Below the pieces are notes generated by a model, which saw only the letters and a list, made by a program, of their open reading frames with translations, ran no database searches and was not told where the DNA came from. From positions 1 through 30,874 of IMG/VR virus record IMGVR_UViG_3300045988_027766: a stretch of 30,874 bases of DNA; one strand, written 5' to 3'. Every line of letters starts with the position of its first letter. The first letter of the stretch is position 1. This DNA is from a virus. The position numbers were made by a program, and so were the translations under genes. This document shows, piece after piece, positions 1 through 30,874 of the stretch.

Positions 1-141
1 TCATGGACGCATTCAAGCATCGTCGACACAGCCGAACGGATCAGGCTCCGCGCCTCCCAATACCAGCCGATCGACATCCGCATCGACGACACCGGCGTAG
101 GCGGAGGCCTCACCGACCTCCTCAAATCATGGCAACTGCCA
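1..141. repeat. terminal overlap copy 1 (identical to 30734..30874); circular-closure overlap
   Basis: The same 141 nt (tcatggacgcattcaagcatcg...aatcatggcaactgcca) is read at both ends of the window. Confidence 0.9.
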
Positions 142-453
142 GCCACCGGCATCAACTACGCCGGAAAGCCGAAAGACCCCCAATACCCCAACATCGCCTC
201 AGAACTATGGTTCGACTTCGCCACCATGCTCCCCCACCTCAGCATCAACCCACAACTCACCGACCTAGCCAAGCTCACCACCGAACTCACCACCCGCAAA
301 TGGCAGATAACCAGCCGCAACCAACGGCAAATCGAAAGCAAACAAGACTACAAAAACAGCATGAACCTCGGCAGCCCTGACCTCGCCGACAGCACGCTCC
401 TCGCCTGCTACGAGCCACCGAAACTCCCCTCATGGGACGTCATGGTCTGCTAA
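1..453 (+). CDS. terL: terminase large subunit, C-terminal (nuclease) part; continuation of the ORF that starts at 29927 and crosses the circular junction
   Basis: Frame 1 is open from base 1 to TAA 451-453. Bases 1-141 repeat 30734-30874 in the same reading frame (..SWTHSSIVDTAERIRL..). The joined ORF 29927..30733 + 1..453 encodes 419 aa. Confidence 0.85.
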   Translation, partial: SWTHSSIVDTAERIRLRASQYQPIDIRIDDTGVGGGLTDLLKSWQLPATGINYAGKPKDPQYPNIASELWFDFATMLPHLSINPQLTDLAKLTTELTTRKWQITSRNQRQIESKQDYKNSMNLGSPDLADSTLLACYEPPKLPSWDVMVC

Positions 454-517
454 CCATCCAATAGCCTACAGCCGGTAGAATAGTGCGATAGAAAACACCC
501 CATCGAAACGAGGCAAA

Positions 518-2605
518 TTGACTATTCTCAGCAACCTACGCTCAGGCTTCACGAACGCCTTCGGCCGTGCCGACGCACCCCACGCGACCCCGACACCGGC
601 CGGAGGCAACACCTGGCAGACAATCGGCGGCAACAACATCCCAATGCACGACACATACGACAACATCTTCCCCTACGTAAACGCCATCGCACAACGCTTC
701 AGCACCGTCATCCCCTACGCCGTCAGCTCGGACGGCCGTCGCCTCGACCCCGCCCCAGCCGCATTAAGCGCCCTATACGCCCCGAACGACACATACAGCT
801 GCCTCGAATTCCTCAAACTCATCGCCTCCGGAATCCTCACCCAATCCCACATCGACATCCTCATCTGGACAACCGAAGGCCCCGGCGGCAACATCACCCC
901 CGACAACATCACCGGCTACACCCTCCTACCAGCGAACAGCCGCGTATACAACGACACCCACTCCGACTGGTACCACCGCGTAACCATGGACTTCGGCGAC
1001 GGAACACGCCAATACGAATTCACCCGCAACGAAACCATCTCACTAAGCTACAGCCGCCACCCCAACGACCCCACCCAAGGCATCAGCCCCGCCATGACCA
1101 TCAAAAAATGGGCCAACGTCGACGACATGATCGCCGACTACGAACGCGGCTTCTTCGGCAACAACGCCGTACCAGCCGGCATGCTCGGCATCGTCTCCGA
1201 AAACGCAGAAGACTTCCAACGCAACCGCGCACGCCTCGAAGAAACCTTCCGCGGAGCCGGCAACAACAACGGCATCGTCTACAACATGGTGCCCGTCGAC
1301 CCCCTAACCCACAAGCCCAGCCAAACCAGCAAACTCGTCTGGGTACCATTCCAAAACTCCAACGACAGCCTCGACCTCCAAACCGTCAGCGACGTCGTCA
1401 ACAACCGTCTAGCCAACGCGCTCGCCGTCCCCGACATCATCCGAGGCATCGACAACGGCCAAACCTACGCCAACGCCGAAATGGCCGAACGCGCATTCAT
1501 CGAAAACACCCTCAAACCCCTCTGCATGACAGTCTGGGACAAATGGCAGTTCGAACTCGACCGCATCACCGGCGGCCTCGGCTACGGCATCACATTCACC
1601 CTCAACCTCCCCGCACAAACCGAAGTCGAAAGAATACAGGCGGAAACCCAACAAATCCGCGTCAACAACCTCATCCAACTCATAAACATGGGAGCATCGG
1701 TCGAAACCGCAGCCGAAGCACTCAACCTCCCCGAAGCATACCGACGACTCGACCTACACCCCACCATCACCACACCACTCATCCCATCCGCAAGGAAAAC
1801 CACGAAAGCCGCGAAGACGATCGACAACAAACCATCCGAAACCCACCTCCTGACCGCCACACGAGCCTACGTCAACCGCGTCATCCGACTCACACGCCGC
1901 TCACAAAACAGTCTCACGGACGACCTCAAAACCATCGGCCAACAATGGATCAACGACGTGGAAGACGACCTCACCACCCACCTCACCGCCTACGCGAAGA
2001 AAACCGGCCTGAACCTCGCACAAGTCATCACCGCATGGGCCGAAATCCACCCCGACAGCCCAATCGCAGTCGAAGTGCAAGGCTACACGCAAACCGACTG
2101 GCAGAAACTCTACGATTGGGCCAACCTACCAACAAACGTGAAGACAGCATATATTGACCACCTGGAAACAATCGCCAACACGTCCTCCAAAACCATCACC
2201 ACGAAAACCATCGACATCCTCACCAAAGCCGACCAGGAACAATGGGACGCACGACGATTACAAGACGAGCTCGCACGCTTCGGCAACGAACACGCCGAAC
2301 TCATCGCCCGATGCGAAACCGTCCAAGCCCAACGACTCGGAAGCCTGTACAGTGCACGCAACATGAGCGAAACACTAGGCATCCGACTGAAGAAAGTATG
2401 GCGAACCACCGGAGACGGCAACACATGCGAATTCTGCAAACACATGGAAGGCACCACCATCAACCTTGACGGCTCCTACCTGGCGGAAAACGCGGCCGTC
2501 ACCATCGGAGACCACACCTACGTCAACAACTTCGAAACCATGGCCACACCGAACGGGCATCCGAACTGCCGATGCTACGAAGACTACGAAGTAATGGAGG
2601 ACTAG
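518..2605 (+). CDS. portal protein fused to a Mu F / SPP1 gp7-like minor head protein domain
   Basis: A 695-aa ORF directly follows terL, with a TTG start 5 nt after GAGG. The N-terminal ~430 aa are portal-sized. The C-terminus ..NTCEFCKHMEG..NGHPNCRCYEDYEV carries the CxxC...HPNCRC signature of the Phage_Mu_F family. Confidence 0.75.
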   Translation: MTILSNLRSGFTNAFGRADAPHATPTPAGGNTWQTIGGNNIPMHDTYDNIFPYVNAIAQRFSTVIPYAVSSDGRRLDPAPAALSALYAPNDTYSCLEFLKLIASGILTQSHIDILIWTTEGPGGNITPDNITGYTLLPANSRVYNDTHSDWYHRVTMDFGDGTRQYEFTRNETISLSYSRHPNDPTQGISPAMTIKKWANVDDMIADYERGFFGNNAVPAGMLGIVSENAEDFQRNRARLEETFRGAGNNNGIVYNMVPVDPLTHKPSQTSKLVWVPFQNSNDSLDLQTVSDVVNNRLANALAVPDIIRGIDNGQTYANAEMAERAFIENTLKPLCMTVWDKWQFELDRITGGLGYGITFTLNLPAQTEVERIQAETQQIRVNNLIQLINMGASVETAAEALNLPEAYRRLDLHPTITTPLIPSARKTTKAAKTIDNKPSETHLLTATRAYVNRVIRLTRRSQNSLTDDLKTIGQQWINDVEDDLTTHLTAYAKKTGLNLAQVITAWAEIHPDSPIAVEVQGYTQTDWQKLYDWANLPTNVKTAYIDHLETIANTSSKTITTKTIDILTKADQEQWDARRLQDELARFGNEHAELIARCETVQAQRLGSLYSARNMSETLGIRLKKVWRTTGDGNTCEFCKHMEGTTINLDGSYLAENAAVTIGDHTYVNNFETMATPNGHPNCRCYEDYEVMED

Positions 2606-2607
2606 CC

Positions 2608-2742
2608 ATGACATACGACATCCACTGCAGGAAATGCGGACGCTACCTCGGCTCATGCGCACGCGACGCCGACATCACGCTCAAATGCCCCAACTGCAAG
2701 AGCCTGGAACAATATCACATCGTGTTATTATGGACTCGATGA
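2608..2742 (+). CDS. Com-like zinc-ribbon protein (44 aa)
   Basis: ATG lies 3 nt after the portal stop, with GGAGGA 6 nt upstream. The product is MTYDIHCRKCGRYLGSCARDADITLKCPNCKSLEQYHIVLLWTR. The pattern I-H-C-R-K-C..L...I-x-L-K-C-P-x-C-K parallels phage Mu Com (IRCKNCNKLL..IEIRCPRCK). It is below the ORF-track size cutoff. Confidence 0.55.
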   Translation: MTYDIHCRKCGRYLGSCARDADITLKCPNCKSLEQYHIVLLWTR

Positions 2743-2801
2743 ACACTAAGCCCCCCAAGGACGTTCACAAATGACACACAACAACCCACCGAAAGGGTGA
2801 C

Positions 2802-4610
2802 ATGACCACTCGAAAGAGCTTCACCCACACCGGCGGTACCGTTGAAACCAAGGGCCGAACCATCACATTCCTAGCCAATTCCGGCAAAGTAATGTGCAAC
2901 GGACTCACAGTAGACCTCGACACGCTCAAAACCCCCCTCACAGACGGGACATTGAAACTCGTGTCGGATCTCAACGAATCCGACAGGCTCTCACTCCCCC
3001 TACTCATCGACCACACGCCCAGCGTAGAAGCCCAAGCCGGTACGATCACCCGCCTATGGATGACCGACATCGGACTCATGGCCGAAGCCAAACTCAGCGA
3101 AGTCGACAACGGGGAACGCATCCGCCAGCTAGCAGCCGACGGATGCCTCACCAACAGTTTCAGCATCACCGTCGAATTCACCAAACAGCCCGGCAAAGAC
3201 GGCATCATCCACAATGGCGAACTGGTAGAAATCAGCGTCGTCTACCGTGGAGCCGACCCCCGAGCCGCATTCACCTCAATCAACAACCGAAAGGAAAACA
3301 CCATGGACAACGAACTCATGACGAAGCTCGCTCGCACCGTCGCCCAGTTCAAACTCGACCCGGACGAAGCCGCAACCCTCACCTCCTCCGTCACCGGCAT
3401 CATGAACGATGCGGTATCCGACATCACGGAAGCAATCGACGATCAGACCGGCACTCAGACCACTCAGGAACAGGCCGCCCCGGAAGAGCCGACCCAGTCC
3501 GCCAACAAGCGTCCGCTCGTCATCATCAACAAGAGCAACCGGGCCGCCAAACAGTCCGGCGTCGCATCCTTCTCCCACGACCGCAAGACGTGGCTCGACT
3601 CCCCGGACGCCATGGCCTCCTTCGAACGCACCCTCATCAACAATGACAACAAGGGCGTCGAAGCATTCCACAAGGAATGGGCCGACACCGTGTCCCGCAA
3701 CATGGCCGACACCGCCTCATTCGGCGTAGGCAAGACCGACGTGGACAAGTTCATTCCGACCGAAGCCATCACCACCATCAGCGACGCGCTCAACACGAGA
3801 GGCTCCGGACTGTGGAACCTGTTCCGCAAGACCGGCATGGACAGGCTCACCATCGGCGGTAACATTCTCGGCCTGACCGACGCGACCCGCGCCCACGGCT
3901 ACCCGGTCACCTCCTATGGCACCAAGAAGAAGGAACAGGCCCCGTCCTTTGTTAAGCGCGAACTGACCGCAGACTACACGTACAAGTACATCACCCTCAA
4001 CAAGGGTGACATCCGTCGTACGCAGAAGCCGGGCGCACTGCTCCGCTACATCCTCTCCGAACTGCCGAACTACATCATCCAGACCATCGAACGTCAGGTC
4101 GTACTCGGCGGCTACGAAGACATGGCCCACTTCCGTTCCATCACCACCGACGCGGCCGACAAGGCCTCCGAATGGGCAGGTAACAAGTTCGCACTCACCC
4201 ACACCCTCACCGAGGACGCGCCGCTCATGGGCTTCGTCAAGGCATCCCACATGGTTCGCGCACAGGGCAACAAGGTACTCGTCTGCAATGCGGACACGGT
4301 AGCCGACCTGCTCATGAGCGCCAACGCGAACGGTAACACGTACATCGCTCTCGGCGGTGACGACACGCTCGCCCGTGCGCTCGGCGTCTCCCAGATCATC
4401 ACCCCGGAATGGTGGACTGCGGAAGACGACAAGACAGTCGCCGGCGTGGTCATGTCCGCATCCCACTACGCGCTCGTCGGCGACACGTCCGTCGAATCGT
4501 TCACGAACTTCGCGCTCCAGACAAATACCAATGAATACCTGCAGGAAATCTACGCAGGCGGCGGCCTGGACGCTGAGAAGTCCGCAGTGGTCATCAAGCC
4601 GAAGGCCTGA
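2802..4610 (+). CDS. prohead serine protease - linker/scaffold - HK97-fold major capsid protein fusion
   Basis: 602 aa. The N-terminal ~165 aa carry S78/U35-type protease motifs ([33 protein letters not shown]). An acidic/Q-rich linker follows. The C-terminal ~330 aa sit in the capsid position and are capsid-sized. RBS is GAAAGGGTG. Confidence 0.7.
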
Positions 4611-4612
4611 TC

Positions 4613-4945
4613 ATGAACGCTGAAATGTACTCACGAATCGGCGGCAAGGCGCTGCCAGCAGATAATCTGGACACGGTCAAGGTCATTAACTTCGTGGACA
4701 AGGAAGGGCAGCCAGTAGCCTTCGGCCAGGGCCCCGCAGGCCCCGCAGGCCCCGCAGGCCCCGTAGGCCCCGTAGGCCCCGCAGGCCCCGCAGGCCCCGC
4801 AGGCCCCGCAGGCCCCGCAGGCCCCGTAGGCCCCGCAGGCCCCGCAGGCACGATCACCAAAGCCGCCCACGTCGACCCAAACACCGGCTCAGTAGCGGAA
4901 ATAGTCTCCGCCCTAATAGCCGCAGGACTCATGGAAACCGCCTAA
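4613..4945 (+). CDS. collagen-like (Gly-Pro-Ala/Val)13 repeat protein; head fibre/decoration candidate
   Basis: 110 aa starting 2 nt after the capsid stop. The core is [40 protein letters not shown], flanked by non-repetitive N- and C-terminal segments. Confidence 0.7.
4730..4849. repeat. tandem 9-bp repeat ggccccgca/ggccccgta x13 (encodes the collagen-like tract)
   Basis: Copies are perfect at nucleotide level except for c/t at one position. This creates long shadow ORFs on both strands. Confidence 0.95.
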
Positions 4946-4966
4946 CAGCCAGCCAATAAACAACAC

Positions 4967-5000
4967 TAGGCCCTACCGATATAATTAACGGTAGGGCCTA
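4967..5000 (+). terminator. stem-loop after the capsid/collagen-like genes (attenuator or terminator)
   Basis: Perfect 12-bp stem taggccctaccg / cggtagggccta with a 10-nt AT loop. No clear T-run follows. Confidence 0.45.
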
Positions 5001-5020
5001 ACTGATTCTCCGGAGGAAAA

Positions 5021-5674
5021 ATGATCATCGACGACACCGTACGCACCCAAGTCGGCGACACCGCCTACACGACATGGAAAGACGCCGCACTCGCAGAACT
5101 AGCCAACCTGATCTGCATGAACGATTTCGAACAAACCCAAACCAACACGACAGGCACCGTCAGCCAAGACGGCACACACGTCCACCTACCATCATGGTAT
5201 TCGGAAATATGGTCAGCCAACACGACGACCAACACCCCCATCGACTACAAAGTCACCTACAACAAAAACGACGGACTCTCACCAGCCACCTCATACACGA
5301 ACACCATAACCCTCACCCACGCCTATCCAGCCGGCACGAAAATCACCGTCAGCGGCAGACACGGATTCAAAAAACTCCCCGCACCACTCGCCAGCATACT
5401 CACCGCCATCATCCAAGCCGACCAGACGACAGTCGACCGATCCGACCTCATCACCTCAAAGAAAATCGAAGACGTAAGCGTCTCCTACGCCACCGGCACG
5501 CAAACCACCCTCGAACATGCACTCACCCCATACCGCGCACTGATATCCTCCTGGAGCCTCTGCACAACCCGAACCGACACAGGAGGACTCCTCGACATGC
5601 CAACCCCCCACCACGACCTGCCCTGGTGGATCAACGAACAAGACCTAGGAGCAGCCAACCATGCCATCCTGTAA
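5021..5674 (+). CDS. head-tail connector/adaptor candidate (hypothetical structural protein)
   Basis: 217 aa with RBS GGAGGA. It is the first gene after the capsid module. No motif recognised. Confidence 0.35.
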   Translation: MIIDDTVRTQVGDTAYTTWKDAALAELANLICMNDFEQTQTNTTGTVSQDGTHVHLPSWYSEIWSANTTTNTPIDYKVTYNKNDGLSPATSYTNTITLTHAYPAGTKITVSGRHGFKKLPAPLASILTAIIQADQTTVDRSDLITSKKIEDVSVSYATGTQTTLEHALTPYRALISSWSLCTTRTDTGGLLDMPTPHHDLPWWINEQDLGAANHAIL

Positions 5675-6029
5675 CCCATTCAAACTCTTCCCCAACCAAA
5701 CCCAACAAGCCACCCTCTGGAAATACACGGCACCCGGCCTCGACAACATCAAACTCGCCGACCTAAACGTCATCATCAAACACTCCACACAAACCAACCA
5801 ACCAACCGAATACGCAAGCCGTATCACCAGCCGCCGCTTCCACATCCAACCCGACAACCTCCCCACAAACCTCCACGAAGACATGGAAGCATGGCCAGAC
5901 CTCATCCTCACCCTCACCAACGGCCGCACCTACCAAGTCGAACAAGCCAGCCGAGGAGACGACATGACCACCGGCACCACCCAATTCATCACCATCACAG
6001 CCCACCCCTACGGCAGGAACAGCCTATGA
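5661..6029 (+). CDS. head closure / head-tail joining candidate
   Basis: 122 aa. It overlaps the upstream gene by 14 nt and the downstream start by ATGA. The call rests on synteny only. Confidence 0.3.
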   Translation: MPSCNPFKLFPNQTQQATLWKYTAPGLDNIKLADLNVIIKHSTQTNQPTEYASRITSRRFHIQPDNLPTNLHEDMEAWPDLILTLTNGRTYQVEQASRGDDMTTGTTQFITITAHPYGRNSL

Positions 6030-6346
6030 GCTACCAACTCAAAACCACCGCCTCATGGACAAGAAAACTCTCCACCCAACAACTCAACAAAGGCGGCGCA
6101 CAAATGATGACCGACATCCTCCGAATGGCACGACAAAACGCGCCAGTCAAAACCGGCGCACTCCGCAACAGCGGCCGCTTCCAACAAACCAACACCCTCC
6201 ACTGGCGCATCACATTCGGCAACAGTCGCGTCCCCTACGCCCGAATCCGCGAACACACCAACCGCCTCCACCCCAACACCACCAGATACCTCGAACGCGC
6301 CGCCACCACAGCAAACAACAAAATCAAAACCTACTTCAACATCTAA
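6026..6346 (+). CDS. HK97 gp10-family tail completion / neck protein
   Basis: Internal ATG at 6026 of track ORF 5891..6346, in an ATGA overlap with the upstream stop. The product has the NAPVKTGALRNSGRF motif typical of the HK97 gp10 family. Confidence 0.6.
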   Translation: MSYQLKTTASWTRKLSTQQLNKGGAQMMTDILRMARQNAPVKTGALRNSGRFQQTNTLHWRITFGNSRVPYARIREHTNRLHPNTTRYLERAATTANNKIKTYFNI

Positions 6347-6355
6347 GGACACCAC

Positions 6356-6781
6356 ATGATAGACCTCGCAATATGCATGACCCTCCAAAACGAAAACTAC
6401 GGCACCTACGGCCAAAACCTCTTCTTCGGCACCAGCCCCATCCTCGACACCGGCACCGTCACCAGCCAACAAGGCATCTGGGTCAACGCCAACACCGTCG
6501 ACATCAACGGCGACCTCTACACCGACCAAATCACCATCAGCAGCCGATACGACGACGTACTCACCCAAGGCCGCCTCATGCTCCAACTACTCCACTACAT
6601 CAACAACACACTCCCCCACTACTGCACACTCACATGCCAACCAATCACCAACATCACCTACGAAAGCATCCGCACCCACCCAGCCACAGCCATAGACCTA
6701 GACGCCATCGACCACGAAGGCCACTGGGTCAAAAGCATCCGCTTCCAAATCGACTACAAACTCGACCCCACCACACTGTAA
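6356..6781 (+). CDS. tail terminator / tail completion candidate
   Basis: 141 aa with RBS TAAGGA. It lies immediately upstream of the major tail gene. Confidence 0.35.
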   Translation: MIDLAICMTLQNENYGTYGQNLFFGTSPILDTGTVTSQQGIWVNANTVDINGDLYTDQITISSRYDDVLTQGRLMLQLLHYINNTLPHYCTLTCQPITNITYESIRTHPATAIDLDAIDHEGHWVKSIRFQIDYKLDPTTL

Positions 6782-6819
6782 AATAGACACAGCCAACAAC
6801 CCCTCGAAAGGACACAAAA

Positions 6820-7644
6820 ATGGCATCATACCCACTCATCGGCAAAAAAACCGTCTACATCGACGACATGATCATCCCACCCGACTACATCCAAGACGAA
6901 GTCGGCACCATCACCCTCACCCCCAGCACCACCGAAATCGCCAGCCAGTCCGGCACCATCAAAGTACCAAACGGCAGCTACGACGAACTCAGCTTCGAAC
7001 TCAACATCATCTGCCCAAGCGTCCGATTCCTCGGCATGCTATTCCCCGAACTCTACCACAACGCCACATTCAAACGCGTCATCAGCGGCACCATGAGCGA
7101 AACCGGCCAAGTCCGATTCGGCGGCAACGAATGCGTCAGCAACACACCACGAGACATCATCATCCACAACGTATGCGACGGCGCATCCAGCGCACAAGAC
7201 TTCCGCATCCCACAAGCACTCATCAGCGCAGGCGGCGAATTCAAAGTCAGCCTCAGCGACCCATTCGTCGTCACCCTCAGCGGCACCATGGCATCCGGCA
7301 GCGAAGGCGCAGTCATCATGGGCGAACTCGACCTGAACACGCCAAGCCACTACGACGAAACCACCGGTTCCATCAAACCAGATGAAAGTAAAATCACTGA
7401 ACTAAAGGCCATACCGTCCACCATCACCGGCAAAGCAAACGACACGGTAAAAGTCAACGTGACCGCTTTCCCGAACGGCGCAGTCGGCAACATTACCGCC
7501 ACTCCTGGTCTCGAGGGTACGGTCGAAGCAACGGACAATGGCGACGGCACATGGAACGTCACCCTGAAGAAGACTGGTACCGATACCGTCACGTTCAAAT
7601 CCGGATCCGTGCAGACTGTCGTCAACGTCAACGTGACAGCCTAG
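6820..7644 (+). CDS. major tail protein with C-terminal Ig-like (Big_2-type) domain
   Basis: 274 aa, positioned before the chaperones and tape measure. The C-terminal ~85 aa (ELKAIPSTITGKANDTVKVNVTAFPNG...TVTFKSGSVQTVVNVNVTA) look like a bacterial Ig-like beta-sandwich. Confidence 0.65.
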   Translation: MASYPLIGKKTVYIDDMIIPPDYIQDEVGTITLTPSTTEIASQSGTIKVPNGSYDELSFELNIICPSVRFLGMLFPELYHNATFKRVISGTMSETGQVRFGGNECVSNTPRDIIIHNVCDGASSAQDFRIPQALISAGGEFKVSLSDPFVVTLSGTMASGSEGAVIMGELDLNTPSHYDETTGSIKPDESKITELKAIPSTITGKANDTVKVNVTAFPNGAVGNITATPGLEGTVEATDNGDGTWNVTLKKTGTDTVTFKSGSVQTVVNVNVTA

Positions 7645-7659
7645 CCAAGAATAAAAAAT

Positions 7660-7699
7660 GCGCCCGTCGTGAAAGAAAGGCAAAGAACACGACGGACGC
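7660..7699 (+). terminator. stem-loop after the major tail gene
   Basis: gcgcccgtcgtg ... cacgacggacgc forms a 12-bp stem with one mismatch and a 16-nt loop. There is no strong T-run. Confidence 0.35.
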
Positions 7700-7770
7700 T
7701 GATTCACATGGCTTCCTAAACAAAGGAACCAGTCACCATGATACAACACTATTGACTGGAGTACAAAGCA

Positions 7771-8124
7771 ATGGCTACACCAATCCTTGACATCGATACT
7801 CGTAAAAGCTTCCGCACGCTCACCGTCAAACTTGACGGAATCGTCTATACCATGCGGCCTCTCGGTTCGAAAGACCTCCTCACCATCCTTGACAATGCGG
7901 AAACGTTAGACAAGCTCACCACCGGCAGAATGACCCGTGAAACCTTGGAAGCCGCGGAAACCATCATCTTCCCGCTCGTCGCCAGCCTCATGACCCCCAG
8001 TAACGCGTTCAACGAGTGGATGACCCAAACCAAACAGCGTAGCGACCTCGCCTACTATCGTGCGATGACCGCTCTCTGCAAGCTCATGAGCGAAAACCTC
8101 AACATCAGCATCAAAGGTGAATAA
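7771..8124 (+). CDS. tail assembly chaperone (G-like)
   Basis: 117 aa, in the conserved position between the major tail and tape measure genes. Confidence 0.55.
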   Translation: MATPILDIDTRKSFRTLTVKLDGIVYTMRPLGSKDLLTILDNAETLDKLTTGRMTRETLEAAETIIFPLVASLMTPSNAFNEWMTQTKQRSDLAYYRAMTALCKLMSENLNISIKGE

Positions 8125-8127
8125 TCC

Positions 8128-8454
8128 ATGAAATCATGGGATGAGCTCATCACTCCGGAAGAAAAGGAGCGGATGAGCAAATACAAGCGGAAGGAGACAG
8201 TCCACAAGACATCTCCCTCCGCTCGCATCCTCGCCGAACTCGGCACATTATACGGGTGGATGGCTGTCCGGGATGCACTCGAAAACAATATTTCACCAAA
8301 TCTCATGTTCGACCTGGTCAAAGAAGGCCGCCACCAACATAACATTCACCTAGCCGAACAATACCGTATGCTCTTCGAATGTCTTACAGCCGCTTTCAGT
8401 AAACACGGCGACCAAAGAATCAGCCGAATACTAGACCAGCTCGGAAAGGAATAA
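8128..8454 (+). CDS. second tail assembly chaperone-position protein (T-like), in the SAME frame as 7771..8124
   Basis: 108 aa with its own SD AAAGGTG. It is separated from the upstream ORF only by TAA + TCC. Confidence 0.45.
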   Translation: MKSWDELITPEEKERMSKYKRKETVHKTSPSARILAELGTLYGWMAVRDALENNISPNLMFDLVKEGRHQHNIHLAEQYRMLFECLTAAFSKHGDQRISRILDQLGKE

Positions 8455-8457
8455 ACG

Positions 8458-10509
8458 ATGGCGGATAGCACCCTCACTCTCGACGCTGAAATTAACACTT
8501 CCGATTGGGAAGCCGGTGTTAAGACCATACAGTCAGGCAGTCGCCAAATAGAAGCATCGGCACGCCAGGCAGGTGAAGGCATGGACGAAATCGACAAGTC
8601 CTCTGCCAAGGCTTCCGGCGGTACCGGTAAATTCGCTGCCATCGCCGGGGCCATGGGTGGTCTCGTGTCTACCGGCGTCAGTATGGCCATAGACGCGATT
8701 TCGGATCTTAGCGGCGATATCATCGAAGCTTCAGATTCGGCTCAGAAGTTCGCGAGCACTTTGAGTTTTGCCGGCTTGGACACGGGCACGATCGACCGGC
8801 TTACCGCTTCGACTCAGAAGTATGCGGATCAGACTGTGTACGACCTGTCAGACATTCGTAACACGACCGCACAGTTGGCTGCGAACGGTGTCGACGGGTA
8901 TGCTGAATTGGCGGAAGCCGCCGGTAACCTGAACGCCGTGGCCGGAGGTAACGCGGACACGTTCAGAAGCGTTGGCATGGTGTTGACCCAGACGGCCGGT
9001 GCAGGCAAGCTCACTACCGAAAACTGGAACCAGCTGAGTGACGCGATTCCGGGCGCTTCAGGCAAGCTTCAGGAAGCCATGAAGCAGAACGGGGCTTATA
9101 CGGGTGATTTCCGTGACGCGATGGCCAAGGGTGAGATCACCGCCGAGGAATTCAACAAGGCCGTCATGGATTTGGGTATGACCGACGCGGCGAAGGAAGC
9201 AGCGACCAGTACCAGCACTATCGAGGGTGCGATGGGTAATTTGGAAGCGTCCGTCGTGAACGTGGGCGTGCAACTCTTGGACTCGTTCAAAGGCCCGTTG
9301 ACGGAGGGTATGAGCGTGTTTGCGGAGGGTATCAGTAGCTTGCCTCAAGCGTTTAAGAGCATGATGGGGTCGATCACGCCGACATTGCAACGGTTGGGGA
9401 GCGTGTTCCAGTCTTCTTTCGTTCCGGTGGGGCAGGCTATCTCCGGTAAACTGCTCCCGGCCTTGCAGCCTTTCATGCAAGCCTTGCAACATCTTGGCAG
9501 TGCGATCATGCCTATTCTGGAGGCCGCTTTCGAAGCTTTAATGCCGGTTCTTGGTTCGCTTGTAACGGCCATCACACAGGTCGGAGGCACTATCATGAGT
9601 GCTCTCACACCGGTCATCAATAATCTGGCCATGGTTTTCCAAACAGTCCTACCGGTGATTCAACAGCAATTCCAAGTGTGGGGAACTGAAATCCAGAACA
9701 TTATCAACGCAGTGTTTCCTTTCATTCAGACGGTGATCACCACGGTAATGACTATTATCAACGGCATCATCACTACCGTATTGGCGGCTTTGCAAGGCAA
9801 CTGGAATGGTGTTTGGACAGGAATCCAGAACATTGCGGTCAGAGTATGGAATGGTATTCAGAATATTGTGACGGCTGGCGTGAACGCTGTTTCCGGTGTC
9901 GTCTCATCCGTCATGAACGCCGTTAGTAGCACATGGTCAGGCTTGTGGAATACGGTGAAAAGCATTGCCGGCAGTGCGTGGAATGGTATCACTAGTGCAG
10001 TCCGTAATGGTGTCAACAGTGTGGCGAATACGGTCAATGGTATCGGAGGTAAGATCAGGAGCGCGTTCAGTGGGGCAGGCTCATGGCTCGTCTCGGCTGG
10101 CAATAATATCATCCAGGGTTTGATAAACGGTATCAAAGGTGCCATCGGTAATGCGGTTGCAGCGGTCAAGGGTGCTGCTTCCAGTATCGTGAACGCGGCG
10201 AAGGGTGCGCTTGGCATTCATTCCCCGTCTCGCGTGTTCCGTGATGAGGTAGGCAGGATGATCCCCGCCGGCTTGGGCAAGGGCGTGGAAGCGAACATGA
10301 GTTTGGCTGTGAATCCTGTCCAACGCATGGTTGCGGATATCATGCCGAATAGTCTATTGCGTGGGCCGGCGAGTCTTCCCGTCTCGTCCCCGGTCGTCGC
10401 GAATGCGAATGGTGGGACTAGGGTATCGGCTCCGATCACGGTGAACGCGTTGGATCCGATGGCGGCCGCCAGGGAGACGGTACGCATGATTAATTTCGCT
10501 TACGTGTGA
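8458..10509 (+). CDS. tape measure protein
   Basis: 683 aa. It has a tape-measure core (..DLSDIRNTTAQLAANGV..TENWNQLSDAIPGASGKLQEAM..), periodic W/G-rich repeats (WNGVWTGIQNI, VWNGIQNIV, TWSGLWNTV, AWNGITSAV) and GIHSPSRVF near the C-terminus. Confidence 0.85.
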   Translation: MADSTLTLDAEINTSDWEAGVKTIQSGSRQIEASARQAGEGMDEIDKSSAKASGGTGKFAAIAGAMGGLVSTGVSMAIDAISDLSGDIIEASDSAQKFASTLSFAGLDTGTIDRLTASTQKYADQTVYDLSDIRNTTAQLAANGVDGYAELAEAAGNLNAVAGGNADTFRSVGMVLTQTAGAGKLTTENWNQLSDAIPGASGKLQEAMKQNGAYTGDFRDAMAKGEITAEEFNKAVMDLGMTDAAKEAATSTSTIEGAMGNLEASVVNVGVQLLDSFKGPLTEGMSVFAEGISSLPQAFKSMMGSITPTLQRLGSVFQSSFVPVGQAISGKLLPALQPFMQALQHLGSAIMPILEAAFEALMPVLGSLVTAITQVGGTIMSALTPVINNLAMVFQTVLPVIQQQFQVWGTEIQNIINAVFPFIQTVITTVMTIINGIITTVLAALQGNWNGVWTGIQNIAVRVWNGIQNIVTAGVNAVSGVVSSVMNAVSSTWSGLWNTVKSIAGSAWNGITSAVRNGVNSVANTVNGIGGKIRSAFSGAGSWLVSAGNNIIQGLINGIKGAIGNAVAAVKGAASSIVNAAKGALGIHSPSRVFRDEVGRMIPAGLGKGVEANMSLAVNPVQRMVADIMPNSLLRGPASLPVSSPVVANANGGTRVSAPITVNALDPMAAARETVRMINFAYV

Positions 10510-10528
10510 TAGGAGGTAGTCTGAATTC

Positions 10529-11419
10529 ATGAGCATTTTTACTTTGGATTCGCGTGATATCCGATTGACGTTGAATGGTTTCCCCTTGTATGGGGTGGAT
10601 GATAATGGTTGTGAATGGCATGTGACTTTTCAGGACGTGTCTGGCTTGTTCGACGGTGTGGCGTCCACGTTGAAAACGAGCGAGAAGGCCATGACCGATG
10701 GCTGGTATGGTAATCTGCCCCGCTTGCAAGGCCGTACCATCACCATTGAGGGTCATATTATCGGCCGGTGTACGGAGTCGTGTGTCAGCTCGTGGAATGC
10801 GTTCAAAAGCGTTCTGGATCCTCTTGGGATGATGCTGGTCGCCCGTTTGGGTGATATCAGCCGTCAAACGCAGGTGTTGCAGTCGACGTCCGCTCCCGTG
10901 GTCAAATGGGCTGGGGTGAACATGCTCCGGTTCAGTATTGGATTGACGTCCTTGAGTCCCTACTTGTATGGTTTGGAGCCTGTGTCCGGGTCTTCCAATC
11001 TGCCGAAAACGTCGGGTGGTATGGTATTCCCTTACGGGTTCGGGGAGAATGGTGTCTCATTGTCGTCCTGGACGTGGAGTGAGAATGTCGTGTCTGGTTG
11101 TGTGAACTTGTCTAACGTGGGTACGGCTCCCAGTCCGGTGGTGATTCGTATCGACGGGCCGGTCGTCAACCCGCAGGTATCGCATGTCGGGAGTGGTCAT
11201 GTCATTGCTTTTGACATGAGTCTTGGAACAAACCATTATGTGACCGTTAACGGGTTGACGCATGAGATCCTGGTTGACGGTACGGATCCTGCGCGTGGCC
11301 GTGTCGTCCGTCGTGAGTGGAGTCAGGCGGAACCCGGGTTGAATGGTTGGGCTTTCAGCGCTGCCGTATATTCGAATACGGCTTGTATGACGGTTTCGTT
11401 TTATCCGGCTTACGTGTGA
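10529..11419 (+). CDS. distal tail protein (Dit) candidate
   Basis: 296 aa with RBS AGGAGG. It is the first gene after the tape measure. Confidence 0.55.
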   Translation: MSIFTLDSRDIRLTLNGFPLYGVDDNGCEWHVTFQDVSGLFDGVASTLKTSEKAMTDGWYGNLPRLQGRTITIEGHIIGRCTESCVSSWNAFKSVLDPLGMMLVARLGDISRQTQVLQSTSAPVVKWAGVNMLRFSIGLTSLSPYLYGLEPVSGSSNLPKTSGGMVFPYGFGENGVSLSSWTWSENVVSGCVNLSNVGTAPSPVVIRIDGPVVNPQVSHVGSGHVIAFDMSLGTNHYVTVNGLTHEILVDGTDPARGRVVRREWSQAEPGLNGWAFSAAVYSNTACMTVSFYPAYV

Positions 11420-11429
11420 GGGGATTGTC

Positions 11430-12536
11430 ATGGGTTCTTATGGTGAATGGTTTGGATCGTCTTCTTCGTATAATGGCCGTGTCTTGTGGAATACGGCTGG
11501 TTTTCAGTTCCTTGCCGTGTCTTTGACTAGTGGGATCGTGTTGGCGGAGTTTCCGGACTTGCAGGTTTCCAAGCTTTCGTATCGTTTCGAGGAGACGACG
11601 AGTGAGACGGTGATGCTTCCGTGGCGTAATATTCCGTCCAATTGGGGTGAGGCTACGATCCCGTATGCTGTGGCGATTCTCCTGGTTCGCGGTTCGACGG
11701 TGTTATGGGGGGGTATTGTCGTTAAACGTGAACGGACGTTGCAAGGCGAGGGGTTGACGCTCACGTTGGCGACCGTTGAACATTATTTCGATAGCGTGTG
11801 TGTGAAGGATCATGTTTATTCCGCTTGGGGGCAGACTTGGATCGTGAAGGATCTCGTGACGTCTACGCTTAAGGATCACCGGTTCGTGTTCGATGTGAAG
11901 ACGGATCATAGTCTCATTACGCGTGATAGGACGTATACGGAGTCTTCCTATAAGACGTTGTTGAGTGTTCTTCAGGAGTTGTCGAATGTTCAGAACGGCC
12001 CGGAATGGTGTACGTCTTGGAAGGCTGATGGGGGTAGGTATGTGCCGGTTGTGACGGTTGCGGATAGGATAGGTTCCGTCACTCCGGTTACGACGTTTGA
12101 TGAGAGCGTGATGACGTCTTTCAAGGTTTTGGAGGATTATACGGCCGGCTATGGTGCGAACAGTGTCGTAGCGGTCGGAGCTTCGACTGATGAGAATCAG
12201 TTGCGTTCCGATGTGATGGTGGCTGATCAGTCTTACCGGCCTGTCGTGGAGCATGTGATCCGGCCGTCGTCGAGTGTTACGCGGAAGGAAACGTTGAACG
12301 CTCACGCTTCCTCTTCGTTGCGGCAATTGCAGGATGGTACGAATACTGTTGCCATGACGTTGAGTTTGATGGCCGCTCCGATGATTTACGAGGAGTGGAG
12401 GCCTGGGGATACCGTCGCGTGGACTGTTGCCGATGATGCTGGCCGGTTCGCTGGTTTCGCCCGTGGTGAGGCGCGTGTGGTCGGATATGATATTGATTTT
12501 AGTGGCGTGTGGACTATCACGCCTGTATTGCAGTAG
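11430..12536 (+). CDS. tail tip / Tal-like baseplate hub candidate
   Basis: 368 aa. It is the second gene after the tape measure. The call rests on synteny only. Confidence 0.45.
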   Translation: MGSYGEWFGSSSSYNGRVLWNTAGFQFLAVSLTSGIVLAEFPDLQVSKLSYRFEETTSETVMLPWRNIPSNWGEATIPYAVAILLVRGSTVLWGGIVVKRERTLQGEGLTLTLATVEHYFDSVCVKDHVYSAWGQTWIVKDLVTSTLKDHRFVFDVKTDHSLITRDRTYTESSYKTLLSVLQELSNVQNGPEWCTSWKADGGRYVPVVTVADRIGSVTPVTTFDESVMTSFKVLEDYTAGYGANSVVAVGASTDENQLRSDVMVADQSYRPVVEHVIRPSSSVTRKETLNAHASSSLRQLQDGTNTVAMTLSLMAAPMIYEEWRPGDTVAWTVADDAGRFAGFARGEARVVGYDIDFSGVWTITPVLQ

Positions 12537-12547
12537 GAAGGATTGTG

Positions 12548-13243
12548 ATGCAAGGCAAGTTCAGGTTTTCGCTTGATGGGGTAGATGCTACGGCCCGTCA
12601 GTTTGCGGAGGCTCGCCGACAGTTGGGGGAGTTGTCGTCGAGTGTCGGTGAGGCTGTTAGCCGATTGGGCGAGCGTATTACCTCCGTTGAGGATGGTCTG
12701 GCCTCGTTGGCTACTAAGTCGAGTCAGGCGGATGTTGATGTGGTTGATATGGTGGTTGTGCCTTCCCATGGTGGTACCGGGGTTCGGAACGTGTGTGATA
12801 ATCCGCTTTCCTTGGCTCCGAGAAGGCCGGTTTATTGTCTTTATGATGGTATGTTGGGGGTTGATTGTTCGTCGGTGTCTTCGGTGGTGGATGCCAGTGA
12901 TGCTGACGGGTTCATTCCTTTGGATGCTCTCCGTCGGGTGAAATGGAAGGTGTATTTTCTGAAGGATGACCTGAATCTGAGGATTGATGACGCGCAGCCG
13001 GTTGTCGGACTGGTAGCTGAGGATTTGGATGGTGCGGGGCTTGGTTTCTTCTGTGAATATGATAATGATGGGAATCCGGTCGGCGTTGACTATTCGAGGT
13101 TGAGTGTGGCTGCTTTACGGTTGGCTCAGCAGGTTATGGATGAGGTGGACGGGCTTAGGGCGGAGGTTTCCCGGCTTTCTTCCGTAGTAGGTAAAATGGG
13201 TGTGTCCACGTCTAAAGAATTGATTGTGAGGAATGATTCATGA
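12548..13243 (+). CDS. tail fibre with coiled-coil N-terminus and C-terminal intramolecular chaperone (peptidase S74-like) domain
   Basis: ATG 12548 follows AGGAAGGA (the track ORF starts at 12509). The N-terminal part is heptad-like. The C-terminus ..ASDADGFIPLDAL..VVGLVAEDLDG..VGVDYSRLSVAALRLAQQVMDEVDGLRAEVSRL resembles the endosialidase-chaperone domain. Confidence 0.55.
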   Translation: MQGKFRFSLDGVDATARQFAEARRQLGELSSSVGEAVSRLGERITSVEDGLASLATKSSQADVDVVDMVVVPSHGGTGVRNVCDNPLSLAPRRPVYCLYDGMLGVDCSSVSSVVDASDADGFIPLDALRRVKWKVYFLKDDLNLRIDDAQPVVGLVAEDLDGAGLGFFCEYDNDGNPVGVDYSRLSVAALRLAQQVMDEVDGLRAEVSRLSSVVGKMGVSTSKELIVRNDS

Positions 13244-14145
13244 CTGATATTGTATTGCATCCTTTGACTGCGTTGAACGGGCTTCCGGCTTATACTGCCG
13301 ATGATTACCGGCGTGTTGTCAACCCGTTCATGTTTCCGTCTAGCGGTGGTGCCTTTAATTGTGTTAAGGGTGTCCGGGTTGGCAGTCCTAGCCCGTTGGT
13401 GACGATCGACGGGTTGACTGTTACCGTTAAGCCTCATTGTGGGACTGTGAGCCCGTGGGCGGAGTCTGGCTCGTACACGTATGCTATTACGGAGCCTATG
13501 ACGGTGAAGGTGGCTGATTCGACGGGTGATTATAAGATCGTGGTCGCCGTTTATGATCCGAGTTTGTCTCATGGTGAGACTCCTGGCGCGTGGTTGCAGT
13601 CGTGGCCGGCCAGTACTCCGGATTCGGAGATCAATGGTTTGGTTGTGGCTAGGGTTACCGCTGGTGTCGTGTCTGATGTGGCTTCGAGGATTTATCCTGA
13701 TGGCACGGTTGAGGTTCAGAATCAGTCTCAGTTGAATGATGTTTCTAAGGTGGAGGGTCAGGAGGTCGTCGTCAGGGCGAATGGTCACCGGTATCGTCGT
13801 ATTAAGGGGGTTTGGTGTCCGTTGGACGATATTAGGCTTAACGCGGGTCAGTGGTATAAGGATTGGTCGATATGGTATAAGTGTTCTATGGCCGGCAATA
13901 TCGTCAGTCTTATGGTCAAGGCGACGAGGGGCCCTGAGTGGAAGGCTGCCGCGTGGTCGAAGAGTCAGATTCTCACGTTTCCGGATTATGTGAAGCCGAA
14001 CGTGACTGATCTTAACGTTCCGGCGTCCGGTGTTGAATATAGTGGTTTCCAGTTGGATCAGACTGGCTTATATGTGAGGCCTTTCAAGGATATCACGTAT
14101 GGGAAGGGTGCGTGGTCTTCTGCGACCATTTCGTGGTCGGTCTGA
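13240..14145 (+). CDS. minor tail / receptor-binding protein candidate
   Basis: 301 aa in an ATGA overlap with the fibre gene. It is the last structural gene before a terminator. Confidence 0.4.
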   Translation: MTDIVLHPLTALNGLPAYTADDYRRVVNPFMFPSSGGAFNCVKGVRVGSPSPLVTIDGLTVTVKPHCGTVSPWAESGSYTYAITEPMTVKVADSTGDYKIVVAVYDPSLSHGETPGAWLQSWPASTPDSEINGLVVARVTAGVVSDVASRIYPDGTVEVQNQSQLNDVSKVEGQEVVVRANGHRYRRIKGVWCPLDDIRLNAGQWYKDWSIWYKCSMAGNIVSLMVKATRGPEWKAAAWSKSQILTFPDYVKPNVTDLNVPASGVEYSGFQLDQTGLYVRPFKDITYGKGAWSSATISWSV

Positions 14146-14152
14146 TATGCGG

Positions 14153-14181
14153 AAGCCCCGGTTGATTGGCCGGGGCTTTTT
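14153..14181 (+). terminator. rho-independent terminator after the tail genes
   Basis: Stem aagccccgg / ccggggctt with an 8-nt loop, followed by ttttt. Confidence 0.7.
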
Positions 14182-14196
14182 CGTATCGTTTTTTGG

Positions 14197-14544
14197 TTAG
14201 AGTGGGCAGATGCGGGTGCGGAGTTCGTCGGGGAGGCTTGGTTTCGGGTGGCGGGTGAGGAATTCCTTGTCTTCGATGATTTCGCAGAATTGTGCTAGCC
14301 AGTGGCCTAGTCTGCGGATGTAGCCGGTTTCCATGTCGTTGATGTGTTGGAGTTCGTCGCGGCTTTCGATGAGTTTGTCGATTTTTTCGTCTTGTGCGTC
14401 TATTTGTTTTTTGAGTTCGCCTTGGGCTTCGACGAGGTGTTGGTAGGCGGTGGTGAGGTTGTTGCGTCGGGAGGTGAGCCATGTGATGGTGCTGCCTGCT
14501 GCGATGCCGGCGAGTCCGATGAGGGATGTGATTAGTTCGGTCAT
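14197..14544 (-). CDS. N-terminally membrane-anchored coiled-coil protein, opposite strand to the late operon (moron-like)
   Basis: Internal ATG at 14544 of track ORF 14197..14652 gives 115 aa. The product is MTELITSLIGLAGIAAGSTITWL (TM) followed by a heptad-rich segment EAQGELKKQIDAQDEKIDKLIESRDEL. TAGACT lies 7 nt before this ATG. Confidence 0.5.
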   Translation of the reverse strand: MTELITSLIGLAGIAAGSTITWLTSRRNNLTTAYQHLVEAQGELKKQIDAQDEKIDKLIESRDELQHINDMETGYIRRLGHWLAQFCEIIEDKEFLTRHPKPSLPDELRTRICPL

Positions 14545-14572
14545 AAGATTAAGTCTACCGTAGGCTGTTTTT

Positions 14573-14581
14573 TGATATGCT
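14573..14581 (+). promoter_or_regulatory. extended -10 promoter TGaTATGCT for the lysis cassette
   Basis: The TGnTATGCT element ends 6 nt before ATG 14588, and no SD fits in that gap. The same element type occurs at 23817-23825 (minus). Confidence 0.45.
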
Positions 14582-14587
14582 GGTGGC

Positions 14588-14737
14588 ATGAGTCGTGAAG
14601 CTATCGAGGGTATCGTGTTGATACTCTTGTCGTCGTTTCTTATTGGCGTCATGGTGGTGGCTGGCTTTCTGCTTGTCGCTGGTATGCCGTCTTTCGCCCG
14701 TTTTCTGTTTACTGTCTGGTATGTTTTGACTGTCTGA
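14588..14737 (+). CDS. small two-TM membrane protein (49 aa), holin/antiholin candidate
   Basis: MSREAIEGIVLILLSSFLIGVMVVAGFLLVAGMPSFARFLFTVWYVLTV has two hydrophobic spans. It ends 11 nt before the endolysin start. It is below the ORF-track cutoff. Confidence 0.5.
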   Translation: MSREAIEGIVLILLSSFLIGVMVVAGFLLVAGMPSFARFLFTVWYVLTV

Positions 14738-14748
14738 AAGGAGACAAA

Positions 14749-15591
14749 ATGTCATATGAATACATTACGAAGTATGATAGTCCGAATTATACGAGTGGTC
14801 GCCCGTATGGGATCAAGTATATTGTGATCCACTGGTGGGGTGATCCGAATACGCATCCGACGTTCGAGGGTGTGGTCAATACCTTGTGTAGTAAGGCTCG
14901 TGGCGCGTCCGCGCATTATGTGGTCGAGGCTGGCCGTGTGGCTTGCATCGTGGATCCGGATGATCGTGCCTGGCATGCCGGTGATGGTGTCGGCGTCCGT
15001 TCGAGGGGCAATGACATGGGTATCGGTATCGAATGCAATCCACGCCAGTCCGATGGTGATTATCTGACGGTCGCGCAGTTGATTCGTGATTTGCGTGCCG
15101 AGTATGGTGACCTGCCGTTGATCCGTCACCGGGACTGCTATAACACGCAGTGTCCGGGCTCGTATGATTTGGATCGTTTGGATCGTTTGTCCCGTGGGTT
15201 GGTGGCTCCGTCTAATCCGGTGCCTGTCCAGCCGGCTACGCAGTCGGTGACCAGGCTTGAGGTTGATGGGTCTTGGGGGCCGTTGACTATGCGTCGTGCT
15301 CAGGAGGTTGCCGGCACGACTGTGGATGGTGTCATGTCCGGGCAGATCCGTTGTTTGGAGAATCGGAATATCGCCTGCTTGGAGGAGGGTGCTTCCGGTA
15401 GTGATTGGGTTGAGTGGATGTCGCATCGTTTCGGTATTACGGATAGGCCTCGTAATGCCGGCCCGGAGTTCATTCACCGTTTCCTGATGGAGATGAACGG
15501 TTTCCCGGGTGATGGTATTATCAGTCCTGCACCGAGTATGGCCGTGAAGGAGTTCCAGAAGCGGCTTAACGATGGCCGGATTTTCAACTGA
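14749..15591 (+). CDS. endolysin: N-acetylmuramoyl-L-alanine amidase (Amidase_2/PGRP fold) with C-terminal wall-binding repeats
   Basis: RBS AAGGAG. The N-terminus reads YDSPNYTSGRPYGIKYIVIHWWGDP...AHYVV...AWHAG. The C-terminal half has VDGSWGPLTMRRAQ- and GFPGDGIISP..AVKEFQKRLN-type repeats. Confidence 0.85.
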   Translation: MSYEYITKYDSPNYTSGRPYGIKYIVIHWWGDPNTHPTFEGVVNTLCSKARGASAHYVVEAGRVACIVDPDDRAWHAGDGVGVRSRGNDMGIGIECNPRQSDGDYLTVAQLIRDLRAEYGDLPLIRHRDCYNTQCPGSYDLDRLDRLSRGLVAPSNPVPVQPATQSVTRLEVDGSWGPLTMRRAQEVAGTTVDGVMSGQIRCLENRNIACLEEGASGSDWVEWMSHRFGITDRPRNAGPEFIHRFLMEMNGFPGDGIISPAPSMAVKEFQKRLNDGRIFN

Positions 15592-15606
15592 TTGAAAGGA
15601 TTGTTT

Positions 15607-15906
15607 ATGGCTAAGCATGCAGTGTTGGCTGATGATGAGCTGACTGGTGAGCCGACGGCTGATACCGCTATTACGAATGAGTGTGCGGATGGTTCGGACA
15701 ATTATGTGCCTACGTTTGATGCGGAGACGCGTCGTTGGGCGTATTTGGTGTCTGGTCTGGTGGGTATTGCCGGTGCTGTGGCGAGCCTTGTGAGTGCGGT
15801 GCCTGGTGTTCCGTCGTGGGTTGCTGTGGTTGGTGGTGCTTGCGCGCTGGCTGGTTCCGGTGTGGCTGGCTTGTTCGGCGTGCATTATGCCGGTGTGAGC
15901 CGCTAG
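15607..15906 (+). CDS. holin (two C-terminal TM helices)
   Basis: ATG 15607 follows AAAGGA (the track ORF starts at 15592). The 99-aa product has an acidic N-terminus, then WAYLVSGLVGIAGAVASLVSAV and WVAVVGGACALAGSGVAGLFGV. Confidence 0.65.
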   Translation: MAKHAVLADDELTGEPTADTAITNECADGSDNYVPTFDAETRRWAYLVSGLVGIAGAVASLVSAVPGVPSWVAVVGGACALAGSGVAGLFGVHYAGVSR

Positions 15907-15921
15907 TATCCTCTGGTATGT

Positions 15922-15967
15922 AAAACGCCCCGTGTTCGGCTTGTTCGGCCGTCTGCGGGGCGTTTTT
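15922..15967. terminator. rho-independent terminator ending the late operon; also faces the minus-strand repeat RNA
   Basis: aaaacgccccg ... cggggcgttttt: an 11-bp GC-rich stem with T5 on the + strand. On the minus strand only TTTT follows, and it is part of the stem. Confidence 0.75.
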
Positions 15968-15993
15968 GTATGGTCTGGGGGTTGTTTCAGGTG

Positions 15994-16026
15994 ATTTCAA
16001 TCCACGTTCTCCGTGAGGAGAGTGAC
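15994..16026 (-). CRISPR. solitary type I-C-like CRISPR repeat unit (single copy, no cas genes, no array)
   Basis: The minus strand reads GTCACTCTCCTCACGGAGAACGTGGATTGAAAT. It has the 5' GTC.C, an internal hairpin (TCTCC-TCAC-GGAGA) and the 3' CGTGGATTGAAAT hallmark of I-C repeats as I recall them. Confidence 0.7.
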
Positions 16027-16033
16027 TATGTTT

Positions 16034-16042
16034 AATATAACA
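16034..16042 (-). promoter_or_regulatory. extended -10 promoter TGtTATATT driving the solitary repeat
   Basis: Minus strand reads catgTTATATTaaacata. The same TGnTATATTAAACATA element is found at 19347->19332. Confidence 0.55.
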
Positions 16043-16046
16043 TGAT

Positions 16047-16076
16047 ACGGCGTGTCGTACGAATGCGGCACGCCGT
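16047..16076 (-). terminator. hairpin ending the leftward early operon; contains CGGCGTGTC box and its inverted variant
   Basis: acggcgtgtcg / cggcacgccgt forms an 11-bp stem with 1 mismatch and an 8-nt loop, 10 nt beyond the stop of 16087..16335. Confidence 0.55.
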
Positions 16077-16086
16077 GTTTTCACTG

Positions 16087-16335
16087 TCAGTCGAAGACTT
16101 CGCGGCCTTCCTTGGTTATCTGCCATCTCCAGCAGGGGCGGCCGTATCGGCTGATGCCGGCCCTGTCGACGCGTTGGACGAGTCCTTTGCGTTCGAGTTC
16201 AACCAGGCGGCTTCTCAGGCTTTGCGGCGTGTCCTGGAATCCGATTGCCGTGGCTTTTTCGGTCAACCGTTCCTGTGTCATCGGCTTACTGGCGGTGTAG
16301 AGGATCGTGAGCGCATGGAGTTTTGGAATGTCCAT
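16087..16335 (-). CDS. winged-helix (MarR/PadR-like) DNA-binding protein
   Basis: 82 aa; ..LTILYTASKPMTQERLTEKA....LRSRLVELERKGLVQRVD..GRPCWRWQITKEG is a typical wHTH layout. Confidence 0.6.
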   Translation of the reverse strand: MDIPKLHALTILYTASKPMTQERLTEKATAIGFQDTPQSLRSRLVELERKGLVQRVDRAGISRYGRPCWRWQITKEGREVFD

Positions 16336-16336
16336 T

Positions 16337-16672
16337 TCATATTCTGCTTTCTGCTTGATGCCGGTACATGGCGGCTATCGTGGTGGCGGTGACCCATCCG
16401 GCAAGCCATTTGACGCCGAAGCGGATGTGGTGGATTCGTGCTGTTGCCGCCCATGCCGGCAGTGTCGTATATGGGCTGAGACACCATCCGCAGTAGGCGA
16501 GTTCGCCGAGGCTGGAGGTTAGGCTGTCGGTCTTGTTTTCGGTTTTGCCGGTGAGTTTCTTGCGGAGTTTGGAGAAGATGTAGGCCGGGCCTGGGGAGAG
16601 TTGGGTTACGGTGGCTGCGTATCCGCCTGTCAGTCCGGCCGTGATGACGGCTGTCCACCATTCAGTCTTCAT
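16337..16672 (-). CDS. membrane protein, DUF1360-like
   Basis: Internal ATG at 16672 (MKTEWWTAVITAGLTGG..) of track ORF 16337..16858. It has a GELAYCGWCLSPY motif and hydrophobic ends. It overlaps the upstream gene by 11 nt. Confidence 0.45.
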   Translation of the reverse strand: MKTEWWTAVITAGLTGGYAATVTQLSPGPAYIFSKLRKKLTGKTENKTDSLTSSLGELAYCGWCLSPYTTLPAWAATARIHHIRFGVKWLAGWVTATTIAAMYRHQAESRI

Positions 16673-17000
16673 CGTGGGCCTCCTTGCGGCGTTTGCGGTC
16701 GATGTTGCGGAATGCGTTTCGATACATGGTTGTGGCTTTTTCTTCTGCTTCTTCTGGCGTCCAGTCGTTTTTGGTGAGCGCGTATTTTGCCGCGTTTGTC
16801 CAGATGGTTTTGCGGAGGCTGCGGTACCATCGGTCGAAGATGTGGAGTGCGGCTTCATGGTGTGCTGTTGGGGTTGTGTCGTCGTCGAGGATTTCGCATA
16901 CGTTTTCGGCGAAGAATTCTCGCATGTCGTTTACGTGGATGTTGTTGTTCTTGAAGAGGTTGACGATGTCCTGTTCTTGGGGATTGCTGGCGTGCATCAT
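16662..17000 (-). CDS. hypothetical early protein
   Basis: 112 aa in a compact operon context. No motif recognised. Confidence 0.5.
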   Translation of the reverse strand: MMHASNPQEQDIVNLFKNNNIHVNDMREFFAENVCEILDDDTTPTAHHEAALHIFDRWYRSLRKTIWTNAAKYALTKNDWTPEEAEEKATTMYRNAFRNIDRKRRKEAHDED

Positions 17001-17016
17001 TGTGTTGGGCCTTTCG

Positions 17017-17286
17017 TTATTTGTCGATGATTTCTGCTGCCGTGTAATGGATTTCTCCGTCGAGCAGTATTAGTGGGTATTTGATTGGTTTGTTTTGGTT
17101 TTTGGCGATGGTGCGTATTGCGGTTGCGGTGGGGCTGCCGGATGGGACGACGTGCAGTTGTCGCCACATCCATTGCGCTGCCGTGCGGCATGAGTCCAGG
17201 AATTTTGTGGTTTCGGGTTTGCAGGTGGGGCATCCGTCGAAGAGCACGTAGATGTCTTTGCTTTTAAGGAGGGAGTTGATTGTCAT
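17017..17286 (-). CDS. glutaredoxin/NrdH-like thioredoxin-fold protein
   Basis: The last 89 codons of track ORF 17017..18147 read MTINSLLKSKDIYVLFDGCPTCKPE... with a CPTC redox motif after a beta-strand. The start is in an ATGA overlap with the exonuclease stop. Confidence 0.6.
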   Translation of the reverse strand: MTINSLLKSKDIYVLFDGCPTCKPETTKFLDSCRTAAQWMWRQLHVVPSGSPTATAIRTIAKNQNKPIKYPLILLDGEIHYTAAEIIDK

Positions 17287-18188
17287 TGGAATGATGCTCC
17301 TGTTGTTTCGGTGATGGTGTCGATGATGTGTAGGGTGTTGAGTTGTTTGCGTTTGTGGTCGGCGATGAGGGGTTCGATGTCCTTTCTGTGGATTGGGATG
17401 ATTTGGTGTCGTGCGTCTCCGTATACGCGTGGGTCGTACATGCTGAAGTAGAGGGTTTCTAGTGTGTCGCAGACGACGAAGTATTGGAGTGCTTGTGCCT
17501 GGTATGTGTCGGGGATGAAGTCTATGCCGGTGGCTTTGGGGCTTGTGGTTTCCGGTGGGAGGACTTGCGCGGCCATGTCGGCGAGTTTGCTTGGCAGGGT
17601 GTGTTGGCGCATGTATTGTAGGTGGATCATCCATGGGATGGCGGCTTGGAGGTGGTAGGCGCTTCCGAGGCTTTTGCATTCGATGGCCCATGTTGGGTTT
17701 TCCGATGCTTGGTAGGCGTCTGGGCTGCATGCGATTCGTGGGTCTTCGTCGCTTTCCCAGATGCCGCAGTCGGTGATGCAGTCTTCCTGCTGGTAGCCGA
17801 GTTGTTGGAGGGTGAGTGTGATGTTTTCGGGTTCGAGTCTGTGTCCGCGTGCCATGGGGTTTTCTCCGTCTGGTTGTTCGGCCATGGTTTCGGCGAGGAA
17901 TTTCCAGAAGTCGATGCCGACTTTGAGGCGTTTGTTTTTTGCTTCGGCTTCGAGGATGCGTGTGTCGTAGTCTTGTGCTTTTTGGAAGTGTTCGTCGGAT
18001 TCCTTTTGTGTTTTCGCGGTTTTTGATTGTTCGAGTGCTTTGTTGCGGGTTTTGATGAGTTTGGTGGTGTCGGTTTGTGAGTAGTGGCTCATGGCTAGGC
18101 TGCCGCTTTTGGTGCCGGTGATGCGGCCTAGGCGTTCTTGGAGCCATGCGTTGGTGTCGTGGGCTTGTGATAGGTTGATGATTTTCAT
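17283..18188 (-). CDS. YqaJ-type (lambda Exo-like, PD-(D/E)xK) recombination exonuclease
   Basis: 301 aa; AWLQERLGRITGTKSGSLAM near the N-terminus, then ..IACSPDAY.. and ..WAIECKSLGS... Confidence 0.75.
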   Translation of the reverse strand: MKIINLSQAHDTNAWLQERLGRITGTKSGSLAMSHYSQTDTTKLIKTRNKALEQSKTAKTQKESDEHFQKAQDYDTRILEAEAKNKRLKVGIDFWKFLAETMAEQPDGENPMARGHRLEPENITLTLQQLGYQQEDCITDCGIWESDEDPRIACSPDAYQASENPTWAIECKSLGSAYHLQAAIPWMIHLQYMRQHTLPSKLADMAAQVLPPETTSPKATGIDFIPDTYQAQALQYFVVCDTLETLYFSMYDPRVYGDARHQIIPIHRKDIEPLIADHKRKQLNTLHIIDTITETTGASFQ

Positions 18189-18276
18189 TGTCAGTCCTTT
18201 CTTGAAGCTGATATCTTTATTATATCTCTCGTATGTGACTGGATGGTGTGAGGCGTGTCGTGTTTTCGATATGAGA

Positions 18277-18303
18277 AAGACCCCGGTGGTATGCCGGGGT
18301 CTT
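18277..18303 (-). terminator. hairpin between erf and the exonuclease gene
   Basis: aagaccccgg / ccggggtctt forms a 10-bp stem with a 7-nt loop, 4 nt after the erf stop. The U-tail is weak. Confidence 0.4.
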
Positions 18304-18306
18304 GTG

Positions 18307-18900
18307 TCACATACTGCTGATGGCGTTCATGAGTTTGGTCATGTCGGCTTGGGTGATTCCCCTCCAGCCTTTGACGGGGCGGTTCAGGGTGCCTGAGATG
18401 AATTCGCCGCGTGCTTCGGTTGGGAGGTGGTGTGCGTCCATCGCTTTGACGAGCGTGGCGTATTGGTCGGCTCCTATCGGCTTGTCGGCGGTCTCGTATT
18501 GCTGTCGGGCGTAGCTTCCGTCGTCGTCCTTGTCGGGGAAGATGCCGAGGATGGTGGTGAGACTGTAGCGTCGTGCATAGGTGATGGCGCTGCCGACCTG
18601 TTGGGGGTCTCCGGTGACGAAGAACGGGTATTCGCATACCGTCATCTGGTCGGTGTCGTCGAAGATGATGGTTTCGATGGTGCCGAGGATCTGGCGTCCT
18701 TCTCCCGTACCGTCGAAGGTCACTTTTTGGGTGAATGCGAGTCCGTGCTTGTTGAAGATCGGTTTGATGTTCTTGAGGAGTGTGGCGAGGTTGAGGTATT
18801 TGTAGGTGCGGCTTCCGGCGTTGGCGGTTTCGTCGGTGCTGAAGTTAGGTACTTCGTTGAGGACTTCGGCGAATTTGCGGTTGAGGCTGTTGTTTTCCAT
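18307..18900 (-). CDS. erf: ERF-family single-strand annealing protein
   Basis: 197 aa; RTYKYLNLATLLKNIKPIFNKHGLAFTQK and VGSAITYARRYSLTTILGIFPDKDDDGS are ERF hallmarks. Confidence 0.8.
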   Translation of the reverse strand: MENNSLNRKFAEVLNEVPNFSTDETANAGSRTYKYLNLATLLKNIKPIFNKHGLAFTQKVTFDGTGEGRQILGTIETIIFDDTDQMTVCEYPFFVTGDPQQVGSAITYARRYSLTTILGIFPDKDDDGSYARQQYETADKPIGADQYATLVKAMDAHHLPTEARGEFISGTLNRPVKGWRGITQADMTKLMNAISSM

Positions 18901-18931
18901 GGTTGGTTCCTTTTTTGCCTTGTGTTGGATG

Positions 18932-19288
18932 TCAGTGCTTGTAGATTGGGTAGACGACGGTCATTGGGGTTGATTCGGTGACGTTGTTGTAGATCATTTC
19001 GAGGGTTTCCATGCCTCCGATGTTGTATGCCTGTACGTAGAAGTCGATGCGTTCCGGGTTGTTTTTGGCGAGCGCGTAGAGGTAGCATGCCCATTCCGCG
19101 CCGTTGTGGGCCCATTCGTAGTCTTCGAAGGTTTGGGAGTAGTCGTCGAGGGTGACGTATTTGTGGTCGCCGACGTGGTAGATGACGCCTTTTGGCGTGT
19201 GGTTGGTGTCGTAGTGGCTTTTTTGGTCGAGGCGGACGTCGATGTTGTGCATCATGGTCTGGACTTCGGTTGTGGTGATGGCGTTCAT
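18932..19288 (-). CDS. hypothetical early protein
   Basis: 118 aa with SD AAAAGGAAAC. It is the first gene after promoter 19339-19347. Confidence 0.55.
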   Translation of the reverse strand: MNAITTTEVQTMMHNIDVRLDQKSHYDTNHTPKGVIYHVGDHKYVTLDDYSQTFEDYEWAHNGAEWACYLYALAKNNPERIDFYVQAYNIGGMETLEMIYNNVTESTPMTVVYPIYKH

Positions 19289-19338
19289 TTTGGTTTCCTT
19301 TTCTTATGTGTATGCCAAGCGTATCGCTTGATATGTTT

Positions 19339-19347
19339 AATATATCA
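19339..19347 (-). promoter_or_regulatory. extended -10 promoter TGaTATATT
   Basis: Minus strand reads ttgTGaTATATTaaacata, about 45 nt upstream of ATG 19288. Confidence 0.55.
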
Positions 19348-19351
19348 CAAT

Positions 19352-19380
19352 GCGGCGTGTGTTTAAAGGTGACACGCCGC
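19352..19380 (-). terminator. inverted repeat gcggcgtgt / acacgccgc (terminator and/or operator)
   Basis: Perfect 9-bp arms with an 11-nt spacer. It lies between the 19437..19607 operon end and promoter 19339-19347. Confidence 0.5.
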
Positions 19381-19436
19381 AAAGTTGATCGTTGCCTATC
19401 GTTTCCTGTAGGAGATGAGTATCGTGAGTGCGAGGA

Positions 19437-19607
19437 TCAATGCCGTGAGGATGTCACTATTCGTGCCCATGCCTTGTCTTTCTCGTACTGTTTGATGACG
19501 GCTTCGATCTCCGGTTTGCAGCATTGCGGGATGAGCGGGGCGAATTCGTCGACGGTCAGGCCGTCCTCATGCCATTTGATGATCTGGTTTTTCAGTGTTT
19601 TCTTCAT
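19437..19607 (-). CDS. small hypothetical protein (56 aa)
   Basis: MKKTLKNQIIKWHEDGLTVDEFAPLIPQCCKPEIEAVIKQYEKDKAWARIVTSSRH. ATGA overlap with the upstream stop. Below the track cutoff. Confidence 0.4.
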   Translation of the reverse strand: MKKTLKNQIIKWHEDGLTVDEFAPLIPQCCKPEIEAVIKQYEKDKAWARIVTSSRH

Positions 19608-19780
19608 CGGTGGTTCTTCCTTACTGCCGAGTAGAATTCGGAGCTTTCCTGGTGGACTCGCCGGACGGTGTTTTCGTCCATGTCGAGGATTTCGGCGGTC
19701 TTTTCGACTGACTGGTCGAGGTCGAAGAGGTAGTGTTCGATCAGGAGTCGGTCGAGTGGGATGTCATTCAGTTTGCGCAT
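19604..19780 (-). CDS. small HTH protein resembling sigma-70 region 4
   Basis: 58 aa, MRKLNDIPLDRLLIEHYLFDLDQSVEKTAEILDMDENTVRRVHQESSEFYSAVRKNHR. Below the track cutoff. Confidence 0.45.
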   Translation of the reverse strand: MRKLNDIPLDRLLIEHYLFDLDQSVEKTAEILDMDENTVRRVHQESSEFYSAVRKNHR

Positions 19781-20132
19781 TGTTTTCTTCTTCCTTCATC
19801 ATTCGGTTGATTGCTTCGATGACCAGGTGCCAGTCGCTTCGTCCGATGCAATGCCATGCGGCTCTTTCGAGGCCGGTGGTCGATGCGACGAGTTTGCGGA
19901 TGATGAGGCCGCATCTGCCGGAGGTTTCCGTCTTTTCGTGTCTTATGGCGGCTTTTCGTGCGTACCATCGTGCTTTTTTCAGGTCTTCCGTCGGGTTTCC
20001 TTTGTCTTTGTATCGCCATAGGTATTTGATGACGTTGCCGGTGCAGAAGTATTGGCGTTTGGCGAGGAGGATGCATTCGTAGCCGATGTTGCGGCTGGTG
20101 TAGTGTGCTGGATGGTCGACGGTGTCGTTCAT
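19764..20132 (-). CDS. DUF3310 (SaV-like) protein
   Basis: Internal ATG at 20132 of track ORF 19764..20405. Contains MNDTVDHPAHYTS..YECI...GNVIKYLWRYKDKG..EDLKKARWY. Confidence 0.7.
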   Translation of the reverse strand: MNDTVDHPAHYTSRNIGYECILLAKRQYFCTGNVIKYLWRYKDKGNPTEDLKKARWYARKAAIRHEKTETSGRCGLIIRKLVASTTGLERAAWHCIGRSDWHLVIEAINRMMKEEENNAQTE

Positions 20133-20578
20133 GCTTGTTCCTTTCGGGTGGTTTCGAGTTTTGCGGCTTTGGCTTTGGCTCGTCGTATGCGTGCTCGTTC
20201 TCTTTGTTTGCGTACGTATTCGGCTTTCTGTTCCGTGGTCATGGCGTGGTATCGGGCTCTCTGTTTGGCGAGCATTGTTTCCCTCCATTCGGGGTCGGTG
20301 TGGTATCGGGCTCGGGCGGCTTCGCGTTTCTTTTTTAATGTTTTTGGTTTGCTGTGGTATTCTCTCTGTTTTTCCGCGTAGTGTTCGGCGTGTGTTTCCC
20401 TCCATTTCCTGTTGGCTTCGGCGCGTTCCTCTTTGTGGCGGTGGTAGTAGCGGTAGTCGCTGATCTTGCGTCGTTCGTTGGCTGATGGCTGGCTGTTGCG
20501 CATTTCGTTGATCCAGTCCATCAGGTTTTGGTCGTTGAAGTCGATTTCGATTGGTTCCTGTGTTTTCTTTCTTCCCAT
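20129..20578 (-). CDS. basic, repeat-containing hypothetical protein
   Basis: 149 aa, rich in R/K/E, with recurring R-x-x-YH / WRET motifs. Confidence 0.5.
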   Translation of the reverse strand: MGRKKTQEPIEIDFNDQNLMDWINEMRNSQPSANERRKISDYRYYHRHKEERAEANRKWRETHAEHYAEKQREYHSKPKTLKKKREAARARYHTDPEWRETMLAKQRARYHAMTTEQKAEYVRKQRERARIRRAKAKAAKLETTRKEQA

Positions 20579-20586
20579 TTTTGTCC

Positions 20587-20877
20587 TTAGAGGCAGATTT
20601 CGATGAGGTTGGCTAGTTCTTCTGGGGTGATGGTTGTGGCGGCCTTGTCGAATAGGGTGCCGTTTGCGATCGTGGTTCCTGTCTCGTCGTACAAGACCAT
20701 GTCGATCAGGTTGTCTTCGACTGGGGTGAGGTGGAGTTTCCTGTCTGATCCGTGTTTGGTGATTTCGCAGGTGGTGCCGTATTCGTCGAGGTTGACGACG
20801 GTTGTCTTGTAGTTTGTCCCGGTGGCGTTTAGGGCGTTGGAGATGTTAAGGGCGAGTGCGTTGGTTTCGATGCTCAT
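20587..20877 (-). CDS. hypothetical early protein (96 aa)
   Basis: Compact spacing and a coding-like composition. No motif recognised. Confidence 0.5.
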   Translation of the reverse strand: MSIETNALALNISNALNATGTNYKTTVVNLDEYGTTCEITKHGSDRKLHLTPVEDNLIDMVLYDETGTTIANGTLFDKAATTITPEELANLIEICL

Positions 20878-20898
20878 TTTTGTTCCTTTCTTGGGTGT

Positions 20899-21189
20899 TC
20901 AGAAGAGTTTCTTGATGTCGTTTACGATGTCTGCCGGGGTGGTGGTGGGGAGTGCGGTGTCCCAGCTGATGCCTTCGCAGATGGGATCGTCGTCGGTTTC
21001 GTTGTCGTAGGATGCTGCGTTGAAGATTCCCGGTTCGGTTTCATCTTCTGCGATGTAAACGATGATGTCGGAGTTTTCCTTGGTGATTTCGATGGTGTCC
21101 GTGTTCCTGTGGATGTGTTCGCAGTATTCGTGGGGGAGGGTTGCGGTGAGGAATTGGAACATGTCTTCGGCGTCGTTGATGGTGATCAT
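20899..21189 (-). CDS. small highly acidic early protein (96 aa)
   Basis: Internal ATG at 21189 (MITINDAEDMFQF...) of track ORF 20899..21459, with SD AAAGGAAAAC. It is D/E-rich (..IAEDETEPGIFNAASYDNETDDDPICEG..). Confidence 0.55.
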   Translation of the reverse strand: MITINDAEDMFQFLTATLPHEYCEHIHRNTDTIEITKENSDIIVYIAEDETEPGIFNAASYDNETDDDPICEGISWDTALPTTTPADIVNDIKKLF

Positions 21190-21235
21190 TTCAGGTTTTC
21201 CTTTCGAGTGTTTTCCTTGCCTGATATCTGACACT

Positions 21236-21264
21236 ATACCCACAATCGTGATGTGACACGCCGA
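21236..21264 (-). promoter_or_regulatory. early promoter: TCGGCGTGTC box - 16 nt - TATAGT
   Basis: Minus strand reads atcggcgtgtcacatcacgattgtgggTATAGTgtc, about 45 nt upstream of ATG 21189. Confidence 0.5.
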
Positions 21265-21276
21265 TGGGCAAGGAAA

Positions 21277-21306
21277 AAGGCGGCACGCTTTCATACGTGT
21301 CGCCTT
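21277..21306 (-). terminator. rho-independent terminator after the DnaC-like gene
   Basis: Minus strand reads aaggcgacacg-tatgaaag-cgtgccgcctt followed by tttcct. Confidence 0.7.
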
Positions 21307-21313
21307 GATATGG

Positions 21314-22156
21314 TCAGAGGCCGAGAAGTGATTTGGCGCTCGCCATCTTGTCTCGCATCTTCTTGTTTCGCCTGTCGGCCCCGTTGACTTCGAGGAAGAT
21401 GCACATTTCCTTGAGGCGGCTGAAGACGCGTTGACGGCGGATGTCGGACGGGTCGGCAAGATCTTTCAGGGGGAGGTTGGTGGTGACGATGAGTGGCAGT
21501 CCTGCACGGTAGCGTGCGTCGACGACGTTCATCACTTTCTCCCACGTGAATTCCGTGTCCCGTTCCGCTCCTAGATCGTCGATGATGAGGAGGTCGAAGC
21601 GGTTGAGGTCGTCGAGGTATTTCTGGTCTCCACCGAATTTTTCGCTTATACGGCTGATGATACGGCTGAAATTGGTCATCAGGCATGGAGTGCCTTGGCT
21701 GATGAGCTCGTTGGCGATGGCTGCTGCGAGGAAGCTTTTGCCGGTTCCTACCGGGCCGCAGAGGAGCAGTCCGGTGCCTTGTTTGCGCATGGTGTCGAAG
21801 TTTGCGACGTATCTGCGTGCGATGCTTTCGTTTCGTTGGTCGGTGTGGTCGGATTTCGTGAAAGTCCATTCGCGCATTTCCGCGTCGGGGAAGCCGGTGC
21901 GTCGCATGCTGTCGAGGTATTGCATGCGGTCGCGTTTGCGTTTTTCTTCGGCTTCTTTGGCGTTTTGTGCGACGCTGCATTCGCATGCGCAGCGGACGGT
22001 TCGTGTGGTTCCGTCTTTGCCGGTCAGGACGCATTCCTTTTGGGTGTGGCATTTGCCGCATATGAGGAGGCCGTCTTCGTTGCGGTAGTCTCCTTCGGCT
22101 TCGGAGTATTGGCGGGAAACGCGTGCGCCGATGGTGCCGATGATGTCGATGTCCAT
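21314..22156 (-). CDS. DnaC/IstB-like AAA+ helicase loader
   Basis: Walker A LLLCGPVGTGKSFLA and Walker B FDLLIIDDLGAE, with an N-terminal Cys-rich region. ATG 22156 follows GAAAGG; the track ORF extends to 22192. Confidence 0.8.
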   Translation of the reverse strand: MDIDIIGTIGARVSRQYSEAEGDYRNEDGLLICGKCHTQKECVLTGKDGTTRTVRCACECSVAQNAKEAEEKRKRDRMQYLDSMRRTGFPDAEMREWTFTKSDHTDQRNESIARRYVANFDTMRKQGTGLLLCGPVGTGKSFLAAAIANELISQGTPCLMTNFSRIISRISEKFGGDQKYLDDLNRFDLLIIDDLGAERDTEFTWEKVMNVVDARYRAGLPLIVTTNLPLKDLADPSDIRRQRVFSRLKEMCIFLEVNGADRRNKKMRDKMASAKSLLGL

Positions 22157-22231
22157 TGTGGGCCTTTCTGTTGTTTTATTACAATCGTACATCGCGTGCT
22201 GCTGGCGTTGTGTTCCCGGCGTGTCGTGGTG

Positions 22232-23080
22232 TTAGAATACGTAGTTCTTGATGAAGTCTTCGACTTCCTCGTCGTGTTGGCGTTGTTCTTCCGGCGTGCG
22301 GGGCCACTGCGACTGCTGTGGCTTCTGCTGTGGCTTCTGGTATCCGGTGCGCTTGTAGTTTTCGATGGGGAAGAAGGAGCTCCAGCCGCGGCAGATGACT
22401 TCGTTGAGGTAGTCGTTGACGCTCATGTGGCTTTCCTGTGCGCAGTTATCGAGTTTGTCGATGTTGCCTCGGATGGCTCGATCGGTCATTGCGGAGCGCT
22501 TGGCCTTGCGGTTCTGGAGCCATGCTCCGAGTAGATCCTTGGTCGTCGGGTCGTTGGTGTAGGCGTCGATGATAGCGTCGAAGCTTTGGGCTTTGCGGGT
22601 CTTTTTTGGTTGTGGTTTTGGTTCCGGTTCGGCGATGGGCGGCTGGAATTGTTCCGGTGTTGCGTTCGTGGTGTTGGCCCATGGATCCTGTGCCGTGGTC
22701 GGGGCTTGGATGGGGTTTTCGGTGGTGGTTTCTTCCGGGTCGGGTTCGTCTGAGTGGACGTTGACGTCGAGCATCGCTTCTGCTTTTGCCGTCAGCGTAT
22801 ACCATGTGGTGCGATCGTATGCGGACTTGTTGTAGTTGCCTGTGAGGATGAGTCCGTTGTCCTTGAGTTTCTTGATGGCGGTGCGAATGACGTTGACCGT
22901 CATGTATGGGAAGAGCTCTCCGAATGCCTTGGTGCTGTTGAAAGTCCAGTAGTGGCCGTCGTGGAGGTTCGTGTGGTTGGCCGCGTTGTGTTCGCACCAG
23001 TAAGAGATGTTCTCTAGGAGGATTGCGGCGTTGGTGCCGACGAGCTGTGCGACTCCGATGTCGAGGATGTGCTTCTTCAT
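22232..23080 (-). CDS. replisome organiser: N-terminal wHTH + C-terminal DnaD/DnaB_2-like domain
   Basis: 282 aa. The N-terminus reads ..ILLENISYWCEHNA..GHYWTFNSTKAFGELFPYMTVNVIRTAIKKLKDNGLI... After an acidic/Pro linker comes ..LLGAWLQNRKAKRSAMTDRAIRGNIDKL... Confidence 0.65.
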   Translation of the reverse strand: MKKHILDIGVAQLVGTNAAILLENISYWCEHNAANHTNLHDGHYWTFNSTKAFGELFPYMTVNVIRTAIKKLKDNGLILTGNYNKSAYDRTTWYTLTAKAEAMLDVNVHSDEPDPEETTTENPIQAPTTAQDPWANTTNATPEQFQPPIAEPEPKPQPKKTRKAQSFDAIIDAYTNDPTTKDLLGAWLQNRKAKRSAMTDRAIRGNIDKLDNCAQESHMSVNDYLNEVICRGWSSFFPIENYKRTGYQKPQQKPQQSQWPRTPEEQRQHDEEVEDFIKNYVF

Positions 23081-23218
23081 AGTGTTTTTGTCCTTTGTTT
23101 AAAGTGAATCCCACCGACTGTCACCGTCTCCTACCCCGGTGGCAATCAATGGGATTCGTACCATGCAAGTTATGCTCTCCACATGAGTGGTAGGAGCCTC
23201 ACATGGTGTATGTCTCTA

Positions 23219-23248
23219 GTATAACACGTTTTTTAGACGACACGCCGA
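23219..23248 (-). promoter_or_regulatory. early promoter: TCGGCGTGTC box - 15 nt - TGtTATACT
   Basis: Minus strand reads gtcggcgtgtcgtctaaaaaacgTGtTATACTaga. It overlaps the 3' end of 23233..23538 and gives a ~130-nt leader for 22232..23080. Confidence 0.5.
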
Positions 23249-23538
23249 CTTACTCGGTTTATCGTATACCAGCTGAGGTTGCCGTGATGAACCATTCTGA
23301 GCAGACCCTGATCCTCAAGCTTTTCGAGAGCCTTGGAGACGATGACTTCGGGCAGTTCCGGAAACATCCGGGGGAAATCCTCGTAGGGCATCCGAACCCA
23401 ATAACGGCCGGCGTGGAAATGCCTCTGCCGCTTCCTCTGTTTCCGGTAGAAGTCGTAGAGCTGAGCGTAGACGGCTGCCGCGGAGAATCCCAGTCTCTTG
23501 ACCAGTTTGGTCATATGCTGAAGATCGTTCAAGATCAA
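23233..23538 (-). CDS. wHTH protein paralogous to the N-terminal domain of the replisome organiser
   Basis: 101 aa. ..AAVYAQLYDFYRK....GRYWVRMPYEDFPRMFPELPEVIVSKALEKLEDQGLL..SWYTI aligns by eye with residues ~20-95 of 22232..23080. Confidence 0.55.
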   Translation of the reverse strand: MILNDLQHMTKLVKRLGFSAAAVYAQLYDFYRKQRKRQRHFHAGRYWVRMPYEDFPRMFPELPEVIVSKALEKLEDQGLLRMVHHGNLSWYTINRVSRRVV

Positions 23539-23783
23539 TCCTCCCCCTCGATGAACGAGCTGAAGAGACTCCGATTGTAGAGGATGCCTCCAAGCTTCGA
23601 CAATGCGGTCACCGGATTATCGTACTTCCTGCATGCGGCATCCCAAGCCTCGAGGACTTCCTCATCGCCGAACTTCAAGCATAGGCCCGAGAAGAACTTG
23701 CGGGACTTCTGTTCGCCTTCCTCGCTGAAGTGGACGCCGTACCGTTCGACGAGACTGTTTCCGATAGTGTCATAAACGCTCAT
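23535..23783 (-). CDS. hypothetical early protein (first gene of the leftward operon)
   Basis: 82 aa with SD AAAGGAG. ATGA overlap with the next gene. Confidence 0.55.
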   Translation of the reverse strand: MSVYDTIGNSLVERYGVHFSEEGEQKSRKFFSGLCLKFGDEEVLEAWDAACRKYDNPVTALSKLGGILYNRSLFSSFIEGED

Positions 23784-23816
23784 TATGTGCTCCTTTCTTG
23801 CTAATGCGTTACCTCA

Positions 23817-23847
23817 AGCATACCACGAAGCATCGAAAAGCATCGAA
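23817..23847 (-). promoter_or_regulatory. extended -10 promoter TGgTATGCT with two tandem AAGCATCGAA boxes over its -35 region
   Basis: Minus strand reads cttcgatgcttttcgatgcttcgTGgTATGCTtgagg. The -10 ends ~34 nt before ATG 23783. Confidence 0.45.
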
Positions 23848-24000
23848 GAGGCAAGGGGTAGACACCCACCATCCATCTACATCCTCACCTCACTCACGTA
23901 CCCAACCCTCACTCACTCGCCTGACTCTCACCCACGTTCACCCCGGCCACCGCCATGCCCTGTTTCTTGAGGGAGGGAGCGAGCTTCGGTGGAGAGAGTA

Positions 24001-24045
24001 AGCCTTAAGAGCTGAAAAATTTAAGTGCTTTTTCAGGTTAAGGCT
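24001..24045. other. long imperfect hairpin with AT-rich centre
   Basis: agccttaa-gag-ctgaaaaa-tttaagtgc-tttttcag-g-ttaaggct (7-8 bp + 8 bp stems). Confidence 0.6.
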
Positions 24046-24304
24046 GATGACTGTTTCCGTCGGTCGGTCGGTCGTACGGCGTCGGTCATAAGAGTGATGC
24101 ATTACTGTCACTGGTGCGGCATACCCCAACAGATCGCGCTACATCTTTTTGCTTTGGATGTGATGGTGTCGGCACCCCGGTTATTCCACCATCGTCTGAA
24201 GGGTCGGTTGAACTAGCACCTCTAACGTGTGTATCGGCGAGTGTGAGTCGCCGCCCCGTTCTCCGAGCTTGGGGTATTGCTAGGAAGTTGTTGTGCCTCC
24301 GCAC

Positions 24305-24336
24305 CCAAGTATGTGATATACTTGGCCTTGTTTTTT
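24305..24336 (+). terminator. + strand hairpin plus T6 (first of two tandem terminators in the ORF-free region)
   Basis: ccaagtat-gtgat-atacttgg, then ccttg tttttt. Confidence 0.45.
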
Positions 24337-24343
24337 GCTATAA

Positions 24344-24384
24344 CCCCATCATAGCACACTCCGGCTGTGATGGGGATTTTTTTA
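24344..24384 (+). terminator. + strand rho-independent terminator (second of tandem pair)
   Basis: ccccatca - 16-nt loop - tgatgggg, followed directly by attttttta. Confidence 0.65.
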
Positions 24385-24678
24385 TGCCATCAACGTATCC
24401 ACGGCATTCCTCTCCCGCGCTTTTCACCGCACATGCCTCCAGAACGCACGTAAAGGCCCCCCAAACCGATTTACACGCAAAACCCGATAACTCGTCAGGA
24501 CTCACCCACGATAGCCCGTCAGAAAAGCCTTTACGCACGAAAACGACGTTCCAGCCCAAACAAGCACCGAAAAGCATCGAGAACGCCAAACCGTAAGAGA
24601 ACCACCCAAGCCAAGCACAGGCCGACTCTCCTCCATGCCCTAACCAGATCGAACATCGAGACCAAGGCACGAAGTGCA

Positions 24679-24711
24679 GCATCGAGACCAAGCCCGTATC
24701 CTCCTCGATGC
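24679..24711. repeat. 33-bp hairpin element, copy A (identical to 25094..25126)
   Basis: gcatcgagaccaagcccgtatcctcctcgatgc. The terminal 8 nt are inverted complements. Confidence 0.9.
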
Positions 24712-24751
24712 CCAGAGCCATGGAAGAAGCATGGAAGACATCAGGTCGGAT

Positions 24752-24843
24752 CCCATGGCTCCATGCCTCAGCCACCGAAGACATCGAGGCTAGGCTCCGA
24801 TCGGTCAGGACTCCCGATCCCCTTGGGTTGGGATTGGTTCCCC
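24752..24843. repeat. 92-bp perfect direct repeat, copy A (identical to 25140..25231)
   Basis: cccatggctccatgcctcagccaccgaagacatcgaggctaggctccgatcggtcaggactcccgatccccttgggttgggattggttcccc, read identically at both sites. Confidence 0.9.
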
Positions 24844-24889
24844 TCCGGGACACCGAGGCGCGCAAGCGCCCTTACTTGTTTAGGGGAGT

Positions 24890-24926
24890 GTTTACAACTG
24901 CCGGTTACAACTGGGGTTACATCTGG
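24890..24926. repeat. three tandem ~12-bp repeats GTTACAWCTGG
   Basis: gtttacaactg cc ggttacaactgg ggttacatctgg. Confidence 0.8.
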
Positions 24927-24942
24927 TATAGGTTCGCGTTTC

Positions 24943-25005
24943 CACCCAAATTCATTTTAATCTTCACCCAAATTCATTTTAATCTTCACCCAAATTCATT
25001 TGGGT
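24943..25005. repeat. 22-bp tandem iteron-like repeats x2.7, last copy forming a palindrome
   Basis: cacccaaattcattttaatctt occurs twice, then cacccaaattcatttgggt (acccaaat/atttgggt arms). Confidence 0.9.
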
Positions 25006-25093
25006 TTATTCTCAAATGGATTTCAGTCCTACCTCAAAGGGGTGTGGGCGTCTGGGCCGCGGAATTCCAACGAAAAATGCCTATCCATGTCGA

Positions 25094-25126
25094 GCATCGA
25101 GACCAAGCCCGTATCCTCCTCGATGC
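25094..25126. repeat. 33-bp hairpin element, copy B
   Basis: Identical to 24679..24711. Confidence 0.9.
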
Positions 25127-25139
25127 TTCCGAGCTTCTC

Positions 25140-25231
25140 CCCATGGCTCCATGCCTCAGCCACCGAAGACATCGAGGCTAGGCTCCGATCGGTCAGGACT
25201 CCCGATCCCCTTGGGTTGGGATTGGTTCCCC
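25140..25231. repeat. 92-bp perfect direct repeat, copy B
   Basis: Identical to 24752..24843. Confidence 0.9.
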
Positions 25232-25275
25232 ACGGACACGCACGCGGCTCCCTGCGGGAGCCGTATATGTGTAGT

Positions 25276-25316
25276 GGAAGGGTTATCTAATAGAAGGGTT
25301 ATCTAGTAGAAGGGTC
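25276..25316. repeat. 16-bp tandem repeats AGAAGGGTTATCTAR x2.5
   Basis: ggaagggttatctaat agaagggttatctagt agaagggtc. Confidence 0.85.
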
Positions 25317-25321
25317 TTTGC

Positions 25322-25339
25322 TTGATACCCAGGTATCAA
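25322..25339. repeat. perfect palindrome TTGATACC-ca-GGTATCAA
   Basis: 8-bp arms with a 2-nt spacer. Further ATACC/ATAC half-sites follow. Confidence 0.85.
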
Positions 25340-25401
25340 AGGGGTCAATACCTAGATACTGAAGGTAATCGGTTTATTCCGCCTTTCATCGCGTCTGGGT
25401 T

Positions 25402-25460
25402 GACTGAACAAACAAGGCCCCGGCCAGTCCGGGAATCTCTTCCCAAACCCAACCGGGGCC
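25402..25460 (-). terminator. terminator of the 26589->25479 operon
   Basis: Minus strand reads ggccccgg - 29 nt - ccggggcc, followed by ttgtttgtt. Confidence 0.5.
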
Positions 25461-25478
25461 ATGCCTATTCCTAAGCCG

Positions 25479-25820
25479 TCACGTCTCCCTGACGCTCATG
25501 CCATACCGTCGTGCGAAGAGCTTGCTCTTAAGCCGGTACACGTCCGTTCTCATGCCCTTGACGTCCTCGACGACCTCCTTGCCCGTCTCCTTGTCCACGT
25601 AGACGAAATCCGCTACGTAATAGACAGGCCGGTAATGTCTGCCATCCACGTCGAAGGCTGGCACGAGCTCATAACGCACCTGTCGGCGCAGACCTTCGAT
25701 GGATCCGTCCTCCTCCATGCCCTTCAGGACGAGATACCTGTCGGCCTCCTTCCGCGAGTCGAAGGTGATGCCATCGACAGTCGTCTTATGGGCGTGGTAT
25801 TTGCTCCGTCCGTTCCACAT
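25479..25820 (-). CDS. DUF1064 (putative Holliday-junction resolvase/endonuclease) protein
   Basis: 113 aa; KTTVDGITFDSRKEADRYLVL...YYVADFVYVD..GKEVVEDVKGMRTDVYRLKSKLF. Confidence 0.7.
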   Translation of the reverse strand: MWNGRSKYHAHKTTVDGITFDSRKEADRYLVLKGMEEDGSIEGLRRQVRYELVPAFDVDGRHYRPVYYVADFVYVDKETGKEVVEDVKGMRTDVYRLKSKLFARRYGMSVRET

Positions 25821-25823
25821 GGC

Positions 25824-26234
25824 TTACCGTCCGGTGCTTCCGAAACCGTTGTCGCCACGCTCCGTCGCATTGAACGAGGAAACCTGCTCCAACGGCTCAT
25901 AGACCACCGGGATCACGACCAGCTGGGTGACCTTGTCACCCGCCTCGAACCCGTAGTCATCACCGCCATGGTTGTAAAGCTTGACCACGATACTTCCCGT
26001 GTATTCCTCGTCGATGAGCCCGGTGCTCGTGATGTCGTGCCTGACGTTGAGTCCGCTCTTGCTGACGAGCAGTCCGGCGCACCCGGTCGGCAATGCCACA
26101 TGCACGCCCGTATCAACTATCGCGCTCCCGTACGCCGGCACCGTCACGGCCTTCGGCGTATGCAAGTCCAGTCCGGCATCGGTGCTGTGGCCTCGTGACG
26201 GCATGTATGCTCCGTCATCCAACATGATTTCCAT
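25824..26234 (-). CDS. dut: dUTP diphosphatase
   Basis: 136 aa; DAGLDLH, AGLLVSKSG, GLIDEEYTGSIVVKLYN and the C-terminal ERGDNGFGSTGR motifs. Confidence 0.9.
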   Translation of the reverse strand: MEIMLDDGAYMPSRGHSTDAGLDLHTPKAVTVPAYGSAIVDTGVHVALPTGCAGLLVSKSGLNVRHDITSTGLIDEEYTGSIVVKLYNHGGDDYGFEAGDKVTQLVVIPVVYEPLEQVSSFNATERGDNGFGSTGR

Positions 26235-26310
26235 GGTGTTCTCCTTGTGCTATCATTAGTGACGTCGGTAAGTTTTTTGGTTTCCCTTTCCGACTGCCTT
26301 TCATTGGATA

Positions 26311-26356
26311 AAATAATACCCACCCAGTTGACTGCCCGGGTGGGTATTATTTTTAG
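26311..26356. terminator. bidirectional hairpin terminator between the small membrane-protein gene and dut
   Basis: ataatacccaccc / gggtgggtattat forms a 13-bp stem, flanked by aaa... on one side and ttttag on the other. Confidence 0.6.
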
Positions 26357-26364
26357 TGCTTGCG

Positions 26365-26589
26365 TCAGTGCTTGCTGTAGCCGCCGCTCAGCATCTTGAC
26401 GAGCCAGTAGAAGAAGTAGATGCCGCCAGTGAGTAAGCTGTACACGCACACCTTGATGAATCCTGGGGCCTTCTTCTTGCCGCTGTCGTCAGGCTGGGCC
26501 GGCGTCACGTTGTTGATGATGATCGGCTGCGGGGCGGCCTGCGGCTGGACGTTCTCGTTGTTGTTGCCGTTGTTGTTCTGTTCACACAT
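26365..26589 (-). CDS. small membrane protein (N/Q/P-rich N-terminus, C-terminal TM)
   Basis: 74 aa with SD AAAGGA; ..KVCVYSLLTGGIYFFYWLVKML... Confidence 0.55.
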   Translation of the reverse strand: MCEQNNNGNNNENVQPQAAPQPIIINNVTPAQPDDSGKKKAPGFIKVCVYSLLTGGIYFFYWLVKMLSGGYSKH

Positions 26590-26646
26590 TTTCGGTGTCC
26601 TTTCTGTTCGAGTGGATTATGTTATCCAACGTTGTGTGATATCTAA

Positions 26647-26677
26647 ACTATAGCATGATGATCATACGACACGCCGA
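26647..26677 (-). promoter_or_regulatory. leftward early promoter: TCGGCGTGTC box - 15 nt - TGcTATAGT
   Basis: Minus strand reads ttcggcgtgtcgtatgatcatcaTGcTATAGTttag, about 55 nt upstream of ATG 26589. Confidence 0.55.
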
Positions 26678-26705
26678 ACGGACGACAAGCCACCGCACAC
26701 GCCGA

Positions 26706-26734
26706 TTGCAATCCAATGGAAACGACGCTATACT
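26706..26734 (+). promoter_or_regulatory. sigma70-type promoter TTGCAA-17-TATACT
   Basis: The hexamers and 17-nt spacer were counted directly. A box variant gcacacgccga abuts the -35. Confidence 0.6.
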
Positions 26735-26740
26735 GATGCT

Positions 26741-26822
26741 TACCTTCATTGTGTACTGTCTTACCTCAGACAAGTGCTCAACCGGTTTCTCCACCCCTTT
26801 CCTCCGGTTGAGCATTTTTTTA
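26741..26822 (+). ncRNA. candidate ~80-nt small RNA (or terminated leader) in the divergent control region
   Basis: It runs from the predicted start after TATACT to terminator 26776-26822. It contains two CTTACCT repeats and a C-rich loop TTTCTCCACCCCTTTCCT with CUCC motifs; CCUCC spans the loop-stem junction. Confidence 0.4.
26776..26822 (+). terminator. rho-independent terminator
   Basis: gctcaaccgg / ccggttgagc forms a 10-bp stem with an 18-nt loop, followed by attttttta. Confidence 0.7.
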
Positions 26823-26878
26823 TGCCCAAAACTCCGACTCACATCATTATCACCGGTAACGCACCGACGTGAAATAGG

Positions 26879-26907
26879 TTGTAAGAATACCTGACGCGTT
26901 ATATAAT
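26879..26907 (+). promoter_or_regulatory. rightward early promoter TTGTAA-17-TATAAT (leaderless)
   Basis: The spacer was counted as 17 nt. The -10 ends 7 nt before ATG 26915, and there is no SD. Confidence 0.7.
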
Positions 26908-26914
26908 AAGATGT

Positions 26915-27094
26915 ATGAACGCTAAAACATATACCGCAACAGTCCCCGAATACGCTTCCCGCTGGAAGCTCAACATTCAGACCGTCCGCCGCTTCATCCG
27001 CGAAGGACGACTCCACGCAGTCAAGGTCGGCAGATGCTACTTCCTCGACCCGGACGTGATCCCCGACAAGGACAACACCGAAGCCGACAAATAA
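26915..27094 (+). CDS. excisionase-family / MerR-like HTH (HTH_17) DNA-binding protein
   Basis: 59 aa, MNAKTYTATVPEYASRWKLNIQTVRRFIREGRLHAVKVGRCYFLDPDVIPDKDNTEADK. Below the track cutoff; the antisense 158-aa track ORF is rejected. Confidence 0.6.
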   Translation: MNAKTYTATVPEYASRWKLNIQTVRRFIREGRLHAVKVGRCYFLDPDVIPDKDNTEADK

Positions 27095-27178
27095 AACACA
27101 ACCCACCACACGAGGGGCCGGCAAACCACCGGCCCCTCAACAAATAATCCATAACCGATCAAGGAAAAGGAAACCAAA

Positions 27179-27985
27179 ATGAATACCGAAATCCAAACAT
27201 TCAACTTCAACAGCGCCCCAGTGCGCACCCTGACCGACGAGAACGGTGACCCGTGGTTCGTCACCAAAGACGTATGCAACATCCTTGGACTTAACAACGT
27301 AGGCCAAGCGTTGGCACGCCTCGACGACGACGAGAAGAGTTCCATCACTTTTAAAGATGGAACCCCCGGAAACCCAAACAAGGCAATTGTTTCTGAATCC
27401 GGCCTCTACTCTCTCACCCTCGCATCACGCAAACCGGAAGCCCACGAGTTCAAACGCTGGGTAACCCACGAGGTGCTGCCTCAGATCCGCAGAACTGGCG
27501 GATACATTCCCACCACAGCCGTGGACGATGACATGACCATCCTCGCGAAGGCCGTGCTCGTCGCACAGAAGACCATCGAACTCAAGAACCAACAGCTCCA
27601 AGCCAAAGACACGCAAATCAAGGAGCTGGAACCAAAAGCGCAAGCCCTTGACGCTTTTACCGACGTGGAAGACCGACTTCTCGTCCGCGACGCCGCCAAG
27701 ATCCTCTCCAACTCCGGCACCATCATCACCGAAAAGCAGTTGCGCGAATGGATGGCAGCCAACGACTGGATCTACAAGCACAATGGTTCGTGGCAAGCCA
27801 CCGCAAGACACTGCACGGCCGGCCACCTCGTAATGGTCATGTCCACAAAGCACGGCACCAAGCCCAACGGCACGAAATTCGCTTTCCCACCCACCGTACG
27901 AATCACCCGCAAAGGCCTGGCCCTGCTACACGCACGACTCGGCGAAACCCGCCTGAACGAAACGCTCGAAACAACCACCCACTAA
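27179..27985 (+). CDS. antirepressor, Bro-N + KilAC (ANT) domains, paralog 1
   Basis: 268 aa; FNFNSAPVRTLTDENGDPWFVTKDVCNILGL...FKRWVTHEVLPQIRRTGGY, then the C-terminal part ..LLVRDAAKILS..EKQLREWM. Confidence 0.8.
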   Translation: MNTEIQTFNFNSAPVRTLTDENGDPWFVTKDVCNILGLNNVGQALARLDDDEKSSITFKDGTPGNPNKAIVSESGLYSLTLASRKPEAHEFKRWVTHEVLPQIRRTGGYIPTTAVDDDMTILAKAVLVAQKTIELKNQQLQAKDTQIKELEPKAQALDAFTDVEDRLLVRDAAKILSNSGTIITEKQLREWMAANDWIYKHNGSWQATARHCTAGHLVMVMSTKHGTKPNGTKFAFPPTVRITRKGLALLHARLGETRLNETLETTTH

Positions 27986-28003
27986 CCAAAAGAAAAGGAA
28001 ACA
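27869..28003. repeat. 135-bp near-identical direct repeat, copy 1 (vs 28717..28851)
   Basis: It covers the last 39 codons and stop of the gene plus the following SD. I found 4 mismatches, clustered in ctgaacgaa vs ctaaccaaa. Confidence 0.85.
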
Positions 28004-28005
28004 AA

Positions 28006-28833
28006 ATGAACACCGAAATCCAACCATTCGAATTCGAAAACAACCAGGTCAGGGCACTGGCCGATGGCGACGAAGTAATGTTCGTCGCATCCGACATCGC
28101 CAAGATTCTCGGATACCGCGACGCGGCCAACCTCACACGCACCCTTGACGACGACGAAAAAGGTACTCATGAAGTGAGTACCCCCCGTGGTGGTATGCAA
28201 ACCATGACTGTCCTCGCCGAGTCCGGCCTTTACCGCGCAATCCTTAATCGTGAAATCGCCTACGTGAAAGAGCCGGAATCACAGGCATTCGTGAAGCGCT
28301 TCCAGCGTTGGGTCACCCATGAGGTGCTCCCATCCATCCGCAAGCATGGTATCTACGCTACCGAAACCACCATCGACCAGATCCTAACCGACCCGGATTT
28401 CGGCATCAGACTGCTCACCAACCTGAAAGAAGAACGAGCCAAACGAATCGAAGCCGAAAACCAAGTCAAGGAGCTGGAACCAAAAGCGAAAGCATTGGAT
28501 GACTTCACCGACGTGCCCGACACCCTACTAGTCAGGGACGCCGCGAAACTGCTCTCGAACGCCGGCACGCCCATCGGCGAGAAGGAACTGCGAGAATGGC
28601 TCAGCCAGCACGATTGGATCTACCGGCATGCCGGCACATGGTGGGCAGCCTCGGAACGCGTGAAAGCCGGACACCTGGTCATGGTAGAGTCAAGATCGTA
28701 CGGACAACATAGGGACGGCACGAAATTCGCTTTCCCACCCACCGTACGAATCACCCGCAAAGGCCTGGCCCTGCTACACGCACGACTCGGCGAAACCCGC
28801 CTAACCAAAACGCTCGAAACAACCACCCACTAA
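28006..28833 (+). CDS. antirepressor, Bro-N + KilAC (ANT) domains, paralog 2
   Basis: ATG 28006 follows AAAAGGAAAC (the track ORF starts at 27748). The 275-aa product has FEFENNQVRALADGDEVMFVASDIAKILGY...FQRWVTHEVLPSIRKHGIY. Confidence 0.8.
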   Translation: MNTEIQPFEFENNQVRALADGDEVMFVASDIAKILGYRDAANLTRTLDDDEKGTHEVSTPRGGMQTMTVLAESGLYRAILNREIAYVKEPESQAFVKRFQRWVTHEVLPSIRKHGIYATETTIDQILTDPDFGIRLLTNLKEERAKRIEAENQVKELEPKAKALDDFTDVPDTLLVRDAAKLLSNAGTPIGEKELREWLSQHDWIYRHAGTWWAASERVKAGHLVMVESRSYGQHRDGTKFAFPPTVRITRKGLALLHARLGETRLTKTLETTTH

Positions 28834-28851
28834 CCAAAAGAAAAGGAAACA
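28717..28851. repeat. 135-bp near-identical direct repeat, copy 2
   Basis: See 27869..28003. Confidence 0.85.
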
Positions 28852-28854
28852 CCA

Positions 28855-29310
28855 ATGAACGACCCACACATCATCCTCCCCTCAGCCCGACTCGTAGCTG
28901 ACCCGGAACAGAAGCAAACCAAGAACGGCACCCCATACCTCCTCATCCGCGTAGCCGCAAACGGCAGCCACAAAGACAAGCAGACCGGACAATGGGTCGA
29001 CCACGACACGATGTTCGCCACGATCTTCGAATACGACCAGCGTCTCGCCGCCACCTACATCCAGAACCTCCACAAAGGCACTCCAGTACGCGTCGAAGGC
29101 GACCTGAAATGGCAGGCCGGCACCGACCGCAACGGCCAACCCCGCACCGACTTCACCATCAACTACGCGACCATCAACCTAATCCTCAAGAAAGCCAAAA
29201 CCCAACAGTCCACACCACAGCAGCCGACACCGCAACAGCAGGCCGCCAACTGGGGCAACACCAACCAGCCCGACCCGTACGCACAGTTCCCCGCCGTCGA
29301 CGAATGGTGA
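28855..29310 (+). CDS. ssb: single-stranded DNA-binding protein
   Basis: 151 aa. OB-fold-like N-terminus (..ARLVADPEQKQTKNGTPYLLIRVAAN...LHKGTPVRVEGDLKWQ..), a Q/P-rich linker and a short acidic-aromatic tail ..FPAVDEW. Confidence 0.7.
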   Translation: MNDPHIILPSARLVADPEQKQTKNGTPYLLIRVAANGSHKDKQTGQWVDHDTMFATIFEYDQRLAATYIQNLHKGTPVRVEGDLKWQAGTDRNGQPRTDFTINYATINLILKKAKTQQSTPQQPTPQQQAANWGNTNQPDPYAQFPAVDEW

Positions 29311-29321
29311 AAGGAAACACG

Positions 29322-29459
29322 ATGAACCCCAAGAAACATCCAATCAGCTACAAGATAGGCACCATCGCCGCCTACACCCTCATCACAGCCGTGACAATCC
29401 TCGGCGTAACAGGCACAATAGCCATCATGAAACTCCTGATCGCCTTCATCCTCAGCTAA
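29322..29459 (+). CDS. small single-TM membrane protein (45 aa)
   Basis: MNPKKHPISYKIGTIAAYTLITAVTILGVTGTIAIMKLLIAFILS with SD AAAGGAAAC. It corresponds to the C-terminal end of track ORF 28992..29459. Confidence 0.45.
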   Translation: MNPKKHPISYKIGTIAAYTLITAVTILGVTGTIAIMKLLIAFILS

Positions 29460-29464
29460 ACCAC

Positions 29465-29490
29465 AGCCCCACAAACAACGTGGGGCTTTT
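29465..29490 (+). terminator. rho-independent terminator ending the rightward early operon
   Basis: agccccac / gtggggct forms an 8-bp stem with a 7-nt loop, followed by tttt. Confidence 0.65.
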
Positions 29491-29501
29491 CCATATTTGG
29501 A

Positions 29502-29507
29502 TATAAT
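29502..29507 (+). promoter_or_regulatory. TATAAT -10 element of the candidate late promoter (leaderless terS)
   Basis: TATAAT ends 7 nt before ATG 29515, the same geometry as 26902-26907/26915. There is no recognisable -35. Confidence 0.45.
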
Positions 29508-29514
29508 CAGCAAT

Positions 29515-29907
29515 ATGACAGAAGCAGTAGTACGAGACGCACACGGCCGCATCGTCAGCGGAGCATGCAACCCGACCGGCAAAGGCGGATTCCAAGACCG
29601 ACCACAAGACCGAGGCTCATGGACTAAAGACACCAGCCCCACCCGGTGGATCCGAGAATTCAGCAAGCTCACCGCCGAAGAATTCAACGAAAAAACAAAG
29701 GATCCGAACCTTACCATGGTTCAACGCATCGCCATCAAACACATCCTCAACGCATCCAAGGATTCAAAGGTCGCGGCCGACTACATCGACCGACTCGACG
29801 GCAAGGCCCGTCAGTCCACCGACATATCAGTCACCGGCTACGAGCCTCCCCACATCACGCTCGAAGTCTTCGACGACAACCCTGGAAACGACAAAGACAG
29901 CCAGTAA
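29515..29907 (+). CDS. terS: terminase small subunit candidate
   Basis: 130 aa from ATG 29515 (the track gives a TTG at 29497). It lies immediately upstream of terL. It has an NPTGKGGF motif and a basic/helical centre. Confidence 0.55.
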   Translation: MTEAVVRDAHGRIVSGACNPTGKGGFQDRPQDRGSWTKDTSPTRWIREFSKLTAEEFNEKTKDPNLTMVQRIAIKHILNASKDSKVAADYIDRLDGKARQSTDISVTGYEPPHITLEVFDDNPGNDKDSQ

Positions 29908-29926
29908 AAACACCTAGACTGGACAC

Positions 29927-30874
29927 ATGCAGATAGCAAGACCATACCGTGATTTATGGTGGTGGCTCCATACGGAGACGCCACCATATCGTTATTACTG
30001 CTATTCCGGCGGTCGAGCTTCCGGCAAAAGCACCGCCGTCGCACAAAGCCTCATACTCCGTGCCGCCAGCCAGCCAATCACCGTCCTCTGCGCGCGAGAA
30101 TACCAAAATTCCATTTCCGACTCCGTGCACAAGCTTCTTGTCGGCACCATCCGTAAATTCGGATTGCAAGGCTTTGAAATCACCCGCGACGGCATCAGCC
30201 ACATCAACGGCAGCACTTTCATCTTCCGCGGCCTGCACAACAATTTCGAAAGCATCAAAAGCATCGAAGGCATCGACGTCTGCTGGGTCGAGGAAGCACA
30301 GACAGTCGGCAAGGAAAGCCTGACCACGCTCATCCCGACCATCCGCAAAGCCAATTCCACACTGATCTTCACATGGAACCCCCGTACGAGCCACGACACC
30401 GTCTGGAACTATTTCATCTCCTCGGACTCAAAGGAACGTCACAAGCAGACCTGTCACTGGCATACAACATTCAAGGACGTGGAAAGACTCCTCAGCCCGG
30501 ACGTACTCGCCATGATCGAAGCCGACCGGAACTCCGCAGACTTCGGCCACATCTGGCTAGGACTCCCCTACTCGGACACCGACAATCAGCTCATCAGCGA
30601 CAGCATGCTCAACGAAGCCATCCACCGCACCCCAGAGGACGGCCCGGTCACCTTCGGCATCGACGTGGCCCGATACGGCAACGACCGCACCGCACTCACC
30701 ATCAAAAAAGGCAACCATATCGAAACACTCGAATCATGGACGCATTCAAGCATCGTCGACACAGCCGAACGGATCAGGCTCCGCGCCTCCCAATACCAGC
30801 CGATCGACATCCGCATCGACGACACCGGCGTAGGCGGAGGCCTCACCGACCTCCTCAAATCATGGCAACTGCCA
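29927..30874 (+). CDS. terL: terminase large subunit, N-terminal (ATPase) part; runs off the window end and continues at base 1
   Basis: Frame 2 from ATG 29927 reads MQIARPYRDLWWWLHTETPPYRYYCYSGGRASGKST (Walker A). It continues with ..IDVCWVEEAQ (Walker B) and ..FGIDVARYGNDRTAL (nuclease). There is no stop before the end, so it is absent from the ORF track. Confidence 0.85.
   Translation, partial: MQIARPYRDLWWWLHTETPPYRYYCYSGGRASGKSTAVAQSLILRAASQPITVLCAREYQNSISDSVHKLLVGTIRKFGLQGFEITRDGISHINGSTFIFRGLHNNFESIKSIEGIDVCWVEEAQTVGKESLTTLIPTIRKANSTLIFTWNPRTSHDTVWNYFISSDSKERHKQTCHWHTTFKDVERLLSPDVLAMIEADRNSADFGHIWLGLPYSDTDNQLISDSMLNEAIHRTPEDGPVTFGIDVARYGNDRTALTIKKGNHIETLESWTHSSIVDTAERIRLRASQYQPIDIRIDDTGVGGGLTDLLKSWQLP
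30734..30874. repeat. terminal overlap copy 2 (identical to 1..141)
   Basis: See 1..141. Confidence 0.9.

Follow-up and report, generated by a model that had tools for sequence, protein, structure and literature searches.

Bacterial chromosomes and plasmids are partitioned by nucleotide skew into two opposite arms, each about half of the circle, whose bias is independent of gene orientation at synonymous sites and in non-coding DNA, with one pole at an iteron origin beside initiator and loader genes and the other at its antipode. By rule, G and T are enriched on the leading strand, and a case described as 'unusual' has a whole-strand GC skew of about -0.33 and no AT skew (PMC7143001). The heavy and light strands of animal mitochondrial DNA provide a second paradigm, an amino/keto (A+C versus G+T) skew that is strongest at four-fold degenerate sites, with an A+C-rich sense strand for most genes and a C-to-T and A-to-G transition signature on the G+T-rich strand. 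At the level of the replication module, phage lambda has tandem iterons and an initiator with two domains, the N-terminal one of which covaries with those iterons, together with a helicase-loader gene immediately downstream of the initiator gene. Opposite the lambda origin lie the tail genes of the late operon, as is the case opposite the proposed origin of the phage described here.

This phage belongs to the genus Namikivirus (Umezonoviridae), which corresponds to VC_18 of Nishijima et al. 2022 (PMC9448778; ICTV 2024, PMC11532311). Its DnaC-like protein is 89% identical to a protein labelled Namikivirus ikeda by NCBI, and it resembles the genus in genome size, human-gut source, and predicted actinobacterial (Bifidobacterium) host, as well as in lying outside the clusters that PMC9448778 reports as lysogenic; there is no difference in kind. 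It is common in the human gut, with Bifidobacterium as its predicted host, and no tRNA genes were found in its genome. GC skew is plotted in a supplementary figure of PMC9448778, the text of which neither mentions nor interprets it. The window, that is, the whole stretch of 30,874 nt that was analyzed, carries an exact 141-bp overlap at its ends, bases 30734-30874 repeating 1-141. This is an assembler artefact (contig names k141_...), and the 30,733-bp circle proposed in the preliminary description follows from it. The skew of this circle is extraordinarily strong, is organized around the probable replication origin rather than the genes, and, with that origin, is opposite in sign to the bacterial rule. 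Its compositional domains, with skew given as (G+T-A-C)/N on the + strand, are as follows.

26827..30874, no strand: arm A, first part; + strand strongly A+C-rich; a change-point fit puts the right edge of the adjoining unskewed zone at 26,827
1..7300, no strand: arm A, second part; + strand A+C-rich; four-fold skew between -0.5 and -1.0, with its extreme at 5.7-7.3 kb
26.9 kb via the junction to 7.3 kb, + strand: four-fold sites of arm A; A 403, C 1113, G 210, T 83; skew -0.68
6700..11300, no strand: ramp across which the skew changes sign, inside the + strand late operon (piecewise fit and four-fold bins)
10529..15906, + strand: late genes with a G+T-rich coding strand, opposite to the rest of their own operon (PHROGs, Pfam, four-fold sites)
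11300..23107, no strand: arm B; + strand strongly G+T-rich (window skews, four-fold sites)
11.3 to 23.1 kb, + strand: four-fold sites of arm B; A 41, C 240, G 880, T 561; skew +0.67
17283-18188, - strand: early YqaJ-like exonuclease gene, A+C-rich coding strand (four-fold sites)
18307-18900, - strand: early Erf annealing protein gene, A+C-rich coding strand (four-fold sites)
23107..26827, no strand: zone without net skew, with sharp edges (change-point fit, fine profile, four-fold sites)

In 1-kb windows, the + strand reaches a GC skew of -0.45 and an AT skew of +0.46 at 5-7 kb, and +0.35 and -0.58, respectively, at 17-21 kb. Its four-fold sites are 84% A+C in arm A and 84% G+T in arm B (Fisher exact p ~0 for the pooled counts), and the 243 such sites at 5.7-7.3 kb include 3 G and 1 T. 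The four 60-base counts quoted in the preliminary description are all exact, and the two opposite domains it saw as roughly equal prove to be arms of about 48% and 52% of the circle. Their limits needed revision: the G+T-rich domain ends near 23.1 kb instead of 24.3 kb, and the A+C-rich domain does not begin at 24.4 kb, as 23.1-26.8 kb is unskewed and the dUTPase gene sampled there is neutral.

Arm A begins sharply, at a promoter-like site upstream of a 59-aa gene, and its first part holds only + strand genes (two Bro-N/ANT proteins, SSB, two small ORFs, and the large terminase); its second part spans terminase, portal, protease/capsid, and head-tail genes and the first 480 nt of a 274-aa putative major tail gene. 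Arm B spans the + strand tail-tip and lysis genes (to 15906) and then the - strand early genes (16087-23080). Within arm B the four-fold skew is +0.59 in + strand genes and +0.74 in - strand genes, and because the two agree, the sign is set by the DNA strand and not the coding strand. The coding-strand component is small, about 0.08 at four-fold sites, and the most extreme skew of arm B lies in a - strand gene (14197-14544) embedded among the + strand late genes. Non-coding DNA behaves likewise (-0.44, +0.29, and -0.03 in arm A, arm B, and the central zone, respectively). The late genes that PHROGs identify (portal, protease/capsid, tape measure, Dit, a tail protein, and the amidase lysin) share the + strand, and the flip does fall within this co-oriented operon. 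The genes at 10529..15906 encode Dit, a tail protein, 231-aa and 301-aa tail proteins, a 49-aa putative holin, the amidase lysin, and a 99-aa product. The codon preferences reported earlier are confirmed: the portal gene uses GAC 44 times and GAT once, and AAC 53 times and AAT never, whereas gene 13240-14145 has 2 GAC to 16 GAT and 2 TAC to 12 TAT. Against sister-clade orthologues, head genes show 189 gains and 78 losses of T/P/N/H/Q/K, and tail-tip genes 116 gains and 37 losses of V/G/F/W/C/L. Proteins are thus driven in opposite ways inside one operon, with replacements that track the DNA strand. Synonymous sites, non-coding DNA, and amino-acid replacements therefore agree, and the strand dependence is stronger than first stated.

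These observations bear directly on selection for messenger or codon properties, such as a preference for A/C-rich messages free of structure, or decoding capacity divided between two pools. At synonymous sites the majority of messages (head and early) are indeed A/C-rich, but non-coding DNA is biased in the same way, the composition of the tail-tip and lysis messages is the opposite, the A/T bias is symmetric with respect to coding orientation, the phage is devoid of tRNA genes, and the head genes avoid host-like G-ending codons. Such selection is already contradicted by the non-coding and opposite-sign data, and we regard it as very improbable.

The switch near the tape measure gene is present as first described, in the form of a ramp about 4 kb long. 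It extends from about 7.3 to 11.3 kb at four-fold sites and from 6,694 to 10,994 in a piecewise fit to all bases, and contains the 3' part of the tail gene, two genes in chaperone position, the tape measure gene (8458-10509), and Dit; in the present genome there is also an abrupt step at 7.3 kb inside the tail gene. Estimates of its center (8.6-9.3 kb) lie 0.3-1.0 kb from the iteron antipode at 9.6 kb. Among genomes the ramp is 2-4.5 kb long and is shifted by about 1 kb between subclades of identical gene order, which fits a zone where forks meet rather than a fixed site. Ramp position and computed antipode are uncorrelated across 14 genomes, an under-powered comparison given ranges of about 0.9 and 0.7 kb and shared history. 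No repeats, non-coding DNA, or replication genes were found within 7-11 kb.

The preliminary description also considered an import of the 8.5-16 kb module (tail tip and lysis) from a relative with the opposite strand bias. Such genes are the most exchangeable part of these phages, the sister clade lacks counterparts of the lysin and holin, and the present genome shows the step at 7.3 kb. However, all 24 close relatives examined (24/24), with nucleotide divergence up to 15-25%, share the same pattern and arrangement, indicating a bias maintained in place. Furthermore, the change across the tape measure gene is gradual and its position floats by about 1 kb, the G+T bias runs unbroken into the - strand early genes, and tail genes are always co-oriented with head genes, leaving no plausible donor with the opposite arm and bias. 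An imported module is accordingly disfavored and hardly probable.

The other pole of the circle comprises the unskewed zone and the adjacent replication genes.

21314..22156, - strand: DnaC/IstB-like AAA+ helicase loader gene, present in 13/13 complete close relatives
22232..23080, - strand: replication initiator gene (PHROG replication initiation / O-like / DnaD-like)
24921..25030, no strand: iterons, two exact and two degenerate copies of the 22-bp unit CACCCAAATTCATTTTAATCTT at the center of the zone
24678-24711 and 25093-25126, no strand: 34-bp perfect direct repeat flanking the iterons
24752-24843 and 25140-25231, no strand: 92-bp perfect direct repeat flanking the iterons

The zone is 3.7 kb wide, and its mean skew is -0.02 when all bases are counted and +0.08 at four-fold sites. 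It contains five neutral genes on the - strand (99 aa, 82 aa, DUF1064, dUTPase, and 74 aa), along with some 1.7 kb in which no gene is convincing; across 14 complete genomes, its width ranges from 2.3 to 3.7 kb. Tandem repeats of 22-23 bp lie at 0.41-0.58 of the zone width in 13 of these 14. Genomes with different iteron types differ correspondingly in the N-terminal 120 aa of the initiator, whereas its C-terminal part shows no such correspondence; this is the classic signature of origin-initiator specificity. Because of this covariation, the iterons are most likely the origin of replication, and the suggestion that the repeats are not the origin is disfavored, as is also indicated by their central position. 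The module parallels that of lambda, although the iterons are situated in non-coding DNA, some 1.9 kb away from the initiator gene rather than inside it, there is no sequence similarity to O or P beyond the family level, and nothing comparable to the skew is seen in lambda. In another assembly of the same phage, a break falls exactly at 24752, the first base of the 92-bp repeat, and another assembly has an iteron array that differs by one copy.

The left edge of the zone coincides with the initiator start codon (26 bp away in the present phage; at most 50 bp in 8 of 14 genomes), and the right edge lies at a strong promoter-like TTGTAA-17-TATAAT (26879-26907) preceded by a hairpin and T-run. 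Both sharp edges are intergenic, as would be expected if the dominant direction of transcription set the skew and the non-template strand became A+C-rich. A rightward unit would start at about 26.9 kb, and a leftward early unit at about 23.1 kb, running antisense across the lysis and tail-tip genes and fading in the tape measure gene. The embedded - strand gene at 14197-14544 implies that some leftward transcription must cross the lysis cassette, and the small coding-strand component is in the same spirit. Yet the five leftward genes of the zone are neutral, and the 74-aa gene/dUTPase/DUF1064 set among them has in front of it a 39-nt element that shares 72% identity with one preceding the initiator gene, which is strongly skewed. 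Across some 7 kb of essential late genes, antisense transcription would have to exceed sense transcription, the central iterons and antipodal ramp would lack a reason, and the sign is opposite to that of known transcription-associated asymmetry, where the non-template strand accumulates T and G. We consider this account improbable.

The reading we favor, with a probability of about 0.6, is an asymmetry of bidirectional replication with inverted polarity, the leading strand being A+C-rich. The skew would be the cumulative trace of strand-asymmetric mutation (or fixation) pressure coupled to the direction of replication. Replication of the circle would begin at the iterons, at about 24.95-25.03 kb, through the action of the neighboring initiator and DnaC-like loader, and proceed both ways, with a rightward fork traversing 26.8 kb via the junction to about 9 kb and a leftward fork traversing 23.1 kb down to about 9 kb. 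The forks would meet in the tape-measure region opposite the origin; because no fixed stop site would be involved, a ramp instead of a step results, with the sign changing in the middle of the late operon. The roughly 1.9 kb left unskewed on either side of the iterons may reflect leading strands that start on opposite sides and overlap, such that both new strands are continuous, or initiation that alternates between the two zone edges. A replication-type asymmetry on a bidirectional circle, as first proposed, is supported by every test available, and of the three readings offered in the preliminary description, inverted polarity is the one that remains; we infer from these patterns the start of the forks at the iterons, their two-way movement, and the mutational nature of the pressure.

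Under inverted polarity, the strand with the nascent leading-strand sequence would be A+C-rich and its complement G+T-rich, contrary to the bacterial rule. The leading strand is made G+T-rich both by deamination of the lagging-strand template while it is exposed and by the replication-error spectra of repair-deficient bacteria. The sign thus contradicts both accepted sources of replication skew and requires a mechanism outside them. The lagging strand may undergo more G·T-type misincorporation or be corrected less well, or the leading-strand template may stay single-stranded for long when helicase and polymerase become uncoupled. A point origin also predicts a step at the iterons and not a 3.7-kb unskewed zone, so that extra assumptions are needed, and the coincidence of both edges with gene or promoter boundaries is also predicted by transcription. 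Bacterial skew likewise differs in its point switch and in magnitude, as the four-fold skew here averages ±0.68 and reaches -1.0. Mitochondrial skew is comparable or smaller in magnitude and has a single sign round the circle, as opposed to two arms and an unskewed zone; it is associated with a transcript-primed D-loop rather than an iteron origin with a DnaC-like loader, and any distance gradient in the phage is weak and confined to one arm.

Recent C-to-T and A-to-G changes are about 2.5 times commoner per site on the G+T-rich strand (hand-pooled, small counts), and a residual memory of both is visible in the tail-tip genes. Together with the G+T enrichment, this excess is the known signature of single-strand exposure, and calls for no new chemistry if polarity is standard. 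Leading-strand or strand-displacement synthesis would then proceed outward from the tape-measure region (~8-10 kb), the displaced strands (+ to the right, - to the left) becoming G+T-rich by deamination as in mitochondrial DNA, and 23.1-26.8 kb would be a terminus or fork trap entered from either side. A two-barrier trap would yield a flat unskewed zone with sharp edges, the step at 7.3 kb would suit a start site, and the right-arm skew, which is -0.5 near 27 kb and -1.0 by 6.9-7.3 kb, grows as expected if exposure is longest near the start. Nevertheless, the 7-11 kb region lacks the repeats, non-coding DNA, and replication genes of an origin, which should switch sharply at a fixed place and not over a 2-4.5-kb ramp that moves by about 1 kb among subclades; the initiator-covarying iterons sit at the opposite pole, and nearly all genes would be transcribed head-on to replication. 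Standard polarity is therefore unlikely. In arm A, recent C-to-T changes number 49 and T-to-C changes 6; because the commonest base is thus losing ground, there may be a contribution from biased fixation or recombination in addition to mutation.

The distribution of the skew follows the replication module. The sister clade (terminase ~80% identical) is near neutral at four-fold sites; its sampled, weakly skewed loci carry an HTH_36 protein in the corresponding early-gene position, and the DnaC-like loader was not found in them. Two other phages with lysins 73-78% identical to the present one have ordinary skew. The skew is not a host-wide effect, as other likely Bifidobacterium phages are without it, and is restricted to the lineage with the present replication module.

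It is clear that the base asymmetry of this phage belongs to the DNA strand rather than to the genes it carries. All four 60-base composition counts in the preliminary description were exact on recount, and in 1-kb windows the + strand shows a GC skew of −0.45 and an AT skew of +0.46 at 5–7 kb, and values of +0.35 and −0.58, respectively, at 17–21 kb. Four-fold sites take opposite signs in an A+C-rich and a G+T-rich arm:

Base counts at four-fold sites, + strand
26.9 kb to 7.3 kb: A 403, C 1113, G 210, T 83; (G+T−A−C)/N = −0.68
11.3 to 23.1 kb: A 41, C 240, G 880, T 561; (G+T−A−C)/N = +0.67

The effect is unusually large: free sites on one strand are 84% (locally about 100%) A+C, and the 243 four-fold sites between 5.7 and 7.3 kb include 3 G and 1 T. 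Computed gene by gene, the four-fold skew does not track coding orientation (within 11.3–23.1 kb, +0.59 for + genes and +0.74 for − genes), and a strand effect of about 0.67 compares with a coding-strand effect of merely about 0.08. Noncoding DNA carries the same signs (A+C-rich arm −0.44, G+T-rich arm +0.29, intervening central zone −0.03). Synonymous sites and noncoding DNA thus agree with the original claim that the skew follows the DNA strand, and the codon examples offered with it hold as well (portal gene, GAC 44 and GAT 1; gene 13240–14145, GAC 2 and GAT 16). The pressure is directional and acts on DNA; it is not codon selection. Selection on messages or codons as the source of the skew is contradicted by the noncoding data and by the opposite signs, and is very improbable. 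A bisulfite-like or other sequencing artefact is ruled out by the joint A>T and C>G excess, the intact reading frames, and the same pattern in independent assemblies of several studies.

The first 141 bases of the window are identical to its last 141, giving a circle of 30,733 bp; the overlap is attributed to the assembler because other assemblies of the same phage bear MEGAHIT-style k141 contig names. The gene map is based on PHROGs and Pfam, and tRNA and Rfam scans of the window gave no match.

Gene map of the phage
26.9 kb via the junction to 15.9 kb, + strand: rightward genes, namely two Bro-N/ANT proteins, SSB, large terminase, portal, protease/capsid fusion, tail genes, tape measure, Dit, tail-tip genes, and amidase lysin
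8458–10509, + strand: tape measure (PHROGs/Pfam)
23.1 down to 16.1 kb, − strand: leftward early genes, namely initiator, DnaC/IstB-like loader, DUF3310, Erf, YqaJ-like exonuclease, and small genes
23.2–26.6 kb, − strand: five central-zone genes, DUF1064 and dUTPase among them

Seven + strand late genes (10.5–15.9 kb) have a sign opposite to that of the rest of their own operon, and each of the five − strand central-zone genes is neutral at four-fold sites. Neither the seven nor the five behave as transcription-coupled asymmetry would have it, with a sign set by whichever strand of a gene is coding or transcribed. A conserved 115-aa gene on the opposite strand (14197–14544, −) separates the last tail gene from the holin/lysin cassette and shows the strongest skew of the G+T-rich arm (+ strand four-fold sites A 0, C 1, G 38, T 13).

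A 300-bp profile and a change-point fit resolve the genome into three regions. The two opposite-sign domains of the preliminary description stand as arms, but the zone between them had been overlooked. The edges of that zone, which spans 3.7 kb and has no net skew, lie at 23,107, where the G+T-rich arm stops 26 bp from the start codon of the initiator, and at 26,827, where a promoter-like site ahead of the first rightward gene marks the beginning of the A+C-rich arm. The boundary formerly placed at 24.4 kb is due to a local A+C-rich patch (24.35–24.8 kb) within this unskewed zone. At the other pole, where a switch had been proposed at 7.4–8.5 kb, the sign changes along a gradual ramp: the four-fold skew is −1.0 until 7.3 kb, about −0.3 at 7.3–8.5 kb, about +0.1 at 8.5–10.1 kb, about +0.35 at 10.1–11.3 kb, and +0.55 to +0.7 thereafter. 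Estimates of the ramp center are 8.6 kb (cumulative minimum), 8.8–9.2 kb (piecewise fit), and 9.3 kb (four-fold sites), and the antipode of the 22-bp tandem repeats in the central zone, the iterons, is at 9.6 kb. Measured from the iterons to the ramp center, the arms span about 14.8 and 16.0 kb, or about 48% and 52% of the circle, so that skew plots do yield two opposite domains with switches about half a genome apart. The broad ramp is displaced by about 1 kb in a subclade of identical gene order; this breadth and displacement are expected of a zone where forks meet, and not of a fixed origin or a recombination junction. Among 14 complete genomes, which share history and vary over ranges below 1 kb, the ramp center does not correlate with the computed antipode. 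At position 7300, inside a 274-aa tail gene (6820–7644), the four-fold skew of the window genome and its subgroup falls abruptly from −1.00 to about −0.35, and in another subgroup strong skew runs on to the tape-measure start; the step could be left over from recombination or reflect a fork-meeting zone that has moved.

Relatives were sought by scanning IMG/VR with the tape-measure and terminase proteins, which returned many contigs of about 30 kb. The three-part skew pattern is common to 24 close relatives (terminase 83–95% identical; 13 reconstructed completely). Import of the 8.5–16 kb tail-tip module, one of three readings first considered, fails on this conservation over 24 genomes and on the gradual transition, and is highly unlikely. 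A sister clade (terminase about 80% identical) has the same G+C content and gene order and is near neutral at four-fold sites. Relative to its orthologues, head and early proteins show gains of T/P/N/H/Q/K (189 vs. 78 and 91 vs. 44), and tail-tip proteins gains of V/G/F/W/C/L (116 vs. 37); the protein composition of two halves of one operon is thus driven opposite ways. The DnaC-like loader, DUF1064, dUTPase, and several small early genes occur in the skewed clade alone, and the sister-clade loci sampled have an HTH_36 protein in the corresponding early-gene position instead. Two neighboring paralogous Bro-N/ANT (anti-repressor-like) genes (27179–28833), in a phage where no integrase or repressor was detected, are missing in the sister clade and in 2–3 of 13 close relatives. 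Sister-clade genomes that are otherwise neutral have a single A+C-rich stretch, about 1 kb long and about 3 kb upstream of terminase (e.g., 5469–5924 in L099 and 9469–9882 in L096). In L099 the skewed gene there is an ORF of 151 aa, as long as the window's SSB, and has a four-fold skew of −0.52; this suggests segment exchange between the skewed and unskewed clades. A third lineage, L108 (IMGVR_UViG_3300045988_069983; terminase 62% identical, G+C 0.60), has strongly A+C-rich head genes in the part examined (2338–10587; four-fold skew −0.5 to −0.67). In this lineage, the Erf gene is found immediately before SSB and terminase.

The DnaC-like protein is 89% identical to a protein that NCBI labels Namikivirus ikeda, which makes Namikivirus the probable genus, and the 120 matches listed for it all fall in the same clade. 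A megablast of 12 kb of the window matched no deposited phage genome. The family to which Namikivirus belongs, Umezonoviridae (taxonomy entry; ICTV 2024, PMC11532311), corresponds to VC_18 of Nishijima et al. (2022), which is abundant in the human gut, has a predicted actinobacterial host, and is absent from the clusters reported as lysogenic (PMC9448778). GC skew is drawn in an Extended Data figure of the preprint of that study and discussed neither there nor in the published text (PMC9448778), and our literature search found no paper describing this asymmetry.

Within the unskewed zone, about 1.7 kb (23784–25478) are devoid of any convincing gene or Rfam match and hold the iterons, a 22-bp unit in about four copies (24921–25030), 1.9 kb from the initiator start and flanked by perfect direct repeats of 34 and 92 bp. 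The iterons mark the center of the 3.7-kb zone rather than a point switch, and in 13 of 14 complete genomes a 22–23-bp tandem repeat falls at 0.41–0.58 of the zone's width, itself 2.3–3.7 kb. The repeat sequence varies among genomes, and its types match those of the N-terminal 120 residues of the initiator. C-terminal types sort otherwise: contigs 049000 and 073021 have the same iterons and N-terminal type and different C-terminal types. One subgroup pair with N-terminal domains 82–88% identical has different iterons. Judged from sequence, such covariation is what an initiator and its putative binding sites would be expected to show and, because the repeat types match the adjoining N-terminal types, the iterons are most likely the replication origin. 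The earlier alternative that the repeat region is not the origin accordingly loses ground to this match and to the central position of the repeats. The initiator (22232–23080 and homologues in 13 relatives) is a two-domain mosaic, with about five N-terminal and two C-terminal types freely combined among otherwise close genomes; the window's version occurs in only 3 of the 13. The 1.7-kb stretch also has a strong + strand hairpin with a T7 run (24344–24375), as well as the local A+C-rich patch. Of the other assemblies of the phage, one is 988 bp longer and has its break exactly at 24752, and a second lacks one 22-bp unit. Two leftward gene sets, the initiator operon (skewed) and the 74-aa/dUTPase/DUF1064 set (neutral), are each immediately preceded by a copy of a 39-nt direct repeat (23210–23248 and 26639–26677; copies 72% identical), which on the − strand can be read as promoter-like (TATACT/TATAGT).

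We consider replication-associated asymmetry, bidirectional from the iterons and with an A+C-rich leading strand, to be the best supported reading, with a probability of roughly 60%. Replication would proceed both ways from the iterons and the forks would meet in the tape-measure region, a layout like that of lambda, where the origin antipode also lies within tail genes. The replication interpretation originally offered is favored by the 48%/52% arms and by skew that follows the DNA strand, although fork direction, like the cause of the reversed sign, is something we infer; of its three readings, inverted polarity is the survivor. Under standard polarity, synthesis would start in the tape-measure region and 23.1–26.8 kb would be a fork trap; this reading would keep the chemistry simple and fits the rise of the skew toward 7.3 kb. 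Yet its pole offers no origin-like sequence and only a floating, diffuse switch, and the initiator-matched iterons sit at the opposite one, which makes it improbable. A skew set by the dominant direction of transcription is about equally improbable. It accounts for the sharp edges at gene starts, but it leaves the central position of the iterons unaccounted for, the leftward central genes are neutral (one set behind a promoter-like element 72% identical to that of the initiator), and dominant antisense transcription would be required across 7 kb of late genes. Promoter and terminator scans of 7–17 kb gave counts equal to the shuffled expectation, and hence no verdict on leftward transcripts stopping at 16 kb.

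Replication-associated strand asymmetry is a known kind of feature, of which this phage is an extreme variant with reversed sign and an unskewed zone centered on the putative origin. Deamination of an exposed lagging-strand template predicts a G+T-rich leading strand, as do the replication-error spectra of repair-deficient bacteria. Bacterial asymmetry shares with the phage two opposite domains, switches about half a genome apart, and strand-bound skew at synonymous and noncoding sites, but the bacterial leading strand is G+T-rich (PMC7143001), whereas that of the phage, given an origin at the iterons, would be A+C-rich on both arms. Mitochondrial-type asymmetry shares the amino/keto skew and the excess of C-to-T and A-to-G on the G+T-rich strand, but has a single sign graded by single-stranded time, in contrast to two opposite arms and a weak rise toward 7.3 kb on one of them. 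Theta origins of the iteron type share tandem repeats of about 20 bp near the initiator, and iterons that covary with its N-terminal domain.

In close pairs, recent C-to-T and A-to-G substitutions are about 2.5 times commoner per site on the G+T-rich strand (pooled counts 19/480 vs. 61/4032 and 6/102 vs. 27/1154, with rare-base counts as small as 6–11 events), so that the changes are of the usual kind but on the unexpected strand. Tail-tip genes still bear a trace of past A-to-G and C-to-T changes when set against the sister clade; in that four-fold comparison the head genes are saturated and the tail-tip genes alone informative. Whole-tree parsimony at four-fold sites, which is saturated (>1 change per site) and biased from common to rare bases, was left out for direction.

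Several causes of the reversed sign may be envisaged: more G·T misincorporation or weaker correction in discontinuous synthesis; uncoupling of helicase and polymerase that would leave the leading-strand template single-stranded for long; or a nucleotide-pool effect via the DUF3310 protein (19764–20132, −), labeled "nucleotide kinase" in PHROGs, which could tie nucleotide pools to a G/T-directed bias. As a lead, we take the DUF3310 family to include T7 gp1.7, a dGMP/dTMP kinase. The unskewed zone could arise if two leading strands start on opposite sides of the origin and overlap, leaving no discontinuous synthesis there, or if initiation alternates between the zone's two edges. Tentatively, and with more doubt than confidence, we propose that the Namikivirus replisome, built by its own initiator and DnaC-like loader module, has an asymmetry reversed and far stronger than that of any cellular chromosome. 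C-to-T and A-to-G changes would be so frequent on the discontinuously copied strand (or on a leading-strand template bared by an uncoupled helicase) that the leading strand ends up 85–100% A+C at free sites, and the unskewed zone of about ±1.9 kb would mark the start of lagging-strand synthesis on each side. Such a replisome would provide a natural system separating template deamination from polymerase error, with leading-strand start sites mappable from sequence alone.

Strand skew is a routine guide to the origins and termini of bacterial, plasmid, and phage genomes, under the rule that the leading strand is G+T-rich. Applied to this abundant human-gut phage genus, the rule would mislead, putting the origin within the tape-measure gene and making the iterons the terminus; origin calls from skew can therefore be inverted for metagenome phages. 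Host prediction from codon usage or k-mers, gene calling, and phylogenetics will all be distorted for these phages. The system could also help settle whether replication skew stems from damage to exposed templates or from asymmetric copying errors.

Among cellular proteins, the lysin is closest to amidases of Bifidobacterium and Schaalia. It has counterparts 73–78% identical in two other phages; both are unskewed, which rules out host-driven bias as the sole cause. The skew is lineage-specific, occurring with a particular replication module and neither in the sister clade nor in phages with very similar lysins, which makes its cause experimentally tractable. The capsid protein, searched against reference bacterial genomes, revealed no prophage copy and so indicates no host. 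The closest isolated relatives in a capsid-protein search are the Bifidobacterium phages BlindUri1 and BlindBasel1 (capsid 43% identical), and BlindUri1, when profiled, has ordinary skew. Many contigs of about 15.3–15.7 kb carry related Amidase_2 + CW_7 lysins (protein hits P0040–P0073) and may represent a population of small Bifidobacterium-associated elements.

Follow-up and report, generated by a model that had tools for sequence, protein, structure and literature searches.

A solitary type I-C-derived CRISPR repeat in place of a small gene in a Bifidobacterium phage: a candidate RNA anti-CRISPR

Why should a phage that has neither a CRISPR array nor cas genes carry one CRISPR repeat immediately behind a promoter, and what could such a repeat do? 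The question is raised by a 33-nt stretch (GTCACTCTCCTCACGGAGAACGTGGATTGAAAT, minus strand 16026->15994) of the 30,874-nt phage sequence analyzed here (the window), for which an earlier note had proposed type I-C architecture and a role as an RNA anti-CRISPR or single-repeat mini-array. The features of the locus are as follows.

15994..16026, minus strand: solitary repeat unit (SRU), 31/33 identity to a type I-C array repeat
16034..16042, minus strand: extended -10 element TGtTATATT, conserved in relatives and missed by a simple consensus scan
16047..16076, minus strand: inverted repeat ACGGCGTG-N14-CACGCCGT, directly 3' of the wHTH stop codon and overlapping the -35 region
16087..16335, minus strand: 82-aa winged-helix (wHTH) protein (Pfam HTH_12, E = 3.5e-5), last gene of the minus-strand arm
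15968..15993, minus strand: gene relic CACCTGAAACAACCCCCAGACCATAC, homologous to the 3' end of an 88-aa ORF of the relatives
15922..15966, both strands: bidirectional intrinsic terminator AAAACGCCCCG...CGGGGCGTTTT, conserved in all close relatives
15918..16027, minus strand: predicted non-coding transcript of ~105-110 nt (repeat hairpin, 11-nt handle, 26-nt relic, terminator)

The resemblance to type I-C repeats, which the earlier note had pointed out, is confirmed by comparison with real arrays. When one genome per species was scanned, 56 stretches proved to carry arrays of the family (66-68-nt period), and their commonest variant, GTCGCTCTCCTCACGGAGAGCGTGGATTGAAAT (376 copies), is identical to the phage repeat at 31 of 33 positions, a value that refers to representative genomes of other Bifidobacterium species, whose repeat may differ from that of the host strain. 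The only changes are G->A at positions 4 and 20. Arrays of the GTCGCTCTCCTCACGGAGAGCGTGGATTGAAAT type occur in Bifidobacterium moukalabense, B. hapali and Ruminococcaceae; the B. hapali array adjoins cas2, cas1c, cas4, cas7/Csd2 and cas8c/Csd1, and the arrays are assigned to type I-C because of these adjoining genes. Within the window the repeat is the sole copy even when up to 3 mismatches are allowed (a shuffle control gave 0/100 matches), no related direct repeat was found in the phage, and none of the 18 larger ORFs scanned contains a cas domain. Rfam is uninformative for the family of the repeat: the locus has no match at gathering thresholds, and a permissive search of 15850-16150 returned only CRISPR-DR21, sub-threshold at E = 0.77. 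The element is a genuine type I-C-derived SRU, carried by a phage that lacks an array. Three of the features by which SRUs are recognized are present, as far as sequence can tell: likeness to a known repeat in the absence of other (partial) repeats or cas genes, similarity to repeats of a CRISPR subtype in the host clade (B. moukalabense, B. hapali), and an intergenic position with a promoter within 250 bp upstream.

Type I-C repeats are ~32-33 nt long, with a 2-nt 5' overhang, a 7-8-bp stem and a 4-5-nt loop, and their 11-nt 3' part (UGGAUUGAAAU/C) becomes the 5' handle of the crRNA; recognition by Cas5c centres on the cut site, the UGG and the handle, and mutations at the stem base inhibit processing (PMC8524198). 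All of the sequence elements of the family are present in the phage repeat, with the stem partly disrupted. The 11-nt handle part, TGGATTGAAAT (16004->15994), is intact and identical to that of the array repeat, and the UGG is kept. One stem-base pair is lost to each of G4->A and G20->A; the upper 5-bp TCTCC/GGAGA stem and the TCAC loop remain, as the earlier note described, two of the three lower pairs are broken, and the predicted fold adds a register-shifted lower stem to that description. Likeness to the cognate repeat in secondary structure, another feature of SRUs, is thus only partial. The two stem-disrupting substitutions are non-compensatory. Both weaken the stem, with a minimum free energy of -8.8 kcal/mol for the phage repeat vs -14.6 kcal/mol for its cognate.

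The repeat is placed in sense orientation exactly at a predicted transcription start, the extended -10 element (16042->16034) ending 7 nt ahead of G16026, the first repeat base. A simple sigma-70 scan did not flag this promoter because its -35 element is poor; it is supported because it is conserved in relatives, in which equivalent -10 elements (TGTTATGTT, TGATATGAT, TGATATATT and TGCTATATT) lie 5' of the 88-aa ORF. On the other side of the repeat, 26 nt lead into the strong hairpin 15966->15922, a terminator common to the plus-strand lysis operon and the minus-strand SRU transcript. The prediction of an ORF-free RNA of ~105 nt that ends at a hairpin shared with the late operon is upheld by the sequence; with its ends set by the positions of promoter and terminator, the 110-nt predicted RNA folds at -34.8 kcal/mol (z = -4.6). 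A 138-aa ORF that spans the locus (15710-16126, minus strand) was rejected as spurious, as it crosses the terminator and the variable slot and is antisense to the holin-like gene. The inverted repeat at 16047..16076 is kept in relatives, with one compensatory change (GCGGCGTG/CACGCCGC in L103), and is either the terminator of the upstream operon or an operator.

The relatives show what the repeat has replaced. The repeat was found in 0 of 44 related ~30-kb phages, in which the slot is occupied by the 88-aa ORF behind the conserved hairpin and extended -10 promoter. In the present lineage, exactly one repeat stands where the 5'UTR and the whole ORF up to its last three codons would be, with slot borders taken from BLAST boundaries and anchored printouts (a global MAFFT alignment misplaced the 3' part). 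The 26 nt that had been described as unique are not: CACCTGAAACAACCCCCAGACCATAC corresponds to the last 3 codons of the ORF, its stop and its 3'UTR, and its counterpart in relatives reads ...TTC TTC/CAC CTG AAA TAG CCTCCAGAACATAC (the slash marks the border with the relic). The stop codon of the relic has drifted, and there is no sign of conservation as a guide. The description of the repeat as promoter-driven needs a similar amendment; the promoter is present and conserved, but it is the ancestral promoter of the 88-aa ORF rather than one recruited for the repeat and, being inherited, it is weaker evidence of selection than it looks and does not show that production of this RNA has been selected for.

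The 88-aa ORF has no sequence match in Pfam, PHROG or PDB, its 288 homologue clusters are all unnamed, and its AlphaFold model is unusable (pLDDT 44). In relatives the slot contains, besides this small ORF without a family, a gene for an HTH_3 protein (PF01381, E = 8.8e-8). The slot is accessory and closes the early (minus-strand) arm. The winged-helix gene immediately upstream of the repeat had been likened to an acr-aca arrangement. The HTH_12 assignment holds. The gene is, however, present at ~75% DNA identity in nearly all repeat-free relatives and is a backbone gene, not a repeat-specific Aca. In Racrs (RNA anti-CRISPRs), acr or aca genes close by are frequent but do not define the class. 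The only further carrier of the repeat that was found is a separately assembled ENA contig, 100% identical over 5.2 kb. With the repeat limited to a single lineage and the second contig identical, evolution offers no replicate from which its conservation could be judged.

On sequence grounds, the carrier is a ~30.7-kb siphophage of gut Bifidobacterium. Three further features of it are listed below.

8987..9020, minus strand: protospacer in the tape-measure gene, matched at 30/34 positions by a spacer of the B. hapali type I-C array
14749-15591, plus strand: amidase endolysin, a lysis gene that converges on the shared terminator
15592-15906, plus strand: 104-aa holin-like protein with a hydrophobic C-terminal half and no family match

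The PAM position of the tape-measure protospacer reads TTT. Through the spacer match, type I-C immunity in Bifidobacterium is linked to the phage group. The endolysin has its nearest cellular relatives in Bifidobacterium, and among GenBank phages a tblastn search with it retrieved distant actinobacterial phages only, while a megablast of 14000-18000 gave no match.

How, then, might a host repeat have come to lie between a phage promoter and a phage terminator? Homology with the relatives ends exactly at both borders of the repeat, and at both the adjoining sequence resembles a protospacer with its PAM. The elements that bear on capture are given below.

16027..16063, minus strand: TTC (16063->16061) followed by exactly 34 nt (16060->16027) that abut the first repeat base
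17283-18188, minus strand: YqaJ-like exonuclease, a phage recombination gene
18307-18900, minus strand: ERF single-strand annealing protein, a phage recombination gene

The geometry at 16027..16063 is that of a PAM-flanked type I-C protospacer abutting a repeat, 34 nt being the modal spacer length, and in relatives the 3' junction is directly preceded by TTC (in L069, the allele there is TTC + CACCTGAAATAGCCTCCAGAACATACAAAAACGC). The joint chance of TTC at both borders, calculated post hoc, is 0.0003-0.0015 (~0.001). This border geometry suggests capture from a host array by spacer/protospacer recombination. In such a scheme, a host type I-C array would have acquired two neighbouring spacers from this phage group and recombined with the two PAM-flanked protospacers through ~34-nt homologies, so that the DNA between the protospacers was swapped for the intervening repeat, under the promoter of the replaced gene. 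The ERF and YqaJ proteins are possible catalysts of this short-homology recombination, although we infer their link to the capture. A TCA microhomology at the 5' junction was considered but lies one base out of register and was rejected. Because the PAM of the upstream protospacer would be retained, full escape could not result from capture by itself.

The two spacers postulated by the capture model are GTACGACACGCCGTATCATGTTATATTAAACATA and CACCTGAAA[TC]A[GA]CC... No array with both was found among array spacers, viral contigs and one metagenome scan. The 873 spacers from the fetched arrays have no match in the slot region of the window or in the relatives, junction patterns in viral contigs gave nothing relevant (the sole match in one viral-contig search was a chance coding match), and the metagenome scan for a donor array returned 25 chance matches and one unrelated array.

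As for function, the most likely role of the predicted RNA would be that of a decoy for Cas5c and Cascade, an RNA anti-CRISPR (Racr). The ancestral promoter would yield a non-coding RNA of ~105 nt that starts at the repeat and ends in the shared terminator; this RNA would keep the complete UGG and the 11-nt 5'-handle for Cas5c, on a weakened and register-shifted stem base. In excess, such a crRNA mimic would occupy the Cas5c, Cas7 and Cas8c of the host in non-productive complexes and dilute the phage-targeting crRNAs. Other solitary type I-C repeats, in phages and MAGs, likewise show a repeat, 0-30 nt and a terminator. Transcription, Cas binding, inhibition and the capture mechanism are all steps that we infer, and to the combined proposition, that the phage SRU is a candidate Racr captured from a host type I-C array, we give an even chance. 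In a bolder version, which we consider rather unlikely, the locus is the outcome of natural 'recombineering': recombination with the array would have made a crRNA gene that has a single repeat and protects itself, and its RNA would both soak up Cas proteins and guide them against siblings that keep the ORF.

The chief alternative, on the unlikely side but a serious contender, is that the locus is an inert recombination scar or PAM-escape footprint, and that the RNA, if made at all, does nothing. The repeat would then derive from a host array, by capture or as the residue of integration into an array and later excision, and would have persisted because a dispensable ORF was lost in the event and, with it, the TTC PAM of one of the targeted protospacers. 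The exact repeat-border junctions with their PAM/protospacer geometry, the inherited promoter, the restriction to a single lineage and the nature of the two substitutions, both stem-disrupting and uncompensated, all agree with this, and the weakening of the stem fits neutral decay of a scar as well as it fits the design of a decoy. Against it stand the sense orientation of the repeat exactly at +1, its fully intact handle and the recurrence of the repeat-plus-terminator layout in unrelated solitary type I-C repeats; SRUs of the type I-C class have been shown to inhibit type I-C systems (PMC10651486), and with the PAM of the upstream protospacer retained, escape would be incomplete without an additional inhibitor. 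It is distinctly improbable that the RNA is instead a functional guide, a one-spacer mini-array directed against co-infecting sibling phages. Cas5c would then cut at the base of the hairpin and release the 11-nt handle and a 26-34-nt guide capped by the terminator hairpin, and the loaded host Cascade would attack siblings that keep the 88-aa ORF with its TTC PAM; the carrier itself would be spared, since repeat sequence (AAT) stands before its own copy, as it would in an array. The search of the downstream sequence for TTC-flanked matches that the earlier note had recommended was productive, as the 34 nt 3' of the repeat (15993->15960) match TTC-flanked sites at ten loci in seven distinct related contigs, and the sibling matches, in a sub-clade of relatives, combine a perfect 9-nt seed with 4-6 mismatches in 34 nt; the handle and UGG needed for processing are intact (PMC8524198). 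Shared ancestry, however, would give the sibling matches without any selection, and even the best known targets retain those 4-6 mismatches. There is no second or truncated repeat, and the terminator follows after 26 nt, which would make for a short complex. Processing by Cas5c is reported to be inhibited by mutations at the stem base (PMC8524198), and the drifted stop codon of the relic gives no indication that a guide has been conserved.

Two further readings carry much less weight than the decoy. In a very improbable one, the RNA acts as a Cracr, its pseudo-spacer (CACCTGAAACAA...) steering host Cascade to a cas or creT promoter by partial PAM-proximal complementarity and silencing it. The layout of the locus, with a repeat-like unit ahead of a short spacer-like stretch and a terminator, would suit this, and type I-C Cracrs have been reported (bioRxiv 10.1101/2024.10.29.618823), but the pseudo-spacer is ancestral phage sequence and not a mimic of the CreR/CreA of a host. 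A Cracr-type target would read TTC + CACCTGAAA. No TTC-flanked site with at least 9 PAM-proximal matches to the pseudo-spacer was present in 468 kb from 65 fetched loci, a sample that included four Bifidobacterium loci with the repeat, in which cas genes were checked for L055 only and which did not cover the regions upstream of cas3 and cas5 in the natural host. No evidence supports a cas-promoter-targeting Cracr for the phage element. The last reading, chance resemblance or an assembly chimera of phage and host-array reads, is effectively refuted. It could draw on the occurrence in one lineage only and on the sub-threshold Rfam match, yet an identity of 31/33 over the full repeat, loop included, makes chance negligible; the separately assembled contig, the listing of the element under several genome names and the presence of exactly one repeat with clean phage flanks are all unlike a chimera.

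The decoy reading thus preferred concerns an element that is not itself new. It was catalogued as a type I-C SRU by Camara-Wilpert et al. 2023 (PMC10651486, supplementary file 3), whose SRUFinder table lists it in row DTR_842367_15994_16027 (also UGV-GENOME-0216177) and, in all, under three genome names, two of them at the exact coordinates. Its class includes RacrIC1, a type I-C member that comes from a prophage of Bifidobacterium pseudocatenulatum and has been validated by experiment. As a catalogue entry the element adds nothing; the comparative picture could matter. What is new are the repeat-free relatives with the 88-aa ORF in the slot, the identity of the 26 nt as a relic and the protospacer-like borders, which together form a natural before/after series: relatives with the ORF and this lineage with one repeat, in the same promoter-terminator cassette. 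The series renders two questions directly testable: where solitary repeats come from, and whether this one acts as a decoy or as a guide. Should such capture be general, it would explain the source of viral solitary repeats and their placement right behind promoters. RNA anti-CRISPRs are a recently recognized route by which phages disarm CRISPR. A type I-C example in an abundant group of phages of gut Bifidobacterium is relevant to how phages and hosts interact in the guts of infants and adults, and also to type I-C tools.

How the locus compares with known systems can be stated for each in turn. Spacer-protospacer recombination, with transduction of CRISPR loci, has reportedly been described in staphylococci by Varble et al. 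2019 in Nat Microbiol (cited in PMC8616872). The route proposed here is the same, with array DNA joining phage DNA at a spacer/protospacer, and differs in that a double crossover leaving one repeat in place of a phage gene is not, by that account, described there.

Viral CRISPR mini-arrays (Medvedeva et al. 2019, as reviewed in PMC8616872 and PMC11656645) resemble the phage locus in having a host-type repeat and, behind it, ~34 nt with matches in sibling phages beside a correct PAM, a match to related viruses that common ancestry explains equally well here, and in a carrier shielded by repeat sequence at the PAM position. Unlike them, the locus has one repeat, so that its 'spacer' lies neither between two repeats nor between a repeat and a truncated one; its 3' end is a terminator common to the relatives, not a degenerate repeat, and the 'spacer' is the carrier's own ancestral sequence, not demonstrably acquired. 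In Cracrs, a repeat-like unit is followed by a short spacer-like stretch and then by a rho-independent terminator (Liu et al., bioRxiv 10.1101/2024.10.29.618823). The phage locus has the same compact layout, but its spacer-like stretch is a gene remnant and matches no cas or creT promoter in the fetched loci.

The closest counterparts are the Racrs (PMC10651486). Like them, the phage repeat is a single CRISPR-repeat mimic without cas genes or an array, intergenic and with a promoter just upstream; like RacrIC1, it is of type I-C, from a Bifidobacterium host and with an imperfect stem, although its repeat subfamily is not that of RacrIC1 (GTGCGGCCCCGCGAGGGGGCGCGTGGATCGAAAC). The phage repeat, so far a candidate only, does not adjoin a recognizable Acr such as AcrIC5 and instead replaces a small ORF. 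A term search of the main text of PMC10651486 brought up neither recombination nor any account of where such repeats come from, and a further difference is that the junctions of the phage repeat bear a PAM/protospacer footprint.

The minus strand of the window at 16026->15994 reads GTCACTCTCCTCACGGAGAACGTGGATTGAAAT, and this 33-nt repeat is solitary, as the earlier note had described: it occurs once at ≤3 mismatches, and shuffled sequence gave 0 matches. The promoter described ahead of it was also confirmed in sequence, and the locus contains the following elements:
16042->16034, minus strand: promoter element TGtTATATT (extended −10), ending 7 nt ahead of the repeat
26 nt directly 3′ of the repeat, minus strand: relic stretch (read from sequence), followed by the hairpin
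15966->15922, minus strand: strong hairpin, also the terminator of the converging lysis operon
The predicted 110-nt RNA folds at −34.8 kcal/mol (z = −4.6). Because its ends are identical over 141 nt, the window is a complete genome of 30,733 bp, either circularly assembled or terminally redundant. It encodes a portal, major capsid protein, tape measure and amidase endolysin, together with a DnaC-like loader, Bro/ANT antirepressors, an ERF recombinase and a YqaJ exonuclease; no cas genes were seen in the 18 larger ORFs scanned.

A degenerate repeat pattern scanned over prokaryotic genomes (one per species) matched 56 stretches, mostly arrays with a 66–68-nt period, carried by Bifidobacterium moukalabense, B. 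hapali, B. thermophilum and many Oscillospiraceae and Ruminococcaceae. The phage repeat differs from the commonest array variant (GTCGCTCTCCTCACGGAGAGCGTGGATTGAAAT, 376 copies) only by G4->A and G20->A, with the TCAC loop common to both, upholding the kinship to type I-C repeats that the earlier note had proposed. As the B. hapali array adjoins cas2, cas1c (TIGR03640, above cutoff), cas4, cas7/Csd2 and cas8c/Csd1, the family is that of a type I-C CRISPR repeat; an Rfam search was uninformative for the phage repeat. Solitary copies of the same family, of canonical sequence, occur on a 59-kb phage and Oscillospiraceae MAG contigs (fetched loci L063, 10888–10919; L013, 4879–4911; L050, minus strand, reverse-complement position 7379). 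In each the repeat is followed by 0–30 nt and an intrinsic terminator, as in the window, and the promoter upstream of the L013 copy is near consensus (TTGACA-N17-TATGAT).

The phage host is likely a Bifidobacterium, because the tape-measure gene is matched by one spacer of B. hapali (30/34 positions over the full spacer length) and the closest cellular endolysin homologues come from B. tissieri, B. favimelis, B. scardovii and B. choerinum (51–67% identity). Matches to cultured phages were limited to distant actinobacterial ones. The tape-measure protospacer (8987–9023, minus strand) differs from the B. hapali spacer at four positions and has TTT rather than TTC at the PAM position, which could mark an escape variant or simply divergence.

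With the endolysin as query, 44 related loci were gathered from ~30-kb IMG/VR phages. The repeat is absent from 44/44 (closest 33-mer, ≥12 mismatches), and the repeat pattern had no match in any of their contigs. BLAST homology between the window and its relatives reaches 15980–15993 on one side and resumes at 16096–16105 on the other (at 16027–16033 in two contigs). Most relatives hold ~750 nt between these borders, comprising, in order, an HTH_3 protein (108 aa), the hairpin ACGGCGTG...CACGCCGT, an extended −10 promoter, a 5′UTR and an 88–89-aa ORF ending ...RFFHLK* or ...RFFHWK*. Two contigs (loci L068/L097 and L070/L099) are without the HTH_3 gene and run from the wHTH stop through hairpin and promoter into the small ORF, in whose place the window has the repeat. 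The promoter is therefore ancestral, and the repeat took the place of the 5′UTR and ORF. The 26 nt that the earlier note had called unique sequence proved homologous to the relatives' last three codons, stop and 3′UTR of this ORF (window CACCTGAAACAACCCCCAGACCATAC; relatives CAC CTG AAA TAG CCTCCAGAACATAC), and are thus a relic of the small ORF, not an acquired spacer.

The slot (loci L066–L114; homologous to window 15994–16105) is modular across this abundant phage group: some relatives have the XRE-type HTH_3 gene (108 aa) and others lack it, and the 88-aa ORF behind the hairpin and promoter has at least three C-terminal alleles (HLK, HWK/HWR, YWR/YWK). The small-ORF family is very abundant, with 288 clusters, every one on ~30-kb phage contigs; searches found no Pfam, PHROG or PDB relative, and the predicted structure model was unusable. 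We regard it as a candidate anti-defence gene. The neighbouring wHTH gene (16087–16335, minus strand) encodes a real winged-helix protein by family search. Its proximity had been likened to acr-aca arrangements, but it is kept in nearly all relatives (~75% DNA identity) whatever the slot cargo, and so provides no evidence for such a pair. The −35 region is overlapped by a conserved inverted repeat, which may serve as an operator or terminate the upstream operon; a single compensatory change in locus L103, a phage relative, shows that the palindrome is maintained.

The junctions carry a footprint of their own. In the relatives, TTC (the type I-C PAM) ends directly before the 3′ junction (…CGC TTC TTC, then CAC CTG…), and in the window exactly 34 nt separate an upstream TTC (16063->16061) from the start of the repeat; the modal spacer length in arrays of this family is 34 nt (33–36 nt in 93%). 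With the relatives' own sequences as the null, the probabilities at a random junction are 0.008–0.020 for TTC directly before it and 0.03–0.075 for TTC 33–36 nt upstream, jointly 0.0003–0.0015, a post hoc estimate. PAM-protospacer, repeat, (PAM lost) protospacer is the layout expected as the leftover of a double crossover between a spacer-repeat-spacer segment of a host array and a pair of neighbouring protospacers on the same phage strand. Recombinases of the ERF/YqaJ kind, both encoded by this phage, can use short homologies. Capture from a host array is what we infer rather than observe, because the donor array was not found (0/873 spacers of the fetched arrays match the slot); a search of viral and metagenome contigs for the junction patterns found nothing.

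The canonical repeat forms an 8-bp stem (−14.6 kcal/mol), of which the phage repeat retains the upper 5 bp. The lower stem of the phage repeat is predicted to pair one register off (C5-G22, A4-U23, C3-G24, U2-G25), giving a fold of −8.8 kcal/mol in which the scissile site and the UGG become part of the helix. Cas5c recognises chiefly the cut site, the UGG and the 11-nt handle, and processing is inhibited by stem-base mutations, not by loop or 5′ overhang changes (PMC8524198). The phage RNA would therefore retain what Cas5c reads and alter what cutting needs, which fits a decoy and, equally, drift. Sequestration of the RNA anti-CRISPR (Racr) type, in which the RNA would act as a Cas decoy, ranks first, with roughly an even chance of being the function, because the parts read by Cas5c are kept, the stem base is altered, the stem of RacrIC1 is imperfect and the layout recurs in L063, L013 and L050.

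That the repeat is instead an inert recombination scar or PAM-escape footprint is a tentative alternative, and probably not the answer; consistent with it, the promoter is inherited and the repeat is seen in one lineage only, the one independent contig read (of four encoding an identical wHTH protein) being 100% identical. A single-repeat guide against sibling phages is improbable. TTC-flanked sites in seven related contigs do match the 34 nt that follow the repeat (perfect 9-nt seed, 4–6 mismatches), and the carrier's own copy has AAT at the PAM position, but shared ancestry accounts for this similarity, a second repeat is lacking and 26 nt separate the repeat from the terminator. A viral crRNA-like regulator (Cracr) is very improbable; the fetched loci searched contained no target in a cas or creT promoter. 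Chance resemblance or an assembly chimera is effectively excluded by the identity to array repeats, the published rows and the identical independent contig.

Across the window (1–30874), strand asymmetry is very strong: GC skew falls to −0.45 and AT skew rises to +0.46, with switches near 8.5 kb and 23–27 kb. The bias goes with the physical strand and not with gene orientation. A+C predominates on the plus strand over 27 kb->8 kb and G+T over 9–23 kb, so the coding strand of the tail and lysis genes (8.4–15.9 kb, plus strand) is rich in G+T, which that of the head genes is not. The pattern points to a skew tied to replication or to a module with a separate origin. At 24921–25030, three to four tandem 22-nt units (CACCCAAATTCATTTTAATCTT) are flanked by perfect 92-nt direct repeats (24752–24843 and 25140–25231); the region 24752–25231 has few ORFs, lies at the skew sign change and may be an iteron-like origin or regulatory region. 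Within ORF 4613–4945, just downstream of the major capsid gene, a 9-nt unit (GGCCCCGCA/GGCCCCGTA) is repeated ~14 times in tandem (4712–4885) and would encode a collagen-like Gly-X-Y run. Two tandem Bro-N/ANT antirepressor genes (27179–28851) have duplicated segments (27867–28003 vs 28715–28851, 98% match), with RBS and start regions also repeated at 27166 and 27993. A 151-aa ORF (14197–14652, minus strand; phrog_1397, weak Rz-like spanin match) sits between plus-strand tail and lysis genes, against the orientation of the late region around it; the identical ENA contig has a minus-strand gene call at this position too.

The element had been catalogued before. Supplementary file 3 (SRUFinder output) of Camara-Wilpert et al. 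2023 lists DTR_842367_15994_16027 and UGV-GENOME-0216177_15994_16027, both as ATTTCAATCCACGTTCTCCGTGAGGAGAGTGACT, typed I-C with 94.1% identity to repeat I-C:82521, and UGV-GENOME-0215712 carries the same repeat (PMC10651486). The coordinates of both rows exactly match the window. Solitary repeat units are Racr candidates by that paper's definition (PMC10651486), so the earlier note was sound in classing the element as a type I-C-derived solitary repeat and a candidate Racr, yet this is not new, both element and class being already published. What the present comparison adds is the before-and-after view against relatives, along with the PAM-flanked junctions; these suggest a route by which solitary repeats are captured. 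The validated RacrIC1, from a B. pseudocatenulatum prophage, adjoins an AcrIC5 homologue (PMC10651486); it belongs to a different repeat subfamily from the phage repeat, and the two share an imperfect stem.

Follow-up and report, generated by a model that had tools for sequence, protein, structure and literature searches.

Introduction

Of the described replication systems, the lambda-type origins, which are served by an O protein, are among the closest to the locus reported here. In both, direct repeats lie about two helical turns apart, with an AT-rich stretch and short secondary repeats adjacent; the N-terminal wHTH of an O/DnaD-like initiator confers specificity, and a DnaC-like loader comes after this initiator. 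Unlike the lambda type, however, our candidate origin lies outside rep, about 1.8 kb upstream and in non-coding DNA, and it has two cassettes of different specificity. Moreover, each of these cassettes precedes a hairpin and then part or all of a conserved 450-bp core, and this core is absent from the intragenic origins. The theta plasmids pSC101, R6K, P1 and F have origins built of 19-22 bp iterons with AT-rich neighbours and exchangeable pairs of initiator and iteron specificity. Iterons, AT-rich neighbours and exchangeable pairs recur at our locus, but its setting is a roughly 30-kb siphovirus, and, in contrast to the plasmids, neither DnaA boxes nor partition or copy-control genes were identified there.

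Two further kinds of element bear on a putative RNA at the same locus, here called R. Like GOLLD, ROOL, OLE, HEARO and raiA, R is a large multi-helix, stand-alone unit with strong covariation and no assigned functional role, and it shares carriage by phages with GOLLD and ROOL; it differs from all of these in that none of the Rfam 15 families matches it by covariance model. GOLLD and ROOL are also larger than R (about 420-480 nt). Phage morons, for their part, are promoter-gene-terminator cassettes between genes. R resembles them in being an autonomous cassette with its own terminator, present or absent within one phage group, found at differing sites in different phages and often opposed to the direction of its neighbours; it differs in that moron cargo is protein and that of R would be a structured RNA, and in that a promoter was found in no window-type copy.

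Results

A non-coding, repeat-dense gap beside the replication genes

The window, that is, the whole stretch of 30,874 nucleotides that was analysed, is a complete circular genome assembly, with a 141-bp direct overlap common to both ends. Positions 23784-25478, referred to below as the gap, are flanked on both sides by - strand genes.

First flank, - strand: DUF1064 (25479-25820) and dUTPase
Second flank, - strand: p82 (23535-23783), the wHTH protein p101, the O/DnaD-like Rep (Rep282, 22232-23080) and a DnaC-like loader

The preliminary description, made from the letters alone, had called the gap ORF-free and repeat-dense, and both statements hold. Pfam returned zero matches at E<=1 for ten gap ORFs, a reading frame free of stops is kept in 0/16, 0/23, 10/23 and 8/23 aligned relatives of the window's gap ORFs, and gap substitutions have no 3-base periodicity (149/193/170, 267/224/200 and 200/160/161, as against 207/171/557 per codon position in DUF1064, the coding control). 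Frame breaks, stops in relatives, the missing periodicity and the Pfam result ruled out the 160-, 175- and 157-aa ORFs as genes, and by the same tests a 70-aa ORF from the ATG at 24384 and a CxxC-like peptide within R were rejected. Thus a conserved protein-coding gene, named beforehand as the finding that would overturn the description, did not emerge by Pfam, frame or periodicity. Gene callers do call spurious ORFs here, for example a 182-aa gene in the relative L090. ARAGORN found neither tRNA nor tmRNA.

Nine direct-repeat families occur in the gap. Exact direct repeats of at least 11 nt cover 392 of its bases, compared with a mean of 75 and a maximum of 332 in other 1695-bp stretches; it is the most repeat-dense stretch of the circular genome. 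There are perfect duplications of 92 nt (24752-24843 = 25140-25231) and 34 nt (24678-24711 = 25093-25126), and tandem arrays of 22 bp x2.7 (24943-25001), 16 bp x2.4 (25277-25315) and 12 bp x2.8 (24892-24926). At least four elements are pieced together in the gap, namely a candidate origin, the putative RNA R, a conserved core and flanking signals, and the length of the gap among relatives ranges from 391 to 1694 bp. Absence of the region from syntenic relatives had been expected to count against a function, and L034 and L035 do have just 139 bp there. Since their iterons lie inside rep, and L034 also carries R elsewhere, the short gap speaks for modularity and not for lack of function.

Searched by blastn against a collection of cultured phages, the gap gave no match. 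Exact matches to the DUF1064 protein were found in a 2.7-kb fragment and in two contigs which, at about 31 kb, have the size of a phage, in none of them with host flanks, and a full-text search of the literature returned no description of R or of the origin of these phages. No integrase was found among the ORFs scanned in this roughly 30-kb siphovirus. Nor was a partition protein found among the window ORFs scanned, against PHROGs among others and with some of the small ORFs included, and the plasmid-like maintenance region proposed at the outset gained no support.

Two candidate origin cassettes and a putative initiator

The repeats of the gap resolve into two cassettes, each with a hairpin at its side.

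24892-25030: origin cassette 2, E-type, paired with Rep282
24943-25008: cassette 2 iterons, three 22-bp copies of CACCCAAATTCATTTTAATCTT (100% matches over the x2.7 array), and with a degenerate fourth copy 24943-25030
Cassette 2 spacer, - strand: ATACCAGAT
24892-24926: three 12/13-bp short repeats of cassette 2
24857-24870: GC hairpin GGCGC-GCAA-GCGCC between cassette 2 and the core, from the terminator/hairpin scan
25272-25365: origin cassette 1, C-type, orphan
25320-25365: two iteron-type units of about 22 bp in cassette 1, GGTATCAA-type
25272-25319: three 16-bp short repeats of cassette 1
25236-25266: GC-rich hairpin GGCTCCC-TGC-GGGAGCC between cassette 1 and X', from reading the sequence
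25080-25235: X', a partial duplicate of the core's origin-proximal end, from the perfect duplications D2 and D4, plus D3

All relatives have three to five iterons of 22-23 bp directly after the DUF1064 terminator, followed by a TATAATATAGAT-type spacer and then by repeats of 12-16 bp. Every relative also has a hairpin at the position matching that of 25236-25266, after the short repeats, and the position of the 24857-24870 hairpin agrees with that of the hairpin of the other cassette types. The X' region is present in one copy in most relatives and in two in L024, L025, L031 and L036; L091 likewise shows a second copy of the X' sequence. Low-GC troughs coincide with both cassettes: GC is 31% at 24940-25019, the gap minimum, and 40% at 25260-25379, while 1-kb windows of the genome lie at 51-62%.

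Across about 25 related phages there is a one-to-one correspondence between iteron families A to E and subgroups of the Rep N-domain. The repeat types of cassette 1 form the sole cassette of L007, L010 and L012, whose Rep N-domain is C-class, and a C-type Rep to match them was found nowhere in the window. Cassette 2, unique to the window among the 30-kb relatives, aligns with origins that L034, L035 and Lactobacillus phage phiLdb have within their rep genes, each consisting of iterons, ATACCAGATnTAA and an AT-rich stretch; an AAATG iteron core in phase and the invariant ATACCAGATnTAA block are common to all four, and the Rep N-domains of the three phages are 52-61% identical to that of Rep282 (residues 1-115). 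Rep282 matches PHROG families of replication initiation proteins, O-like initiators and DnaD-like helicase loaders, and a DnaC-like loader is encoded after it. Three marks of an iteron origin are present: at least three tandem repeats in helical phase, an AT-rich neighbour and a nearby initiator that co-varies with the repeats. DnaA boxes were not identified, and candidates for DnaA boxes and core promoters picked by eye were not kept in the alignment. As evidence from sequence comparison, the co-variation of iteron and initiator and the homology to O-type intragenic origins support an iteron-type replication origin with two cassettes in the gap, the first of the roles that the preliminary description had put forward. 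Rep would be expected to bind, and the origin to fire, within the gap.

Strand composition, also cited earlier in favour of an origin, gives no such help. The switch placed at 24.4 kb is not sharply there, since the cumulative curves have their maxima at 23106 for GC skew and at 26644 for TA skew. The GC and AT skews of third codon positions reverse near 8.5 kb and again at about 23.1-26.6 kb, irrespective of gene orientation. By the bacterial rule that the leading strand has G>C, provided that this rule applies to the phage, the polarity at the gap is that of a terminus and not of an origin. The polarity expected for forks diverging from the gap was not observed, and we discarded skew as origin evidence. 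Taken at face value, the skew would make the repeats a replication terminus or fork barrier, with initiation half a circle away near 8.5 kb, and the two switch points are indeed roughly half of the 30.7-kb circle apart, with the terminus polarity at the gap. This we consider very improbable. The 8.1-8.5 kb region is tightly packed, repeat-free coding sequence at the junction of the tail chaperone and tape-measure genes; the gap repeats, on the other hand, are those that co-vary with the DNA-binding domain of the initiator and have homologs in the O-type origins. Moreover, the 37-kb relative L034 is without such a skew, so that the skew may have another cause.

R, a conserved fold on the + strand

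The + strand features of the gap are found at its other end.

23966-24385, + strand: R, putative structured RNA gene, from covariation, G-U asymmetry and a terminator
23971-24306, + strand: multi-junction domain of R, with a long-range closing helix of 23971-23990 with 24279-24306
24305-24335, + strand: 3' hairpin of R from the terminator scan (24305-24325 in the R fold)
24343-24385, + strand: intrinsic terminator of R (hairpin 24343-24376 plus U7), fold z -5.0

The two + strand terminators named in the preliminary description proved real, as hairpins at 24305-24335 and 24343-24385, and the - strand has one as well, at 25406-25460. The R fold extends over about 340 nt and 16 helices. Its 111 pairs have 97.7% of cells paired in a 17-sequence alignment, and 22 of the 111 are compensatory, where shuffles give 10.0 +/- 1.9 and slid controls 2-8. 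Adding distant members gives 43 compensatory pairs of 77 (shuffles 20.3 +/- 2.7; slid controls 7-12), pair counts inflated by the fitting of this wider alignment to the covariance model. The covariation check suggested earlier thus came out in favour of R, whose pairs exceed both shuffles and slid controls. Cells with G-U number 239 and those with A-C 16, which places R on the + strand. Across all subgroups, conservation is highest in a hairpin whose internal loop, UUAUKC, is asymmetric and in the GGGUC motif that comes after it. Rfam 15 gave nothing at gathering score for the whole window; for the gap at E<=10 there were two chance-level matches only, MIR528 and, at the terminator, NsiR1 (19 bits against 39), and for divergent R members at E<=1 there was none. 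Of the structured-RNA role proposed at the start, the existence of such an element is borne out by the strong covariation at 23966-24385, and its membership in ROOL, GOLLD or any other Rfam family is not. The alignments support a conserved structured non-coding RNA at 23966-24385 on the + strand, with a predicted transcript of about 420 nt. Origin and RNA can both be right at once, since they occupy different sub-regions of the gap.

R recurs in human-gut phages and in cultured phages of Bifidobacterium asteroides, in other genomic contexts. R is found in four different contexts, and in each of them it diverges from the start of an operon. About 10 relatives are without the cassette, and in L034, L055 and L056 it is placed elsewhere; in bee-gut and 35-kb phages it adjoins HNH/ParB-like/terminase genes or Erf, with no iterons adjacent. 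Among cultured phages, a bee-type R query matched only BlindBasel1 and BlindUri1 (host B. asteroides), where R lies inside an unannotated 846-bp gap, and its range so far comprises phages of B. asteroides and related uncultured gut phages only. Of 14 matches that a pattern scan gave in bacterial and archaeal genomes, none stood up to the covariance model, which put them all down to chance, and hence neither a prophage copy nor a host of R was found there. Intrinsic terminators follow R in each of the three subgroups examined (the window, the divergent human-gut contig L079 and BlindBasel1), with the U-tract at 24378-24384 in the window and at about 28556 in BlindBasel1. Promoter-like sequences lie 5' of R in bee-gut and 35-kb phages, and no sigma-70-like promoter was found directly 5' of R in window-type phages.

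In a different reading, which the missing promoter would fit, R is a strand-specific single-stranded DNA element, a lagging-strand or primosome signal of the sso/ssi kind that folds when the + strand is exposed in replication. Covariation does not distinguish RNA from single-stranded DNA, and G-T pairs are tolerated in DNA hairpins; in the 30-kb phages R lies within about 500 bp of the origin, and sso elements are, like R, exchangeable cassettes. We nevertheless think this improbable. The strong hairpin and U/T-run that follow the fold on the same strand in all three subgroups make a transcription terminator, for which a single-stranded DNA signal has no need; the bee-gut and 35-kb phages combine promoter-like elements before R with a position away from iterons; and the fold exceeds typical ssi signals in size.

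The conserved core

24397-24853, - strand by its better consensus fold: core, non-coding, about 450 bp, with a CATCGAG cluster and conserved hairpins

The core has about 83% identity in about 25 loci, equal to the conservation of the neighbouring coding gene, and its single-base indels and absent periodicity show that it is not coding. It is restricted to the 30-kb group, where it always co-occurs with p82. Its constraint, at 2.5-3.3 changes/site, is intermediate. Descent from a decayed rep gene was rejected, as tblastn of the relatives' Rep and wHTH proteins against the gap gave noise except in the iteron region. For p82, likeness to a DnaD C-terminal domain was dropped when Pfam, PHROG and PDB (the last with a 14-sequence profile) returned no match.

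The core, the least certain element of the gap, may be part of the initiation zone, acting in unwinding, helicase loading or priming, possibly through - strand hairpins, or it may be a leader; its conservation could also reflect use as a recombination linker. A more specific proposal makes the core, on the - strand, either another non-coding RNA beside R or a long leader with structure of its own, transcribed from near the origin towards the replication operon, and as a G-rich - strand RNA it might form an R-loop or primer. The consensus fold is about twice as stable on the - strand as on the + strand (-82 vs -41 kcal/mol), pairing extends to 96% of cells, and many of the changes replace G-C or A-U by G-U, a change that on the + strand would give a mismatch. 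In addition, a single sequence folds with z -3.4, relatives without R have the core directly next to the operon promoter, and there are 9 compensatory pairs against 4.6 +/- 1.5 in shuffles, a number reached in 3/500 of these. The excess is small, however, as slid-structure controls already give 4-6 compensatory pairs, and with only about 17% divergence among the relatives the test has low power. Chance alone readily gives G/U-rich sequence a fold, and a conserved - strand promoter or terminator for the core was not found. Hence we hold the proposal to be somewhat unlikely, and prefer to regard the core as a candidate part of the initiation zone or leader.

Signals at the two edges

25406-25460, - strand: intrinsic terminator of the dUTPase-DUF1064 operon, a GGCCCCGG...CCGGGGCC hairpin followed by TTGTTTGTT
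23860-23965, G-rich on the - strand: variable C-rich repeat tract between R and the promoter, with CTCACTCAC and CCCAACC motifs
23784-23859, - strand: replication-operon control region, conserved in at least 17 loci
23828-23847: two copies of AAGCATCGA (10 bp x2 tandem, + strand sequence) at the -35 position
23817-23825, - strand: extended -10, TGnTATGCT, from the consensus
23790-23795, - strand: ribosome-binding site AAGGAG

The 25406-25460 terminator, found by the terminator scan, has a fold of -39.2 kcal/mol (z -4.7); positions 25410-25478 are conserved in about 24 related loci, and the T-runs are clearer in the relatives. At the opposite edge, TG-n-TA(T/C)(A/G)CT is retained in all relatives, with or without R, and from this consensus 23784-23859 is a candidate promoter. 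The tract between it and R (repeats D7 and D8; GC skew -0.78) varies among relatives and occurs in L032, which is without R. The gap is enriched in AAGCATCGA/CATCGAG motifs, which are located at the promoter too; a protein-binding hub, another of the roles first suggested, is plausible, with these motifs as candidate sites. An AAGCATCGA-like tandem at 30246-30276 was rejected as a regulatory site, being a coincidence of the peptide KSIEGID in a + strand coding region, for which the gene calls of L091 suggest the large terminase.

Discussion

In our view the gap probably serves the replication module as its non-coding control region and is built of separable and exchangeable parts: origin cassettes, core, R and promoter. 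Read along the - strand, the dUTPase-DUF1064 operon would stop at its intrinsic terminator. The origin would follow. In it, three to four 22-bp repeats would be recognised by the wHTH N-domain of Rep, and beside them would lie an AT-rich stretch, three repeats of 12-16 bp and a hairpin. The cassette beside the full core (24892-25030) would serve the window's own Rep282, and the orphan at 25272-25365, whose type belongs to phages that have another Rep, was probably left by a recombination that swapped origin and Rep N-domain and duplicated about 215 bp as well. The 450-bp core would then flank the origin as initiation zone or leader. R would have been inserted between the core and the operon promoter in the opposite orientation, with its own terminator, and would act in trans, much like a "moron" with RNA as cargo. 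Finally, the extended -10 promoter would drive p82, p101, rep and dnaC.

A less generous reading is that, apart from the iterons, the region is mostly functionless debris of recombination, that is, duplications and linker homology left by module exchange. The perfect duplications and tandem cassettes do indicate recent recombination, the length of the gap is variable, and R and the second cassette are optional. Much of the region is missing in L030, which has neither R nor the promoter and in which two thirds of the core and the first ~32 codons of p82 are absent too; this genome may be defective. Debris would nonetheless not be expected to show the constraint seen here, which for R is 1.55 changes/site, like that of codon positions 1+2 of DUF1064 (1.5-1.8; third position 4.9), with the core at its intermediate level, nor a fold that compensatory changes uphold even in phages otherwise unlike in the region. 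We thus give the debris reading little credence, and retain that of a replication control region of exchangeable parts.

For R itself, we see an even chance that it represents an undescribed class of large (about 420-480 nt) multi-junction RNA, carried as a mobile RNA-plus-terminator cassette by human-gut and honeybee-gut phages of Bifidobacterium-like hosts and acting in trans. If so, R would not be a local regulatory element but might be, for example, an anti-defence decoy, a ribozyme or the scaffold of a ribonucleoprotein, and the UUAUKC/GGGUC part would be its functional centre.

For human-gut phages of about 30 kb, a widespread group, the analysis provides a concrete origin candidate. It would also be a clear natural case of origin and initiator specificity swapped as a pair, and of an O-type origin relocated from the rep gene into non-coding DNA. 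Large, intricately folded orphan RNAs are rare and have repeatedly been a source of new biochemistry; given its strong covariation, its absence from Rfam and its presence in two cultured phages, BlindBasel1 and BlindUri1, R is directly open to study.

Genome and anatomy of the gap

The window is a phage of siphovirus type, its 30,874 bases forming a complete circular assembly with a 141-bp direct overlap common to both ends. Its PHROG matches include a portal, a capsid/protease, a tape measure, an Erf-like annealing protein, a DnaC-like loader, an O/DnaD-like initiator, a dUTPase, DUF1064 and two Ant-like proteins; the ORFs scanned yielded neither an integrase nor a partition gene. Of cultured phages, two from the honeybee gut whose host is Bifidobacterium asteroides stand nearest (portal identity 49%); near relatives are contigs of about 30 kb from IMG/VR and human-gut metagenomes. 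Directly after the major capsid gene, a 110-aa ORF (4613-4945, +) contains a 9-bp tandem repeat in 13 copies (4730-4849) coding for a collagen-like (GPA/GPV)n tract, and its product may decorate the head or form a fibre.

The gap at 23784-25478 is flanked by minus-strand genes, with the dUTPase-DUF1064 pair at one end and, at the other, p82, the winged-helix (wHTH) protein p101, the O/DnaD-like initiator Rep282 (22232-23080, -) and DnaC. An alignment of the gap with about 35 related loci, among which its length ranges from 391 to 1694 bp, distinguishes the following parts:

23784-23855: promoter region of the replication operon; conserved, and every relative retains its extended -10
23961-24396: region of R, a candidate structured RNA gene (+ strand); occurs in about 16 loci and, in a 37-kb relative, at an unrelated site
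24397-24853: core, a conserved block; about 25 loci, ~83% identity
24860-25090: stretch found, among the 30-kb phages, in the window alone
24892-25030: putative origin cassette, matched to Rep282
25080-25264: partial duplicate of the core
25272-25365: second putative origin cassette
25410-25478: terminator of the upstream operon; conserved among the aligned loci

In two 35-37-kb relatives, L034 and L035, just 139 bp separate DUF1064 from rep. A 28.7-kb contig, L030, has the origin-proximal part of the core joined directly to about codon 33 of p82 (10675-10980), with the operon promoter deleted along with R and most of the core; the contig may represent a defective genome or result from misassembly.

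The preliminary description of the gap as repeat-dense and lacking a convincing ORF is borne out. The gap is non-coding, since its ORFs had no match in a Pfam search and are interrupted in relatives by stops or frameshifts, and since substitutions lack the codon periodicity that is strong in the DUF1064 control. Its repeat density is the highest of all 1695-bp windows in the genome; the second most repeat-rich window derives from two adjacent paralogous Bro-N/KilAC anti-repressor-like genes (27179-27985 and 27748-28833, +) that follow the divergent switch region. The two plus-strand intrinsic terminators described earlier are present, together with one on the minus strand. A near-identical public contig, L090, carries an automatic call of a 182-aa gene inside the gap on the opposite strand (2406-2954), which the conservation tests applied to the gap indicate is spurious.

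A probable structured RNA in four genomic contexts

Of the roles proposed earlier, that of a structured non-coding RNA is supported for the R sub-region. The alignment of window positions 23961-24392 with 16 homologues is rich in compensatory changes, and its RNAalifold consensus comprises 17 helices with 111 pairs in all, one helix closing the fold over a long range, and 97.7% of cells are paired. Compensatory pairs number 22, whereas shuffles give 10.0 +/- 1.9 and slid controls 2-8. R folds as the plus strand, because G-U cells number 239 and A-C cells 16. The fold is followed 3' by a hairpin and then a strong intrinsic terminator; no clear promoter was found upstream of window-type copies. 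Constraint on R equals that on codon positions 1 and 2 of the neighbouring gene.

A covariance model built on the central 270 positions found R in four contexts: further human-gut contigs; 35-37-kb phages, where its neighbours are an HNH endonuclease and a ParB-like gene; L079, a divergent contig from the human gut; and the bee-gut phages BlindBasel1 and BlindUri1 with two more contigs (21-29 bits, E ~1e-4 to 1e-7). In all four, R is divergent from the start of the adjoining operon. The bee-gut copy, a distant homologue, lies next to the Erf gene, in an 846-bp gap that carries no annotation (28293-29139 in BlindBasel1, 15239-16085 in BlindUri1); it has a terminator of its own and is preceded by a promoter-like TTGCAT-17-TATCAT. 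Of the 77 pairs in a combined alignment that takes in distant members and was fitted to the model, 43 are compensatory, versus 20.3 +/- 2.7. The part that all subgroups conserve is a hairpin whose internal loop reads UUAUKC, with GGGUC after it. In the 35-37-kb phages L053 and L055, R stands head-to-head with the small HNH endonuclease, the ParB-like/nuclease gene coming next; a 568-aa ORF after the latter in L053 may be a large terminase, and L055 has a second HNH gene downstream of R. ROOL and GOLLD had been raised as possibilities, but no Rfam family matched any member, and R would be a new RNA family.

A probable origin matched to its initiator

A replication origin, also among the roles proposed, is supported for another part of the gap, by the partition of iterons with Rep N-domains and by alignment to intragenic origins. 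In every relative the DUF1064 terminator is directly followed by 3-5 iterons, each 22-23 bp long; then come an AT-rich spacer, three repeats of 12-16 bp and a hairpin. The five iteron families (CCGCAAAATC, CTCAAAATGA, GGTATCGA, CTGCAAAATTTGCAG and the window's own, CACCCAAATTCATTT) match the subgroups of the Rep N-terminal wHTH exactly among the relatives compared. The N-domain of Rep282 is common only to L034 and L035 (59-61% identity), the closest in cultured phages being that of Lactobacillus phages such as phiLdb (52%). In all of these the iterons lie within the rep gene, directly 3' of the N-domain, as they do in lambda, whereas the window's cassette lies in non-coding DNA. It aligns to the intragenic iterons, sharing with them an in-phase AAATG core and a ATACCAGATnTAA block that is invariant. 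We infer that Rep binds the iterons and that the origin fires.

The GC minima of the gap coincide with its two cassettes. That at 25272-25365 is of the GGTATCGA type, used by phages with a different Rep; after it, part of the core recurs as a perfect duplicate. Together these point to recombination that would have exchanged the origin along with the Rep N-domain. Tandem cassettes also occur in several relatives, where the matched one adjoins the full core.

The core is non-coding because of single-base indels. It was found in the 30-kb group only, always alongside p82, and holds a concentration of CATCGAG motifs, 8 of whose 10 genome copies are within the gap. On the minus strand its consensus fold has about double the stability, and many changes there preserve G-U pairing; compensatory support is modest (9 pairs, where shuffles give 4.6 +/- 1.5 and slid controls 4-6), and we treat the core as an origin-flanking element. 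The stand-alone 101-aa p101 (23233-23538, -), which resembles the N-domain of replication initiators, is encoded between p82 and rep by about half the relatives, and its occurrence largely tracks R, not iteron type.

The main evidence against reading the gap as an origin is the polarity of strand skew, which by the usual rule would place the terminus at the gap and the origin near 8.5 kb. Third-codon-position skews are extreme (on coding strands, GC3 down to -0.74 and AT3 up to +0.86), with GC switching near 8502 and 23106 and TA near 9217 and 26644. These flips (~8.5 kb and ~23.1-26.6 kb) are about half a circle apart and independent of gene orientation, the tail genes (8458-14145) having a codon-end preference opposite to that of same-strand head genes. 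The pattern looks like replication asymmetry; it is absent from a 37-kb relative. The origin that we place in the gap is of a kind already known, in an arrangement that is new.

What the first reader, a model, noticed from the sequence alone, without database searches (positions are those of the whole stretch)
24679..25262. Duplicated module: 33-bp hairpin + 92-bp perfect repeat, each capped by a different stable hairpin
Module A is 24679-24711 (33 bp, gcatcgag...ctcgatgc hairpin) plus 24752-24843 (92 bp). Module B is 25094-25126 plus 25140-25231.

Both segments are identical base for base between the modules. The linker between the hairpin and the 92-mer differs (40 nt versus 13 nt), and the sequence after the 92-mer has diverged. 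In both modules that sequence still folds into a strong hairpin:
- A: ggcgc-GCAA-gcgcc, a GNRA tetraloop, at 24857-24870.
- B: ggctccc-tgc-gggagcc at 25245-25261.

The 92-mer contains an internal hairpin gatcgg-tcaggactc-ccgatc. A related gtcaggactcaccc occurs at 24494.

Perfect conservation of 125 nt next to diverged flanks argues for selection or gene conversion on a functional element. That element could be paralogous small RNAs or a protein-binding platform.
Basis: seen in the sequence. Interest (0 to 1): 0.65.

Follow-up and report, generated by a model that had tools for sequence, protein, structure and literature searches.

The report
Two tandem phage replication-origin cassettes
The perfect repeat is real, and it is best read as the conserved sequence beside two different replication-origin cassettes placed one after the other in a gut phage: a leftover of swapping origin and initiator, not a pair of small-RNA genes.

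Summary
92 nt (24752-24843 = 25140-25231) and 34 nt (24678-24711 = 25093-25126) are identical, separated by different linkers and capped by different palindromes.

The window is a ~30 kb siphophage from human-gut metagenomes with about 30 relatives. Most relatives carry this unit once, downstream of a DUF1064 gene and its terminator. The unit opens a ~450-nt non-coding block under purifying selection.

Upstream of the unit every genome has a swappable cassette: 2-5 repeats at 22-24-nt spacing, about three shorter AT-richer repeats, and a palindrome. There are five cassette types. The type next to the conserved block predicts the N-terminal DNA-binding domain of the lambda-O-like initiator exactly (24 genomes, ARI 1.00). 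Neighbouring genes do not track it (ARI at most 0.16). In distant relatives the epsilon-type sequence lies inside the initiator gene, as in lambda.

I read the cassettes as origins. Module A is the origin matching this phage's initiator, with an intact flank. Module B is an orphan alpha-type origin with a truncated flank copy. Seven other genomes carry double cassettes with different junctions. Nothing is experimentally shown, and the flank's own function is unresolved.

A separate ~345-nt structured RNA with strong covariation lies next door.

The parts
25416..25460 (-). Intrinsic terminator that ends the dUTPase/DUF1064 operon. It marks the left border of the origin region when read on the minus strand.
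   Evidence: Hairpin plus T-run found in the scan. It is conserved, with compensating changes, in relatives (first alignment block). Coordinates.
25272..25362 (.). Alpha-type cassette, read here as an orphan origin. It holds two palindromic sites (25324-25337 and 25347-25360, consensus ATACCTAGGTAT) and three 16-nt repeats (25272-25319, CCCTTCTACTAGA type). GC is 0.375-0.45.
   Evidence: Genomes in which alpha is the only cassette all carry the R2-type initiator. The window's initiator is a different type.
25245..25263 (.). Palindrome B (CGGCTCCC-TGC-GGGAGCCG). This is the class I palindrome also found in single-copy alpha and beta relatives.
25140..25231 (.). 92-mer copy B. On the minus strand its first ~45 nt belong to the class I cassette arm and its last ~47 nt are the start of the family-wide conserved block.
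25127..25139 (.). Linker B, 13 nt. It is unique to this phage and lacks the 3' arm of helix H1.
   Evidence: No match in 183 fetched loci at up to 3 mismatches.
25093..25126 (.). 34-mer copy B (GCATCGAG-N17-CTCGATGC). The flank copy ends here.
25005..25092 (.). Spacer X. It looks like a diverged copy of the spacer that normally follows the DUF1064 terminator, based on short matches in the same order (TTTTCGTTGG, CCCAGACGC, AGGTAGGA, GAATAAA).
   Evidence: Each match is weak alone (E 0.2-3); only their order supports homology.
24943..25008 (.). Epsilon-type iterons: three 22-nt repeats (minus strand AAAATGAATTTGGGTGAAGATT). GC is 0.30-0.33.
24890..24937 (.). Short repeats (GTTGTAAC type, three copies) and adjoining sequence. 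This stretch is homologous to the repeat-bearing, AT-rich stretch that lies inside the initiator gene of distant relatives L034 and L035.
   Evidence: 88% identity over 34 nt between window 24905-24937 and L035. Coordinates.
24857..24870 (.). Palindrome A (GGCGC-GCAA-GCGCC), the end of the epsilon cassette.
24752..24843 (.). 92-mer copy A, continuous with the intact conserved block.
24712..24751 (-). Linker A, 40 nt. This is the ancestral form (about 41 nt in single-copy relatives). It carries the 3' arm of helix H1 at 24714-24725.
24678..24711 (-). 34-mer copy A, which forms helix H2 of the conserved block.
24397..24677 (-). Remainder of the conserved non-coding block. It includes the UUCG hairpin (24667-24677) and a 14-bp helix with two G.U pairs. 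Its function is unresolved.
   Evidence: Many 1-nt indels, so not coding. Column-shuffle z of -5.8 on the minus strand against +2.0 on the plus strand. Identity 83.7%.
22232..23080 (-). Replication initiator, a lambda-O-like / DnaD-like replisome organiser with an R3-type N-terminal domain. It is the presumed partner of the epsilon cassette.
   Evidence: PHROG 11233 (E 9e-37) and PHROG 678 'replication initiation O-like' (E 2e-26). Co-variation with cassette type.

Best explanation
The region 24.85-25.40 kb holds two replication-origin cassettes in tandem. The finding's repeated 92-mer and 34-mer are the conserved sequence that normally follows one such cassette.

Each cassette has three parts, read on the minus strand (the direction of the neighbouring genes):
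- an array of initiator-binding repeats (iterons) at 22-24-nt spacing;
- about three shorter, AT-richer repeats;
- a palindrome.

A ~450-nt conserved non-coding block follows the palindrome.

The cassette next to the intact block is the epsilon type, which goes with module A. It matches the N-terminal DNA-binding domain of this phage's lambda-O-like initiator and is the working origin.

The upstream cassette is the alpha type, which goes with module B. It is an orphan, because its cognate R2-type initiator is not encoded in the window. It is followed by only a truncated copy of the block: the 92-mer, a foreign 13-nt linker and the 34-mer.

The arrangement is a by-product of exchanging origin-plus-initiator specificity by recombination. 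The two copies were made or homogenised recently within this lineage.

Shown: the anatomy, the family-wide conservation, and the exact co-variation between cassette type and initiator domain.
Inferred: initiator binding, origin function, non-function of the alpha cassette, and the recombination route.
For: 1. Family context. There are 32 related ~30 kb contigs, and most carry the unit once, 300-400 nt past the DUF1064 gene.

2. Which part of each module is ancestral. Module B keeps the ancestral upstream part and module A the ancestral downstream part.

3. Cassette architecture. Every genome has the same layout, in five sequence types. A variant alpha-prime type also exists. The two window cassettes are AT-rich troughs, GC 0.30-0.45 against about 0.55 for the genome.

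4. Co-variation with the initiator.
- The initiator N-domain clusters match the proximal cassette type exactly (ARI 1.00, n=24).
- Control genes do not: the ~100-aa gene lying between cassette and initiator, the initiator C-domain, p82, the DnaC-like gene and DUF1064 give ARI at most 0.16.
- Additional contigs from the metagenome and IMG/VR scans fit the rule, including alpha-prime with a 65%-identical R2-like initiator.

5. Double-cassette genomes. The initiator always matches the downstream cassette.

6. Initiator family. It belongs to the lambda-O-like / DnaD-like family.

7. Intragenic origins in distant relatives.
- In L034 and L035 the epsilon-like sequence, imperfect repeats and an AT-rich stretch lie inside the initiator ORF, between its two domains.
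- L004 has three repeats at 22-23-nt spacing right after the N-domain.
- This matches the lambda layout described in PMC7466680.

8. No cognate protein for alpha. No ORF within +/-10 kb co-occurs with alpha cassettes (best p = 0.026).

9. Signs of decay in orphans. Orphan alpha arrays have 2-4 palindromic sites, against 4-5 in alpha-only genomes (my count).
Against: - There is no experimental evidence for initiator binding or for origin activity.
- The palindromic alpha sites would also suit a dimeric repressor.
- A simple scar does not explain why 126 nt are identical while the 13-nt linker between them is completely different.
- Upstream alpha cassettes (partial in L014 and L026) remain in 7 of the 25 classified genomes, plus an upstream beta in L025. 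That frequency could mean they are kept for a reason.
- The role of the conserved block is unknown, so the repeated sequence itself has no shown function.
- Co-variation between cassette and initiator would also be expected if the arrays were only autoregulatory operators.
- The scan of bacterial genomes for the element failed, because my pattern was too loose. Host copies are therefore not excluded.
Confidence: 0.65

Rival explanations
1. The repeat arrays are operators, not origins. The initiator (or another regulator) binds them to control a promoter in the cassette, and the duplication creates two regulated transcription starts, each followed by the same leader.
For: - Alpha sites are palindromic at 22-nt spacing, like repressor operators.
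- -10-like strings (GATAAT, TAAATAAT, TATAAG) sit a few nt upstream of the palindrome in several relatives.
- The conserved block folds better on the minus strand, as a leader RNA would.
- Initiators often repress their own genes (general knowledge of iteron plasmids).
Against: - The consensus scan finds no promoter beside either module, apart from one weak hit inside the epsilon iterons.
- The initiator operon has its own conserved extended -10 (TGGTATGCT, 23817-25) just upstream of p82, about 1 kb downstream of the cassettes.
- The homologous epsilon sequence lies inside the initiator ORF in L034/L035. That is an origin position, not a promoter position.
- The AT-rich short repeats and the palindrome fit an origin layout.
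Confidence: 0.12
2. Both cassettes are functional and the tandem state is selected. The orphan alpha origin either recruits the initiator of a co-infecting alpha-type phage or titrates it away as a decoy, giving this phage an edge in mixed infections.
For: - Eight of the 25 classified genomes keep an upstream extra cassette, alpha in seven and beta in L025, with different junctions. This suggests repeated, independent retention.
- Alpha arrays in L024, L031 and L036 still have 3-4 good sites.
- There is precedent: plasmids carrying lambda iterons plus the oop RNA block rep-lambda phages (PMC3349717). Lactococcal 'Per' origin decoys are a further precedent (my knowledge).
Against: - Orphan arrays are shorter than working ones, 2-4 against 4-5 sites. 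L014 and L026 have lost the short repeats, which looks like decay.
- The window's alpha array has only two sites.
- No test of function is possible with these tools.
Confidence: 0.1
3. Modules A and B are two paralogous small-RNA genes. On the plus strand each would run 34-mer hairpin, 92-mer, terminator hairpin.
For: - Each 92-mer is followed on the plus strand by a GC hairpin and a partly U-rich tail: CTTACTTGTTT for A (listed as terminator-like) and TATATGTGT for B.
- The motif CTTACTTA after the palindrome is conserved in alpha, beta and epsilon cassettes.
- Plus-strand folds have z-scores of -2.3 and -2.6.
Against: - No promoter was found on the plus strand in 24400-25100, and there is no Rfam match.
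- Consensus folding favours the minus strand: -197.5 against -140.5 kcal/mol. About 16% of paired cells are G.U (my tally), and these would be A.C mismatches on the plus strand.
- Most relatives have one copy.
- The linker differs in copy B and removes a conserved helix arm.
- In gamma and delta relatives the half of the 92-mer next to the 'terminator' is replaced by unrelated sequence.
Confidence: 0.06
4. The tandem arrangement is an assembly artefact that joined two strain variants through their shared 92-mer.
For: - The repeats are exact and longer than usual assembly k-mers.
- The data come from metagenomes.
Against: - The unique path 92-mer, linker B, 34-mer, spacer X, epsilon cassette, palindrome A, 92-mer has a 92-mer at both ends. 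Some molecule must therefore carry two copies (reasoning).
- The look-up reported 4 contigs encoding the identical initiator protein; the one scaffold shown also carries both 92-mer copies.
- Four other contigs show analogous double cassettes with different junctions.
Confidence: 0.03

Closest known systems
ori-lambda and the O initiator of lambdoid phages (including Stx phages)
   Same: - An array of initiator-binding iterons next to an AT-rich tract (PMC7466680).
- An initiator of the O-like family with an N-terminal origin-binding domain (PHROG 678 / 11233).
- Iteron type and N-domain change together across the family. From my knowledge, specificity likewise resides in the O N-terminus of lambda, phi80 and P22.
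- In relatives L034, L035 and L004 the repeats lie inside the initiator gene after the N-domain, as in lambda.
- From memory, ori-lambda also ends in a palindrome and has an oligopurine AT-rich stretch, which resembles the gamma and delta cassettes.
   Different: - In this family the origin is intergenic, 1.5-2 kb upstream of the initiator gene.
- It is separated from that gene by a conserved non-coding block, an optional RNA gene and two small genes.
- The cassettes are swapped as units.
- About a quarter to a third of the genomes keep a second, orphan cassette.
- Neither binding nor origin function has been tested.
Origins of staphylococcal pathogenicity islands and of Gram-positive phages such as SPP1 oriL or lactococcal P335-type ori (my knowledge; SPP1 context in PMC5737612, listed but not read)
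   Same: - Non-coding or intragenic iteron arrays beside an AT-rich region.
- A cognate, type-specific initiator or replisome organiser.
- Cloned origins can interfere with phage replication (the 'Per' phenotype).
   Different: - There is no sequence similarity.
- Here five or six specificity types coexist within one otherwise ~80-85% identical phage family.
- Tandem orphan cassettes have not, to my knowledge, been described for these systems.
Mosaic module exchange at conserved boundary sequences in temperate phages (modular theory; my knowledge)
   Same: - Variable cassettes are flanked by conserved sequence: the terminator on one side and the 92-mer core on the other.
- Different genomes show different junctions.
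- Neighbouring genes assort independently.
   Different: The exchange here has often been out of register, leaving a partial duplicate of the conserved flank. In the window that duplicate is still 100% identical.
Single-strand initiation (ssi) / primosome assembly sites next to plasmid origins, such as pAMbeta1 ssiA (my knowledge)
   Same: A strand-specific set of hairpins immediately beside an origin. The helices tolerate G.T/G.U pairs on one strand only.
   Different: No sequence relationship and no functional test. An RNA or a set of double-stranded protein sites would explain the same data.

Membership tests
Iteron-type (lambda-O-like) phage replication origin | An array of at least 3 direct repeats of about 18-24 bp at regular, roughly two-helical-turn spacing | tested here: met
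   Epsilon has three 22-nt repeats at 24943-25008. Alpha has two sites in the window and 4-5 in alpha-only relatives at ~22 nt. Beta, gamma and delta have 4-5 repeats at 22-24 nt.
Iteron-type (lambda-O-like) phage replication origin | An AT-rich stretch adjacent to the iterons | tested here: met
   GC is 0.30-0.375 at 24940-25040 and 0.375-0.45 at 25260-25380, against ~0.55 for the genome.
Iteron-type (lambda-O-like) phage replication origin | An initiator of the O / DnaD-like replisome-organiser family encoded in the same replication module | tested here: met
   Window 22232-23080 matches PHROG 11233 (E 9e-37) and PHROG 678 'replication initiation O-like' (E 2e-26). It is followed by a DnaC/IstB-like ATPase.
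Iteron-type (lambda-O-like) phage replication origin | Iteron sequence and initiator DNA-binding domain are matched in specificity | tested here: met
   Tested by co-variation only. Five N-domain clusters equal five proximal cassette types (ARI 1.00, n=24) and controls reach at most 0.16. Six to seven further genomes are consistent.
Iteron-type (lambda-O-like) phage replication origin | The origin lies inside the initiator gene (lambda-specific feature) | tested here: not met
   The window's cassettes are intergenic and there is no repeat array inside 22232-23080. The feature is met in distant relatives L034, L035 and L004.
Iteron-type (lambda-O-like) phage replication origin | The initiator binds the repeats and replication starts there | not testable with these tools
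   This needs EMSA or footprinting, plus origin mapping.
   No sigma-70-type promoter was found next to either module on either strand. Only hairpin A scores as terminator-like, and weakly.
   96.7% of cells pair, but there is little variation. Only 3 pairs have double changes, and shuffles reach the observed score in 25 of 500 trials. The column-shuffle z is -5.7 on the minus strand.
   Rfam 15 gives no hit at gathering score. At E up to 10 there are only two unrelated weak hits.
Protein-coding sequence | An open frame conserved across relatives, with indels in multiples of three | tested here: not met
   Frequent 1-nt indels occur across 24397-24800 in 26 relatives. The long ORFs here are by-products of skewed base composition.
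Recombination scar / partial tandem duplication | The flanks of the two copies trace to different cassette lineages, and the duplication is not fixed in the family | tested here: met
   The upstream side of copy B equals the class I alpha layout of L007/L012. The upstream side of copy A is the epsilon type, related to L035. Copy number is single in about 20 of 27 relatives. L024, L025, L031 and L036 also duplicate part of the flank, and L022, L014 and L026 carry two cassettes without a flank duplicate; the junctions differ in every case.
Insertion sequence / MITE / host-gene fragment | Terminal inverted repeats with a target duplication, or copies in host genomes | tested here: inconclusive
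   No terminal inverted repeats bracket the unit. The scan of bacterial genomes used too loose a pattern and returned only chance hits.

The most novel reading that the evidence does not exclude
The extra, non-cognate origin cassette with its truncated flank is kept on purpose. It would act as a decoy or landing pad for the initiator of competing alpha-type phages in the same gut host, a phage-borne version of origin-titration exclusion. In addition, the conserved flank it drags along may be a new kind of origin-associated structured element, either an RNA or a single-strand initiation signal.
Probability: 0.12. Interest if true: 0.65.

Novelty: new member of a known kind. Interest (0 to 1): 0.4.

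Why it matters
- It explains a striking perfect repeat without invoking a new RNA gene.
- It locates the probable replication origin of an uncharacterised family of human-gut phages. Their nearest cultured relatives are Bifidobacterium phages, at 43% capsid identity.
- It gives five or six natural, predicted origin-initiator specificity pairs within one otherwise near-identical genome backbone. If they are shown to bind and replicate, they could serve as orthogonal replicon parts for gut Actinomycetota.
- It offers a natural experiment on how origin and initiator co-evolve and are exchanged.
- The recurrent orphan origins raise a testable question about competition between related phages.

Tried and rejected
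- **Known RNA families and tRNAs.** Rfam at gathering score over the whole window and at E up to 10 on 23400-25600 gave no relevant family. No tRNA or tmRNA was found.
- **Nucleotide searches of GenBank phages.** A distant search with 2.4 kb and a near search with 25 kb both found nothing.
- **Exact-match scans of IMG/VR.** A 69-nt piece of the 92-mer gave nothing, nor did the epsilon iterons. Linker B has no match in any fetched locus.
- **Coding reading.** Rejected because of 1-nt indels.
- **Single-sequence folding.** Both modules on both strands gave weak z-scores, -1.7 to -2.6, which do not decide the strand.
- **The ~100-aa stand-alone initiator-domain gene (23233-23538) as the cassette-binding protein.** Rejected, because its variants do not follow cassette type.
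- **Unbiased association of all ORF clusters within +/-10 kb with cassette types.** It pointed only to the initiator region and found nothing for alpha.
- **Internal repeat arrays in R2-type and window initiator genes.** None were found.
- **Bacterial-genome scan.** The pattern GAGCCATGG-N22-34-CCATGGCT was too loose.
- **GC skew as an origin indicator.** Rejected, because skew here follows gene orientation and amino-acid composition.
- **Literature.** I found nothing on origins of Bifidobacterium phages.
Full report
**1. The observation**

The repeat finder and direct reading confirm two exact repeats:
- 92 nt at 24752-24843 and 25140-25231;
- 34 nt at 24678-24711 and 25093-25126.

They are separated by linkers of 40 and 13 nt that cannot be aligned.

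The internal hairpin GATCGG..CCGATC is present in the window. Most relatives do not have it.

**2. Setting**

The window is a siphophage of about 30 kb:
- Structural genes lie on the plus strand: portal 518-2605, capsid-protease fusion 2802-4610, tape measure 8458-10509, amidase 14749-15591.
- Early genes lie on the minus strand: YqaJ exonuclease, ERF, a DnaC/IstB-like ATPase at 21314-22192, and an initiator at 22232-23080.
- Further right on the minus strand are DUF1064 (25479-25820) and dUTPase.

The finding sits in a 1.7-kb stretch without genes. This stretch lies between the DUF1064 terminator (25416-25460) and a small gene, p82 (23535-23783), all in minus-strand orientation.

No GenBank phage matches at the nucleotide level. 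The nearest cultured phages by capsid protein are Bifidobacterium phages BlindUri1 and BlindBasel1, at 43% identity. Related contigs come from IMG/VR and from human-gut metagenomes.

**3. The unit is conserved, and single-copy in most relatives**

Thirty-two related contigs were fetched through the DUF1064 protein.
- BLAST finds the 92-mer at 75-85% identity and the 34-mer at 82-97%.
- They usually occur once, 300-400 nt past DUF1064, with a ~41-nt linker like that of module A.
- All of 23543-24850 is about 80% identical across the family.

The 400 nt from 24797 down to 24397 are not coding, because 1-nt indels are frequent. They are nevertheless 83.7% identical to relatives. Third codon positions of four neighbouring genes are only 69-71% identical. 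The block is therefore under purifying selection.

An alignment of the two window modules with single-copy relatives shows which parts are ancestral:
- Module B has the ancestral upstream side: the palindrome GGCTCCC..GGGAGCC plus GCGTGCGTGTCCGT.
- Module A has the ancestral downstream side: the 40-nt linker, a UUCG hairpin and the rest of the block.

The window is thus the usual unit with a second cassette and a partial second flank inserted.

**4. What lies upstream: swappable cassettes**

I printed the sequence between the terminator and the unit for 27 genomes. All share one architecture, read on the minus strand:
- 2-5 repeats at 22-24-nt spacing;
- about three shorter repeats of 13-16 nt in an AT-richer stretch;
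- a palindrome, often preceded by TAAGTAAGRC.

The repeat sequences fall into five types:

| Type | Long repeat | Other features | Where found |
|---|---|---|---|
| alpha | palindromic AATACCTAGGTATCGACCCC | CCCTTCTACTAGA short repeats | module B side of the window; L007, L010, L012 and others |
| beta | GGCCGCAAAATCAGGGTGG | GGGATACTCTAG short repeats | 10 relatives |
| gamma | CCCTCAAAATGAGGGTGGCCAA | oligopurine palindrome GAAAGAAAGAT/ATCTTTCTTTC | 8 relatives |
| delta | CACTGCAAAATTTACAGC | same palindrome as gamma | 6 relatives |
| epsilon | AAAATGAATTTGGGTGAAGATT, three copies | GTTGTAAC short repeats, three copies; palindrome GGCGC..GCGCC | module A side of the window only |

Gamma and delta genomes replace the palindrome-proximal half of the 92-mer with unrelated sequence. 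Only the distal ~47 nt of the 92-mer belong to the universal block.

In the window both cassettes are AT-rich troughs, GC 0.30-0.45 against about 0.55 overall.

**5. The cassette type predicts the initiator's DNA-binding domain**

The 282-aa protein at 22232-23080 matches PHROG families annotated 'replication initiation protein' (E 9e-37), 'replication initiation O-like' (E 2e-26) and 'DnaD-like helicase loader'.

I clustered its N-terminal ~100 residues across the family.
- Genomes with beta, gamma and delta cassettes give three tight groups, 72-93% identical within a group and 50-66% between groups. The groups coincide exactly with cassette type.
- A distinct R2 type is found only in alpha-only genomes.
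- The window's own R3 type stands alone.

Agreement with the cassette next to the conserved block is perfect (adjusted Rand index 1.00, n=24).

Five control proteins show no agreement (ARI at most 0.16):
- the ~100-aa gene lying physically between the cassette and the initiator gene;
- the initiator C-terminal domain;
- p82;
- the DnaC-like protein;
- DUF1064.

Physical linkage alone therefore does not explain the match.

Further genomes obey the same rule. One lineage has altered palindromes (GGAAGTnnnCTTCC) and an R2-like domain only 65% identical to the others.

An unbiased test of all ORF clusters within +/-10 kb found no protein that goes with alpha cassettes.

**6. Link to classical origins**

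The window's R3 N-domain is 58-60% identical to that of L034 and L035. In those phages the initiator gene follows DUF1064 directly. The sequence homologous to the epsilon cassette (88% over 34 nt with window 24905-24937) lies inside the initiator ORF, between its two domains. Imperfect AAAGGGCAAATGGA-type repeats and an AT-rich stretch accompany it.

L004 carries a 50%-identical N-domain and has three repeats at 22-23-nt spacing right after that domain.

I therefore read the cassettes as origins. In this family they have been moved out of the gene to a fixed intergenic site.

**7. The duplication**

In every genome with two cassettes, the initiator matches the downstream one:
- L022: alpha then beta;
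- L014, L024, L026, L031, L036: alpha then gamma;
- L025: beta then gamma.

The window has alpha then epsilon, with an R3 initiator. The upstream cassette is therefore an orphan.

The junctions differ between genomes:
- after the 34-mer in the window;
- at the start of the 34-mer in L024, L025, L031 and L036;
- before the 92-mer in L022;
- inside the alpha array in L014 and L026.

These look like independent events.

The two flank copies are 80% identical in L024, 85% in L031 and 100% in L025 and the window. In the window both copies also share a rare variant otherwise seen only in L023. They were therefore copied from one another, or homogenised, within this lineage.

The spacer between the modules (25005-25092) has short matches, in the same order, to the spacer that normally follows the terminator. 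This is weak evidence. It suggests the epsilon unit arrived with its own left flank through an out-of-register exchange.

Copy B lacks three things: the 3' arm of the main helix, the UUCG hairpin and everything beyond. Orphan alpha arrays have 2-4 sites, against 4-5 in alpha-only genomes (my count). This fits decay, but the sample is small.

**8. What the repeated sequence itself does is not settled**

On the minus strand the unit forms three helices:
- H1, AGCCATGGGA with UUCCAUGGCU;
- H2, the 34-mer;
- H3, GCAC-UUCG-GUGC, which has two compensatory changes.

96.7% of cells pair, but variation is low and the controls are not decisive.

Consensus folding favours the minus strand, -197.5 against -140.5 kcal/mol. 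Two stretches score about z = -5.7 against column shuffles. One of them scores z = +2.0 on the plus strand, because its 14-bp helix contains two G.U pairs.

This fits three readings: a minus-strand RNA, single-stranded DNA hairpins of the kind found in single-strand initiation signals (ssi), or double-stranded protein-binding sites.

The motif CATCGAG/CTCGATG is concentrated here, with 8 of its 10 occurrences in the window. A 19-nt relative of it recurs at the p82 promoter (repeat D7).

The initiator operon has its own conserved extended -10 just upstream of p82. The block is therefore not simply that operon's leader. No promoter was detected beside either module.

**9. Verdict**

The repeat is real. 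It is best explained as the conserved flank of two tandem origin cassettes, one cognate and one orphan, left by an exchange of origin-initiator specificity.

It is a new member of a known kind, the iteron origin with an O-like initiator, in an uncharacterised gut phage family. The small-RNA reading is not supported.

Four things remain open:
- direct proof of initiator binding and origin activity;
- the role of the conserved block;
- why 126 nt are identical while the short linker between them is not;
- whether orphan origins are kept for a reason.

**10. Neighbouring feature outside the finding**

An optional ~345-nt element at about 23930-24300 on the minus strand is a separate structured RNA candidate.
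- It is present in 16 of about 27 relatives, and at a different site in L034.
- It has 95 predicted pairs, 23 of them with compensatory double changes.
- It has its own extended -10 promoter.
- It has no Rfam match.

Noticed in passing
window ~23930-24300 (minus strand), within the optional segment 23856-24397; also L034:18962-19349: A ~345-nt structured RNA candidate. It is present in 16 of ~27 relatives and absent from the rest, and it sits at a different genomic site in the more distant 37-kb phage L034 (81% identity). RNAalifold on 17 sequences gives 95 pairs, 23 with compensatory double changes, including a closing helix that joins the two ends. It is preceded by an extended -10 (TGCTATGAT/TATAAT, 24348-24356). 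It has no Rfam match. It looks like a new phage non-coding RNA and is arguably more novel than the finding itself.
   Followed up: partly
window 23233-23538 (minus strand): A 101-aa protein that is a stand-alone copy of the initiator's N-terminal DNA-binding domain (PHROG 11233, residues 10-94, E 5e-9). It lies just upstream of the full initiator, and most relatives have one. Its variants do not follow cassette type, so its DNA target is unknown.
   Followed up: partly
window 24575-25176 and 23828-23846: The motif CATCGAG/CTCGATG is concentrated in the conserved block and the modules: 8 of its 10 occurrences in the window, against 4.8 expected over the whole window. A 19-nt version (AAGCATCGAAAAGCATCGA) recurs at the -35 region of the p82 promoter and at 24562-24580. 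It may be a protein-binding box.
   Followed up: no
window 23808-23838 (minus strand): A conserved extended -10 promoter (TGGTATGCT in the window, TGGTATACT/TGGTACACT in relatives) about 35 nt upstream of the p82 start codon. It is probably the promoter of the initiator operon.
   Followed up: partly
whole window, e.g. 1-8000 and 9000-23000: Very strong strand composition skew. GC skew reaches -0.45 and AT skew +0.46 at 1-8 kb, and the signs flip at 9-23 kb. The coding strand is mostly A+C-rich, which produces many long spurious ORFs in other frames. The tail genes at 8.4-14 kb are an exception.
   Followed up: no
window 27179-27985 and ~28010-28833 (plus strand): Two adjacent Bro-N/KilAC antirepressor-like paralogues with nearly identical C-terminal ends (...FAFPPTVRITRKGLALLHARLGETRL..TLETTTH). 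This is another recent duplication or conversion in the same genome.
   Followed up: no
window 4613-4945 (plus strand): A small protein with a collagen-like GPAGP repeat run, lying just after the capsid gene.
   Followed up: no
window ends (1-500 and 29950-30874): No large terminase ORF is listed inside the window, and the family's contigs are ~30 kb. The window may be a whole, circularly permuted genome cut inside the terminase gene. Several IMG/VR contigs of the family end inside the cassette region instead, perhaps because the repeats break assemblies.
   Followed up: no
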